Assembly: GCF_023055435.1 (NCBI RefSeq)
Contig: NW_025963797.1
Coordinates: forward strand, 558,001-621,810
DNA from: Haliotis rufescens
Lineage: Eukaryota
Reading direction: 5' to 3'
Length of the DNA stretch: 63,810 nucleotides
Every line of letters starts with the position of its first letter. Within the stretch, counting starts at the first letter, position 1. A model generated the notes under the pieces. It was not told the DNA's origin and searched no databases. It was given only the letters and a program-made list of their open reading frames with translations. The translations under genes and the position numbers were made by a program. Of this stretch, positions 1 through 63,810 are shown one piece after another.

Positions 1-359
1 TTGATATAACACGTTCCGACAATAACCATGCCCCTATGGTTGATACACCACGTTCCGACAATAATCATGCCCCTATGGTTGAGATAACACTTTGCGACTA
101 TAGTCATGCCCCTATGATTGATAAACCACCTCCCGTCTATAGTCATTCCCCTATGGTTGATTTTAACACGTTCCGACTATAACCATGCCCCTATGGTTGA
201 TATAACACGTTCCGACTATAACCATGCCCCTATGGTTGATATAACACGTTCCGACTATAACCATGCCCCTATGGTTGATATAACACGTTCCGATTATAAC
301 CATGCCCCTATGGTTGATATAACACGTTCCGACTATAACTATGCCTCTGTTGTCGATAT
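1..359. repeat. 39-bp minisatellite, left part (~9 units, runs off the window start)
   Basis: Unit TTGATATAACACGTTCCGACTATAACCATGCCCCTATGG repeats with period 39. Confidence 0.95.
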
Positions 360-775
360 ATAGAGAATCTCACCCTCGTGTCTTTTGATATCAAATATAT
401 CAACACGAGTTGATAAAAGTGGAAAAAATTCGAGTCTTGCCGAGGATTTTTGCCACTTTTATGAACGAGTGTTCATATATTTGATATCAAAAGACACGAG
501 GGTGAGATTTTATTTATAATTCAACATCATTCTTTCAACTTTTTCAATTTGTTTGACAGTAATTAGCAGTGTCTTCAGTGAAAAAAGTACTGAAAACAGC
601 TTCAGTAGCAGAGCCATTAGTGATGTCAATTGATTGTGACGTCATGGTAACCAGTGACGTCACAATGGTCTACAAACCATTGTGATGTAATTTCATTGCA
701 GCGATATCTACAGTGTATATATCGCTTGGATGAGATCAAGCGATATCTCCTGTGGGAGCCAGTTTTGGATGATAA
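360..775. mobile_element. Unclassified non-autonomous DNA element with a long terminal hairpin, inserted in the 39-bp satellite
   Basis: Interrupts a satellite unit between GATAT and AACACG. 366-400 is the exact reverse complement of 475-509, with imperfect pairing inside. No clear TSD. Confidence 0.65.
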
Positions 776-2735
776 AACACGTTCTAACTATAACCATGGC
801 CTTATGGTTGATATAACACGTTCCGACTATAACCATGCCCTTATGGTTGATATAACAGGTTCCCACTGTAACAATGCCTCTATTGTCGATATAACACGTT
901 CCGACTATAACCACGCTCCTATGGTTGATATAACACGTTTCGACTTTAACCATGCTCCTATGGTTGATATAACACGTTCCGACTATAACCATGCTCCTAT
1001 GGTTGATATAACACGTTCCGACTATAACCATGCCCTTATGGTTGATATAACACGTACCGACTATAACCATGCTCCTATGGTTGATATAACACATTCCGAC
1101 TATAACCATGCCCCTATCGTTGATATAACACGTTCCGAGTATAACCATGCTCCTATGGTTGATATAACACGTTTCGACTTTAACCATGCCCCTGTGGTTG
1201 ATATAACACGTTCCGATTATAACGATGCCCCTATGGTTGATATAACACGTTCCGACTATAACAATGCCTCTATTGTCGATATAACACGTTCCGACTATAA
1301 CCATGTCCCTATGGTTGATATAACACGTTCCGACTTTAACCATGCTCCTATGGTTGATATAACACGTTCCGACTATAACCATGCCCCTATGGTTGATATA
1401 ACACGTTCCGACTATAAACATGCTCCTATGGTTGATATAACACCTTCCGACTATAACCATGCCCCTATGGTTGATATAACACGTTTCGACTATAACCATG
1501 CTCCTATGGTTGATATAACAACTTCCGACTATAACCATGCTCCTATGGTTGATATAACACGTTCCGACTATAACCATGCCCCTATGGTTGATATAACACG
1601 TTCCGACTATAACCATGCTCCTATGGTTGATATAACACCTTCCGACTATAACCATGCCCCTATGGTTGATATAACACGTTTCGACTATAACCATGCTCCT
1701 ATGGTTGATATAACAACTTCCGACTATAACCAAGCCCCTATAGTTGAAATAACACGTTCTGACTTTAACCATGACCTTATGGTTGATATAACACGTTCCG
1801 ACTATAACCATGCTCCTATGGTTGATATAACACGTTCCGACTATAACCATGCTCCTATGGTTGATATAACACCTTCCGACTATAACCATACCTCTATGGT
1901 CGATATAACACGTTCCGACTATAACCATGCCCCTATGTTTGATATAACACGTTCCGACTATACTCATGCCCTTATGGTTGATATAACACGTTCCGACTAT
2001 AACCATGCTCCTATGGTACATATAACACGTTCCGACATTAATCATGACCCTATGGTTGATATAACACGTTCCGACTATAACAATGCTCCTATGGTTGATA
2101 TAACACGTTCCGACTATAACCATGCTCCTATGGTTGATATAACACGTTCCGACTTTAACCATGCCCATATGGTTGATATAACACTTTCCGACTATAACCA
2201 TGCCCTTATGGTTGATATACGACGTACCGACTATAACCATGACCCTATGGTTGATATAACACGTTCCGACTATAGCCATGCCCTTATGGTTGATATACGA
2301 CGTACCGACTATAACCATGACCCCATGGTCGATATAACACGTTCCGACTATAACCATGCCCATATGGTTGATATAACACGTTCCGACTATAACCATGCCC
2401 TTATGGTTGATATACAACGTACCGACTATAACCATGACCCTATGGTCGATATAACACGTTCCGACTATAACCATGCCCATATGGTTGATATAACACTTTC
2501 CGACTATATCTATGCCTCTATGGTCGATATAACACGTTCCGACTATAACCATGCCCTTATGGTTGATATACGACGTACCGACTATAACCATGACCCTATG
2601 GTTGATATAACACGTTCCGACTATAACCATGACCCTATGGTCGATATAACACGTTCCGACTATAACCATGCCCTTATGGTTGATATACCACGTACCGACT
2701 ATACTCATGCCCCTATGGTTGGTATAACATATTGT
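776..2735. repeat. 39-bp minisatellite, right part (~50 units)
   Basis: Same unit as 1-359. Produces the spurious ORFs 654..2786 (+) and 708..2747 (-). Confidence 0.95.
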
Positions 2736-3402
2736 GTCTATGCCCAAATCTGTATTGTGATGAAAAACACATTCAGAGGCAAGTGAATAATTAAGTCATA
2801 CCAAACGCAAACGTTCGCGTCTATTCTGAGGGTATGGCTTTTCGAGGACAATGTTGTGCACATTTGATCACGAAATAAGCTCGGATCAGTGATAACTTTT
2901 GGTTGAATAATAAATCGCCCACGTTACCCTCTAAAACGTGTTTACTCGCCTACATGTTTCAGTTTACCAAGTATATATAGATAGGACACACCCAACTGAA
3001 TGTGGAAGGTGCTGTTAGATACATGGAGGGCGTGGCAATATAAACACTGAACACTTGTCAGTGTGAGGCGAAACCACACTGGACACAACTCCCTGCCTAA
3101 TAACAGTGTGTACAAAACACCTACTAATCAAATCAAAAGGAACACTTACTGGGACAGTTCGTAAATCCTAATGCTCCTTCGGTGCAAATTAAGTTCTCGG
3201 TACTCTAATTCCAAGAAACACGAAATATTGTTTCAGGTCAACTTTCTTATCAAAATGATAGGCAACTATGCAGTTAACCGGATGCAGCCGAGCTCTACCA
3301 TCCGCTCAATTACCGCGCTATAGTGCGACCGCTGTCTCGTTTTACCGTTACCGTGCCTCACGCTATGGTGACTCACGATCCAACGCCCGTTTTCTGTCTT
3401 AG

Positions 3403-3568
3403 GGAGTGAGTGAGTATGGTTTTACGCCGCTTTTAGCAATATTCCAGCAATATCATGGCGGGGGACACCAGACATGAGCTTCACACACTGTACCCAGGTC
3501 AGGAATCGAATCTTGGTCTTCGGCGTGACGAGCAAACGCTTTAACCACTGGGCTACCCGTCCGCCCCC
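3403..3568 (-). mobile_element. tRNA-derived SINE, family A ((ACTC)n tail)
   Basis: On - strand: GGGGCGG..GGTAGCCCAGTGGTTAAAGCG (A box), a B-box-like GATTCGATTCC, and tail GCGGCGTAAAACCATACTCACTC. Other copies at 29626, 39654, 58733, 63556. Confidence 0.85.
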
Positions 3569-4740
3569 TGTCTTACACATCTGCACGATCCAACACCCGT
3601 TCTCGATCTTAGGGAAACTTACACATCTTTACGATCCAACACCCGTTCTTAGTCTTTGGGAAACTTACACATCTTTACGATCCAACACCCGTTCTCGCTC
3701 TTAGAGAAACTTACACATCTTGACGATCCAACACCTGTTATTAGTCTTTGGGAAACTTACACATCTTTACGATCCAACACCTGTTCTCTATCTTAGAGAA
3801 ACTTACACATATTTACGATCCAACACCCGTTCTCGATCTTAGGGAAACTTTTACATATTTACTATGCAACAACCGTTCTCGTTCTTAGGGAAACTAACAC
3901 ATCTTTACGATCAAACACCCGTTCTCGATCTTAGGGAAACTTACACATCTTTACGATCCAACACCCGTTATTAGTCTTTGGGAAACCTACACATCTTTAC
4001 GATCCAACACCTGTTCTTAGTCTTTGGGAAACTTACACATCTTAAAGATCCAACACCCGTTCTTAGTCTTTGGGAAACTAACGAATATTTACGATCCAAC
4101 ACCCGTTCTCGATCTTAGGGAAACTTACACATATTTACGATCCAACACCCGTTTTATGAATTTCAACACTGCCAATTAGAAATGGGCTTCACACACTGTA
4201 CCCAGGTCAGGAATCGAACCTGGGTCTTCGGCGTGACGAGCAAACGCTTTAACCACTGGGCTACCCGTCCGCCCCCTGTCTTACACATCTGCACGATCCA
4301 ACACCCGTTCTCGATCTTAGGGAAACTTACACATATTTACGATCCAACACCCGTTTTATGATTTTCAACACTGCCAATTAGAAAAGGGCTTCACACACTG
4401 TACCCAGGTCAGGAATCGAACCTGGGTCTTCGGCGTGACGAGCGAACGCTTTAACCACTGGGCTACCCGTCCGCCCCCTGTCTTACACATCTGCACGATC
4501 CAACACCCGTTCCCGATCTTAGGGAAACTTACACATCTTTACGATCCAACACCCGTTCTTAGTCTTTGGGAAACTTACACATCTTTACGATCAAGCACTT
4601 GTTCTCGGCCTTTGAGAAACTTACACATCTTTATGATCTAACACCCGTTCTCGATCTTAGAGAAACTTACACATATTTACGATCCAACACCCGTTTTATG
4701 ATTTTCAACACTGCCCATTAGAAATGGGCTTCACACATGG
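3569..4740. repeat. 46-bp minisatellite containing two re-amplified SINE-A heads (~4180-4277, ~4381-4478)
   Basis: Unit GGGAAACTTACACATCTTTACGATCCAACACCCGTTCTCGATCTTA. SINE head plus satellite recur about 202 bp apart. Confidence 0.85.
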
Positions 4741-5075
4741 GCTTTATACAGGGAATACCTTATCAGGGTTACATCTCTTCGGCGTTAGGCAACAAACAGA
4801 AACTTACTTTTACTGGTAGAGGAGTGCATGCTTTCCTTTACCCGCAAACACCTTGTGCCTAAACTGATGTTCAGTGATCAACCAATATTTTGCCCTTGAC
4901 GCTCAATAAAGTCTGTCTTGACATGTAATAGAGACTGACTTTTCTCCGGCATTGTCGGTTTATATTCACAGCATGGAGTAGACAAATGTGCTCACAATCA
5001 GTAGCGTGAACGATCACTATATAGACATAAAGGCAATGCATTATGTCGACAATAAACCTCTTTAGCCTGCCTTTC

Positions 5076-6509
5076 AAACAGGAGTTCATTACAAGGCTCA
5101 AACAAAATGAACTATATGCCAGTGTCCTCCTTATGTCTGGTCCACGCCTTGGAGTTTGATTGTCTTATGTGTGTAAACTCTGCGTAGAGAGTCTCTCATT
5201 ACACCTGAACGTGATTCTACTGCTGTATTGTATGTCTCTCTATGTGTGTATACTCTGCGTAGAGTGTCTCTCATTACACCTGAACGTGATTCTACTGCTG
5301 TATTGTATGTCTCTCTATGTAAACAGACTGAAATACATCATCGGTTTGTCTGCCTGAGGGAAGTACCTCTGTACTGCCAATTTCGACTATGTAGATGGCA
5401 CATTTGTGCCCTACTTGCTGTCCCCAACAATCTACCCGAGTCCCTTGATACTGTGACAATCTACCAGAGTCCCCTGATACTGTGAGAATCTACCCGAGTC
5501 CCCTGATGCTGTGACAATCTACCCGAGGGCCCCTGATACTGTGACAATATACCCGAGTCCCCTGATACTGTGACAATCTACCCGAGGCCCCTGATGCTGT
5601 GACAATCTACCCGAGCCCCCTGATACTGTGACAATCTACCCGAGCCCCCTGATACTGTGACAATCTACCCGAACCCCCTGATGCTGTGACAATCTACCCG
5701 AGCCCCCTGATACTGTGACAATATACCCGAGGCCCCTGATCCTGTGACAATCTACCTGAGCCCCCTGATACTGTGACAATCTACCCGAACCCCCTGATGC
5801 TGTGACAATCTACCCGAGCCCCCTGATACTGTGACATTCTACCCGAGTTCCCTGATGCTGTGACAATCTACCCGAGCCCCCTGATCCTGTGACAATCTAC
5901 CCGAGTCTCTTGATACTTTGAAAATCTACCCGAGCCCCCTGATGCAGTGACAATCTACCCGAGTCTCCTGATACTTTGAGAATATACCCGAGTCGCCTGA
6001 TGCTGTGACAATCTACCGGAGTCTCCTGATGCAGTGACAATCTACCCGAGCCCCCTGATCCTGTGACAATCTACCCTAGTCTCCTGATACTTTGAGAATC
6101 TACCCGAGCCCCCTGATGCAGTGACAATGTACCCGAGTCCCCTGATGCTGTGACAATCTACCGGAGTCCCCTGATGCAGTGACAATCTACCTGAGCCCCC
6201 TGATGCTGTGACAATCTACCCTAGTTCCCTGATGCTGTGACAATCTACCCGAGCCCCCTGATCCTGTGACAATCTACCGGAGTCTCCTTATACTGTGAGA
6301 ATCTACCCGAGCCCCCTGATGCAGTGACAATCTACCCGAGTCCCCTGATGCTGTGACAATCTACCGGAGTCTCCTGATGCAGTGACAATCTACCCGAGCC
6401 CCCTGATGCTGTGACAATCTACCCGAGTCCCCTGATACTGTGACAATCTACTCAATGCTGTCTAATACCATGGCTGAAGTGCAGGCAAACATATCCGCAG
6501 TGTCCCACT
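5076..6509. repeat. Local duplication copy 1, including a 29-bp minisatellite (~5425-6452, ~35 units)
   Basis: Near-identical to 6945-7650 (ORF pair 5160/7029, offset 1869). Unit TGTGACAATCTACCCGAGTCCCCTGATAC. Confidence 0.9.
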
Positions 6510-6549
6510 ACACGTAACAATAACAATTACCACATTTATGCATATTTAT

Positions 6550-6845
6550 TAAAACTGCATCAATCACATATATGTATATCTATCATGACTCCATTAATCA
6601 CATATATGTATATCTATCATGACTCCATTAATCACATGTATGTATATTTATTATAACTGTGTTAATCACATATATGTATATCTATCATAACTCCATAAAT
6701 CACATATATGTATATTTATCATAACTCCCTAAAGCACATGTATATTTACCATAACTCCATTAATCACATGTATGTATATCTATCATAACTCCATAAATCA
6801 CTTGTATATTTATCACAACTCTATTAATCACATATATGTATATTC
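6550..6845. repeat. AT-rich ~34-bp tandem repeat
   Basis: Repeated CCATTAATCACATATATGTATATCTATCATGACT. Confidence 0.8.
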
Positions 6846-6944
6846 ATTAAAGCAATATTCATCTTGATCATTCATATGTATATATGTCCTATCGCCGATT
6901 GATTTAAAAAAGCCAAATATATATATTAACGCTATTTCCCTTAC

Positions 6945-7650
6945 AAACAGCAGTTCCTTACAAGGCTCAAACAAAATGAACTATATGCCAGTGTCCTCCT
7001 TATGTCTGGTCCACGCCTTGGAGTTTGATTGTTTTATGTGTGTAAACTCTGCGTAGAGGGTCTCTCATTACACCTGAACGTGATTCTACTGCTGTATTGT
7101 ATGTCTCTCTATGTGTGTATACTCTGCGTAGAGTGTCTCTCATTACACCTGAACGTGATTCTACTGCTGTATTGTATGTCTCTCTATGTAAACAGACTGA
7201 AATACATCATCGGTTTGTCTGCCTGAGGGAAGTACCTCTGTACAGCCAATTTCGACTATGTAGATGGCACATTTGTGCCCTACTTGCTGTCCCCAACAAT
7301 CTACCCGAGTCCCTTGATACTGTGACAATCTACCAGAGTCCCCTGATACTGTGAGAATCTACCCGAGTCCCCTGATGCTGTGACAATCTACCCGAGTCCC
7401 CTGATACTGTGACAATGTACCCGAGTCCCCTGGTACTGTGACAATCTACCCGAGGCCCCTGATGCTGTGACAATCTACCCGAGCCCCCTGATACTGTGAC
7501 AATCTACCCGAGCCCCCTGATACTGTGACAATCTACCCGAACCCCCTGATGCTGTGACAATCTACCCGAGTCCCCTGATACTGTGACAATCTACTCAATG
7601 CTGTCTAATACCATGGCTGAAGTGCAGGCAAACATATCCGCAGTGTCCCA
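6945..7650. repeat. Local duplication copy 2, with a shorter 29-bp array (~10 units)
   Basis: Same flanks as copy 1 on both sides of the 29-bp array. Confidence 0.9.
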
Positions 7651-8317
7651 CTGTCATAACACTATTTCCCATACAACGTGCCTGTACATCTGTCATAACA
7701 CTATTTCCCTTTCGACGTGTTTGTACATTTGCCATAACAATTTATTCCATTACGACGTGTTTGTATACCTGTCATAACACTATTTCCCTTACGACGTGCC
7801 TGTACATTGCTCATAACGCTATTTCCCTTACGACGTGCCTGTACATCTGTCATAACACTATTTCCCATACGACGTGTTTGTATACCTGTCATAACACTAT
7901 TTCCCTTTCGACGTGCCTGTACATTGCTCATAACACTATTTCCCATACGACGTGCCTGTACATCTGTCATAACACTATTTCCCATACGACGTGTTTGTAT
8001 ATCTGTCATAACACTATTTCCCTTACGACGTGTTTGTATACCTGTCATAACACTATTTCCCTTTCGACGTGCCTGTACATCTGTCATAACACTATTTTCC
8101 ATACGACGTGCCTGTACATTGCTCATAACACTATTTCCCTTACGACGTGCCTGTACATCTGTCATAACACTATTTCCCATACGACGTGTTTGTATATCTG
8201 TCATAAAATTATTTCCCTTACAACGTGTTTGTATATTTGTCATAACGCTATTTCCCATACCATCTGTTTGTATATCTGTCATAACACTATTTCCCTTACG
8301 ACGTGTTTGTATATCTG
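7651..8317. repeat. 39-bp minisatellite (second family, ~17 units)
   Basis: Unit CTGTCATAACACTATTTCCCATACGACGTGCCTGTACAT. Confidence 0.95.
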
Positions 8318-8319
8318 CT

Positions 8320-8545
8320 TGTCTGGACCATGCAATCCAGTGATTCACATGATTTTGTTAGTTGTTGAACGCCGCACTCGGCATTGTTCAAGCAATATCA
8401 CGTCGGAATCACGACCTCATGAGCATCAGTCTACGTAATTGGGATACGATGACACGCATCAACCAAGTCAGGGAGACTGACAAACCGACCCCGTTAGATA
8501 AGCATTGGATGCTGAAGATCGATTTTAACCCGGATCTTCACGGGT
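8320..8545 (-). mobile_element. SINE family B (non-tRNA head), degenerate
   Basis: Reverse complement of GACCCGTGAAGATCCGGGTTA... and body shared with 11006-11281. Confidence 0.7.
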
Positions 8546-9433
8546 GCTATAAATAGTGTGTCAGTCAAACCTCTCTGACTTCCTTGATACGTGTTTTCAT
8601 GACTTAATATCAATATATCTAATTCAGGAAGAACACGAGTGACACCTAAATTCTACATTGTGTTGATGTGTGATCTGGCGTGTCAGCAATACAAGTACGT
8701 TTTCCTCGTGGAGTATAATTCATTTTTCACACAACCAATTTGAAATATTGAGTGTTTATTCCAATCACTCCTGTCATACACTGGCTGGTGAGCATCCGTT
8801 TACTACACTTATGTTTACTGATCACGATACACAAAGTAGATACAAGTCTGACTAACCAACACAACGTGATGTCATCATTAATATCTTCCGTATCATGGTC
8901 AGAGATTACCCCAGTGACCAGCTCGCTTGGCTACAACCAGACCGGTGTTACTCTAATAAGCGCCTTGTGATATATTGTTTCAACAGCTCTGAGGTTGTTG
9001 GGTTTTTGACATCCTGGAGACTGTTTGAGAAAAAAGCGACGAGAAGATCCGGGCTAGAATAGGTCTTCAGCAACCTATGCTTGCCGTAAAAGGCGACTAT
9101 GCTTGTAAAACAACCAACCAAAGTACAGTAAACTTACTGAGTGAGTAAGTGTGGTTTTAAGCCGCTTTAAGCAATATTCCAGCTCCACACATTGCACTCA
9201 TGTCGGGAAGCGAACCCGTGTCTTCGGCGTGATCAGAGGACGCTTGAACCACTAGGCTACCGGGCCGCCTCGCGTACAGTAAAACACTGCAGGAGAATAA
9301 ACCATGTGGGGTGCAGCCCCGAGTGACTTAGTCTCCAATTAACAACGACCACGAGTCGTTTATTTCTTATATGAGATATCCACATCATGTACAGCCTCTT
9401 TAAGGATTTTGATAAATTAACAAGCTTAACAAA

Positions 9434-10970
9434 TATAACCCCCTGTTTAAAAAAATGATGACACAATCAATTATATCCGATTTCGGCAACGTCGGACAAA
9501 TCCATTATGCACAGGTGGCATTTCCCGCATATTTTCACAATCCTCATGTCCGTCACTGTACATGTAGGTGCTGTAGCATCTCACCCAAGACATTTACTTT
9601 GTAGTAGACGTCTGGAGAAACAGACGGTCATGGCAGTACAACAATGTTATGCTGACTCAAACAGTCTGTTTCAACACGTTCCCAGTTGAGGCGTGCATTA
9701 TCAAGCTGCAACGTGACATTAAGTCTCTCAATTTGCACAATTGGTAAAACATGATCTCGAACCATCTGGTCGTGGTAGCTTACACAATTCAATTTGCCAT
9801 TAACAATGATTTGTGTTCTCCCATGCGAAGTGATTCCATCCCATACCATTGCACCTCCACCCCCTAACCGACGCCATAACGCAAATGTTGCAAAAACGTT
9901 CTCCGAGACGTCCATTGACCCTTGCAGGACCATCATGAAACCTGGTTACATCCATGACGATTATACTGTCCCAGCCTTGTTCTGCCAGTGGGCTCAACCC
10001 ACTAATTGTCCGAACTTTTAATGTCGAAGTTTGATATTGATTCCGTAAATGCACAAACCGAACATGGATGTCTTTGTGACGTGACGTCACACGTGGACGA
10101 CCGGCCCGTGGCATGTCTTGAGACTCGCCCTGCTGTAGATAACATCTCCAAATAGATAATATTATGTTCAATGAACATCAACATTTCTGGCAACTTCGTT
10201 GTGCGGAAATCCTGGTTGCAGCATACTGACGGCGGATAGATGTTGATTTTCAGCAAGGCATGACATTGCAAAAGCCTTATTTCCAGTTAAAACTTTTTTT
10301 TTTAGGAACACCTGATAGCTAAAAACTGCTGTTCATAGATCCACGTGTTTAAGTAGCATGTCTCCCATAAACAGGCAAACATTCAAATTGTTGGCTGTTC
10401 ATTAAAATGCACGTGGAAATTGTGAATTAGGACATCAAGCCGAGGAGATGCCTGTAGACTCTTGCTCAACCATGAGAGCTGTTCAGATGAATCCTGGGCT
10501 CATCAGTGAACAGTATTCTGTCCTAGTCTTGCCTGAACCTCAGAAAGCGGATCGCTGGACGCAGGGACGGAGTTTGTGCTCCCTCGACTTGTTGCGTACG
10601 ATTCTACCACTAATTGGTCTCTACCCCAGATATTTTCCGAGCTGTTAATGTGGAAGCATGGTATCGATTCTATGGATACACTGACATAATATGGTCGTTT
10701 TCTTGACGTTGCATTAAACGTGGACGATTGTCCCGAGCAGGTTATATGTGTTGTCAGCTGTAGATAACGTCTCCAAAGATATAAGATCAATAGGATAGGA
10801 TTTATAAATCTATCTATCGGATAGTTAGATATGAAGGTACAAGATACTGATAACTGGATCATAAAGCAAATTGTACAGACACAATTAAATTAGCTTTGGC
10901 TTATATTGACTTTTTTTTTATAATAACATGGAATATTGTGTTTCAAGTGGAATTGTCATTCTTTTTCACG
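9434..10970 (-). mobile_element. Degenerate Tc1/mariner DNA transposon fragments
   Basis: Minus-strand translations: PRAGRPRVTS (GRPR motif), GGGAMVWDGITSHGRT, LQLDNAR (second catalytic D), ILFTDEPRIH (first D, second fragment near 10490-10520). Frameshifted. Boundaries approximate. Confidence 0.8.
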
Positions 10971-11005
10971 AGACAAATTGGAATTTCGACGAATTACCTC
11001 ATGTG

Positions 11006-11281
11006 CGACCCGTAAAGATTACGGGGTAGAATAGGTCTTCAGAAACCCATACTTGCTGTAACAGACGACTATGCTTGTCGTAAAAGGCGACTAACAGGAT
11101 CAGGTGGTCAGACTCGCTGACTTGGTTCATACATGTCATCGATCCCAAATTGCGTGGATCGATGCTCATGATGTCAATCACTGAAATGTTTGGTCCAGAA
11201 TCGATTATTTTACAGACCGCCGTCATATGGCTGTAATATTGCTGAGTTTGGCGTTAAACAACAGTCAAACAAACAAACAAA
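11006..11281 (+). mobile_element. SINE family B, full length, with 10-bp TSD ACCTCATGTG
   Basis: TSD at 10996-11005 and 11282-11291. (AAAC)n tail preceded by AATATTGCTGAGTTTGGCGTTAAAC. Confidence 0.85.
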
Positions 11282-11536
11282 ACCTCATGTGAACACAATA
11301 GGGCGATGGAGTTCCGTATTGGAGATGTGCGTATTATGGCCTCTTTAACATACAAGTATGTCGTGAGCGTACTTGTAAAGATGTATGTCTTTGTTTATCT
11401 AAGTTATTAATAAAGGTTACGCCATATCTTTTAACACCTAGGTCATTCGGCCATGGCGCTGCACTTTTACTCAGTGCGGCGTAAAACAACAAACATACTG
11501 AACTAAACATCACTGGTCGTGCAGCCTTCTATGTGT

Positions 11537-13020
11537 AACTCTTAATCTACCTCCTCCAGTCTGTGTATCTACAACCCACTCCGCTCATCAACCCAGCAAG
11601 CAGGAGCCCGTCATGACTCTTAATCTACCTCCTCCAGTCTGTCTATCTACAACCCACTCCGCTCATCAACCCAGGAAGCGAGAGCCCGTCATCACTCGTA
11701 ATCTACCTCCTCCAGTCTGTCTAACTACTACCCACTCCGCTCGTCAACCCAGGAAGCGAGAGCCCGTCATGAATCTTAATCTACCTCCTCCAGTCTGTCT
11801 ATCTACTACCCACTCCGCTCGTCAACCCAGCAAGCGAGAGCCCGTCATGACTCTTAATCTACCTCCTCCAGTCTGTCTATCTACTACCCACTCCGCTCAT
11901 CAACCCAGCAAGCGAGAGCCCGTCATGACTCTTAATCTACCTCATCCAGTCTGTCTATCTACTCCCCACTCCGCTCGTCAACCCAGCTAGCGAGAGCCCG
12001 TCATGACTCTTAATCTACCTCATCCAGTCTGTCTATCTACTACCCACTCCGCTCGTCAACCCAGCAAGCGAGAGCCCGTCATGACTCTTAATCTACCTCA
12101 TCCAGTCTGTCTATCTAATACCCACTCCGCTCGTCAACCCAGCTAGCGAGAGCCCGTCATGACTCTTAATCTACCTCATCCAGTCTGTCTATCTACTACC
12201 CACTCCGCTCGTCAACCCAGCAAGCGAGAGCCCGTCATGACTCTTAATCTACCTCATCCAGTCTGTCTATCTAATACCCACTCCGCTCGTCAACCCAGCT
12301 AGCGAGAGCCCGTCATGACTCTTAATCTACCTCATCCAGTCTGTCTATCTACTACCCACTCCGCTCGTCAACCCAGCAAGCGAGAGCCCGTCATGACTCT
12401 TAATCTACCTCATCCAGTCTGTCTATCTAATACCCACTCCGCTCGTCAACCCAGCAAGCGAGAGCCCGTCATGACTCTTAATCTACCTCATCTAGTCTGT
12501 CTATCTAATACCCACTCCGCTCATCAACCCAGCAAGCGAGAGCCCGTCATGACTCTTAATCTACCTCATCCAGTCTGTCTATCTATTACCCACTCCGCTC
12601 ATCAACCCAGCAAGCGAGAGCCCGTCATGACTCTTAATCTACCTCATCTAGTCTGTCTATCTAATACCCACTCCGCTCGTCAACCCAGCAAGCAAGGGCC
12701 CGTCGTGAATCTTAATCTACCTCCTCCAGTCTGTCTAACTACTACCCACTCCGCTCGTCAACCCAGCAAGCGAGAGCCCGTCATGACTCTTAATCTACCT
12801 CATCCAGTCTGTCTATCTATTACCCACTCCGCTCATCAACCCAGCAAGCGAGAGCCCGTCATGACTCTTAATCTACCTCATCCAGTCTGTCTATCTATTA
12901 CCCACACCGCTCATCAACCCAGCAAGCGAGAGCCCGTCGTGACTCTTAATCTACCTCATCCAGTCTGTCTATCTATTACCCACACCGCTCATCAACCCAG
13001 CAAGCGAGAGCCCGCCATGA
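11537..13020. repeat. 78-bp minisatellite (~19 units)
   Basis: Unit ATGACTCTTAATCTACCTCATCCAGTCTGTCTATCT...CCCAGCAAGCGAGAGCCCGTC. Some units carry in-frame TAG. Confidence 0.95.
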
Positions 13021-13681
13021 CGCATGGTGCGATATGGTGCGATATATACGTAAGGTTGACATACTTATCAGACTAATTAATATGTATACCCTTTCAAAAA
13101 CCAGGAAGAGGGCCTTGACACCCAACCATGACACAAGTGGTATGTTGTGCGGAGATGCGTTGAGATAGTGTTGCATTGATACATGTATAGTGACCCGTAA
13201 TTGACGTATCACTATATTGAAACCTGGTACTTTGTCGCCTCGCAAACATTTAAGACTGTCTGCAGTTGTTGTACGTGAAGATTCGGCCGAATTCTGAAGT
13301 TGATGTCACCCTGTATCTGGTGGTATTTACAGGTATAATGTCCATGTCACCACATGTCCCTTGCCAGCATATCCTTTCATCCAATCAAAACGAAGGGGAG
13401 CTCTTATGTTCATTGAGGGCTGGTGAAATAGACATTATTGCCATGAGAGTCAATATCGCTATGAATGTGGCAATGAAGACAAGGATCGTTGCAATTGCTG
13501 AAGCTGTGAGAGCCGCAGTTTTTAGGAAGCTAAATATTGGACCATGTGAAATGTGTGTGAAATAAATCATCCGGTAATGGAGGTCACGTCGTATATGAGA
13601 AAATATTATGTTTTAAGTGTTGTTCATCCTGTATTTGTCTACCCAGGTGTCAACTGTGCAACCCTGTCCAGGATTCCGGCG

Positions 13682-14119
13682 ATGGCAGCCGAGGACATGG
13701 AGGAAATAGCACAATATGCATCATGGCATGCAGCCAACACCATGAAGCGGTACAGGGCCGACGCCCAGCGAGACGAGTCGAAGGTTCGTCGCCACTACGA
13801 CAGTCTCTGCAGCTCCGGTGTCTTCAGCAACGAATTCTGCTCTGTGTATGAGCAGATGGCCTGGGCAGCAGCTTGGAGCACAGCCAGTGAGAGGTTTGGC
13901 ACGAAGAAGGATGCTAGGCTGTACAAGAAGAAATGGTTGGATTTCCACATGGAACTGTTCAGGAGCAAAGAGGTGACCAGCCAGCTTGCCAATGACCTGC
14001 GTAGTCTGTGTTGGTCATCAGCCTGGTACACGGCCAACACGAGGAAGGGTTACAGGAGAGATGCGGAGGCGGATGTCAGGGAGATGGATGTGTATTATGA
14101 CAGGATCCGGGCAAGTTGA
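13682..14119 (+). CDS. 145-aa helical protein with three 50-aa Trp-motif repeats (unknown function; may extend 5' through the acceptor at 13646/13647)
   Basis: GC-richer, coding-like sequence. Motifs ASWHAANT, AAWSTASE, SAWYTANT are spaced exactly 50 aa while the DNA has diverged. Polypyrimidine-CAG acceptor just upstream. Confidence 0.75.
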   Translation: MAAEDMEEIAQYASWHAANTMKRYRADAQRDESKVRRHYDSLCSSGVFSNEFCSVYEQMAWAAAWSTASERFGTKKDARLYKKKWLDFHMELFRSKEVTSQLANDLRSLCWSSAWYTANTRKGYRRDAEADVREMDVYYDRIRAS

Positions 14120-14819
14120 GATCCTGGTGCAAAGAATATCATAAGTCCTCCGATTCGTGTGCCGTAGAAAGAAGAAGTGGTAAATTTGAAGGCAATATAA
14201 ATATATAGCAGCAATAGTAATTGATGTATCCATCGTAATGCTAGATACCATTAAGCCATACTGAACCTTTCCATGAAAATTAAAAAAAACTAATAGCGGC
14301 TTGGGAAAACTCAAAAGTATTACATGACACTGAGGAGACACAAACGTAATAAATCAACATTGAGCAGACACAACTTTGTACACACAATTTATGGATTAAC
14401 AACTTCTTTTTTGTTACTGTAATTGCGTTTGTTCGGTATAGATCCTGATTCATACACAAGCAAGGCTGAGAATGAAGATGGATAATGCTGTAGCAGCATG
14501 ACACGGAAGCCACTTAGACGGGGAGCCAATCTGACAGGACACAGTATACACAGATGGGTTGATTATTGCTCATGTGTTCATAGCAGGTGGCTGGGATGAA
14601 CCAGCCCTTTGGTGCGTTTGATATTTTTGTGCAAGAAAGTGCTGCCATGCCATACGATATATGTTTTCAAAATACAACTACACTATGCAAATGGAAAGAA
14701 TGTATTGATAATTATTTTGTGCATACCAGCCTTCTTCTTATTTTTCTTCTTCTTCGGTGTCTTCTTCGAAATTTGTGATTCGACCCGCTGGCCACGTCAG
14801 ACCACAAGACGATAATATA

Positions 14820-15170
14820 TGGTAGGCGTTATAGACCTGCATTAGTAAGTGTGGAGGGTTGGTGGTTCGAATCCAGGCCACGCCAGACCACGAGACTATA
14901 AGATAGGGTACGCGTTATGGCCCTGCATTAGTAAGTGTGGAGGGTTGGTGGTTTGATTCCAGGCCGCGTCAGACCAACATATGTTTCTTACTCGTCTTAC
15001 ACTGCCCTATTAAGGGGTTTACACAAGGACTGGTCCGTTCAGAGTCAGTATAATGTGTCTGACTGCGGTATATATTTCAAACTGTGGCATCACGTCTCAG
15101 TGGACTATCACTATTAAACAAGCATAAGCCCGGACTGGTATCAGCAGACACACACACGTGCATGTCGATT
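14820..15170 (+). mobile_element. Degenerate SINE family C (Meta/RUDI-like core) with duplicated tRNA head
   Basis: Two GGTTCGAATCC-like B boxes, then TTAAGGG..AAGGACTGGTCCGTTCAGAGTCAGTATAATGTGTCTGA, similar to 19796-20146. Confidence 0.6.
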
Positions 15171-15934
15171 ACAAGTGCCAATATAAACTGCATTAACATA
15201 CCTGATAAAGCTAATGAATGTAGATGGACTATTTACGTTAAGCTACCCAACACGTGCGCCAATATGCAACCAATAAATTAACTATTAATTAACTGTTAAT
15301 TACTTAACAGGTAAACATTACGTATATTGATCTCAATGGGAATTCGTTGCAGCAGAATACATCTTTACGGTCACTGTTTTCTATACAATAAACTTAGTAT
15401 TAAACACGCCACACCACACAGTTTTGCCACAGACGTAGGTGAACTCGGCCGAAGCACGAGAAACTTAACAATGAATTACAACCAGGAAAGTAATCCGTCA
15501 TAAGCTGACCTGAGCTCATCACCATTGAGTAGCCAGCCACGGATTGATCTCACACAGATGTTTGATACCAGTGACCTCAAACAGGTTTTCAGGGACAGTA
15601 TATTGTACATATCAACGTATATTTCATGTAACACAGTTTGATGGATGAGACAGGGCATTTAAGCCAATCTGTTCCATAACTGTGACTAACGTTACACTTG
15701 TCACTATTTTACACTGCATGTGCTTGTTACCATCTAGGTTGGACTCTCACATTAAGCTGATACACCATTACGCATTGTATCTAACGACGTTAATAGATGC
15801 TACTTATCTAACGTATAAGAGAAGGACTGGTAGCCTTGCAGTATACTAAGTCTGAGTTTGGTATCCCTTAAACTTCAGCATGGAATCACAGTGAGCTAGC
15901 ACTTTACATCCGGCTTCAGACCAGTACAAACAGG

Positions 15935-16593
15935 TACATACGCATACACACCCACTCACACAAACTCTCACACACATACACACCCACTCACAAACATATT
16001 CTCACACACAGAAACAAACACACGCACCCACTCACACACATACACACACACACATACTCAAACACTGAGATGAAAACACACTCACTCACACGTACATACA
16101 CATTCACATGCACAAACACACACACACACACATACTCAAACACAGAGAAAAAAACACCCAACCACTGATACACACATGCACACACATACTCACACACAGG
16201 GAAAAAACACACACACACTTATACACACTCACAGACACACACACATACACTAATACTCACACACAGAGAAAAATAAAACACTCACACACACATACACACA
16301 CATACTCAAACACAGATAAAAAAACATACACACACTCACATCTACACACAGACGCACACACACTCTCATGCACACTCTCACCCATGNNNNNNNNNNNNNN
16401 NNNNNNNNNNNNNNNNNNNNNNNNNNNNNNNNNNNNNNNNNNNNNNNNNNNNNNNNNNNNNNNNNNNNNNNNNNNNNNNNNNNNNNNNNNNNNNNNNNNN
16501 NNNNNNNNNNNNNNNNNNNNNNNNNNNNNNNNNNNNNNNNNACAGACAGACACACATACACACATACACAAACACTCTCACACACATATATAA

Positions 16594-16629
<36 letters not shown>

Positions 16630-16830
16630 ATACACCGAGACGGACGCTCACTCACAAACAATCACCCATAAAGATAAACACACACACAAACACACATGCA
16701 AAAACGTGCACACTGACATACACACCCACGCACACATGCTCACACACTGACAGTTACACAATCACATCCACAGACAAACACATACAAACGCTCACACACA
16801 CACACGCATACTCTCTCACACACACACCGC
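15935..16830. repeat. Degenerate (CA)n low-complexity tract containing an assembly gap
   Basis: CA-rich sequence; Ns at 16387-16541. Confidence 0.95.
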
Positions 16831-17104
16831 TTTATCAATGCTACAATCTTGATACGCAACAGTAAGCCACATTTCACCTCAACTCTCCTTTGTCAGCGGG
16901 CATGACGTGATATACGGCAGGTGAACGTAACTTAGACGAATTCCTGTTTTTTTTCAGGTAAAGAATTGAATGTGATATGATCTAAACACATGACAAGGCG
17001 TTGTAATGTATCATGTGTTAGCCCATGCATAACCATCATCCAGGACAATACAGACTACACTTGGCTCATTGTTTAAATATTTATACATTTTTTTCAATCT
17101 TATC

Positions 17105-17600
17105 CATGCATATTTCCACGGGTAACTCCCGTTTTGCATAATAGGCCACTCTTACTGTGCACCAAGGCAATGAGCAGGAGGTCAGTTTTGTATTGATCGA
17201 GGACACTGTTTGACCTTGTACTTGTGTATTTGGGTAGGTCAAGCTGACATCAAGGCACGTGTTGTTTGTTTCCTGTTTGGTCCAACACTAAAATGTCAAC
17301 AATGCCCTGACTGCCTCGTGTTACAGAAAGTAGGACTACTGCAGTTATCACAACTAAAACAGACAGACACACACGACATTCGTAACCTGAAACCTAGATG
17401 ACAAGCATGCACGAGTTGTATGCATTTGTTTCGATCTGGTTTCAGAAGGAAGCATTTGCTGGTAGTCAGTGTATCAGTCTATTATACATGGTGTGAGTAT
17501 GACGCACCCAAATAAATCTGTCTCCAGTAGAAATGTAGATCGTACTTTCGAAATGAGCCTTAATGTCCGTGAGAGGTGTTGATGATATGATATTCTATAA
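17105..17600 (+). promoter_or_regulatory. Conserved upstream block of receptor 1 (putative promoter / first non-coding exon), paralogous to 41395-42010
   Basis: Co-linear motifs shared with the receptor 3 upstream region: TATTTCCAC..GG, ACACT(A/G)AAATGTCAACA, GGTTTCAGAAGGAA(G/A)CATTT, CTTTCGAAATGAGCC. Confidence 0.5.
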
Positions 17601-17689
17601 TATCGAAAACACTTGATTCTGATTGTTCAATCAGCTGTACGAAATCGCAATAACCACTCTTGTTTGAAACCATGGAAGTTACCATTTAT

Positions 17690-17941
17690 AGTTTGTTTGT
17701 TTGTTCAACGCCACACTCAGCAATATTCCTGCTATATGTCTGCTGTCTGTAAATAATCGAGTCTAGGTCAGACAATCCGATGATTGACATCATGAGCATC
17801 GATCCAGACAATTGGGATACGATGACATGTGTAAAGATGTCAGCGAGCCTGACCAGCTGGTCCCGTTTGTCGCCTCTTTCACAAGCATAGTCGCCAGCAT
17901 GGGTTGCTGAAGACCAATTTTACCCTAGATCTTCACGGGTC
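17690..17941 (-). mobile_element. SINE family B
   Basis: Full-length reverse-complement match to 11006-11281. Confidence 0.8.
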
Positions 17942-17988
17942 GTTATTGAATTGTCTGCCATTGTTGCTGGGCATTTTTAATCATATAA

Positions 17989-18697
17989 TACTCTTTAAAA
18001 AAAAGAAACGCAATGTGGATATTGTTGGTCATAAAAGCAAAATATTTAATGTGTTATGGTGTCAGTGACACATTTCCAGGATCAAAATGATCACAACTAG
18101 GACATGGAAACCATAAGTCGGGAAACACGTACGATTCGGAAAAACGCACCCAGTGCATTATTAAAAGGGCCAAAAGAAACAACGTCATAGGCCGTTTGCA
18201 GGCAGGGGAATCCTGGTCAGCTGTAGCCAGCTTTTTCAACGGAGCGCCCAGCACCACCACAATGCTATGCCATTAGGTTTCAATAGCATGGGTCAACACG
18301 TGATCGGCCAAGATCGGGACGACCAAGAGTAACCATCCCCGCCATCAACAAAATAGACGGCTACACAGACGTCAAGCACAACCGCAGACCTTGCAGCAGT
18401 TGGCCTTTTCGTTGCAGGCCGAGTGGGCTACCATTCCCCAGGATGTGATTCTCATACTCGTCTCTTCCATGGGCAGCAGATGTGAGGCTGCTATCGATTC
18501 CAACGGGGGACATGTGCGTTATTGATGGTAGCTGACCTTCACCTTGGACTTTTCCTATGTACCGATAAGTGAGATGTCTACAATCACCAAGTGTTCTGTC
18601 CACAACATTTTTTGCTCAATACCTTGTACAGTTCCTCGTATAAATGTATTTTCTTACCTCACACGTTAGGCTTTGCGTTTCTTTTACTTTAAGAGTA
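17989..18697 (+). mobile_element. Internally deleted Tc1-like transposon with TIRs
   Basis: TACTCTTTAAAAAAAAGAAACGCAA ... TTGCGTTTCTTTTACTTTAAGAGTA followed by TA. HTH remnant RNNVIGRLQAGESWSAVASFF near 18175-18240. Confidence 0.75.
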
Positions 18698-18808
18698 TAT
18701 ATCTTACAAAATGTAATGTCGGTTACTACAAATAATTACAAGTTTTAGTGACATTTCAGACATAATCGATCAAAATGAAGAAATACACACTCAATATCAT
18801 TCACTCAA

Positions 18809-18810
<2 letters not shown>

Positions 18811-18848
<38 letters not shown>
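18811..18848. repeat. (TAA)n microsatellite
   Basis: Direct reading. Confidence 0.95.
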
Positions 18849-18854
<6 letters not shown>

Positions 18855-19718
18855 GACCAGATCGTCCAAACTAACCACCATTTATTTATATCAACCTGTC
18901 ACCTCGTGAATTGGAATCTGTATGTTCAAGGATATAGAGATCAATTTGTCCAGACAGTTGCAATGCAAGTATCACGTTGACGATCTCAGGTGAAATTCTG
19001 GAAAACAACAACGCAGTGCATGAACTGCCATGGACAACCTCAACAGCAGCAATGTGCAGGCCTTGCCTTGTCCAGCATGTTCACAGGGTAGGAATCGAAT
19101 TGAAAACGTGTGAGACGACATGAACAGACAGATAATAGATCGACAAGGCTGTTTTAGGGGAGCAGTGGATATTCTCGTATGACGTCATCATGCGGTTGAC
19201 AACATCAAGGTGGGATGCGTGGGAGGTTGCATTAAAGCTGATCGCGGACAAAAACGTTCTTGGTCACCCGGCAGAAACATTAACAGGAACAATTTCAGCT
19301 TTATAACAAATGTCTATGAAAACGCTCTATCACAACACTTTTGAACTAAAATAAACGTGTTAATTCGTGCTTGTAGTGTGATGATGACCTAATTAATCAC
19401 ATTCATGTTACCAAGGACATTTGTTTTTGTTTCCTTTTACAGACATTCAAACAAATGGGATTTTTGTTTGCCCTTCAGTTAACTAATTTTATTTTCCGTG
19501 TAATGAGGAAAAAGGCCATTATATAAATTAGATCATCACGAATCAACTTCGTTGGATTCATACAGCCGGCTGATGAACTTATCGCTCACTTTAGTTGATC
19601 GAACAAGGGAGTTGAATTACGTTGGTGACTTACTTCTTTAACTAGCATCGTAACATTAGTGTGTGTATCAGATGTATGTTCTTGTATTACATGACTTCTT
19701 CTGTATTACAGGTAGGAG

Positions 19719-22700
19719 ATGTCCACTCTGGTGGTTGTGCACATTGCCTATCTGATCATGTCTACAGGTAAACATTCTGATATTAGTTAAATAGTGAGGT
19801 GATGTGAAATGGGGTTTAACGTCGCATCCAAGATTATTGCACTTATATAGCGACGTGCATGTACGGGTGTGTGTTTGTGTGACTGCTTATACTATTCCGG
19901 ACTGATGCCGATTATGGTGCTAGCTGACTTAGATGACATGCCACAGTTTAACATAAATACCCCACTCAGACACAGTATACTGACTCCGAGCTGACCAGTT
20001 CTTGTTTTAGTCCCTTAATGCCGAGCGCCAGACAGGGTAACAACAAGTACCATCTTATAACGTCTTTTGGTATGACGCGGCCGGGAATCGAACCTCGGAC
20101 CTTCAGCTCTCCGGGCAGACGCTCTACCACTAGCCCACGGAGGCTGTATTAGTTAAATAGTTAAAAATCATACCTCTTTGAGACTTGTTCTAACTATGCT
20201 ATTTTTTTGTGTTTATATATAGTTTTTAAAACAGTGAACATATCCAGGCCAGCTATATATGTGTTGTCCTTCTAGGGTTGACTTGGTAGAGATTCAGATC
20301 CTTGGTACCTGTCTTAATTTTCTGATGTATTCTTTGTATGATTTCCAGCTGCCATTTGCAGTGAAGACCAACACTGCCGAGACTGTGACAGCGACACTGG
20401 CAGTTGTCTGACCGAGTGTGACAGTGGTTATTTCGACCTGAAATGTAAGACTCCTTGTAACAGCAACTGTAAAAATAAGAAATGTAAATCCTTGAGCGGT
20501 GGCACAGAAGTATGCACAGAAGGTTGTATCCTAGGTTATCAGGGCGAGAGGTGCACCATACCATGTGACAGTCCAGCAGGTAACTGTACAGCTTGTGTTG
20601 GCGGTTGTGATGGAGGATACTGCCAGCTTAGTTCAACCTGTGTATCAGGATGCAGTGGTTCCTACTATGGATCTGACTGTAAACGATGTTCAAGAAGATG
20701 TAAGACGTGCAATGGTTATACAGGGATGTGTGAGGAGTGTTTTCCACAATATTTTGGGACGATTTGCGAGTATTTATGTGAACACTGTAGGGACACGTGT
20801 CAATTCGGATGTCTGCATGGCTGTATACGTGGCTTTTATGGTGCTGCCTGTGAGAAGGAATGCAGTACAAACTGTGGATATAGTCCAGTGATGCTGGACA
20901 ATAGCACTGCAGACACACGACCTGTACTTAATGACACAGTGGAATGCAATCAGTACAGTGGTGATTGTCGTCATGGATGTGTAGATGGCTGGTTTGGGCC
21001 ACAGTGCTCCTCATGTTGTAATATTAACTGTAGGAATGGGAGATGCAACGATGCAGGCGACTGTGTAGATGGGTGTGTAGATGGCTGGTTTGGGCCACAC
21101 TGCTCCTCACAGTGTAATGTTAACTGTAGGAATGGGAGATGCAAAGATACAGGCGACTGTGTAGATGGGTGTGCATCTCATCATTTTGGAAGAAACTGTA
21201 TACCATGCCCTGACAACTGTATCAACCACACATGTCATACAAGCCATGGAACTTGTGTTCATGGATGTACTAGTGGATTCTATGGACAATCGTGTAACAA
21301 CACGTGTGAATTCTGCCTTGATGGAGAGTGTGACCAGATGACAGGAATGTGTTTCAAAGGCTGCAACACTACCGGACACAAATGCACACCTATCTGCAGG
21401 AACAACTGCACTGTGGACGACTGCCAATCATGTCAGGGTGAGTGAATATCAAGGGAAAGCACATCGATGTGCATCATAACTGAAATTCAAATGATGATTC
21501 ATAGTATGTAGATTATTGGCAATGCATCATGTTTTGCGGTTATGCCACTCAGATCAAGGTCGTTTATATTTCCTTTTGTAAATGAACCCCCTACATGGTC
21601 TAGTGGTAGAGTGTCCGCCCAGAGAGTGGTAGGTCCGGACTTCCATTCCTGGACGCGTCGTACCAAAAGGCGATAAAAAAGATGGAACCTCTTTAACGTT
21701 AAGGGGTGCTACCTATTTCCATGAAACTGCCATTTTCTGCCTATACATTTAAAACAAAATATATTTGTGTATCTGTCATAGTCTCGATACTTACAATTGT
21801 AATACTATATTATGAAACACATTGCACAGACAAGATTTAAAACCATCATTGTCAAATATTGGCTTTCCAGATGAGAATGGGATGAACACGGCATTCGGAC
21901 TGTGGACTGGGCTTACAGCTGTGGTCATTGTGATTGTGATGCTAGCATGCCTGTGTTCCATCAAACGTTGGAGAACTAAAAGGTACCTACATCAAAAGTA
22001 GATAGTGCCATATCTCTTGCAATAGCTGGCTAATGATTCGCAATTATCTTTACTGTAATTCAGACAAAACCTGACACTTATTGAAATGTACTCTTCACAC
22101 TTGAATCAATATGCCAGTTCACTCAATTTTGTGAAGGCACTTCGCAGCTTCTGTTGCCATCTAATATTCCTCTTTATTATTCAGAGCTCAACAATCGGCA
22201 ACTGTTCAACCCAATGACGAAGGCGTTCAGGGTGATATATATTATGTAGAATACCAGGCTATCAACAATTATTGGCAGATCAGAGATGAAGATATAGGCA
22301 CATCCTGTGTGCCACCAGCTATGAAGCAAGAGGAACGTGGGCAAATACTCTCCATGCCAGTGTTGGCAGAATGTTTTTCTACAACAGGTGGTGGAACATA
22401 CAGTGATGCTTCCGAGAGTTCTGTTGGAGACACACAGTCCTACACTCATATATCACAGGATGTTGCAGGCAGTGGTGCAACCCAGAGTTCTGTTGGAGAC
22501 ACACAGTCATACACTCATATATCACAGGATGTTGCAGGCAGTGGTGCAACCCAGAGTTCTGCTGGAGACACACAGTCCTACACTCATATATCACAGGATG
22601 TTACAGGCAGTGGTGTAATCCAGCGTTCTGCCGGAGAGAACCAGCCCTCCACTCATATATCACAGGATGTTTCAGACGGCGAATCATCCCAGAGTTCTGC

Positions 22701-23139
22701 TGGAGACACACAGTCCTACACTCATATATCACAGGATGTTGCAGACAGTGGTGCAACCCAGCGTTCTGCCGGAGATAACCAGCCCTCCACTCATATATCA
22801 CAGGATGTTGCAGGCAGTGGTGCAACCCAGCGTTCTGCCGGAGATATCCAGCCCTCCACTTATATATCACAGGATGTTGCAGACAGTGGTGCAACCCAGC
22901 GTTCTGCCGGAGATAACCAGTCCTCCACTCATATGCCACAGAATGTTTCAGACGGCGAATCATCCCAGAGTTCTGCCGGAGATGTCCGTTCCTACACGCA
23001 TATGTCACGGGCCATGGCAGATTCTGATTCGTCCCACAGTTCTGCAAGTGATGCTCAGGCCTACACCCGACTCTTGCGTGATGTTTTTGTTAATGATCCC
23101 AAGACAGTTGTGAGCTATATATCACCCGTTCATAAATAA
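19719..23139 (+). CDS. EGF-like repeat single-pass receptor 1 (MEGF10/SREC-like), 734 aa; join(19719-19767,20349-21437,21871-21982,22185-23139)
   Basis: All introns GT-AG with compatible phases (1,1,2). Signal peptide MSTLVVVHIAYLIMST, Cys-rich EGF/laminin-EGF-like modules, TM GLWTGLTAVVIVIVMLACLC followed by KRWR, and an open Ser/Thr-rich tail with Tyr motifs. Confidence 0.85.
19796..20146 (-). mobile_element. tRNA-derived SINE family C (Meta/RUDI-like core) with 15-bp TSD, in intron 1 of receptor 1
   Basis: TSD TATTAGTTAAATAGT at 19781-19795 and 20147-20161. A/B boxes and (CACCT)n-like tail. Confidence 0.85.
22417..23080 (+). repeat. Coding 69-bp (23-aa) tandem repeat, ~10 units, in the receptor 1 cytoplasmic tail
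   Basis: Unit (V/A)GDTQSYTHISQDVAGSGATQSS, in frame with the TM exon. Confidence 0.9.
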
Positions 23140-25680
23140 ATACATTTGTATTTTGTAACTTTAAGTCTGTTATGTACTTTGTCTGTAATTCAAATCTGAT
23201 ATTCAGCTCACTTCACCTCCCTATTTTGATCATACACCTCGTAGCATCACTATTGTGATATAGTGATTCATAAACACTTGCTCATGACGAAGTCGTTTGA
23301 TATCATCAACTGGATTTTCGGCAGATATTTATCAGGACGATTGAAAGGGTTTATTCGTTTTTATTAAACTGTTTGGAGAGTCAAACAGTTTTTCCCGGAA
23401 GTGTACAATTTGATAACCACCCTTAAAGCTACAAAGTGACGTTTTCTGGTATATGTGCAACAAAGCAAGTGTATTTGGGCGTTTAGGTTTCACCAAAAAG
23501 AAGCCTTGCATATGCTTTTCGATTTCTCGACTTTCTACATAGTACACAAAGTATCTCCCTATAATATGACTTCACCATTGCCTGGTTTAATATTATGGCC
23601 AATTACACCTTATACATAATCTAACCTTCACTGTATATGTTATGCTGTGTATTATGCTATGCTTTAAAACTGTATACAATTATCTAATTTTATGTATTAC
23701 TACATGAATTCTCCCATGTTTGCCCCAAATATGACTCTATATATTGCCTTATAAATTCCTTTATATATTACTCTGGGAATTACCCAACAAATGTACTGTA
23801 TTTTAACACTCACCCTGTATATTTTGATATCAACTCACTCTACATTTTGTGTTATACATTACTCAGATATGTACCATCTAATTAATGTGTGTATCGATTC
23901 CTTTTGAAGTTATGTCTTCTTGTAAATAAAATGTACATATGTGAAATTGTAATGGCTGATTCAAGATTGCTCGATTACCCGATCAAGACTCCATTGTTCA
24001 CAGGTCGCACGGTAGGGGTACTGCTGTGCACCTTCAAGCAACAAACAGGGACTTCAGTTTTATGCAAAGTTTAACTTTATGTCACAACTAGTATAAATAA
24101 CACTATGTACTACACGAGTCGGTTGCCCTAAGCATTATTCTAACGACACTTACTCAGATAATGAAAACACTTGCGATACATGATCCGGAGCAGTCAACTA
24201 CTGTGCCAATGCGATTGGTCTGAACTCGCAACGGGAGACGTCTTTAAAATTAACAGTGATCTAAGCCTACCAAATAATACTTGTCTAACCTGCAGACATT
24301 GGCGTCTCTGAAGATGCTCATGCTAACAACCACTGACGTATGTGTTCATGATATCAACCACTTATATACCAGGAGCAGAATCGAGTAATTACAGGCCGCC
24401 GTGAATAAACATTCACTTGTTATCTGATGACCAAATTGCTAACAACTGACACGAAAGTATGTGTTTTATGAGTTACATTTGGAAACTTTGGTATGAGAAC
24501 CTCGAACCTTCCGTTCTCCGGGCGGACGCTCTACCACTAGACCCCGGAGGTTGTCCGTCGGTATGAGAAGCCATGTTGATCACAAGTACTTGCATAGTAC
24601 ACGGACACAGTAGTATGAATGTTGTGAATGTGTGACTGTGCCCTTCTCTTTGACTTCATGAATGTCCCGTCAGCATAAAACATATTCAGTGCACGTTGAT
24701 GCACGTGTAGATATTCGCGATTCCAACTACAGCTTCACGTAAGTGGTTTCAGGGATCTTTATCTGCCACTGGTGGAGAGTCATGCCACGTGACTGATTAT
24801 ATAGCATTGTATACACTTCAAGTTGACACCCCACATATATGTAGCATAATCTAGGCCAAGTCATTCCTTAGGTGTGGGTAGAATGGCCCAGAGGGGTGGA
24901 AGGTAGTCAGCAATTTGATGAATAAAAAAAAAGCACAGGTTGGAGCATTGATTCAGATTATGTCTGACAGTAAACTATATTTCTACCTGACTGAAGCTAG
25001 CCCTGTCCCCTAACCCAGAGTAGGCTACACTCATGCTGTTTTCCCGGGAAATAAGACTGCCTGGGCTGTAGGGGAGGTATTGAGTGTACAGGTAGGTGGA
25101 CAGATCCGGGGTTGTGTTTGGGAGCTGCTGATGTCTGCGGTGAGTAGCGGGGTTGACTGAGGAAAACGTATCCGTTTTTGAGCACGAAGGTGATGAAATA
25201 CTTGATATAAAGACGAATCGACTCTAAAATATTGTTTACTCACGATTTGTTCCAGGTTGTAACATATTTTCAAAAGTACGAAATCGCCACAAGTTATTAA
25301 AGCACTCCTTGACTATCGGAAAATTATAATAAACGATCTTAAGTTGAAATGAATAAAACTAAATCTTCATATGTACAAACATATGTACATAGAGTGCATA
25401 CATATGCATTTGAAATATATTTTGAACTGAACAGCAGAGCGAGGTTTCAAATGTTACCTTTAGAGTGGATAAATCTACAGGTAACATAGCTTGACCTTGT
25501 CAGTTTATGGAAGAACACTTGTGAGAACAAAGGGAGAGATCTAGACGAGCACCTCAAAGTATTGTGTTCAACGAATAGCTTATCAGTGTATCTGATGAAA
25601 AGTGAATACGTGGTGAATACATACAGGATTGTTCTCTTCCAAGCAGGCTTCATATGAACAAGTAGATAACTCTTCAAGCC

Positions 25681-28600
25681 ATGCTGAGGCGAAGCAGAGT
25701 TCTCTATTTCAGTGAGTACATCCTTTCAGCACAAAGGTATGCTTCAGTATGATGCATTGACAACATGAGCAGCAAATTAATGACTCGGTTACCGCGAAAT
25801 TCGTACAGTAACGTGAAAGAGAAGGTGTAATTCAAGAAAACCAAATGACCAATTATGAATATGGTCCATAGAACCATCACCTAACTATGACAAAACATTC
25901 AACAGTAAATATTATAACTGTATCACCCTGTACTATAAATACCGACATGGCAATAAATATGGTCGATATTCTGTTATTTAAGATTTGCAGTAAATATTTT
26001 ACATTCAATAAAATGAAAACACAAGCTTGTGTTATTTATCACAGTCGTTTTAGTATATGAAGCCACGTTTAAATTTATAGCAACATACACAATACATGTG
26101 CATAAACAATTTGTTGTAAGGATGCGATAAGAACAAACATTAATCAATGGCACGGTCAGTGATAGATGCACGAAGTGGTTATCTGAATGTAAGCATATAT
26201 ATCTGAATAATTACACAACGTTTGCACGTTTACACAGTGTCACTACTTGATGTGCGTTTCTTCTGGGTTTCTTCCTTTCTTTCATTCATCTTTATTTTGT
26301 CACATTTTCAGCATTTCTGATTCATGCAGTCGCAGCATGCGAGTTTGGCAAATATGGGGATAATTGTGACAAACGCTGCTCCAAAAACTGCCAAGGTAAC
26401 CTACAGAGGAACCTCACACACTGTAACAAGGGAACTGGAGAGTGCTCCGATGGCTGCATCACTGGATGGTATGCTACTCAATGTGACCAAGACTGCGGCA
26501 AGAACTGTCTGGACAACGTCTGCAATCATGGGAATGGACGGTGCACAAGGGTATGCAGTGGAAACCAAATAGGGGATTTCTGTGAGATCCCTGAAAGTGT
26601 GGGATGCTAACCGGTTTCACATTGTTACTTCAGTTGAGGGATGGCACAATAGAAATCCTGATTGTCATGCAATGATTCCTCAGTGCAAACAATTGTTGGG
26701 CATTGCATTTTGCAAAAATAAGATGTAAATTCAAAAACACCCGTCGTATTAGAAATATGTTTTTGGTTTAATTTTCTCTCTAAAGTCACAATTATTTATT
26801 ATCTCATTTGTTTTTGTTTTTGTTTTTGTATAACGCCTCACTCCGCAATACTCCTACCGTATTAGGTCTTATCACACATTTGATCCCAAATGGATGTGGT
26901 ATATTCCTTAATGAGTACTCATTTCAGTGCATCAATACACAATCAGTTTGTATTATGTAACAAAAACAAAAGTTTAACAGTGGTTTTAATGTTACATATT
27001 TGTTAACCACTAGTACATATCATCTACCTATTTAAACGAACACATACATTAAGTAACATATTCATAATTTTACATATATTTTTACCTCACAAAACTTTGT
27101 AACAACATTGGAATTTGGCATTAAGAACATACTACAAGTAACACCTCCATTTATCATAGAAACGATATAAAAAAGATGACTCAATTGAACAGTTGTCCAT
27201 AGGCAATGTTTATTTCGACAGACATCAAGGTCAAAACAGATGAAACAACAGAACAGTCAACGGCACACGTCGCAGTGATCATTACAATCTCCCTTGTGGC
27301 AATTAGTGTTATCATCGCCGTAACCGTCGTCATAACATGTCGACGCCAGGGAGACAACAGGTAAGTTAAACAACATTTCATATAATCTTTTTGAAAGCGT
27401 GACTTGCATTTCTAAGATTCTTTCTGTGTACTCTTACACAAAGCCTACATGGTTTAAAAGAAGATGACTCTTTAATAGAACTGAGACAAGGGTGTAAAAA
27501 TAGAAATGCAAGTTATGTTTTTGTTGCAGTGAAAAGACTAGTCATGATGAAATGTTATTGTTACTGTCGAGAATGGTGACGGTGGGTTCTAATACATGTA
27601 CTCAGTTCTAATACATTTTGCAAAACAGGTTATCATTTAGAATTACCCCGTACTCGATGCCAGAAGTGAAAATCTGAACAACGCCATACGTATGACAACA
27701 ATTGTTCCTTAGTAAAGTGGACATGAATGACATCTTGCCAGCGATGTCTAATTGCTGTTCTTGTTTTTTTTCTCCTAAAGAGCTGTTCCCATAATAGGTT
27801 TAACTTTACATCTCTTACAATAAACGTCTGAATAACCTCAATGTCACGAGATGGTAAAACAATTCGAGTTTGTGGAAAGGTGGATGGGACAGTCGTGATT
27901 CCTTACAATAAACTTACTGCTTGTGACCTTTACATCAGTGGACGTATAGTGTACTTGTTACCCACTTGGTGACCATGATTGTGTCTATCAAATTACTCTC
28001 AGAACTAATGATAGGTTCTTATTAATTGCAGAAGAAAGTCAACCAGGAGGCCAAAAGGTATTGTAGCAAATTGCATTAGAGGGTTAGATATCTTCACACA
28101 TTGTAACTGCCACTGGGTAATTGACCCTGGGAAACACCACCATTCTGATTCCAAGCTCCGCATCCCGCCCTCTGGGAAACTGATCCCAAAACCTTTCGCA
28201 AACACAAGGCATCAGCACTATTTGAAATTGACTCAGAAATATATTAGTAGTTGGACTCGTACGGTGGCCTGCTTTAAGTGAGCCTGTTTTAGTAGGATAT
28301 TATGCTTGTGGGTTGTTGTGTGTCTTTGGTCGATTTTGTTCACGATGGCAACAGTAGGCCTAAACTTACATCTAGCACATACATGTATATTTACAACTCT
28401 AGAACTGTACTCAGTATGTCATTGTCCCACAATGATGGATGGAGGCTGGTTTTATGCAACACAACAACAATCATAGTTAGCAGGATGCATTTCTGTTATC
28501 TCCTTGAGTGGCTGATGTACAGAGTAGGGTCGGGTTGGCGGTTGATGATAGTTGTATCTCTTCGTTCCTCGTTGTAACCTACTACTGTCATAAGGTCCGG

Positions 28601-29470
28601 GTTATAATTAGTCCTCAGCAACACATGTTTGTCGTAACGGTGATCAGCATCGCTGCCTTAGAAGGTGCATACCGTCGTTCCTCATTTGCAGAGATATATG
28701 CTCATGTTGTCAGTCACTAGATTGTCTGTTCCAGTCTCAATTATGTACATACCAACATCATATAGCCCCGTGGAAAACCATCGTCCTTAGAGTCAGTCAC
28801 TTCTTAAAAAAAACATTGACAAAGACCATCACACATAAATCATGAATATCTGTCCGAATCAATATATTAACACGTTTACTTAATGCAAAAACACTATGAT
28901 CCAGTTGAATTGATCCTATTGACATATCTCTATGTTTCATAATTGGGACGTCACCAAATTTGACCTTTCAGTAAAAAATACCGGAATGGTACTCTGTGTC
29001 ACTGTTTACAGGCTGACGTCGCATGGCAGGGGTATTGCTGTGTTGCGTCAGGAAATACAAACAATTTATATGAATGACGGGTTCTACCGGTAGAGCAGGA
29101 CATCCAAACCCTTTTTGCGAACATCTGGTGTCATCACTGATTTTCAGTTGTCCATTCACACAATTTCATCTGTTATTTGCCCTTTAAACCAAATTGAATC
29201 TGTTTTTGCAGAAAATCTAGGTGGATTATTCTCTACCATTGTCAATTTATGTTATATTGATAAGCTTACCCACTGAATCAGCACCATCTGGAAACCATTT
29301 TTAATTCTACTGAATAACCAAAAAAAGTTAAGTTAAATCTAAAAATGTATTTTTAATTAACTTCCTAATAATATGGTCGCACGCTATGCCCTTATGTGAT
29401 TTTTCTTTTTTTCTTTTTTTTCCAGCTGGTACTGACCCTGAAAATCCTGAAGGCGTGCCTTTACTGCCAA
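25681..29470 (+). CDS. Receptor 2, N-terminal exons: signal peptide + EGF-like + TM + linker; join(25681-25711,26312-26596,27222-27360,[27781-27797],29426-29470)
   Basis: MLRRSRVLYFT|FLIHAVAA signal, then CEFGKYGDNCDKRCSKNC...CSDGCITGWYATQCDQDC. TM VAVIITISLVAISVIIAVTVVITC-RR. Linker exon GTDPENPEGVPLLP. The 17-nt micro-exon is tentative. Confidence 0.7.
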
Positions 29471-29625
29471 GTAGGTAACCATAACAACGTATTGATGTTG
29501 TAACAATGACGTTGTATATATTCTTACATATTCCGTAACATTGTGAAAATAAACTAACACCAATAGAAATTTACTTGACTTTCACCTTGTCAATGCCTAA
29601 TGCCTTAAGCACTGTAGTTGTATTG

Positions 29626-29797
29626 AGAGTGAGTGAGTGAGTGAGTGTGGTTTTATGCCGTTTTAGCAATATTCAAGGAATATCACGGAGAGGGACACCA
29701 GAAATAGGCTTCACACATTGTATCCATGTCGGGAATCGAGCCCAGGTCTTCGGCCTGACGAGCGAACGCTTTAACCACTAGGCTACCCCACCGCCCC
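29626..29797 (-). mobile_element. SINE family A
   Basis: Same head and tail as 3403-3568. Confidence 0.85.
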
Positions 29798-32785
29798 GTA
29801 GGTGTAGAGACGTAGATGATGATGACGGTATATGTGTCATACGTTCTGTAGCAGCAGCTAGGGTCACACAAAACATGTTACTTGTGAACTCGTGTGTACA
29901 CTTATGATTTGGTGGTTGCTTATTCTCGCCTACATTCAAGGACACTTTAAGAATGGGCAGGATGATGCCAGTGTGTCAACTTATTAGTTAGGCTGGCATC
30001 AATCAGAAGTATATGTGTATTGTTTTGAGGGATAAACTTGATCAATGTTGCTTGAGGTGGATACATCTGAGTATGTGAGACTGAAGGAGAATACTAACTG
30101 TTAAAGTTCTTTGTGGTTTATCTGAATCTTTATTCAATGGTCATGCCTTTTTTCCAAAGAGAAGGCATAATGATAAACCAGAAGTGCTAATACCTCTGTT
30201 CTTGAGGTTGATATAGGAATTGAACTTTCGTAAATTACATTACATTGGGCAAACACTTTCAAAGCTTAAAGGGATGTCATTAAGTCGTGAATGCTGAGAA
30301 ATTTGGCATCGTGTTTGCGGCATGCACATATTTTCCTTTTTATAAAATGTACTGCAATGGACATGTACATATTCAAAGCAATATAATGTTACAAAACCGG
30401 GAATGTTTATACCTTGTGTTTAGGATGGCTATTGGTGAAGTCATCTTCCTCCGCACTTGGTAAAGTGAAACGGTTCATAAAACATGGTTCAGTTGGGAAT
30501 GTTTTCGCAATTGAGGATAGTTCGATGGCAAAATGTGCTTGAATAAATCTGATCTTAAATTACACTAACAGACAGAGCACAATCAGTATCCAAGGCATCT
30601 GGCCAAAAACGCAAACGTATGCTTTCATAGCCTCAAATTTATCTAGGACCATCTAAATCGTTTGAACATTAAATGATTTTCTAGCCACAGGTTTTGGGGA
30701 ACTTTTGATAAAAACAGAGCGTTCATCAAACGTAAAAAAACATGCAAAACCAAAAGCTTAGCATGGTCCTCACAGGGGTGGGGGGTCGTGGGTCCAGTGT
30801 CAATTGTTGATGTAAAGTTGTAACATTTCATACTTTAAATACGTATTTGATAATAAAGCGGGAGTTCATATAAATATCTCCCTTTACACTGAGTGAGGAC
30901 TTGTATTGCGAGTAGTATTGACATTTATGAAGTGTTCAGGGATAGGTGCCAAATTTGGGAGAGACAGTCATGAACTCTTTGTTTGAAATACTCAAAAACA
31001 ATTTGATATCACCAATCTCTTGACCTATTTATGTAACATATGATGTTTAAATGCTCAGAAATAAAGTAAACCTTTCATCACTGGTTATATGACCAAGGTT
31101 TTGATTCAATCAATTGATTGATAATAATGCTTTGGTAGCCTGTACTGCTAAACATAATTGTATATTTTGACCATGAGAGTTTGGGAGTGCAACAAAGTGC
31201 TAAGATATGTCTAGTTATTCACAGTTTCTATGTGTTCTCCTTTAAAATATAATTTTTCATAATGTCTAAATAGTCTGCCCCTTCTTGTTTCAAGATCGAT
31301 ATTCATTCCTGTAGCATAACATAATTCTTCAACACAAGTTATTTCTTTCTTAAGTTTTTGTTTAATAAAATGTTATATATACATGTATGTAATTCGCTAA
31401 AATTCGAATAATTATATTACCATAGTGATATACTTATGTTGTGCAGTAGTGTGGTGTGGTTTGGCGTATACTGTATGTGTTGTTTTACGCTTATTCTTGT
31501 TGCCATTGAAATGTGAATTCCAACGGTACTATATAAAACATCGAAGCAAAAATGTGATAAAACCAATGTACCGTTTCAGATGAGATTTGACATGAATCAT
31601 GTTCTAATTTGTTTTCTTCAGGATATAATGTGCTTTCCCACATTAATAATCAAAGGAAAGATGAGTATATATATATATGTCATGGATAGAGGTAGGCTTC
31701 ATATTTGACGGACGTTCAATACGTTTTGCAAGTTGCAAAACTTATTGAACTTATTGAACGCCCCTCGTGGAAATCAGTGACAACACAAGGTGTTCGGGAG
31801 AAGGTGAGCACGTCCTTGCCCTACCGGTAGTACCCTCGTATTCACACAATTTGCGTCAAAATGTTGGTATTTATTGCGTGACGCCGCACAGCATTACTCC
31901 TGTCTTGGACGGCCAAAAAGGACCCCAAAACAAGGCGCGTCTCCCTTAGCGCTCACATCGACAGATACTCAGAAAGATTGGGAATTCGATATCTTAAATA
32001 GTCAGTTTTTGTTCTTTAAAATGAATGCAGCTGACGCTATGTAGAGTAAATCGTAAAGCTAATGACGAAAATAATTAGTGCAACCTTGTGTCTACCATTA
32101 AGGAGGTAAAGCAATGTGTATGATTAATATTGGTATGTATTGTGTTATTGTTAATGTTACCAGTGTCATTGCAACGCGCTAACGTGACGCAATGACAGTG
32201 TTGTGCATATGACATATATGTGTTGTAATATAAACGGTATCTAACGGGTACGAATGAAGTAATTTATTTGTAACTCATTTAAACTTTACATATTCTCTAA
32301 GTTGTTAAAATGTGGCGTATGATTACAACATTAGTAGCTGATGATTCGAGCATAGAATGTTCTTTCAAAGTGCCCCCTGGAAATAAAGTGCGCATCTTCC
32401 TCCAATATTGATTAGAAGAAATATTCGATGCCGATTCTAAAATCGTGTCGAAATAGCATTTAAATACACAGACATCACCGAGTTACAGTTGTATCAAACG
32501 GAAATTCAGCTTCACACTCTGTTCAGCGAAGGTGAGCCGTGAAGGAAACCCGCGAGACGATTTACGTTGACTGTGTGATTTCATAGGAACCAGCATATTG
32601 TTTATCTGTTATACAATTAGTGGTAATTACTGTCTTCTATGCTTCTATGCCTCTCTGTTGTTGTGTGAAAAACAGTAGTGTCGATCGGGAGTAGATTATT
32701 CACCTATGGGTTGAGTGGACCTTGCAGATTATGATTACTTTGTCTATCTGTTTTGTTTTCTGAATGTCTCCATGTTGTCTTCCAG

Positions 32786-35700
32786 GTATGCTGGAGTGGG
32801 AGATTCAGAAGACAGAAGAATTATTTGAAGAGACTGCTATCTACCATAAAGTCAAGGAACGTTTAGGGAACTTTAGACATGTGACAATATCTGGTGCTTC
32901 AGGGGACGGAAAGACGTCAATGGCGCTGATGTTGGGGTCAGAATACCAGAAGAAAGGGTATGAACTATATTTTGTCCACAACATTTCAGAATTCGAGTTA
33001 TGTAGTGAAATACAAGGTAAATTTCTGTGTTTCATATTTGATGACATATTTGGAACAGTAGAAATATCAACCGATTGACCTCACCTCAGACGGATTTTAG
33101 ATATTCTCAACTCTTACTTTGAGCAGGTGGCATCTAACTTTTCTAAATCATTCCAATCTAATGGAAAACTTGACTCTCATTCAAATCACAGAGAAAAAGA
33201 CATGGGAAACGTTCGTGTCATATTTACCACAAAATCATACAATCTTGACCTGGGAAAAATACACTTGGGAGAAAATGAGTGTGTGTTTTTCAAAGGAGAT
33301 TCAGTCATTGACCTTACACGGTCTGAGAGTCGCTACACAGTCGAAGAAAAGAAACAGATGTTTATAAAACATAAAACTTATAACAGTAACAGTAGTTATT
33401 TTGATTTAGACAAAATGTGTGGCATTAAGGATCAACTGTTTTGCTTCCCGCTCACATGCAAACTGTTCTTCAGTTTTCCAAAATCACATGATCAATATGA
33501 AGATTTTTTTTTAAGACGCCTCTCAGGGCAGAACTGGAATCTCTGCTAAAAAAAGGTGAATAACAAGTCATCAGCACTGATCCTTATGTTGCTTTGTGAA
33601 GGTAACCTGAACCTTTGCCATTTGGAATCAGGCAGCCAAACGCTTGAGAAACATCTCTCCACAGTCTCAAGTGTAGTTAGTGGTGTTGACAGTGCAGAGA
33701 TTATCAGTTGCGTGAAGGGATTTTTCGGTACATTTTTTACCAAAGCAGACATCACCATTATTTCACACCCAGCAATCTATGATGCCTGTGCCTTTGTCTA
33801 TTGCAAAATCAATTGTGCTTTTGTATTACGACACTGCAGCATACAATTCCTGTACGAACGTGTTCAGGCCCAAACAGTACCTGCATGCGAGACTGATGAG
33901 GATAGGCATGTGATCTATGTATCAGATGCCTACAATGACATCATTGCTTCAAGACTGGCAGGGGCTGTGAGGGAGGGGGACTATCGGATGTCTATCATGC
34001 ACCCTATATTGGAAAGACATGATATAGTGGATAAGGTCCTTGCTGCAGTCAAACCCTTCCTGACTTCAGTGACATATGAACATGGTAACAACGTATTTCA
34101 TTATGCCTGTTATTCGGGAAATGTGTACATTGTACGTAAACTCCTTCCTTTTTGTGACATCAACAGTTAAGGAAGCTGGTTGGACGCCAGTAATGATAGC
34201 TGTGATGCTGGGGCCGGAGGGTGTCTTTCACATTATTGTGTCAGAGGGAGCTGACATCACACTGGCCGATAAAGAGAACAATAGCTGTCTTCACCTGGCA
34301 TGCATACGCATACATAGGTCATTAGTAGAATACCTACTGCAAAATAATGACATAAACATCAGAGGAAAAATGGGATGGACACCACTGATGACTGCAGCTT
34401 TGATTGGAAGGAAAGATGTGTTTGACTTGTGTCAAAGGGTCAAAGGGAGCTGACATCACACTGACTGATGACGACAATAACAACATTCTTCATCTGGCAT
34501 GTCAGGGAGGAAATAAGCCCTTAGTAGAATTTCTACTGCCAAAGACTGACATAAACATAAGAGGAAATATGGGACACAGACCACTAATGAATGCAGCTTC
34601 GAGAGGACAGAAAAATGTGTTTGACTTCCTTGTGTCAAAGGGAGTTGACATCACAATGACTGATGACGACAATAACAACATTCTTCATCTGGCATGTCGG
34701 GGAGGAAATAACCCCTTAGTAGAATATCTACTGAAAAACACTGACATAAACATAAGAGGAAGTATGGGACGGACACCACTAATGAAGGCAGCTTGGAGTG
34801 GAAAGAAAGATGTGTTTGACTTCCTTATGTCAAAGGGAGCTGACATCACATTGACAGATGACGATAATAACAACATTCTTCATCAGGCATGCGAAGGAGG
34901 AAATAAGCCGTTAGTAGAATATCTACTGACAAAGACTGACATAAACATAAGAGGAGAAATGGGACAGTCACCACTAATGACTGCAGCTTTGAGTGGAGGA
35001 AAGATGTGTTTGACTTCCTTGTGTCAAAGGGAGCTGACATCACACTGACTGATGACGACAATAACAGCATTCTTCATCTGGCATGTTTGGGAGGAAATAA
35101 GCCGTTAGTAGAATATGTACTGACAAAGAATGACATAAACATAAGAGGAAAATGGGACAGACACCACTAATGAATGCAGCTTGGAGTGGAAAGAAAAATG
35201 TGTTTGACTTCCTTGTGTCAAAGGGAGCTGACATCACACTGACTGATGACGGCAATGACAACATTCTTCACCTTGCCTGCAAAGGTGGAAATAAAGCCTT
35301 AGTAGAACATCTACTGCCAATGTGTGACATCAACTGTCGGGGGCACAAGGGTTGGACACCAGTAATGAAAGGAGCCTCCAGTGGGAATAAGGATACATTT
35401 GATCTCCTCCTGTTAAATGGAGCTAACCCATCACTCTCTGGTGATGACAATGATACTTTACTCCATGCAGCCAGTAGAGGTGGAAACATTGACATTGTTA
35501 GACATGTTACTGGTGACTTTGACATCAACACACGAGGAGAGAATGATGCTAGCTGTGTGTGGAGGTCACACTGATGTAGTTGACTTCCTGGTGGACCATG
35601 GTGCTGACGTCAACCTGGTGGACAATGATGGAGATAGTCTCCTCCATTTGGCTTGTGAGTCAGGAAACTTGAAGATGGTTAAGCATGTCATGTCCTATTC

Positions 35701-36275
35701 TGATAGATAACTTTGGTTGGACACCGTTGGCAATGGCAGCTGTGGAGGGAAACTATGCTGTTTTTCAATATCTTAAAGGCCTAGGAGCAGATGTGACACT
35801 GGCAGACAGGGCAGAAGATGGTGTGTATACTCTGGCCCTCCAGGGAGGATGCAGGGGGATCATCAAGGAGTTAGGACGAGAGGAACATTCAGGGAAAAGC
35901 ATCACACCATGGAATGAATTGATGAAGTCACTAGTGACATCACAAGTGGACTACCTAAAGACATATTCACAACTAAGTCCTGACCTTGTTCAGAAAGATC
36001 AATTTGGAGATAGCTTACTACATCTGGCCTGTCGAGGAGGGAACAGACAGTGTGTGGAGTATCTGCTCCCATCCTATGACATCAATGTCCGAGGTCGCTA
36101 TGACTGGACACCGGTGATGATGGCAGCTGTGTGTGGCCATGGAGATGTCTTCCAGTTGCTGGTGTCTCACAAGGCGGATCTGTCTCTAGTCTCAAGTACA
36201 GGGGAAGATATCACCTCCCTGGCTCGTCGTGGCAACAACGACGACATTGTCAAGTACCGATTGGATAAGTCTTGA
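32786..36275 (+). pseudogene. Large terminal exon: nSTAND3-like P-loop NTPase + helical region + ~20 ankyrin repeats; disrupted; probable C-terminal exon of receptor 2
   Basis: Phase-1 acceptor TCTTCCAG at 32785. Walker A ISGASGDGKT, Walker B FIFDDIFG, then CFPLTCKLF and SHPAIYD motifs. Ankyrin consensus GxTPLMxAA..G..LLLxxGAD. Lesions: TGA 33076 and frameshifts near 33510, 33550, 34168, 34430, 34998, 35150, 35543, 35705. Confidence 0.85.
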
Positions 36276-37559
36276 GATATACATGATGGAGCTTATTTTC
36301 AAGTAGTATTGCCCCCGACAGTCATACCTGGGAAGGTGTTTTGATAGTGTTGAACTAGAAACATATTTTCAAAAATCATTTTTGTATGATATTGGGATGC
36401 ATACCAATATGGATTGTGCATGGGTTCCTGTGTGAAAAGCATTACATATGTATAATATGTTTGAAACAAAACATGCGAATATACTTCCCGTGTTTTGTGA
36501 CAAGGGCTGGACACCAGCAATGAATGCATCAGCGATAAGGCTGTTTTTTTTAGATGAGTAGTTATGTAAAACCGATAGTCTATGACTAGTTACGTCTATA
36601 AACATTATGTGTATGCAATACCGGAAAAAAAGCTTCAACGTTGTTTTGTTTCTTGTGCTGGGATAAATTAATGTATTAGTCTAAATATTGTATATACTAT
36701 GAAGCCTAATCTGAATTGCAATGACACATAATATTACAAAAAACATTACACATGGCACATGTATAACAGAAGCAGCTGTATTGCTGGATGATGCAGTAAT
36801 GGGATAGTTAGCAATGCAGTGTAAATAATCTTTATTTGTCGTCTTTATGATATGGGGTTCATTCCACTCCACACAGCCATGTGATGTATACCAGAAGCAG
36901 GTGTATCAGATTCCGTTATTCTGAAAAAATAGCTTCTGTGCTAGAATCAAATAAGAATACCAAGACATGTATAGAAACTTTCTGTGCCTAACATAATGTG
37001 TAATCGTGTATTGCCTTTGTGCGTAATATTTGATGTCGATACATGTTTTCGCAATGACAATATCATGTCAATGTTGTCATAAATTAAAATGTTTCTCCTA
37101 GGGGTTAGATAGCCTTGCAGGGTCATTTACCCTGTTTCGGTGCATAACAAGGACGTATTTCTTGCTATTAATTGACAGTTTAAGAATTGCAGGTTGTATT
37201 ACGTTCTATTTTATTTCTATGTTGCTTTATCATCACCTTCCCTTCTTGGTGGTGGTGCTCTTATTTAAAACTAGATGAAGATTCAAAATGGACTGTCAGC
37301 AGGTGTTATTTTGAAATTGTGTTTACTATTATATAATACGTTCTTCTAATGCCTCCCACAACAAACAAAATCATACCTTTATTGGGGTAATTATCCATGC
37401 GTAGTAAATAACCTGTATGTATTTCCTTTGTGACAGAGGTTATGTTTGTTTTACTATTAATTGACCATCATTCTACCAACTTGATGTATCCCAGATGTAT
37501 GCCTTATGTTTCCATGTTTCTCAGCACCGTACACGTGCTCGTTGGTTTCTCGTCTAAGA

Positions 37560-37720
37560 CGTGCATTACTTCGGGCTTTCCTCCCACATTAAGCTGACAC
37601 GTCGTGATATAACTGCAATATTGTTAAAAGCAGCGTTAAACCCAACCCACTCACTCAATATGCTGCCGTCATATAGCTGGAATATTGCTGAGTGTGGCGT
37701 TAAACGACAAAAAAACAACA
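37560..37720 (+). mobile_element. SINE 3' fragments (family D tail plus family B tail)
   Basis: GGCTTTCCTCCCACATTAAGCTGACACG...GCGTTAAACCCAACCCACTCACTC matches 61603-61855 in reverse. Confidence 0.6.
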
Positions 37721-39653
37721 TACAAACGATGACTCTGCTGTCTATGGTGCAATGTTTTTGAATTGTTACCACTGGACAACTGTATTTATCCTTTCAATGT
37801 ATGTTCTACTCATGCTAACAAACATACAACTAATGGCATTTTCAATTGGATAGTTAGATATGCGGTGTAAACAACCTTTATTGGATGACTTTGTGACATG
37901 AAGGAATGTCTTACAATTAGTTACCCAGGACTATACACACCCACGATACACAGCCAGCTGTCTCCACGGCGTTCTTCTGAACCAAATAGCTTCTGTGCTG
38001 GAATGAAATATTTATATCAAGCCTTGTATAGACTCGTTCTATTTCTAACATCATGCATAATCGTGCACTCAGTCTGTATCTAAGATCTTATTTGTTTACT
38101 TGTTCGGGCAATGGCAGCATCAGGACACTGTTGTCATGAATCACAATGCTTTGCACGGTGACTGACCTGCATGACATCGACGGTTTTCTTGTGATTAATG
38201 TATACGTTTTAAGATTTGAAGGGTTTATTGTTTTAAATGTTATTTGTATTTTGTTTTATCATTAGTGTGTATTTTGGGACGTATCACAATAATACGTTAT
38301 TGTGCTTATTAATTTCAATAACGTTAACAAACTCAACACATGAAAATAATGCTAATCTTTACTATATATAAACATTCACCATCGAGCAAGGACTGGGATG
38401 TAAACCAAATTTGTTTACCAAATTTTGTTACGCTATGCATATTTTGTAAATAATGTATGTGCTTCTCTGAGGGTTTTAGATTTCTGTGCAGGGTAATCTA
38501 CCCTGAATGTGTGCATACCAATGTAACAGGACGATTACTAAACACTTTACTATATGTTTTTGATTTGTACAGTATATGGTGTTTAATAAGTAGGGACTTG
38601 TAAGGATAAAACGTTATTTGTTTCATGTGATTTTGCCACATGCTGTATATACTGCAATGTAATTGAACCGTCACCAGATGCTATCTGAATATTGTATGTC
38701 TTATTGCCTTATATGTTCAACTAATACTTACCAAAACACACCAGATGATACGTTTAATTGGAGAATTAGTTGCACAGCGTAAATAACCAATATTGGTGAC
38801 TCAGAAATGTGTTGTTACAAGTAATTGCCCATGATTCTACACAGATACATTTGATGTGAATTGCGTTGTTTAATGTCTTAGACCTACTGTTTTGAAGACT
38901 CACTAGCATACATATTTATTTATCTCTTCAAAATATGTTGGATACTGTCATTTGAAACTGTAAAACTGTTTTTGTTTGTTGTATTGATGGTGTAGCCGGT
39001 GTTTAAATGAGTGTCAACAAATTTCCCGACTTTCCCTGTTTATAGTTGACCATGGAACATAAACACTCAACCTCGTCCCATTTGTTCACCAAAGGTTTAT
39101 GTGACATATCACATGGAATTGTATTAGTGATTAACTTCAATAACATTATCTGATCCAGCACATACAAATATCCTCGAATCCATTCTTCTAGATCTGTGAG
39201 GAGTCAGCATCGAGCAAGGACACGGTTGTTTCAAACATTAACTTTAACCATACCATGTAACAATATTGCAGTTATATCTGTAATTAATTCAATGCTTCCT
39301 TTAGGGTGTTAGATAACTGTTGAGGGTGACTAACCCTGATTGTGTGCATAACAAGGTAACAGAACCAACGCTAAACAATTTACTATAAGTCATATACCTT
39401 CAGAGTAGATGGTGTTTGATACGAAGGGATTTGTAAAGTCAATATTTCATTTTAGTTTTGCCATATGCTGTATGTTATGGAATCGTTACAATATGGCAAG
39501 GACCAAAATGTTATCATTTTTTTTATGTCTTGGTCACAACAGTTTGTGTATACTTTACAATCAGCAATAAATAATTGGAAAATTGAATACATTTCCTCTT
39601 GCGCTTCATGTCATCATAGTTGGATCTACATCTATGCCATTCACTCGTCACGC

Positions 39654-39815
39654 GGGGCGGTCGGGTAGCCGAGTGCTTAAAGCGTTTGCTCGTCATGCCG
39701 AAGACACGGGTTCGATTCCCGACATGGGTACAATGTGTGGAGCCCATTTCTGGTGTCCCAGACCGAGCTATTGCTTGTATATTGCTAAAAGCGGCGTAAA
39801 ACAAAAGTCACTCAC
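39654..39815 (+). mobile_element. SINE family A with 13-bp TSD TCACTCGTCACGC
   Basis: TSD at 39641-39653 and 39816-39828. B box GGTTCGATTCC. Confidence 0.9.
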
Positions 39816-41394
39816 TCACTCGTCACGCAAGGTTTCAGTTTGAATCCTGACACGTGTAAAGTTAATATCTGGTTTCTGCCATCGGGACACTGCTACCTCA
39901 TTCACTTGAATTCGTTTATTCCCAGTCAAGATCAGAGAGGTGTTAGATGACCAGAGTCGCATTGCCCTTTGAACAAGTTTGATCTTTTTGCTAAATGTAT
40001 CCATATCATATTAAAAATAGCGTATTACGTTTAGTTCCCTGGTTAGTTCCTCTTTTTCTATTGATTTAGTGTGAGTAGCATGAAACCTGGGTGATATCCT
40101 GGATATGCCATATGGTGTTTGATCGTCTTTCTACATCACGAGATGGTAAGGCAGGATGATAAACATATGTGTCAAAGACTCTTCGCGAAAACGTGGGGTG
40201 AATAAGTTATAATAAGGGGGTAATTAATTATTACTAAAGGAGGACACTGAAGCGTCAGTCCTTAGCATGGTGTCTCAATGGTCTGGCACGATAGTCAGGA
40301 CTAATACAAACAGCCACACACAGGTGCATGCATGTCAATGTATAAGTGAAACAAATGTTGAAAGCGTTCATTAGACACCATGTGTCATGTCACTCCTGTA
40401 ACTGATGGGTACAGGTGGCTGTTTATAGTAATTTGCCTCATCCAACTGAGTGAATCCCTCTGTGGAACATGGTGCGTGCACACATGGCTTTAACGTTAAC
40501 ATTTTAACTCATCTTTTCTATTTTGTTACCTAAAAGTGTGGTATAAATTACTGAGGATCATGTGTGTTTGTTGCCATCTGCGGCCATACTAACCTCCCAC
40601 ACTGGACATTCGCTGCCGTCCTGGTTTATGCGCCACTTTGCGCCAGGTTTACAATCTAAAATCAGGGACAACAGAAGAACACAGTTTAGCAGGTGAAGAA
40701 GGAATATATGTGTTCCGGTTTCAGCACATCATTACAGACAGTTTTAGATGCATCTACAGTGAAAGGTCATAGTCAGTGACAGGTATCACGTAATCACAGT
40801 CATGTTCCTATCCATACCCCGAGACGTAGATTACAATACACCATGAAACAGAGTAGGACCTTGGCTTCTGTAGATATCACAGACAAACACGCAATCCATA
40901 CCCCAAAACGCAGTGTACAATACATCATGCCGCAGAGTAGGACATTGGCTTCTGTACACGGCTTGGATATCAGTGGGGAGTGAGGATAATAATAGAGAAA
41001 GGGTTCTTCAAAGAGGGATAATTAACTTAATGGGCAAGCTCCTTCAAACAAACATAACGGTCTGATGAAGGCACCGAGGCGTCATATAATCGTTAAGAGT
41101 CACTTGTTAAAGGCCCTTAACTAATATGGAAATAGTTCATATGCTGAATCACATGGACGGGTGCGTGCCCCTGCTGCACATTTTGATTCATACTGTTAGA
41201 TGTAATCTTCAGCCAACACAGATCCTATGTGAACACAACTGTGGGGAATTCAACAAATCCTACTTTCTTGGGTAAAACGGTAGATGTGATTTCATCTATA
41301 TCGTCAGTGTTATTATACAGCCATGTACAGTCAACCTGAAGGACAGCATTGACTGGTGGGTCGTGGTGGAACTATATCCCGGTGAGCTCATGGA

Positions 41395-42010
41395 CGTGTA
41401 TTTCCACTGGGAATTTCCGTTTGTATTAACATATACTCTTAAGGTTCACCTGGTGAAAGAATTGCAATTGATCACTTAACTATGATTATGAGCTGAAGGT
41501 CTGAACGAGCTGGAACGAATGCAAGTGTTTTTTTGTGTTTCCTCATTCGGCCGACACTGAAATGTCAACAGACTACGTCGTCTTACAGAGAGCAGGACAT
41601 GGACTCCTGAAAATAACACGGACAAACACGCCATCCATACCCTGAGACGTAGTGTACAATTCACCATCACACAGAGAGCAGAACACCGACTTCTGCAGAT
41701 GTCACAGACAACACACCATCAACAACCCGAGACCTCGTGTACAATACGCCATGATACAGAGAGCAGGACAGATACCACTGACAAACACGGCATCCATACA
41801 CCGAGTCGAAGATAACGATAAATGTATGGCTTTTAAAAACAAGCCAGGTTCCCAGTCAGTGGGATGTTTGCGGTTTCAGAAGGAAACATTTCCTTGTGGT
41901 CAGTCTCCATGCGTTATACAATGTGTATGTTCAGTTTAACGAGCTGAAAAAAATATGTTTCGCTTTCGAAATGAGCCATAATATGTTTGTCACATCTGTT
42001 GGTAATATGA
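41395..42010 (+). promoter_or_regulatory. Conserved upstream block of receptor 3 with a consensus NF-kB site GGGAATTTCC (41409-41418)
   Basis: Paralogous to 17105-17600; motif matches GGGRNYYYCC. Confidence 0.5.
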
Positions 42011-42875
42011 AATGGCAAATCATGTTGTTGATAACTAACTTTTTAGCTTGATATTATAGATGAAATCATTTTCTAGTTATCAACAACGATTGTTACTAAA
42101 ATAAGTTTGTTTTTGTTTTATACATACCGACCTAGAGTGTTTTTTGCAACAAGAACAACACTCAGTATTTTGATGTAGCAACCACTACGGGTGTAGTGCC
42201 GACAAACAGGAATCATAACAAGGCTTAAATTTGGGTTCGAATCCACAATCACCAGGTCTTTGCAGAGTCATGGGTCGTATTCCTCACAGGGTACCCCTGA
42301 CAAAACACACTGTGTATATATAAATATATATCTCACATATTTTTCACGACCAACAATTGGCTTTGATTCTCTGTTTAAAACCCATGGCCCATAAAAGGTA
42401 ATTTCCTCTTATTGACCAAACAAGTGGTTTGAAACACAATGTCGCTTGTTGTGAAGAAATGAAGGAAGTTATAACATCCTCACTTCCAAGCTTCACAGTA
42501 ACAAGACACAGTCAGATGTTGTACACTGAGATCCTGGGGAGGTGGAGCTCGGCCACTAACAACAACAAGTATACTGCTATACTCATTACACCAACGTGTG
42601 TTTCTAACCAAGTGAGCATTCCGTGTTGTTTTTTTATAATTGGAAGTGGAGCTCGGCCGCTAACAACAGCAAGTATACTGCTATACTCATTACACCAACG
42701 TGTGTTTCTAACCAAGTGAGCATTCCGTGTTGTTTTGTTATAAGAAATATTGGAAATGGAACAAGCTTAGATGTATATAAACATTCTGTGATTAGTGGCA
42801 GAACTCTCACACGCACGTCTCACTGAACATCTATATGTATCTTATATTTATTGTATACGTTTTGTTTCAGGTGAT

Positions 42876-44746
42876 ATGGCACCGACGACAATTCTGAGCG
42901 TAGCGTGCATAATGGTTTACACTCGTGGTAAAGACATTATGAATATTTCCAATATGATAGATTTTATTATTTCAAGTTTCTCGATTTCTGACATGTTATT
43001 CATTTATATCTGTAACATGCGCTGTTCTATAGATAACATCACTTCTCCTTGTATCATGCTCAGCTGTAGTAATAAAACTGAGGATGTCATATCGTCAATC
43101 GCAAGGGCCAGTTTTAATTATTTAACATATTAAATCCACACATTGCATGCTTATAGTTTATTGGCTTTTTTGCAGAAAAAATGTTTTGGTAATATACATT
43201 TTTACCATCATTTTCAGCTGCCAAATGTAAAGGACACCAACACTGTTCAGACTGTGATAGCACCACAGGGTATTGCATCTCTGAATGTGATCCTGGATAT
43301 CGCAACGAAAATTGTCGAAACAAGAAATGCAAACTGTCAATAAATGGCAATGATAATTGCACTGAGGGTTTTGTCCCGGGATACCAAGGCCTGGGGTGTA
43401 GTCGGCCATGTTACAACCCAGGAGATGTTTGTACGGCATGCCCAGGTGGGTGTGATGCAGGATATTGTCAGGTGGGCTCCTCCTGTGTGTCTGGGTGTGT
43501 GGACTCCTACTATGGGTCTGGCTGCAAGACATGTCACAGAGGATGTAAGACATGCAGCAGAATAACAGGAACATGCAGGCAGTGTCATCCTTCATTTCGT
43601 GGTCTGAAATGTGAACAGGAGACGAACACTACCAGAGGTTGTGAAGGTGGTTGTGTACCTGGACATATAGATAGAGACTGCAAACATTGTTCTGACAAAT
43701 GTCTCAATAAGACCTGTCACCCTAAGAACGAACACTTTGATACACAATGTAATCCAGGATTTTATTGTGAACACTGCGACAAGACATGTGGTGTGTGTAT
43801 TGATGGAGACTGTGATCAGATGTCAGGGATGTACTTCAGAGGGTGTAACAGGACCACACATGGATGTGAACCTTCCTGTAGAGCCAACTGCACTTTAGCT
43901 GAATGTGACATTGAGACATGTCCACAAGGTAATGCATTGTACGCAAGGTGAATATCTAACCAGATTTTCTTTCTAATATATAAAAAATAGAGGTGGGAGC
44001 AAGCTTCCCTTTACACATGCCAAATTTAGTTCAGGCACAAGGCTTTTGCTGTCCCTGTTCTGGGTTGATCTACATGAACGGACTGGAATCACCCATCTAT
44101 GTTGTACTTGAGCAGGTTAGACTTGAGCGTATGAACCACTGATAACGTGTCTGCCCGAATTTAACACTTTCAGCAGCTGCAGTTGATGTCAACACAAAGT
44201 TAACAAAGGACATATTCAAAATGAGCATTTATTGGTTCTTGTTCTGTTTGTATGTAGATGAAGAGAAGAGTTATGAGCGGGATATCCATCAGTCCATCAA
44301 CATGGGGCTGTTGACAGTGATGTGCCTCTTTGTGTTCTGCATCCTGATCACCGTTTGCGTCTGCTATTGCCGAATTATGGCCTCACAACGGTAGGGTTTC
44401 ATTCTTTCATTCATTCATTCATTCATTTATTCATTCATTCATTCATTCATTCATTCATTCATTCATTCATTCATTCATTCATTCCACTTGACTAAGTGTA
44501 ATTATTCAATAATATGGGAAGTCATTTAAACCGTCCATCCATATAAGTGTACGTAGTATAAACTTATCATTTGACATCAATATATGTGGCGTTTGGGCAG
44601 TTTGTAGAGAGATTCCAGGCGAGGAGGCAGTTGACTACCGAGATGAAGCAACCAGAGAGAGGCTAGCATCGATGTTTATAAGATCACAGCATACATACTG
44701 TGACGTAGACGAGAGTGACATGGGGCCAGTGATCGTCTTCCTGTAG
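42876..44746 (+). CDS. EGF-like repeat single-pass receptor 3, 344 aa; join(42876-42927,43218-43928,44258-44390,44608-44746)
   Basis: GT-AG introns, phases 1,1,2. Signal MAPTTILSVACIMVYT. EGF exon paralogous to receptor 1 but with lost Cys and in-frame deletions. TM MGLLTVMCLFVFCILITVCVCYC. Tail ends HTYCDVDESDMGPVIVFL*. Confidence 0.75.
44400..44484. repeat. (TTCA)n microsatellite
   Basis: Direct reading. Confidence 0.95.
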
Positions 44747-46090
44747 ATGTTGACAGGGACACAGAGTAGAGACTGTGGTGTAGACGAGAGTGACATGGGG
44801 CCAGTGATAGTCTTCCTGTATATGTTGACAGGGACACAGAGTAGACACTGTGGTATAGACGAGAGTGACATGGGGCCAGTGATAGTCTTCCTGTAGATGT
44901 TGACAGGGACACAGAGTAGAGACTGTGATGTGGACGAGAATGCAAGGGGCCAGTGATTGTCCTGTAGATCTTTACAGGGACACAGAGTAGACACTGTGAT
45001 ATAGACGAGAGTGACATGGGGCCAATGATTGTCTTGCTGTAGATGTTGACAGGGACACATAGTAGAGACTGTGATGTAGACGAGAGTGACATTGGGCCAG
45101 TGATTGTCGTCCTGTAGATGTTGACAGGGACACAGAGTAGAGACTGTGATGTGGACGAGAGTGACATGGGGCCAGTGATAGTCTTCCTGTAGATGTTGAC
45201 AGGGACACAGAGTAGAGACTGTGACGTAGACGAGAGCGACATGGGGCCAGTGATTGTCTTCCTGTAGATGTTGACAGGGACACAGAGTAGAGACTGTGAT
45301 GAAGACGAGAGTGACATTGGGCCAGTGATTGTCGTCCTGTAGATGTTGACAGGGACACAGAGTAGAGAGTGTGATGTAGACGAGAGTGACATGGGGCCAG
45401 TGATCGTCATTCTGTAGATGTTGACAGGGACACAGAGTAGAGACTGTGATGTAGACGAGAGTGACATGGGGCCGGTGATCGTCATTCTGTACATGTTGAC
45501 AGGGACACAGAGTAGAGACTGTGATGTAAATGAGAGCGACATGGGGCCAGTGATTGTCTTCCTGTAGATGTTGACAGGGACACAGAGTAGAGACTGTGAT
45601 GTAGACGAGAGTGACATGGGGTCGGCTATTGTCTTCCTGTATATGTTTACAGGGACACAGAGTAGACACTGTGATGTAGACGAGAGTGACATGGGGCCAG
45701 TGATTGTCTTCCTGTAGATGTTGACAGGGACACAGAATAGAGACTGTGATGGAGACGGGAGTGACATGGGGCCAGTGATTGTCTTCCTGTAGATGTTAAA
45801 AGAGACACAGAGTAGAGACTGTGATGTAGACGAGAGTGACATTGGGCCAGTGATCGTCTTCCTTCAGATCTTGACAGGGACACAGAGTAGAGACACTGGC
45901 GTAGACAAGAGTGACATGGGGCCAGTGATCGTCCTCCTGTAGATGTTGACAGGGACACAGAGTAGACACTGTGGCGTAGACGAGAATGACATGGGGTCAG
46001 TGATTGTCTTCCTGTAGATCTTGACAGGGACACAACTTAGTCGCTGGGGTGTAGACGAGAGTGACATGGGGGCAGTGATAGCCTCCATGT
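44699..46090. repeat. 75-bp minisatellite (~18 units) derived from the 3' end of receptor 3
   Basis: Unit TGTGACGTAGACGAGAGTGACATGGGGCCAGTGATCGTCTTCCTGTAGATGTTGACAGGGACACAGAGTAGAGAC. The first unit contains the stop codon of the gene. Confidence 0.9.
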
Positions 46091-46094
46091 AAAC

Positions 46095-46325
46095 GTGAGG
46101 TGAGGTGAGATGGAATCGGGTTTGACATCGCGTTCAAGGTTATTGCAGTTATTTCGCGATGGGAAAGCAAATGTGTGCGTGTGCTTGCTTGAAGATGTTT
46201 GTAATAGACCAGACCAACGTAGTCCTTGTTGTAGCCCCTGTACGCCAAGCGGCGGCAAAGGAAACTGCAAGTGGGCGGTCAATCTCCGGGCAGACGCTAT
46301 AACCACCAGACCATAAAAACGGCTC
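46095..46325 (-). mobile_element. Truncated/rearranged SINE family C at the end of the 75-bp array
   Basis: (GTGAG)n tail, GACATCGCGTTCAAGGTTATTGCAG, and head remnant TCTCCGGGCAGACGCT. Confidence 0.55.
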
Positions 46326-47284
46326 TCCCTGTATAGGTTGGTGAGGACACAGCACAGGAACTACAGTGTAGACTAAAGTGTACACAAGACACGTGACATG
46401 GAGCCAAGTGACAGTCTTCCTGTAGAAGTTAATAAGGACACAGCAGAAGCAATATGCGGAAACCACGTGACATGGAGCCAGTGACAGTTCTCTAGTACAG
46501 GCGCCTCCCCAAGGATAATGATATTTGTCACTGCCAGTCTTATTTCATATATTTTAAACGGTTTTCTCCACTTTAATTTCACTATCAACTCAACCGTCAT
46601 CATATCATATTATTTTATTTTCATGACTCTGCGTTTGCTTCTAGAAATAAAACACAATTCACAAACAAGTATTGTTTTCGTTTCCATGACAACAGAAATG
46701 CATGTTAACACACATTACATGAATCTATAGCTGACGAATGTTCTCACCGTCTCTGTTATTCTTTGAACATATTACAGTTGAATATCATTCCTCTTCTTTC
46801 ACTGCATTAATTAGGAATGAAAAACCGCGACAGAAACTATTGTTGATGTAAAGAGAGATTTTCAGCTGTCCGGGTCATACTTGAGAGTACGTTTCGTAAT
46901 GTTATAAATAGAGTGAAGAAATCTATAACTGTTGTCACTGCAACAATCAGGAATAACAACCAATGATAGACAATACATTTGCTGCACGTAGAGTTGACAG
47001 TTTACAAGGTTGCATTAGAAATAGATGTGCAGTGTCATATGTACATGTAAAGTAAACTGTTCTAACATAAAACAAACGTAATTTGTTCTTCGACAGATAA
47101 AAATACAACAAATGCATATAATAGTCTGGACACACACACTCTAAATAGTCATCAACCCATTCTCAAATGTAATATTATGTTTCATGGGTGCAATCGGAAT
47201 ATTTATATCCAAGTAGCATGTCGTGTTTGCATATAAAGGTACACTGTATGAAATGTGTGTGTTAAAGTGTCAGACACAAATGTG

Positions 47285-47642
47285 TAAGTAGTGAAAGACA
47301 TGAGGCATGATATATTATGTAGTTGTGCATCGGGAATAGTGTTACATACACCAATATATATGTAGTGAGAGACATGAGGCATGATATATTATGTAGTTGT
47401 ACATCGGGAATTGTGTTACATACACCAATCTGTATGTAGTGAGAGACATGAGGCATGATATATTATGTAGTTGTACATCGGGAATAGTGTTGCATACACC
47501 AATCTGTATGTAGTGAGAGACATGAGCCACGATATATTATCTAGTCGTCCACCGGAATAGTGTCACATACACCAATCTGTATGTAGTGAGCGATATGAGT
47601 CATGATATATTATGTAGTTGTGCATCGGGAATTGTGTTACAT
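47285..47642. repeat. ~74-bp tandem repeat (~5 units)
   Basis: Repeated TGTAGTGAGAGACATGAGGCATGATATATTATGTAGTTGTACATCGGGAA... Confidence 0.85.
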
Positions 47643-49045
47643 GCATTGTGTTTGGGGACCTGTAAAATAATAAACAATCATTCAACAACACAATATAAAC
47701 ACGGGCTATAAGACCGCCAGGAACCTTGTTAGGCCACCTTACCAGGATCCGTCGGGACTTACGATACTTCTGCTGCCTGCACGGTTCCCCATGCGGGGTT
47801 TTCACCATCCCTTCAGCTGCTGGCGATTATACACAAGTTTAGCGAACAATTAAAATTTACAAATGGTAGTGCGATTAAAACTATGGTACGAATAACCTGC
47901 TTTGAAGGACATGGTCTTCCCCCTCGGGGGGCACAACGATTTTACAGCACAACCCCTGTCAAGGGCAAAGCCATTAACAATAATAATCTCAGTTAATAAT
48001 TATTCACTATCAATATATGAGAAAGACCTATGAACATCAAAATTTATCAATAAGTTATATCTTTTTCGAAAAACGATAATTAAATGAGAACTCATATTGT
48101 GAAAAAAACATCCTTTATCGATGAAACTTTGACATCTTTATCCCCTGTGGTGGAAAAATCAACGCAATCAAAAAGTGCATGCCTGATCGTAAATATCATG
48201 AGGAAAACCCTCATTGGGTCGCTAAGTCAGTGCGTCTGTATCGAGGAAGTAGCATTTGATGCAATCGTCAGTTATATCAGTTTGAGTTGCGATTGTTTGC
48301 TTCTTAGTTCATGGCATTTGTCACCATGCAGGAAGAAATAGTGGCTGTATTTTGTTACAGGTGATTGGTTAGATGAATGTTAAGACATATTTTAATACAT
48401 TATGCTGTCTTTATTCAACATAACATTGCCTTGCACATACCAATGCATGCTGACGTGTAAATAAAACAGGAACTTGAAATTTCATTTATTTGGATTTGGT
48501 TTCACAACTCGGTAACCCCCGTCTTTCCCGAGAGAAGGTTGACGACACTGCATGTGATGTTGGTTGTATTCGTTTCCATAGCAACGATAGCGTCATTAGC
48601 AGCACACTCGCTCTACAGTCGTCAACATCTATCATTCATCTTGTAATCCTCTGCCATGGATACTTACTCAAATGTATTGGACATAGTAGTTGTGTTATTC
48701 ATGCAACAAAACACATGCATGATATAGAACCTTAGTTATTCATTTCGTTTTATTCCGGCCTCCCTGCAGACGTTTGTTTCTTCTCAGAAACCATCAGCCC
48801 GTATTGAAGATGCTAGCAATGGGTGGTTCCCACAATAGTGTCTGGATTTTAATACAATTATTATACTCCTTTATGTATACTGTTACGACAAAGTTTGATG
48901 CAATCTATACAGCCCTCCCTTCTGTCCTTGCGAAATAATTTTACCTTTACAAGGAAAGTTTTTTTTGGTTTGTGTCTTTGTGTCGATTTATTCCGGCCTC
49001 CCTGCAAACGTTCGTTCCTTCTCAGTAACCTTCAGCCCGTATTGA

Positions 49046-49280
49046 GTGAGTGAGTGAGTGAGTGAGTTAGTGTTTTACGTCACATCGGCAATATTTCAGC
49101 CATATCGTTACAGGAAGTTATTTTTTTTAATACATATATCATCGACGGACAGTGAAATTACTAGAGTATCACAGATTTTTATTTTTAACTAGCATACAAA
49201 CATAAAAAGATATCACTTTAAGTAAAGGTGCAATATTTAAATGGGTTATAGATCGCCAGCAGTTGAAGGTTGCTAGGGGG
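49046..49280 (-). mobile_element. 5'-truncated non-LTR retroelement 3' end with 12-bp TSD AGCCCGTATTGA, inside a local duplication
   Basis: (ACTC)n tail. TSD near 49034-49045 and 49281-49292. The uninterrupted paralogous site is at ~48796-48810. Confidence 0.7.
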
Positions 49281-50859
49281 AGCCCGTATTGAAGATGCTA
49301 GCAGTTGGTGGTTCCCGCAATAGTGTCTGGACTTCAATACAATTATAGTACTCCTTTATGTATACTGTTACAAAAGGTTGATGCAATCCACACAGCCCTG
49401 CCTTCTTTCGTTGTGAAATTATTTTACCTTTACACGGAAAGTTGTTTGTGTCTTTGTGTCTTATTTAACGCCGTACTCAGCAAGATTCCATCTGTATCAC
49501 CGAGGACTGTGAATAATCGATTATCGACCAGTAACATCCAGTTATTAACATCATCAGCATTGATCTACGGAATTTAGATTCACTGACACGCATCAACGAA
49601 GTCAGCGAGCCTGACAACTCCATCTCTAACGACAAGCTTGTGTACCAGGAAGTAGCGATGTTCAGTTACAAAGCCTGTGTTGCAAGATTTACAACGCTTC
49701 AGTTGTGTACGTCACATACACCAGAAAATCAATCGGGAGATGGTTACAGTACAGTGGAATGTCATCAGGTGTTCATATACGTGCAGACTGATTCTAATTT
49801 TGCTTGAATCACAGCGCATCTGCTTGACATGGGAGCAAAGCCTTTAGTTAGTGTATGTGTTTGTTGTTTAACGCCTTTAGTAGTATTTTAATACTCAAGT
49901 TGAAACATACCATTATGGATTATGATACTACTTACAATCAGTTCCTACTCTCTGACGTATAACAACTAGATAAACTTGGATACATTTTACAAAGTTGATA
50001 TTTGCAAGCCGTGCATTGGATCTTTTAATCAAACTGGGTTTTTTTAAACTTGTAACTACTGATTTGTTAGCGTATATACCACCTCGTTATAACGAGAAAA
50101 TGTAAATGTACCCATGTCTGATTCAATTTGATATTCAACATGAATTTAGAAACGACCAATTAAATATGTTGTTACATGAATCTGTCGTATAAATGTTCAC
50201 ACTTGATGTGTGTACGATATTAAGTCGCTAAACCCAACCCTTCCCCGTCTACTGCAATTATAGGTACATAACTTATTATCAGTGTTTTAATAGTGTTGTA
50301 ATCTTTGTTTTACACACATAAGAACACATAATGTAGACACGGTTGTGTTTAGTGGCTTCATCTTGTGGTCAGAGATTCACACACAGAAGTGTTCCGTCAC
50401 AGCAGGAATCTGATATCACCAGATTTGTGAGTCACCAAGTTTCTTCTTCCCAACCCGACGACAGATCACACACACTACGTGAAAGAGGACATCCTTACCA
50501 TATGCAAATTGGGGGTTTTAGCGTGTATGTGAACTGAGCAAGTGAACTGATTTTATATACATATATTCTCTTCGGTAAACTTGAAAATATTTCACTCAGG
50601 ATAAGCTTAATTCAAGCTTGTGTAACCATCTGTCAATATGTTGGGACTACTTTGCACATTAAGTTAATGACACTAGAACCTATATGCATAGCTGTGAATG
50701 GCTTTGACTCTCGGAACATGATGTTGTCGATCAAGCAGAAATGTTGAATGTCATCCCTCAACCATATCACATTACATTCCAGGAAGTCAAATAGCTACGT
50801 CGAACCTGAGAGACTGATGGAAACAAAATTAACAAATTAAATGACTGTATTGTATTGTA

Positions 50860-51118
50860 TTGCTTGTTGTTTAACGTCACGCTCAGCAATATATCAGCTG
50901 TATGACTGCGGTCAGTAAATACTCGAGCCTAGACCAGACAATCCAGTGACTGACATCATTAGCATCCATTCAGGCAATTGACATGCATCAAACAAGTCAC
51001 CTAAGCCATCAATCAGCCTGACCACTCCGATCACGTAAGTCGCCTCTTACGACAAGCACAGTCGCTTTTTACGCCAAGCACTGGTTGCTGAAGACCTATT
51101 CTGACCCCTTCATGGGAC
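50860..51118 (-). mobile_element. SINE family B
   Basis: Reverse match to 11006-11281. Confidence 0.75.
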
Positions 51119-51434
51119 TAAATGACCAGGAAATAGACAAGACATGACAGTGTTGCCGATTCATCTCTGAGGTGTAAATAGCAATCGTCAACGCCAGAGA
51201 ATATCCAGTTTTGATAATATGCCGATACATATTCCATTGGGTGTAAAAGGCAAAATAGTAATGACTCTCACTTGAATGGATCACTGAAAATCAGGAATGG
51301 CACCATGGTGTTTGTTGCATGTTCATTTGAAGAAAACGCACTAAACAGGTTTGATTATAGTAAAACGTTTATCATTTTAGAATTATACATTTAACTAAAC
51401 TGAAAATAAGGAAGAACTTTTTTTAATATGAGAG

Positions 51435-52890
51435 AAACACATGCCACATGCCACGTTCCACATATCACGCTACAATGTCAGACATCACACGACACTTATA
51501 TGCCAAATGCCATAACACAATGCACAGATAACATTTCAAATACCATATAACAGATATTACATGCCACATGCCACATTTCACATATCATATATCAGATGCC
51601 ACATTTCCCATGCAACAATTTCATATATCACATATCAGATGCCACATTTCACATATCACAAATAATATTTCACATATTACATGTTACACGCCACATTTCA
51701 CATGCCGCCACAATTTTATATATCACAAATCAGGTGCCACATTTCACATCACATATCACATTTCAGATGCCGCCACAATTTCATAGATCACATATCAGAT
51801 GCAACATTTCACATATCACATATCACATTTCACATATTACATGTCACACGCAACATTTTACATGCCACAATTTCATATATCACATATCAGATGCCACATT
51901 TCACATGTCAAGCACCACAGGCCACATTTCACATACCACATAGAACATGCCACATGACAAATATCACATTTTACATTTGACATGCCATATATCACATGCA
52001 ACAGTTCACATTCCACATTTACATATCACATTCCACATTTCAAAGACCAGATATCACATGCCATATTTCACACATCACAAATCACATGCCACATTTCAAA
52101 TAACATAATTCACATTCCACATATCACATATCGCTTGTCACATTTTAAATACCGGATATCACATGCCACATTTCAAGCATCTCATGCCGCATGAAGGACG
52201 CATTATTCATATCACATATAACATGCTTCATTTCAAATACAACATGTCACCTGCCACATTTCACATATCTCATATCACATATCACATGCCACATCTCAAA
52301 TACCAGACACCACATGCCGTATTTCACATATCACATATCACATGCCACATTTCACATATCACATATCACATATCACATGCCACATTTCAAATACCAAATA
52401 CCTCATGACACGACAAATATCACATATGACGCATCTTATACGACATGCCGCATGACATAGATCACATGCCACATACAATCACACAACACAGATGTCACAT
52501 ATCATATGACACGTGACACATATCACATATGGCACATCTCATACCGCATGCCGCATGACATAGATCACATGCCACATACAACCACACAACACAGATGTCA
52601 CATATCATATGACACGTGACACATATCACATATGGCACATCTCATACCGCATGCCGCATGACATAGATCACATGCCACATACAATCACACAACACAGATG
52701 TCACATATCATATGACACGTGACACATATCACATATGGCACATCTCATACCGCATGCCGCATGACATAGATCACATGCCACATACAATCACACAACACAG
52801 ATGTCACATATCATATGACACGTGACACATATCACATATGGCACATCTCATTCCACATGCCACATGACATAGATCACATGCCACATATAC
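51435..52890. repeat. CACAT-rich low-complexity tract ending in a 103-bp tandem repeat (~52444-52890, ~4 units)
   Basis: Period 103 (52444, 52547, 52650). Confidence 0.9.
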
Positions 52891-54367
52891 AGTCTCACAA
52901 CAGACTCGGCTATGTACAGATCACCGTCATGTAGGTGCAATATTGACGGGCGTGACGTTTAACAGCCAACACATGATATACTTTATTTGATATTTTGGCC
53001 GTGCACTAACATTGTTCCTTAATGATGAATCTGAGTGGTTAGTAAACCTTTAAAAACAAACACGGCCATGTCGATCGCATGGGTTTATTCAAATGCAGTT
53101 GCTTTTTCAACAAAAACGTTTGGTAAGATTTCCTTGTAAATAAGGAATGAAAAAGTGAATCCAACTAATTCGTTGACTAGTTTCATAAATAAGCTCTGGC
53201 AACGAACACACTACGCTGTCTGTTTTCTCCCATCCAAGGGCTATCCGGGATTCAAGTAAGTAGCATTACATACAGCTGTGTCTTATTCCCATTGTGTGGC
53301 AGGAACATGTTTGTTATCTTAGCTAACAAAATAATGCAATGTTTATTGTATAAATTCATGATCACATATTTTTCCTCAGAACAAGTATGATCGAGTTCAT
53401 TGTGCTGTGCTTGATGTCTCTTGTTTCCGCACAAGGTGAGAATGACGGGGGATAGTTCACCTTAATAAACCTACAGTAGGCGTTGATGTAATGTTGGTAG
53501 GATGTATCACACATGAACAGTGACGGCAATATGAGTCAGTCGTTTCCGTTTTACTATTATGTGTGTCTCTATCAAAACAAGACAAGTTTGACGTTTGATG
53601 TTTTAGAGCTTAATGTAGAGGTGTAATGCACAGGTAGACGTATCTTATTCATTATGTAATATACTTGAATGTATCGTGCATACTAACATAAGTGTTTAAA
53701 TTCAATTCTCAGCGATGAATACAAGTTCCGTTTCTCCTGCCCCACCATGCAAGGACAACCAACGTTGTTCACAGTGTGACAGCACGACGGGATATTGCCT
53801 CGAGTGTACTGCTGGGTATTTTGATACGAGATGCAGTTCTGTTTGCAATAAGAATTGTTTGAAAAGGAAATGCACACTTTCAAGCAACGGCAATGGCAAC
53901 TGTACTGTCGGTTGCGTATCTGGATACCTAGGTACAGCCTGCGAAATAACATGTGACAATCCAGGAGGTAACTGTACAGCATGTCCAGGTGGGTGTGATG
54001 GAGGATATTGTCAGCTGGGCTCCTCATGTGTGTCTGGATGTGTAGACTCCTACTATGGGGCTGGATGTAAGACGTGTTCAAGTAGGTGCAAGTCCTGAAA
54101 CAGGACGGCAGGAGAATGTACTGAGTGTCACGCTCCATATGTTGGTCCGAAGTGCGAATGTCCACCCTGCAATGGAACATATGAAGATTGTGAAATGGGT
54201 GGCTGTAAACAAGCATCGTGTGAGTATGTCTGTAACCGATACTCTGTTCTAAGCTTTGATATAAATGTAGGTAAACGTTCTTGATAACCCATCACCTATG
54301 AAGGATCCTTGAAAAGTATTCATTACATCCAAGATGGTCCTCCTTATGTAGCTCTAAACATGTAAGA

Positions 54368-54693
54368 TGTGAGGTGAGGTGAGGTGAAATGGGGTTTAAC
54401 GTCGCGTCCAAGATTATTGCACTTATAAAGCGACGTGTATGCACGTGTGTGTGAGTGTGGCTGCTTGTACTAGACCGGACTGGTGCCAATTCATAGTGCT
54501 AGCTCACGGAGATACCATGCCGCAGTTTAACATGAATATCCCACTCAGACACAATATACTGACTCCGAGCCGACCAGTCCTTGTGTTAGCCCCTTAATGC
54601 CGAGCGCCAGACAGGGTAACAGCAAGTACCATCTTTTAACGTCTTTTTGTATGACGCGGCTGGGGACGCTCTACCACTAGACCACGGAGGCGG
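54368..54693 (-). mobile_element. SINE family C with 13-bp TSD TAAACATGTAAGA
   Basis: TSD at 54355-54367 and 54694-54706. Body co-linear with 19796-20146. Confidence 0.85.
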
Positions 54694-55831
54694 TAAACAT
54701 GTAAGACACGTGGCTACCTGGGATTGTATGCATGGTTGTATACCTGGATGTTACGGTAAAACTACTACCATACTCGTGTAGTCTATCTGAATGTTGTTTC
54801 TCATCAGATGACAGGAACGTGTACAAGGACACTACGTAGGCGTACATTTCCCTCATACAGACACCTTGCTAATAGATGAATGTTGTGAAGACACTAAATC
54901 CTCAGTTTCTAATATCACACTTGTAAAACTGCTTAACTCAGTTACTTCCTCAATACAGTACATCACTATGCATGTATCCCCGGACACGTATGCTGGAAGG
55001 AAGGACGCCTAAATGGATCGGGATGTCAGTCTCGAAAGCCAGTCTGTCATGGTTCACAGAGAGTTGCACATAATACATCACTGGACTGCTTAGCCCAGAC
55101 TTGATTGCGTGCAGGCCGTCGTTTTAGAACGGGAGCATTGCTTAGTGCGACGTTAAAAAACACACCACACAGACACATTATCTGCATGCATGCCACGCAC
55201 ATGTGTAATGCACCTTAATATTTTACAATGTATACTTGTTCCTGGCGCTGTATGACTATGTTCTTTATTAAGGTGAACCTGATATATTCGCTATTTATTT
55301 GCTCAAGGACATGAAACAAGAGCTGATCTAGTGTGCATGACACTAATGACTAGTTCATTAAACATGTTTAAATATTTAGTAGCTCGTCTTTTTGCCAGAT
55401 GAGAATGACGATCAGAAGACAGGCAGTGTGCTGACTTGGCTGTTGGCATCACTGCTACTCCCTGTATCGGGCATCTTGCTGACACTCTGTCTCTGTTACT
55501 GCAAGCGTTTCCCCAAACAAAGGTGAGTTTGTCGCAGTGTTATGGTAACAGTCACTACATGACCCCTGTAGTGTGTAGTATGTTTATTGTACTTGGGGCT
55601 AAACAATTGACTCATGCTTCAAACCATACTTACTATTCACACCACTATGACTTATTTTTGAGTTTTGTCATGATATGTTAGCAATTCATACCAGTCAAAA
55701 CTTCATTTTTCCACTTATCAAATCAACGTAATTTAGTTAAAATGTTCAATGGAGGAAATTGTTATCATACCAATAGAAGACAGTTAACTCCCCGACAGGT
55801 TATTATTGTGCAATATTCACTTGTGGTTAAT

Positions 55832-56096
55832 GTTTGTTTGTTTGTTGTTTAATGCCGAAGTCAGAAGTATTCCAGCTATATGACGGCGGTCTGTAAATAA
55901 CCGAGCCTGGACCAGAAAAAGCCAGTGATTAATATCATGAGCATCGATTCATGCAATTTGGATCAATGACATGCATCAACCAAGTCCGCGAGCCTGGCCA
56001 CCCGATCCCGTTAGTCGCCTCTTATGACAAGCATAGTCGCCTTTTATGGCATAATGGGTTGCTGAAGACCTATTCTACCCCGAATGTTCACGGGTC
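55832..56096 (-). mobile_element. SINE family B
   Basis: Full-length reverse match. Confidence 0.85.
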
Positions 56097-57419
56097 TCTG
56101 GTGACTAAACGATAATAGGTAATGTACGCATGAGAAAATGCAGTATATGCACAAAGATCCTAAACACATACATATCTCTGTGTTGCAGGGAACAGGAGGA
56201 GCACCAGGATCAGATGCATCAAGATGAGGTGGAGTATCTGCAGTACTTACCTACAGTACAGGGAGATACACTTAATACTAACCGTCATTCGAATCATGCC
56301 TATTATGACGTTATCGATGGCGAGAAGGGTCCCGCCATTGTGTTCCTGTGACCGCTGATTATATGTTCCCTCGTTTATGTTGTATGACTTATCTATACAC
56401 AACTGTTCACTGTCTATTGAGCTATCAATTCCCTATTTTGTCAAGCGTCAGGTCGCGCTAGTTGTTGATGGCGTTGCTTTGTCGGTTTTATCAGTGGTGA
56501 TCTTCTGTTTGTTATTCCGCCTTCATTTAGCTGACCCTGTTCCCAAAGTATACAGCACTATACTACAACATTAACGTTAAAAACACGTGAAGTATATATG
56601 GTGAGCTTCAGATCGATCATGATGCCATGAACATTGATGCCACTACCCTATACAGTATACGTCTTTACTACCAGCTGTTAATACGTGTGTCTATTAGCAA
56701 TGTGTATATGGTGAGCTTCACATCGATCATAATGCCATGAACGTTGATGCCACTACCCTATACAGTATACGTACACGTCTATACCAGCTGATAATGCATG
56801 TGTCTATTAGCAATGGTGATATGAATCCAAAGTTGTTGTTATCATCTAACGTGTATAGAATACTATTTGTATTGTGTTAACAAGTGTCTCAGTCACGAAA
56901 GACGAGACGTAAACTTCGGGTCGTGTCGCTTCGGGTCAATGTTGTGTGTGTTTGTATTAATGTGCCATAAATTTGCAAGTAGTGCACACTAATTCTTAAT
57001 TTTCATGAAAGATTGAAAAAGATCAGGTGTGATATACTTGTACATTATAGTAATAAACATTCTACACTGTACACACGCTTCTGTTTGTTATTATTTATCT
57101 ATAAACTGTGGTAAAAAACAATTGTGCATCCATTAAATCACCACAACTTATGCAATTGCTGTGTGGTACCTCTATTTACTTGCTATGAAGGGTGATGTCA
57201 CTAACAAAGTAGCTTAAGAATATAATACACTCCAATGTATTATAGGCCTATACGGGTAGGGAGTTCATTCTGGAAACAAACATGAGAACTATTCGGCACA
57301 GTCTTCAACGATGTTCCTAATAGTGTAATACATTGCACATGGTGTACACACATTGAAACAACAGTGTCTGGATGCAGGTTTATTCTCGCATATATTCGTG
57401 TATAATGTTACAAAAATGG

Positions 57420-57855
57420 TTGATGCGAGTTTGGACCAGAGTATCCAGTGGTTGACATCATGAACATCGGTATATCGGTAACGATGACATGCATCCACCA
57501 AGTCATGGAGCATGATAATTCCATCTCGTTAGTCGCCTCCTCCGACAAGCATGGGTTCTTGAGACCAGTTCGAACACTTATCTTTACGAGTTGCTTTGAC
57601 AATGAGCAATTAGATTGTGTTTGATTTGTTTTTGTTGTTGTTTAAGGCACACTCAGCTGTATTCAAGCTATATTGCGACGGTTTGTAAATCATCGAGTGT
57701 GGAGCAGACAATCCAGTGATTGACAACATGAGCATCGATATACGTAATTGGGATACGATGACATTCATCAACCAAGTCTGCGCGTCTGACCACCCGATCC
57801 CGTTTCGCCTTTTTACGGCAAGCATGGGTTGCTGAAGACTTATTCTTATCCGGAG
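57420..57855 (-). mobile_element. Two tandem SINE family B copies (one partial)
   Basis: Reverse matches at ~57420-57595 and ~57625-57855. Confidence 0.7.
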
Positions 57856-58732
57856 CAATTAGATATCCTTCAATTGTCTTTCATTATAACAATGTATATA
57901 CTATATTTCCATCGTCCATCTGGGCAATTTTTAACGTTTTAAAAACTCAACAATATAAAATACGTTAACGTGCACAAGGGAGGCACAACGAACATATTTG
58001 TAGATTTGAAACCATAACACAATAGGGGCGAACAATGCCTGTTTTGTTCTACTGCGAGTTTAATTTAATCATTTGTTGAAGAAACACAACACACAGTTCA
58101 TCCGGTACAAATGCACAATAGTGTCATTAATCATCAACCCAACAACACCATACATTTAAATGGCCCGGGTTAGAATGTATCAGACCCAGGCGTCTAGTTT
58201 GCATAACCCCTAATGTTTCACCTGGTAAAACAGTGGACACGTAAATCCTAACCTGCTCAGTCAGAAACATATATATTTAGTCACAATACTGCTTCTGTTA
58301 ATAACGAGTGATGTCACTAGAACTGTTCCTGTCCGAGTTGCATTGTTGCTGAAGGTTGGCGTCACCGAGCACGGCGGGTGTAAAACAATAGGACAATGGA
58401 AAGCCCGTATCTCAACGTTGCGAGACTTAACAGATACACTCTGCTTGACCTTCTGCCTTGTGTACAATAGATACAGGCAGTGACACAGCAGGTCACCTTG
58501 AGATGTCCAGACAAGTGGAATGCTGACAACGTGTGTACACTAGATACAGGCAGTGACACAGCAGGTCACCTTGAGCTGTCCAGACAAGCGGAATGTTGAC
58601 AACGAAGCTGCATACGGAGATCGCCTGCAACACGTGGTACTTGCGTTATCGTCGTTGTGGTAAATGAATACAACAGCTACTGCTTCAGACATACCCTAAA
58701 AACACACGCGCATACTATACCCGGTCCCATAG

Positions 58733-58899
58733 AGTGAGTGTGTGAGTAGGGTTTTACGCCGCTTTTAGCAAAATTCCAACAATATCACGTCGGGGGACAC
58801 AAAACATGGGCTTCACACAATCTATCCATGTCGGAAATCGAACCCGGGTCTTCGGCGTGACGAGCGAACGCTTTAACCAATAGGCTTCTTAACCGCCCC
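58733..58899 (-). mobile_element. SINE family A
   Basis: Same head and tail as other family A copies. Confidence 0.85.
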
Positions 58900-59744
58900 C
58901 GGCCCTATAGTTATGGAAGTTGCAGTGATAAGATAAAATAGATGCCCAGTTTCTTGTCATGCCTCGTGTACATCAGAACACCTTTAAATGTCCACTGACA
59001 TGTTTGAAAAACGGAATTATTGGTTGTTTTGAGTGTCGTATATTGTAAGTGGCGTGTTCGGCACACTCATTGTTACTGAGGCAGAGGTCGAATTGAATAA
59101 AAGCGATACGGATATAATTGCAAAACTGGTTGTAAATAACGCCCACTTTACGTGCTGTATTAACAGCCCTTCAGCAAACCGCTTGTGATACACATGTTTA
59201 CGTGCTAGGTTGTATCAAGGCGCCATGAATAAAACATTGTCCTTCCCTATCAGAGCGGAAAACCCAGCCACCCTGTACTTGTTGGGGCACACTGACATGG
59301 TGACTTGAATCATTCATGTAACTTTGCACCACAGAATATTACATGATGTGTATTTGTCGACTGAGGAATCTGGAGCTACAGCAGTCAACCGTTTCTTCCC
59401 AGGTACAGCTAATTGCGGCGACTTATGTAAGGTCGTTATTTGTTAACCATCACAATGCGACCCCTGTAACATGTATTTGTATGATGCGTTATTTGTTTAT
59501 TGACATCTAAAGAAGCATTAACATTATTAAATATACAAATCTCCAGAAACCATTCAAAACTTTACTTGTCCTTGTATCATTTATCGATCGATTATCATGT
59601 GTGGCATCAAAGTAGAGGAAGTGATATTGCCGACATCCCTGTATAATATGCCAACCCGGTGTACGTACGAAGCTAGCAAACAGCTGCGTTTGCGCAAATT
59701 AAGCAGTAATTGGGTTTGGATGGCAAGTATAATCACAGGATTGG

Positions 59745-59996
59745 TTGTTTGGTTGGTTGTTTAACGCCGCCCTATGCAATAGTCCAGCTATACAACGGCA
59801 GTCAGGTCTTGACCAGACAATCCAGTGATTGATATCATGAGCATCGATCCGCGCAATTGAGATCGAAGACATGCATCAACCAATCGGCGAGCCTGACCAC
59901 CGATCCCGTTAGTCGCCTCTTACGACAAGCATAGTCGCCTTTTACGGCAAGCATGTGTTGCTGAAGACCTATTCTACCCCGGATCGTCACGGGTCA
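59745..59996 (-). mobile_element. SINE family B
   Basis: Reverse match, including the twin CGTAA(A/G)AGGCGACTA motif. Confidence 0.85.
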
Positions 59997-60930
59997 CGAA
60001 TGGTATGTACAGTTTAAGGGTATAGTCTGGGGCAACGAGCTTCTATCGCACGACAAGGCTGTATGGAAGCCTTTCTGTACAAGATCAACAATATACGCCC
60101 AACGAACACATCCAGGAAAACCCAAGGTTCGATCGCAAACTCTGCACAATATTGAGTCATGAAACATCAGTAATACTGCACCTATTCACTGAACTACAGT
60201 CACAGCATTCCAGGTGATTCCGGGTAGGAAAAAAGGTACCCAGCAACCTTTTCACAAAAGGCGATTAACGGAATCGGGTAGTTAGGTTCGCTGACTTTGT
60301 TGATCTTAATATTCCGTAGATGATCATGATTTCAGTCTCTAAAATGTCTGGTCCAGACTCGATTATTTACTGGCTGCCGTCATTCACCTGGAATATTGTT
60401 TAGTGTGTCGGTAAATAACACACAAACAGAACTGTCACAGCCGACCTTTCACATCTCGACATTCTCTCTTAGCTATCAACGAACAGCTAAAAGCACTTGT
60501 TATCTGGGGCATGTGAAGTGACATTAACGACACTGGTGCAGGGAAATGTGACCTGACTCTGTATATCTGTCAGGCTCCAATTACTGTGTGCAAGGTCGCT
60601 CGCTGACATATTACTACGTGATCAAGCCGGGCGTGTCATGTCATTTCTCGGAAATATGTACAAGGCCCTAAAGGGGCGCAAGGTAGTTGACATGTTTCCC
60701 TAATAAAAGAAAACAGAAAAACACAAACAAATTATTCATGTTTCTATAGTCATATTCATACATATTAACTTAGTTCACGCTATTGGTCAACTAGTTCTGA
60801 TAAATAGACACATTATTCCCTGATTGACCCATACTAGTTCCCCTACACATAGTAGACCCACCCCTGTTGCATTCCCGAGGAGTGAGGCTTGACAAGCCTG
60901 ACTGACCTGGTTGGGATTGATTGATTGATC

Positions 60931-61088
60931 TTTAAAACTGTTATACATACATGGCTGTGTGTTTTATGTACATGTAAGAAGTTTAAACCTGTTATACAGA
61001 CATGGCTGTGTGTTTTGTGTACATGTAAGAAGTTTAAAACTGTTGTACAGACATGGCTGTGTGTTTTGTGAACATGTAAGAAGTTTGA
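60931..61088. repeat. 51-bp tandem repeat x3
   Basis: Direct reading. Confidence 0.85.
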
Positions 61089-61602
61089 AACGTGGTGGAT
61101 CCGGGAGATTCCAAGAGTGGGATACCAGCGGGGACGACGGATTGAGCTGGTGTTTGGCGGGTACAACGTGTAGAGGTTAATGCAGTTTGTGGGTGGTTGT
61201 TTCGTGTTTGAATGAAGTGGGTAGGGAAAAGAGGGTTAGTGGGTAGCGGCTTAATCAGGGTATGAAAACGTTGAAACAGGAGAGGACGTCCGCAATTAAT
61301 AGAGATGCATCAAATGCATTCAGACACAGTTGAACGTGTTCTACGTGAATGCCCACGATGATATGATGGAGTGTCTTCATTCTGGTCCAAATATCTGTGA
61401 TAACCAGACTGTATGATATGTTCAACTTCCAAAGTGACTCACAACGCAAATCTCTCCTCTTCCCTGTTAACTTATAACATGTTTTGTACTCTCCTATCGA
61501 GGAATAAAAGCATATGGAGTAAATTACGGTTATAACGAACTCAAAGGGACCACTGAAGTTCGTTTTTACTGTAGTTTACTGTATGTGTCATCTGAAGGAA
61601 TA

Positions 61603-61855
61603 GTGAGTGAGTGAGTTAGTTGGGTTTAACGCTGCTTTAAACGGTGTTCCAGTTATATCGTGGCGTGTCAGCTTAATGTGGGCGGAAAGCCCAGTGAAAC
61701 CCATTAGCACGGGTATGGTGCTGACAAGCCTAGAAGCATAATCTGGGCGAACCGGGATTCAAACCAACAATCATAGGTTTCTGGCGTGCCCATGGGACGC
61801 AACTCTACACAACGAATCTCGGCGCCTTAGAGGCCTGGGCCACCCGTGGCCCCCT
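61603..61855 (-). mobile_element. tRNA-derived SINE family D
   Basis: Reverse head GGGGCCACGGGTGGCCCAGG..TAAGGCGCCGAGATTCG; (ACTC)n tail; related to 62911-63280. Confidence 0.7.
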
Positions 61856-62910
61856 ATGGAGGAATAATAGCATATACATGTCACCTGAAGGACAACGACT
61901 TTAAAGTGAACAGCACGGCTTAATCGTGCGGGCTGCATGAAATAGATGTTTCCTCGCACTACAGTTGACAAGTAGTCACGTCTCAATGTTGTTCATCTTA
62001 ATAAATAAAAAAATCGAAGCGTGAACATGATTTTGTAACGAAATCATTACATATTCTCTGTTCCACGTGATCTGGCTAGGAGCCGAACTAGAGCATGCTG
62101 GGACATATCTCACGACACCAGGACACAGTAGTATGGAGGAAAGACCTGGGACATCACGGTGAAAGATTAAAGGATATATTTCAGCATCACAGTGGTAAGT
62201 AAAATCTGCATTTACTATAATGAACCACACAAGCGATATTTCATCTCTATTCACCTTCTGAAACAGGGATGAGAAGCACAAACACCGGAATGCACTGATT
62301 AATATTTACATTCCGAGACGTGGGAAGGATAAATATAGCCTCATAGGTTATGTTTTTTGTTTACAGTAATGTTATGTTATTCACAGACACACCCGGCACG
62401 CAACGTAATATCCATATTTCACATGGTTCTTGGGTATCAGTATTATCGATCGTCATGTCCAACACAAGACATGTTTGTGTACTGCATTTCACTTCCGTCT
62501 TAAAGGTGTGTTGTACATTCGGTTTGGTGCACATTATGTATGTGTTTTTTTTTGTCTATGACTCACAGACAGAAACCTGACACCCAACCTTACTATAAAT
62601 AATTCACATAAGGAATTTATACCTGTCACAGATCGAAGTTCAGGTCACGCTGCCCTTCATCGTCGCTGTAGTTGTGTACTGCGTTCCACGTCCACGTTCA
62701 GTGTGTATTGCTCATTCGGGTGGCACAGTTCAGTCTCGAACGTGCATTTGGACCTGGAAATTATATTTCGACATATATTATATGACATTATGTGATCAAT
62801 AGGAACAGATGTTGCTGTCTTGCAGACAAACATGTGTCCTCTAGACAAAAACAAATACACAACTCGCATACCAGACTTCTTACTACAACTTAGTTGATGC
62901 TTGAGTACAA

Positions 62911-63280
62911 GGGGGCACGGGTGGCCCAGTCGGCTAAGGCGCCGCGATTCGCTGTGCAGAGTTGCGGCCCATGGGTACGCCAGGAACTTTTACATAAGGT
63001 CGTTATACCCCTTATTATACTGTGGGACGGGTGGCCCTGTCGTCAAAGGCGCCACAATTCGTTGTGTGGAGTTGCCTCCCTTGGGAACACCAGGAACCTA
63101 TGATTGTGGATACCAATCCCGATGTGCAACGTGGATGTTTCTAGGTTTCCAAGCACCAAACGTATGCTCGTCGGCTTCATCAACGAAGTTCGTATACACG
63201 TCGGACACATCAAGCTGACACACAGTGATATAACTGGAATGTCCTTCAAATCTGCGTTAAACCCAATCACTCAACCACCA
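62911..63280 (+). mobile_element. SINE family D with duplicated head
   Basis: GGGGGCACGGGTGGCCCAGTCGGCTAAGGCGCCG recurs at ~63025; tail GCGTTAAACCCAATCACTCA. Confidence 0.7.
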
Positions 63281-63555
63281 ACCTTATTCATCACATCGCA
63301 TATGCACAGAGTCATTGATGACCGTTGATCTTCCTTCATATTTCCCACGCATGAGTTTAGTTTTATCATACAGTGAGCGACATGCACCGAATCCAACTAC
63401 TAGCATTAGCTGTTTTCCATGACATGTTTCTAAAACCAGACAACCGGGATATGTATGCTTTAGCATATAGCAAAAACAACAACCAGAAGTAAACAAAGGC
63501 ACACATCGGGGATATTGGTCCTTACAACAGATTTCCCTGAAATATATTATCAACA

Positions 63556-63726
63556 CTGACTGACTGACTGAGTATGGTTTTACACCGCTTTTAGCAATAT
63601 TCCAGTAATATCACGGCGGGGAACACCAGAAATGGGCTTCACACATTGTACCAATGTCAGGGAATCGATCCCGGGTCTTCGGCGCGACGAGCGAAAGCTT
63701 TAACCACAAGTCTACCCGACCGCCCC
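63556..63726 (-). mobile_element. SINE family A with 12-bp TSD ATATTATCAACA
   Basis: TSD at 63544-63555 and 63728-63739. Confidence 0.85.
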
Positions 63727-63810
63727 AATATTATCAACAAATACACATATATACATATATACATATATAACTAATAACGGGATCGGGTGGTCGCATCTGT
63801 TCCCGGTGCT

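Follow-up and report, generated by a model that had tools for sequence, protein, structure and literature searches.

Gene content of the window

The window, a stretch of 63,810 nucleotides from contig NW_025963797.1 of Haliotis rufescens, contains four real genes on the forward strand, designated A to D, which fall into two families: A, C and D (A-type) and B (B-type). The window is part of a large abalone array in which these two families of predicted cell-surface receptors are interleaved. The exons are as follows.

19719..19767, +, gene A signal-peptide exon, phase 0 to 1
20349..21437, +, gene A Cys-rich EGF-like ectodomain in a single exon, 362 codons, 67 Cys, phase 1 to 1
21871..21982, +, gene A transmembrane (TM) exon, phase 1 to 2
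22185..23139, +, gene A tail, class T1, SYTH module expanded as a 69-bp repeat
25681..25711, +, gene B exon 1, first half of the signal peptide, phase 0 to 1, DNA match to the first exon of a paralog
26312..26596, +, gene B two-module EGF-like exon, opening with the end of the signal peptide, 285 bp, phase 1 to 1
27222..27360, +, gene B TM exon, phase 1 to 2
28032..28057, +, gene B linker micro-exon 1, phase 2 to 1
29426..29470, +, gene B linker micro-exon 2, phase 1 to 1
31622..31691, +, gene B linker micro-exon 3, frameshift and stop, 70 bp against 66 in a paralog
32786..36275, +, gene B terminal nSTAND3 and ankyrin exon, phase-1 start, broken by a stop at 33076 and frameshifts
42876..42927, +, gene C signal exon
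43218..43928, +, gene C open ectodomain exon, with 7 codons deleted
44258..44390, +, gene C TM exon, phase 1 to 2
44608..44746, +, gene C short tail of class T2, with GPVIVFL at its end
53387..53435, +, gene D signal exon
53713..54270, +, gene D ectodomain exon, interrupted by one premature TGA at 54096
55399..55522, +, gene D TM exon, phase 1 to 2
56189..56351, +, gene D short tail of class T2, with GPAIVFL at its end

The predicted exon chain of A, C and D consists of a signal exon ending in phase 1, a Cys-rich exon (1-1), a TM exon (1-2) and one tail exon, and the introns of A (19719-23139), C (42876-44746) and D (53387-56351) have GT-AG ends. The first-pass annotation had placed all four genes on this plan; A, C and D follow it (phases 1, 1 and 2), but B has a split signal peptide, micro-exons and a phase-1 STAND exon. 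Its description of the A-type tails was accurate: the tail of gene A carries a tyrosine-motif repeat of 69 bp in 8.8 copies, with SYT[HR][IML] kept in six of the ten units, and C and D have short tails ending in -IVFL. It had also regarded two members as disrupted, and these are D, in which the TGA at 54096 occupies a Cys position of the paralogs, and B, which has a frameshifted linker exon with a stop, a TGA at 33076 and several further frameshifts, and is a pseudogene. The deletion in gene C is in frame, with the loss of two Cys, and the last 75 bp of its tail are tandemly repeated behind the stop codon, to about 46079. A repeat insertion breaking the ectodomain exon of D was considered and ruled out; the insertion sits in the intron (about 54368-54693).

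Exchange of tails in the A-type family

At least 150 exon matches of the A/C/D family were found in genome G000, and 53 of the 55 called TM exons end in phase 2, as detected by a finder that favoured this phase. T1 is a long multi-tyrosine tail; T2, the short tail ending in -IVFL, combines a single Yx[ED][IV] motif with a hydrophobic terminus that resembles a PDZ ligand. The 46 called A-type genes comprise 24 with T1, 13 with T2, seven with T4 and two with T3, and since near-identical copies lie on several small contigs, copy counts such as these may include uncollapsed haplotypes. On the ectodomain tree, T2 requires seven changes, at least five of them forced by strong branches, and T1/T2 pairs recur in at least five ectodomain clades. 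A single clade for the T2-bearing ectodomains was rejected (p-AU 6e-5).

In two sister pairs, C605_33913898/33928420 and C605_45432750/45419146, DNA identity of 92-98% continues through the TM exon into the phase-2 intron and is followed by divergence, sister genes being 97-98% identical up to the end of the TM exon and yet having different tails; because identity ends inside this intron, the tail swap at this position is real. The proposal that outputs are exchanged at the phase-2 intron is therefore supported for the A/C/D family, but other exchanges map to the phase-1 intron that precedes the TM exon, and the STAND-ankyrin module is part of a separate family. In the inverted pair C46_1619251/1636144, identity is confined to the ectodomain exon, and a duplicate cassette has the ectodomain of C joined to the TM and tail of D. 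Three pairs have ectodomains that are 93-95% identical and tails of only 20-26% identity, which supports the paired-receptor-like architecture that had been suggested. The A-type family is a clean invertebrate example of paired-receptor-like exchange, one in which the breakpoints can be located at the DNA level.

An A-type ectodomain with a STAND tail was found in none of the 46 called genes and in none of the 10 TM-bearing matches of 150 STAND representatives; the A-type protein search, which extended to 690 residues, has no bearing on this point. Inspection of the TM segments of genes A, C and D and of the three pairs showed no charged residue in the middle, so that A, C and D offer no counterpart of the classic activating partner in paired receptors, which engages an ITAM adaptor through such a residue. 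Whole-exon dN/dS ranged from 0.22 to 1.03, below 1 in 15 of 16 pairs and above 1 in the other, which indicates no positive selection across the whole domain. Contigs of probable RNA gave almost no cover of gene A, and none of its junctions was seen in them.

The structure model of the gene A ectodomain (pLDDT 82) had SCARF1 (8hna) as its top fold match, with an E-value of 4e-5 and a low TM-score of 0.16, and EGF modules of SCARF1, Notch and laminin were among the matches. A Pfam scan of A, C, D, P0172, P0177 and P0212 gave no domain match, EGF included, and a PDB sequence search with the A-type alignment gave none.

Gene B and the B-type family

In gene B, a direct splice from the TM exon to the STAND exon is out of frame, because the STAND exon starts in phase 1, and was ruled out; the three linker micro-exons lie between the two. 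All of the 21 STAND exons join at phase 1. With its own ectodomain, the linker micro-exons and the phase-1 join, gene B is not a swapped tail on the A/C/D chassis. The STAND NTPase-ankyrin module is indeed present, with nSTAND3 (Pfam E 5e-17) followed by ankyrins, but as part of a separate family. Candidate gene B exons at 25019-25139, 27530-27581 and 32472-32531 were unsupported by paralogs or models, and an apparently ectodomain-less STAND at C19:304k carries its own broken B exon.

Elsewhere the family is better preserved, 12 of the 15 STAND-ankyrin paralogs examined being open for 1,130 codons or more, and G000 has at least 124 nSTAND3 exon matches, of which many are connected to an ectodomain. 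Of 21 STAND exons, 17 have Walker A GKT and Walker B DD (GxxGxGKT, hhhDD), and the other four, of the tandem-STAND type, have GK[KR] and FHD instead; the GxP motif of the helical domain reads GFP[LQ]. The STAND model (pTM 0.80) has a winged helix after the NBD and aligns over its full length to MalT (Z 15.0, rmsd 5.1, 316 residues aligned), NRC2 (Z 14.5, rmsd 3.6, 268 residues) and 6mfv, and its top Foldseek match was Avs5. Pfam identified nSTAND3 and ankyrins in the STAND-ankyrin proteins, and neither NACHT nor LRR.

Other genes with a B-type ectodomain terminate in ankyrins alone, or in degenerate STANDs arranged in tandem. The trees of B-type ectodomain and STAND disagree; with respect to the type of ending, the ectodomain tree is weakly resolved and compatible with one origin of each. 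Oysters have TM-nSTAND3 proteins with an unrelated ectodomain, likely of separate origin, and soluble nSTAND3 relatives have HEPN or short beta-prone N-termini. A prediction of a complex of the A and B ectodomains, made without alignments, scored 0.30 (mark 0.34).

Comparison with known systems

RefSeq names relatives after CED-1/Draper/MEGF10/SCARF1-type receptors. Like CED-1, Draper, MEGF10 and SCARF1 (SREC-I), the A-type proteins are predicted to be type I membrane proteins that combine EGF-like repeats with tyrosine motifs, and as in the first three of these, motifs of the YxxL/I type are present (YQAI, YWQI, YTHI and YTRL in A, YCDV in C, YDVI in D). However, the EMI domain is absent, the repeats beginning right after the signal peptide, and the tails of A, C and D have no NPxY, a cytoplasmic motif that belongs to the definition of CED-1/Draper/MEGF10. 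They are thus not members of the Draper/MEGF10 group. They further differ from these receptors and SCARF1 in having the ectodomain in one exon, no Pfam EGF match and hundreds of lineage-specific copies.

The vertebrate paired receptors Siglec-5/14, KIR, Ly49 and PILR are neighbouring genes whose near-identical ectodomains are kept alike by recombination or conversion. A-type neighbours likewise combine near-identical ectodomains with differing tails, although they are EGF-like rather than Ig or lectin, have tyrosines in both tails and show no charged TM residue.

The B-type proteins share nSTAND3, Walker A/B, GxP, the winged-helix fold and C-terminal repeats with bacterial Avs5 (Sir2-nSTAND3-repeats), MalT, plant NRC2 and animal NLRs. 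In contrast to these, the N-terminal slot is taken by a signal peptide, an ectodomain and a TM helix, and the repeats are ankyrins; without NACHT and LRRs in Pfam, they are not NLRs in the strict sense. A STAND-class domain tied to membranes is also described for anthozoan NLRs (PMC3879445), but these are NACHT-LRR proteins with 3-4 TM helices of a gap-junction-like region, whereas B-type proteins have one TM segment and an ectodomain that is predicted to bind a ligand. In Biomphalaria GRC/PTC2, parasite resistance is controlled by clusters of single-pass TM genes (PMC7494358); the present array is similar in layout, both being gastropod clusters in which divergent genes for single-pass TM proteins are gained and lost, and the text of that paper mentions neither EGF nor ankyrin.

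NLR surveys report one each in Lottia, Crassostrea and Aplysia (PMC3879445, PMC9334734), and the numbers are low because such surveys count NACHT-LRR genes. PMC7159879 does not mention nSTAND or molluscs, and among the listed papers that use the term nSTAND3 none is, by title, about animal receptors, in a search that lacked most subscription papers. A receptor consisting of an ectodomain, a TM segment and an NLR-like STAND ATPase is likely an immune switch, and we found no earlier description of one. If functional, it would unite immune sensing at the surface and in the cytosol within one polypeptide, a step that molluscs would apparently have taken twice, and would provide candidate disease-resistance loci for farmed abalone and oysters.

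Possible mechanisms

The locus is probably one cassette of a fast-turning array in which two families of predicted single-pass receptors alternate and swap modules by intron recombination, and which would serve immune or self/non-self recognition. The exon structures, the exchanged modules, the STAND fold and motifs and the splicing of a paralog in probable RNA are observed features; from them we infer topology, ligands, immune role, direction of signalling and partners. The A-type receptor would bind a surface ligand and signal by tyrosine phosphorylation of its T1 or T2 tail, and near-identical ectodomains with differing tails may give paired-receptor-like outputs. In the B-type receptor, with the nSTAND3 ATPase and ankyrin repeats beneath the two-module ectodomain, clustering driven by an outside ligand would most likely free a STAND closed by its ankyrins. 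The freed STAND may nucleate an oligomer at the membrane and recruit cytosolic partners, possibly the soluble nSTAND3 proteins with HEPN or short beta-prone N-termini. More tentatively, abalones, and separately oysters, may have evolved surface NLRs, in which a ligand-binding single-pass receptor signals through a cytoplasmic STAND ATPase; in abalones, adjoining A-type receptors with tyrosine tails would be their functional partners, and the degenerate tandem STANDs would assist soluble nSTAND3 executioners as sensors or decoys.

The signal could also run from the inside outward, which we consider unlikely: the ankyrins would sense a cytosolic pathogen product or guard the tail of a neighbour, the STAND would oligomerise, and the clustered ectodomain would be a flag, perhaps read by linked A-type receptors. 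The effector of known STANDs is in the N-terminal slot, where the TM-ectodomain stands in place of the HEPN or short motifs of the soluble relatives, and this favours such a direction. The proposed sensor of Avs5 is its C-terminal repeats (10.1101/2025.07.08.663546). An A exon lies within 35 kb upstream of 60 of 94 B-like loci, 13 of them head-to-head within 7 kb, as the flag model would have it, but cassette duplication alone can explain this linkage, and the ankyrin-only endings and ankyrin-less tandem STANDs fit an output role of the cytoplasmic part.

Less probable than either direction of immune signalling is a role in non-immune recognition, such as adhesion, gamete or larval settlement cues, or neural wiring, with modules exchanged incidentally as repeat-rich DNA is duplicated in tandem. 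Receptors of the EGF type take part in many developmental processes, and the mostly low dN/dS and the numerous broken copies would agree with this. However, a STAND of the NLR/Avs type, the recurrent T1/T2 pairs and rapid birth and death appear typical of conflict systems, and argue for an immune or self/non-self function.

Joining of ectodomain and STAND domain

RefSeq models from three Haliotis species have the order signal peptide-EGF-TM-nSTAND3-ANK, and in P0001, P0002, P0004, P0005, P0020, P0021, P0024 and P0045 a linker is placed between TM and nSTAND3. In the paralog L009, four predicted GT-AG joints were matched exactly by contigs from runs that are guessed to be RNA, none of them being recorded as such, at 90% likeness, so that the contigs may come from paralogs; TM-linker, linker-linker and linker-STAND joints are covered, and that into the STAND exon is present in all four runs. 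It is very improbable that the fusions arose in gene modelling, by the merging of a small EGF-TM gene with a soluble STAND gene downstream: one locus type is split by models P0012 (EGF-TM only) and P0003 (STAND-ANK only), and no single contig spans the whole transcript, but against this stand the covered joints, the fused models in three named species, the conservation of phase-compatible linker exons between TM and STAND, and the presence, in each of the 13 STAND loci tested, of a TM exon that separates the ectodomain from the STAND. Three of the eight junctions of L009 are not among the contig joints listed, and a predicted 18-bp exon (5402-5419) is skipped by the observed joint.

Structure of the A-type genes

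Genes A, C and D, predicted EGF-like single-pass receptors (A-type), each have four exons in phases 1, 1 and 2 with GT-AG ends, and their closest named proteins are those of abalone (Haliotis). The first-pass annotation had assigned this plan to four genes; it holds for these three, but not for gene B, which has extra micro-exons and an nSTAND3-ankyrin exon beginning in phase 1. The reading frame of gene A is open, and the 69-bp repeat in its tail is an expansion of one motif from the long tail of the family, with the tyrosine position kept in 6 of the 10 units. Gene C is also open, minus 7 codons lost by deletion. As had been noted, two members are disrupted, namely gene B (frameshifts and a stop at 33076) and gene D, which has a single TGA at 54096 where two paralogs have Cys. 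With neither EMI nor NPxY, the A-type receptors are not members of Draper/MEGF10.

At 44697-46079 of the window, the final 75 bp of the gene C coding exon, including the stop, occurs in about 18 copies, and the stop is lost in some units. The 3' 89 bp of the D-type TM exon with its donor site, single in the window, is tandemly multiplied (4 to more than 20 copies) in the following paralogs (G000, H. rufescens assembly; C-numbers, its contigs):
G000:C19:187553-187825, amplified 3' end of D-type TM exon
G000:C46:212-214k, the same
G000:C56:182-184k, the same

Tail classes and module exchange

The first 150 residues of the gene A exon, used as a query, gave at least 150 matches (150 of the 150 scored, from 905 candidates). 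In the fetched stretches we found 58 A-type ectodomain exons; a TM exon was called for 55, with a phase-2 end in 53, by a finder that gave a bonus to phase 2 and twice picked the TM exon of gene B (corrected by hand). After removal of 12 exons with an uncalled tail or an upstream tandem position, the tails of the remaining 46 genes were classified as T1 (24), T2 (13), T4 (7) and T3 (2) with a splice-scoring scheme of our own that took RefSeq models as a guide, four labels being set by hand. Since near-identical copies on the small contigs C10, C40, C43, C56, C58, C118 and C291 may be uncollapsed haplotypes, the counts here and below are neither a floor nor a census. The same classes were present in RefSeq models across Haliotis species. 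The long T1 tail has the order YQxI/YWEI pair, MPVLAxCF, SYTHL and VxYISP, and the short T2 tail ends in Yx[ED][IV]...GPxIV[FY]L; the PDZ-ligand label is presumptive, from resemblance.

Mapping of the tail classes on the ectodomain tree showed T2 scattered over it: 7 changes were needed, at least 5 of them forced by strong branches, and a single clade of T2-bearing ectodomains was rejected (p-AU 5.8e-5). Tail labels were more clustered than shuffled ones (12 vs 19.3), as expected for near-copies. In the A-type genes C605_33913898 (T1) and 33928420 (T2), 98.3% identity covers the sequence upstream of the ectodomain exon, the exons up to TM and the first 580 or so bases of the phase-2 intron, whereas the tails are 20% identical; C605_45432750 (T1) and 45419146 (T2) show the same pattern (92-97%, about 430 bases into this intron). 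In the inverted pair C46_1619251/1636144, identity is confined to the ectodomain exon, as in gene conversion. Furthermore, in a duplicate of the window cassette at C19:162-215k, on the same contig as the window itself (C19:558001-621810), the TM exon and tail of C and the start of D are gone, and the TM exon and tail of D come after the ectodomain of C. These cases show that exchange is real and that it can take place in the intron on either side of the TM exon. Thus, the exchange at the phase-2 intron proposed in the first-pass annotation stands for the two T1/T2 sister pairs, but other exchanges lie before the TM exon; its observation is partly confirmed and its interpretation partly supported. 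Pairwise dN/dS over the whole ectodomain exon was 0.22-1.03, exceeding 1 in one of 16 pairs.

Some A-type relatives (RefSeq models P0201, P0216 and P0245) have an added Ig domain (PF07679) within the ectodomain. Two to six tandem ectodomain exons upstream of one TM exon, an arrangement that would fit mutually exclusive variable exons, were seen at these positions:
G000:C603:920049-923442, tandem ectodomain exons
C19:240990/242039, the same
C19:675360/676410, the same
C19:818190/818901, the same
C40:308577/310138, the same
In tandem B-type ectodomain exons, each copy carries the last part of the signal peptide at its start.

A predicted surface STAND receptor family

The predicted surface STAND receptor family is the most surprising element, and its representative in the window, gene B, is a dead copy. 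The signal peptide is split between exon 1 (25681-25711), which holds half of it, and the 285-bp exon 2, which holds the rest and two EGF-like modules; three micro-exons lie between the TM exon and the nSTAND3-ankyrin exon. One of these linker exons is frameshifted, and more frameshifts accompany the stop; indels at several of these sites also occur in contigs of relatives. An open STAND-ankyrin copy begins 8 kb beyond the window. Queries with the ectodomain exon and with the STAND exon gave 124 matches each, and of the 59 STAND matches examined (from 124), 33 were preceded on the same strand, at no more than 70 kb, by a B exon. RefSeq models with signal peptide, two EGF modules, TM, linker and nSTAND3 are P0001, P0002, P0004 and P0005 (H. 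cracherodii), P0020 (H. rufescens), P0045 (H. rubra), P0021 and P0024.

Of 8 junctions predicted for the open paralog L009, 4 matched exactly (GT-AG) and one roughly among the joints listed (44 further joints lie outside these), in contigs at 90% likeness from 4 runs of 3 studies that we take to be RNA. The joint into the STAND exon was present in all 4 runs, and that after the TM exon was exact in one. Phase 1 is the starting phase of every STAND exon (21) and every ankyrin-only exon (4) that was examined. Among 15 STAND-ankyrin exons that are B-linked or B-like, 12 are open for at least 1,130 codons and 3 are broken. The Walker A and B motifs keep their canonical form in 17 of the 21 STAND exons and are altered in the 4 tandem-STAND exons on C46, which are without ankyrins. 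On C605 and C568, B-type exons precede ankyrin-only exons, to which they are predicted to be spliced; in 4 of 5 loci a TM stretch lies in the interval. The STAND structure model (pTM 0.80) matched MalT (Z 15.0, rmsd 5.1, 316 aligned), NRC2 (Z 14.5, rmsd 3.6, 268 aligned) and, by Foldseek, Avs5 (E 5e-6). For 12 genes, the ectodomain tree conflicts with the STAND tree (p-AU from 0.049 to <1e-40 in six pairs, picked after the distances were seen).

An A exon lies within 35 kb upstream of 60 of 94 B-like loci (40 tandem, 20 head-to-head) vs 18 downstream, counts that are biased by B's own length; head-to-head A/B pairs within 7 kb occur at 13 of the 94. Cassette duplication alone could yield this linkage. 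Head-to-head pairs 3-6 kb apart are repeated at G000:C46:2.89-3.47 Mb and 1.60-1.62 Mb; the B partners examined there have tandem STAND endings and altered Walker motifs, and ankyrins are absent.

Possible signalling and known systems

Beyond structure, exchange, fold, motifs and paralog splicing in probable RNA, which the analysis shows, A-type receptors would signal through phosphorylation of tyrosines, each ectodomain serving two outputs, and in B-type receptors clustering by ligand would trip a membrane-anchored STAND switch. Alternatively, B-type receptors may signal inside-out, with cytosolic sensing by the ankyrins leading to a STAND oligomer and a clustered ectodomain shown outside; this less likely reading is kept because the ectodomain occupies the usual effector slot.

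B-type receptors have neither NACHT nor LRR, so they are not strict NLRs. Earlier reports describe anthozoan membrane NLRs with 3-4 TM helices (PMC3879445), Avs5 with nSTAND3 plus C-terminal repeats (bioRxiv 2025.07.08.663546), Biomphalaria TM clusters that control resistance (PMC7494358) and one NLR in Aplysia (PMC9334734). No description of the A or B family was found in the literature listings and abstract openings searched.

Origin of the TM-STAND form

A TM helix precedes the P-loop in 10 of 150 STAND representatives: 5 with the B ectodomain, one partial and 4 from oysters (Magallana gigas and Saccostrea), whose gene models have a Cys-rich domain that is unrelated to the B ectodomain and belongs to no known family. 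A quick tree without bootstrap places the abalone TM forms within soluble abalone-like nSTAND3 proteins and three of the oyster forms beside HEPN-bearing ones. This placement and the unrelated oyster ectodomain point to separate origins of the abalone and oyster forms, as judged from sequence. The oyster models P0083, P0113, P0153 and P0158 run from signal peptide through the unnamed Cys-rich domain and TM to nSTAND3, and this Cys-rich domain falls into mollusc-only unnamed clusters.

Short beta-prone motifs, presumably reminiscent of the amyloid signalling motifs of fungal NLRs, directly precede the STAND exon in soluble nSTAND3-ankyrin proteins:
P0006-P0010, P0017, P0026 and P0038, RefSeq models
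G000:C46:7.01 and 9.07 Mb, genomic loci

Other features of the window

An open frame at 13550-14116 (+) of 189 codons has three W-x-x-A-N/S-type repeats, and Pfam and PDB sequence searches gave no match. The one transposase-like piece searched had no match in Pfam; we presume the likeness to Tc1/mariner. Tc1/mariner-like transposase fragments and long minisatellites with open frames are located at:
9631-10286 (-)
1-2729
11538-13021

What the first reader, a model, noticed from the sequence alone, without database searches (positions are those of the whole stretch)
25681..36275. Putative transmembrane NLR-like receptor: signal peptide - EGF - TM - nSTAND3 NTPase - ankyrin array
Seen: the EGF/TM exons have no short terminal exon that I could find. 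A phase-consistent path 25681-25711, 26312-26596, 27222-27360, 27781-27797, 29426-29470, 32786 onward joins them in frame to an exon with Walker A GASGDGKT, Walker B FIFDDIFG and about 20 ankyrin repeats (~1,330 aa if repaired). The NTPase exon opens at a phase-1 acceptor. The linker has an [DE]xxxLL sorting signal (EGVPLL). Known: STAND NTPases with C-terminal repeat sensors are normally cytosolic (NLRs, Apaf-1, bacterial antiviral STANDs) with an N-terminal effector. Inference: here a cell-surface EGF receptor occupies the effector position, coupling extracellular binding to NTPase oligomerisation or tethering an intracellular sensor to the membrane or endosome. The ORF track does not show this architecture. 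I cannot verify how novel it is without a search.
Basis: partly seen in the sequence, partly recalled or inferred. Interest (0 to 1): 0.9.

Follow-up and report, generated by a model that had tools for sequence, protein, structure and literature searches.

The report
Dead copy of abalone membrane-anchored STAND receptor
This red-abalone locus is a decayed duplicate of a real, abalone-specific gene family that joins a small EGF-like cell-surface domain and a membrane anchor to an NLR-like NTPase with an ankyrin array.

Summary
The window is Haliotis rufescens contig C19:558001-621810.

**Observation.** Exons at 25681-25711, 26312-26596, 27222-27360 and 29426-29470, and the phase-1 acceptor at 32786, are colinear with intact annotated abalone proteins (P0246, P0248, P0249, P0250, P0096). 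These proteins read signal peptide, 14-Cys EGF-like module, stalk, TM helix, short linker, nSTAND3 NTPase, ankyrin array.

**Corrections.**
The conserved micro-exon is 28032-28057.
- An optional exon at 31622-31691 was missed.

**This copy is a pseudogene.** It carries two nonsense codons (33076, 34168) and at least nine frameshifting indels. Over 100 paralogues in the same assembly keep open frames of 1000-3300 aa.

**Family.**
- 34 of 79 Haliotis nSTAND3-ankyrin proteins examined, drawn from four species, carry the EGF-TM head.
- No non-Haliotis protein with this fusion was found.
- 32 of those 34 have a [DE]xxxL[LIM] motif in the linker.

**Precedents.** Sea-cucumber AjNLRC4 (Ig-TM-NACHT), an oyster family (Cys-rich ectodomain-TM-DED-TRADD-N-STAND) and anthozoan NLRs with TM domains.

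RNA evidence could not be obtained. Verdict: a new variant of a known kind, of moderate interest.

The parts
25681..25711 (+). Exon 1: start codon and the first part of the signal peptide (MLRRSRVLYF).
   Evidence: GT donor. Matches the N-terminus of P0246, MLRTSTVLYFT.
26312..26596 (+). Exon 2: end of the signal peptide plus the 14-cysteine double EGF-like ectodomain module.
   Evidence: Open frame with canonical sites. 81-84% identical to P0096 and P0248. All 14 Cys are invariant in 27 paralogous exons. The AF2 model (pLDDT 75.6) has SCARF1, laminin LE, Tie2 and Notch-ligand EGF tandems as its best, weak, Foldseek matches.
27222..27360 (+). Exon 3: Thr/Ser/Glu-rich stalk, TM helix (about 27263-27340) and a basic stop-transfer sequence (CRRQGDN).
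   Evidence: 79% identical to P0248. In the intact relatives' homologous segment the mean 19-residue Kyte-Doolittle hydrophobicity is above 3 in all but P0249 (2.5). Coordinates.
27781..27797 (+). Not supported.
   Evidence: It has plausible splice sites, but no homologue in P0246, P0248, P0249, P0250 or P0096.
28032..28057 (+). Exon 4 (revised): a 26-nt juxtamembrane micro-exon encoding RKSTRRPK.
   Evidence: 100% identical to P0248 residues 159-167. Acceptor tgcag| and donor |gtattg. Keeps phase from exon 3 into exon 5.
29426..29470 (+). Exon 5: cytosolic linker carrying the acidic dileucine-type motif EGVPLL.
   Evidence: 80-87% identical to P0246, P0248 and P0250. [DE]xxxL[LIM] is present in the linker of 32 of 34 family members, against 10% of shuffled linkers.
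31622..31691 (+). Exon 6 (optional): YNVLSHINNQRKDEY..., broken by an (AT)n expansion (70 nt against 66) that gives an in-frame TAG.
   Evidence: 93% identical to P0246 residues 179-193, followed by a frame change. The exon is absent from P0096 and P0244, whose exon 5 joins the large exon directly.
32786..36275 (+). Exon 7: nSTAND3 NTPase, helical/winged-helix arm and about 20 ankyrin repeats, ending at the homologous stop codon. Disrupted by 2 nonsense codons and at least 8 frameshifting indels.
   Evidence: Pfam nSTAND3 and Ank matches. Colinear with P0249 residues 211-1645 across seven frame segments. The C-terminus is 83% identical to P0249 and P0006.
32893..32916 (+). Walker A, GASGDGKT.
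33031..33045 (+). Walker B, FIFDD.
33076..33078 (+). Nonsense codon TGA. Intact relatives and the sister copy have Ser (TCA) here.
33514..33557 (+). A 7-bp deletion and a 1-bp insertion bracket an out-of-frame stretch containing TAA (33547-33549).
   Evidence: Alignment to the intact paralogues L003 and L004. Three-frame translation.
34168..34175 (+). Nonsense TAA (GAA in the sister copy) followed by a 2-bp deletion.
34433..34436 (+). A 4-bp insertion causing a frameshift.
35000..35702 (+). Four further frame switches inside the ankyrin array, near 35000, 35153, 35543 and 35702.
   Evidence: Three-frame translation. Colinear chain of tblastn matches to P0249.

Best explanation
The locus is an unprocessed pseudogene: a decayed tandem or segmental duplicate.

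It belongs to a Haliotis-specific gene family that encodes type I membrane proteins with this layout:
- a signal peptide;
- one ~90-aa double EGF-like (SCARF/MEGF-type) cysteine module;
- a Thr/Ser-rich stalk;
- a single TM helix followed by a basic stop-transfer sequence;
- a 35-85-aa cytosolic linker with an acidic dileucine-type motif;
- an nSTAND3 P-loop NTPase with a STAND-type helical arm;
- an array of 20 to more than 60 ankyrin repeats.

Shown here: the seven-exon structure, the domain content, the membership of the window copy in a clade whose intact members all have this layout, and the lesions that inactivate this copy.

Inferred for intact members:
- The EGF-like head faces the outside, or the lumen of endosomes and phagosomes.
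- The dileucine-type motif directs clathrin-adaptor-dependent internalisation.
- The NTPase acts as an NTP-dependent oligomerisation switch, as in other STAND proteins.
- The variable ankyrin array binds cytosolic ligands or partners.

My preferred working model is a membrane-tethered NLR-like sensor. Clustering of ectodomains on a particle or cell surface and NTP-driven oligomerisation reinforce each other at the plasma or phagosomal membrane, as reported for the sea-cucumber Ig-TM-NACHT receptor that controls Vibrio phagocytosis.

The window copy could at most yield a truncated protein ending at 33076, if exon 6 is skipped.
For: **Exon layout.** P0001 maps onto its own locus as signal-peptide exon, EGF exon, stalk+TM exon, micro-exons and one giant NTPase+ANK exon. 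This is the same layout as in the window.

**Colinearity.** Window exons 1-7 are colinear with P0246, P0248, P0249, P0250 and P0096.

**Phylogeny.** In an NTPase tree of 80 rows the window groups with P0249 (SH-aLRT 97, 90% identity over 410 columns), inside a fully supported clade of four proteins that all carry EGF+TM.

**Frequency of the head.** 34 of 79 Haliotis nSTAND3-ANK proteins carry the 14-Cys module plus TM upstream of Walker A.

**Genomic pairing.** In the own genome, 28 nSTAND3 exons have an EGF-module exon within 30 kb upstream on the same strand. I paired these by hand.

**Lesions.** None of them is shared with the 91-96% identical sister copy at C19:166580-177024, which has lesions of its own. 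More than 100 paralogues in the same assembly have open frames of 1000-3300 aa.

**STAND fold.** The AF2 model of the closest intact paralogue (pLDDT 77.9) best matches MalT (Z 13.4, 310 residues aligned). Foldseek lists Avs5, SAMD9, NLRP3 and the Dark apoptosome.

**Selection.** Both modules are under purifying selection in paralogues: median dN/dS 0.35 for the EGF exon and 0.31 for the NTPase.

**Dileucine-type motif.** Present in 32 of 34 linkers, against 10% of shuffled linkers.
Against: - No RNA evidence.
- The intact family models are automatic RefSeq predictions. I could not see their transcript support.
- Two subfamily models (P0006, P0247) start at a Met inside exon 6 and have no EGF or TM. 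A cytosolic isoform from an internal promoter is therefore possible.
- The EGF assignment rests on the cysteine pattern and on weak fold matches (best E 0.01).
- The signal peptide and topology were judged by eye and by hydrophobicity only.
- The function of the dileucine-type motif, the oligomerisation and any ligand are inference.
Confidence: 0.85

Rival explanations
1. The gene is intact, and the stops and frameshifts are assembly or sequencing errors.
For: C19 is a small (847 kb) unplaced contig rich in near-identical paralogues, a setting where collapsed or chimeric assembly can occur.
Against: - More than 100 paralogous exons in the same assembly, several on the same contig, have uninterrupted frames of 1000-3300 aa.
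- The lesions include two base substitutions that create stops (TCA to TGA, GAA to TAA) and indels of 7, 4 and 2 bp that do not look like simple base-run slips in the flanks I read (shown for the 2-bp and 4-bp ones).
- At least 11 lesions lie within 3.6 kb.
- The sister copy is independently decayed.
Confidence: 0.03
2. At this locus there are, or were, two transcription units: a short EGF-TM receptor gene, and a separate cytosolic nSTAND3-ankyrin gene starting at exon 6 or 7.
For: - RefSeq models P0006 and P0247 from the same subfamily begin at MDEYPGVMERG (exon 6) with no TM.
- About half of all Haliotis nSTAND3-ANK proteins are cytosolic.
- Many short receptors with the same Cys module exist, and the window holds other copies of the module at 20831-21190, 43478-43771 and 53760-53948.
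Against: - Seven of nine intact subfamily members join the two parts, with every micro-exon and splice phase conserved, including the window's nearest relatives.
- P0006 sits on a 29-kb contig, which could hide its 5' exons.
- For P0247 the matching EGF exon lies 29 kb upstream on the same strand.
Confidence: 0.07
3. The decayed copy is still expressed. It makes a truncated membrane protein (EGF-like head, TM, linker and the first ~96 residues of the NTPase, ending at 33076) that acts as a decoy or regulator of intact paralogues.
For: - Exons 1-5 are intact, with canonical splice sites and an open frame.
- If exon 6 is skipped, as in P0096 and P0244, the first stop lies in the last exon, where nonsense-mediated decay is not expected (established rule).
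- The 5' part is better conserved with the sister copy (95.7%) than the 3' part (91%).
Against: - No expression data.
- The 95.7% identity applies to introns as well as exons, so it more likely reflects gene conversion or a more recent exchange than selection.
- The EGF exon of the sister copy has its own stop codon.
- dN/dS of the window EGF exon against its relatives is about 0.75-1.15.
Confidence: 0.1

Closest known systems
Sea-cucumber AjNLRC4 (Apostichopus japonicus), as described in PMC13133943.
   Same: A single protein with an extracellular binding domain, a TM segment and an intracellular STAND-type NTPase. It is membrane-localised and linked to phagocytosis of a pathogen.
   Different: Its ectodomain is Ig rather than EGF-like, and its NTPase is NACHT rather than nSTAND3. 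The source describes no ankyrin array. It comes from another phylum and has no detectable sequence relationship to this family.
Crassostrea virginica lineage-specific expansion: Cys-rich ectodomain, TM, DED, TRADD-N and a variable C-terminus that can include STAND NTPases and ankyrins (Kaur et al. 2021, PMC8195603).
   Same: A molluscan, lineage-specifically expanded, receptor-like architecture. A cysteine-rich extracellular domain and TM helix lie ahead of cytosolic immune or apoptosis modules, which can include a STAND NTPase and ankyrin repeats.
   Different: The abalone proteins have only a 35-85-aa linker with no Pfam domain between the TM and the NTPase. They have no DED and no TRADD-N. 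I did not test whether the two ectodomains are related.
Anthozoan NLRs with 3-5 N-terminal transmembrane domains (PMC5094078).
   Same: Membrane-bound NLR-like proteins in a marine invertebrate, forming one clade.
   Different: They have multi-pass N-terminal TM bundles with no folded ectodomain, and a NACHT NTPase.
Bacterial Avs5 (SIR2-nSTAND3-repeat antiphage STAND; bioRxiv 10.1101/2025.07.08.663546; PDB 9jap).
   Same: The same Pfam NTPase family (nSTAND3, PF20720), followed by a helical-repeat sensor. It is among the best Foldseek matches of the paralogue model (E 5.6e-5).
   Different: Avs5 is cytosolic. Its N-terminal effector is an enzymatic SIR2 domain, and its repeats are TPR, Sel1 or PPR rather than ankyrin.
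SCARF1 (SREC-I) / MEGF10-type EGF-like scavenger-receptor ectodomains.
   Same: Tandem EGF-like modules rich in cysteine, with a G-x-[YW]-G-x-x-C signature. SCARF1 (8hna) is the top Foldseek match of the ectodomain model. The same abalone module is repeated 6-25 times in the ectodomains of receptor tyrosine phosphatases.
   Different: The match is weak (E 0.01, TM-score 0.37). No Pfam EGF model fires. Only one double module is present, and no ligand is known.
TANC1/2 and ANKRD50 (animal P-loop NTPase plus ankyrin scaffold proteins).
   Same: An NTPase followed by a winged-helix domain and an ankyrin array. These are among the nearest named clusters by language-model features, with scores of 0.84.
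   Different: They are cytosolic scaffolds with no TM or ectodomain. A score below 0.9 is only a lead, and I did not test homology.

Membership tests
STAND NTPase, nSTAND3 clade (Pfam PF20720) | Match to the nSTAND3 profile above the curated cut-off. | tested here: met
   The window piece 32788-33075 scores 62.4 bits against a cut-off of 27.2. Intact relative P0096 scores 84.1 bits over profile positions 1-152 of 155.
STAND NTPase, nSTAND3 clade (Pfam PF20720) | Walker A GxxxxGK[ST] and Walker B hhhhDD. | tested here: met
   GASGDGKT at 32893-32916 and FIFDD at 33031-33045. Both are invariant in 21 paralogues.
STAND NTPase, nSTAND3 clade (Pfam PF20720) | A nucleotide-binding domain followed by the STAND-type helical/winged-helix arm. 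| tested here: met
   Tested on the AF2 model of the closest intact paralogue (L003), not on the window itself. The best VIA match is MalT 8bob_C (Z 13.4, rmsd 5.5, 310 residues aligned across positions 1-454). Generic AAA+ proteins align only about 200 residues. Foldseek lists Avs5, SAMD9, NLRP3 and Dark.
STAND NTPase, nSTAND3 clade (Pfam PF20720) | A C-terminal array of superstructure-forming repeats. | tested here: met
   Ank, Ank_2 and Ank_4 matches with E down to 1e-41 between 34150 and 36272.
STAND NTPase, nSTAND3 clade (Pfam PF20720) | An intact coding sequence, as required for a functional member. | tested here: not met
   Two nonsense codons and at least nine frameshifting indels.
STAND NTPase, nSTAND3 clade (Pfam PF20720) | NTP-dependent oligomerisation. 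| not testable with these tools
   Needs biochemistry on an intact paralogue.
Canonical animal NLR (NACHT-LRR) | A NACHT domain (PF05729). | tested here: not met
   No NACHT match in the window pieces, P0001, P0006 or P0096. nSTAND3 matches instead.
Canonical animal NLR (NACHT-LRR) | A leucine-rich-repeat sensor. | tested here: not met
   The repeats are ankyrin.
EGF-like domain (SCARF/MEGF type) | Match to a curated EGF profile or to a solved EGF sequence. | tested here: not met
   No Pfam family at E up to 5, and no meaningful PDB sequence hit.
EGF-like domain (SCARF/MEGF type) | A conserved cysteine framework and an EGF-tandem fold. | tested here: inconclusive
   14 invariant Cys in 27 paralogous exons. 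In the AF2 model (pLDDT 75.6), nearly all the best Foldseek hits are EGF tandems, including SCARF1, laminin LE, Tie2 and Notch ligands, but the best E is 0.01 and the TM-score 0.37.
Type I single-pass membrane receptor | An N-terminal signal peptide. | not testable with these tools
   No signal-peptide predictor was available. By eye there is a basic n-region (MLRRSR), a hydrophobic core (VLYFTFLIHAVAA) and small residues before the first Cys.
Type I single-pass membrane receptor | One hydrophobic TM helix followed by a basic cytosolic flank. | tested here: met
   One hydrophobic stretch of about 26 residues (AHVAVIITISLVAISVIIAVTVVITC) followed by RRQGDNR-RKSTRRPK. Relatives score 2.5-3.8 on a 19-residue Kyte-Doolittle mean.
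Oyster receptor-like TRADD-N proteins (PMC8195603) | DED and TRADD-N domains between the TM helix and the C-terminal modules. | tested here: not met
   The linker is 35-85 aa and has no Pfam domain.
AjNLRC4-type transmembrane NLR (PMC13133943) | An Ig ectodomain and a NACHT NTPase. | tested here: not met
   The ectodomain is a Cys-rich EGF-like module and the NTPase is nSTAND3.

The most novel reading that the evidence does not exclude
The intact abalone paralogues form an undescribed class of 'outside-in' STAND receptors. In this class a SCARF/MEGF-like ectodomain and a dileucine-routed single-pass anchor replace the N-terminal effector of an nSTAND3-ankyrin NLR-like protein. Binding of a particle, pathogen or non-self cell at the surface or in the phagosome would then directly gate NTP-dependent oligomerisation on the cytosolic face. 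The fusion would have arisen once in the Haliotis lineage and then expanded to dozens of genes.
Probability: 0.3. Interest if true: 0.7.

Novelty: new variant of a known kind. Interest (0 to 1): 0.4.

Why it matters
STAND/NLR proteins are usually treated as cytosolic sensors. Only a few membrane-bound versions have been reported, in sea cucumber, oyster and anthozoans.

The abalone family adds an independent solution built from different parts: an nSTAND3 NTPase instead of NACHT, an EGF-like head instead of Ig, and no death-fold adaptor. Dozens of copies exist in four species, so it offers a natural series for two questions:
- What does a membrane anchor and ectodomain do for a STAND switch?
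- How do such receptors diversify and die?

There is also a practical point. These genes are named 'serine/threonine-protein phosphatase 6 regulatory ankyrin repeat subunit-like' in RefSeq. That name hides them from surveys of abalone immune genes, which matter to aquaculture and to conservation of species affected by withering syndrome.

The window locus itself is a dead copy. It matters only as evidence of birth-and-death turnover in the family.

Tried and rejected
**Steps that gave no result**
No statement about transcription is possible.
Only C43 and C19 paralogue stretches were fetched. The full DNA of the closest intact paralogue (C56) was not read, and lesions in the last 1.7 kb of the ankyrin array are located only by frame switches.
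- A sequence search of the Cys module gave nothing usable (Pfam at E up to 5; PDB by phmmer).
- Long ORFs elsewhere in the window gave only low-complexity Pfam noise.

**Analyses that did not settle anything**
- dN/dS comparison of the EGF exon and the NTPase gave medians of 0.35 and 0.31. This is no general sign of positive selection on the ectodomain. A few close pairs exceed 1, but the exon is short.
- A single origin of the EGF-TM fusion is neither shown nor rejected. The two EGF+TM clades are separated by weakly supported branches, and the AU test for one clade gives p 0.39.

**Limits of the searches**
- For relatives outside Haliotis, the word-indexed searches with the N-terminal 215 residues of P0001 and with the NTPase region of P0096 returned only Haliotis proteins. 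An exhaustive HMMER search with the EGF exon returned, among its best 150 of 725 hits, only Haliotis representatives with a Walker A motif. The tools hold no other mollusc genomes, so absence elsewhere is not established.

**Handling of the spliced model**
- The joined model was never sent to a database tool. Exons were searched by reference.
- I did translate the joined path to check the frame, and I ran the joined N-terminal peptide through a local tblastn against two paralogue stretches (C43, C19), before I applied the exon-by-exon rule strictly. No later step used a joined sequence.

Full report
**1. What the sequence is**

The window is G000:C19:558001-621810 of a 1.33-Gb genome.

**2. 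Check of the observation**

The large exon beginning at 32786 contains:
- Walker A GASGDGKT and Walker B FIFDD;
- a Pfam nSTAND3 match of 62.4 bits against a cut-off of 27.2;
- ankyrin matches with E down to 1e-41.

The exon is not an open frame. Three-frame translation, alignment to two intact paralogues and to a sister copy, and a colinear chain of matches to P0249 show these lesions:

| Position | Lesion |
|---|---|
| 33076 | TGA (relatives have TCA, Ser) |
| ~33514 and 33557 | 7-bp deletion and 1-bp insertion, enclosing an out-of-frame stretch with TAA at 33547 |
| 34168 | TAA (GAA in the sister copy) |
| ~34173 | 2-bp deletion |
| ~34433 | 4-bp insertion |
| ~35000, 35153, 35543, 35702 | four more frame switches |

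**3. The exon path, tested by homology**

An exhaustive HMMER search with the EGF-like exon found P0096 (H. cracherodii, 1623 aa) at 81% identity at its N-terminus. P0096 has a full nSTAND3 match (E 1e-23) and ankyrins.

A search with its NTPase region recovered the rest of the subfamily. P0246 (H. rufescens LOC124123099), P0248, P0249, P0250, P0245 and P0244 all read signal peptide, 14 Cys, stalk, TM, basic stretch, '...AG[TA]DPENPE[GD]xPLL...', then '..MLEWEIQKTEELFEETAIY..' and Walker A.

Local tblastn of these proteins against the window places each segment:

| Exon | Coordinates | Note |
|---|---|---|
| 1 | 25681-25711 | |
| 2 | 26312-26596 | |
| 3 | 27222-27360 | |
| 4 | 28032-28057 | micro-exon RKSTRRPK, 100% identical to P0248, acceptor tgcag|, donor |gtattg |
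| 5 | 29426-29470 | |
| 6 | 31622-31691 | optional |
| 7 | from 32786 | large exon |

Exon 6 is 66 nt in relatives and 70 nt here, because of an (AT)n expansion. That gives an in-frame TAG. P0096 and P0244 lack exon 6 and join exon 5 directly to the large exon with a Ser codon.

The phase-1 acceptor at 32786 is conserved.

**4. The architecture is a family trait**

- P0001, which is 100% identical to the C43 paralogue, maps onto its locus with the same layout: signal-peptide exon, EGF exon, stalk+TM exon, micro-exons, giant exon.
- Of 79 Haliotis nSTAND3-ankyrin proteins with a recognisable Walker A, drawn from H. rufescens, H. rubra, H. asinina and H. cracherodii, 34 have the 14-Cys module and a TM helix upstream. 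43 have neither.
- In the own genome, more than 130 nSTAND3 exons and more than 150 EGF-module exons were scored. I paired 28 of them by hand as an EGF exon 2.8-29 kb upstream of an nSTAND3 exon on the same strand. This is a lower bound, because only 150 of 1779 EGF candidates were scored.
- In the NTPase tree the window copy is sister to P0249 (SH-aLRT 97, 90% identity over 410 columns), within a fully supported clade of four EGF+TM proteins.
- The EGF+TM proteins fall into two well-supported clades of 31 and 10 rows. Holding them together costs 1.45 log-likelihood units (AU p 0.39), so one origin of the fusion is compatible with the data but not shown.

**5. This copy is a pseudogene, not an assembly artefact**

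- More than 100 paralogous exons in the same assembly have open frames of 1000-3300 aa.
- The lesions include substitutions and multi-base indels.
- The sister copy at C19:166580-177024 is 95.7% identical over the 5' part and 91% over the NTPase part. It shares none of the window's lesions and has its own: a TGA in the EGF exon, a 1-bp insertion after the Walker B region, and further stops.

Both copies therefore decayed independently after duplication.

**6. The parts**

*Ectodomain.*
- Pfam and PDB sequence searches do not recognise it.
- 27 paralogous exons share 14 invariant cysteines and the G-x-[YW]-G-x-x-C signature.
- In an AF2 model (pLDDT 75.6) the best Foldseek hits are nearly all EGF tandems, including SCARF1 8hna (E 0.01), laminin LE, Tie2, DLL4, Jagged and Notch. 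I treat 'EGF-like, SCARF/MEGF type' as likely but not proven.
- The same module is repeated 6-25 times in the ectodomains of receptor-type tyrosine phosphatases (P0098, P0100, P0107, P0119). It also occurs singly on many short receptors, so it is a widely reused ectodomain cassette.

*NTPase.*
- The AF2 model of the closest intact paralogue (pLDDT 77.9) aligns best to MalT, a founding STAND protein (Z 13.4, 310 residues). Generic AAA+ proteins align only over the core of about 200 residues.
- Foldseek lists Avs5 (itself nSTAND3 by Pfam), SAMD9, NLRP3 and the Dark apoptosome.

*Linker.* It is 35-85 aa with no Pfam domain. 32 of 34 family members carry [DE]xxxL[LIM], at subclade-conserved positions, against 10% of shuffled linkers. 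Relatedness inflates this contrast.

*Selection.* Both the EGF exon and the NTPase are under purifying selection among paralogues, with median dN/dS of 0.35 and 0.31.

**7. How it most likely works**

Shown here: domain order, one TM helix with a basic cytosolic flank, a conserved NTPase with STAND fold features, and a variable ankyrin array.

Inferred: intact members are type I membrane proteins. Their small EGF-like head faces the outside or the endosomal or phagosomal lumen. They cycle by adaptor-dependent endocytosis through the dileucine-type motif. On the cytosolic face they use NTP-dependent oligomerisation as a switch, and the ankyrin array is the ligand- or partner-binding surface.

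I favour a membrane-tethered NLR-like sensor or phagocytic receptor, by analogy with sea-cucumber AjNLRC4 (PMC13133943). Two alternatives are not excluded:
- a purely inside-out model, in which cytosolic sensing clusters the TM helices;
- simple tethering of the sensor to the membrane.

The window copy can at most make a truncated product.

**8. Comparison with what is known**

'nSTAND3' occurs in only five papers of the library, none on animals. I found no paper describing this abalone family.

The concept is not new, however:
- Kaur et al. 2021 describe about 50 C. virginica proteins with a Cys-rich ectodomain, TM, DED, TRADD-N and variable modules that can include STAND NTPases and ankyrins. 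They propose that these sense adhering pathogens or cells.
- AjNLRC4 is an Ig-TM-NACHT membrane receptor with functional data.
- Anthozoans have NLRs with 3-5 TM domains.

The abalone family differs from all three in its NTPase clade and its ectodomain, and from the oyster family also in lacking death-fold adaptors. RefSeq already holds the models, under misleading 'PP6 regulatory ankyrin repeat subunit-like' names. Language-model neighbours show that nSTAND3-ankyrin clusters are common in Mollusca.

**9. Limits**

- No other mollusc genomes could be searched.
- Signal peptide and topology were not predicted by a dedicated tool.
- The scan's first-stage notes list other nSTAND3-ankyrin genes elsewhere in this genome. 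Apart from the family census, I did not test those notes.

**10. Verdict**

I class it as a new variant of a known kind. Interest is 0.4.

Noticed in passing
L032 and L002 (G000:C19:166580-169861 and 173728-177024): A sister copy of the whole gene lies about 415 kb upstream on the same contig. It is 95.7% identical over the 5' exons and introns and 91% over the NTPase exon. It is also a pseudogene, but with entirely different lesions.
   Followed up: partly
window 20831-21190, 43478-43771 and 53760-53948 (+): Further copies of the same Cys-rich EGF-like module lie on the + strand. The window therefore sits in a cluster of EGF-module receptor genes. First-stage notes mention a YxxI-rich tail at 22185-23139 and a minisatellite at 44608-46500.
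   Followed up: no
P0098, P0100, P0107, P0119 (database proteins): The same ~90-aa Cys module is repeated 11-22 times (6-25 across the hit list) in the ectodomains of receptor-type tyrosine phosphatases that have two PTP domains. It looks like a widely shuffled ectodomain cassette.
   Followed up: partly
L034 and L003 (G000:C56:303348-303629 and 237321-237608, minus strand): The closest intact H. rufescens paralogue (P0246, LOC124123099) has its EGF exon and its NTPase exon about 66 kb apart. Introns in this family can therefore be very long.
   Followed up: partly
P0006 (contig C373) and P0247 (C19:141466): Two RefSeq models of the same subfamily start at a Met inside exon 6 (MDEYPGVMERG) and lack the EGF-TM head. 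They are either truncated models or a cytosolic isoform from an internal promoter.
   Followed up: no
G000:C46:3193282-3463899 and 1600167-1613006: A separate cluster where EGF-module exons lie 10-13 kb upstream of nSTAND3 exons with short open frames (about 390-430 aa). This may be a truncated or differently built subfamily.
   Followed up: no
window 31665-31680: An (AT)n microsatellite lies inside coding exon 6. It is the cause of that exon's frameshift.
   Followed up: yes
window 16387-16541: A run of 155 N (an assembly gap or masked stretch). I left it untouched.
   Followed up: no
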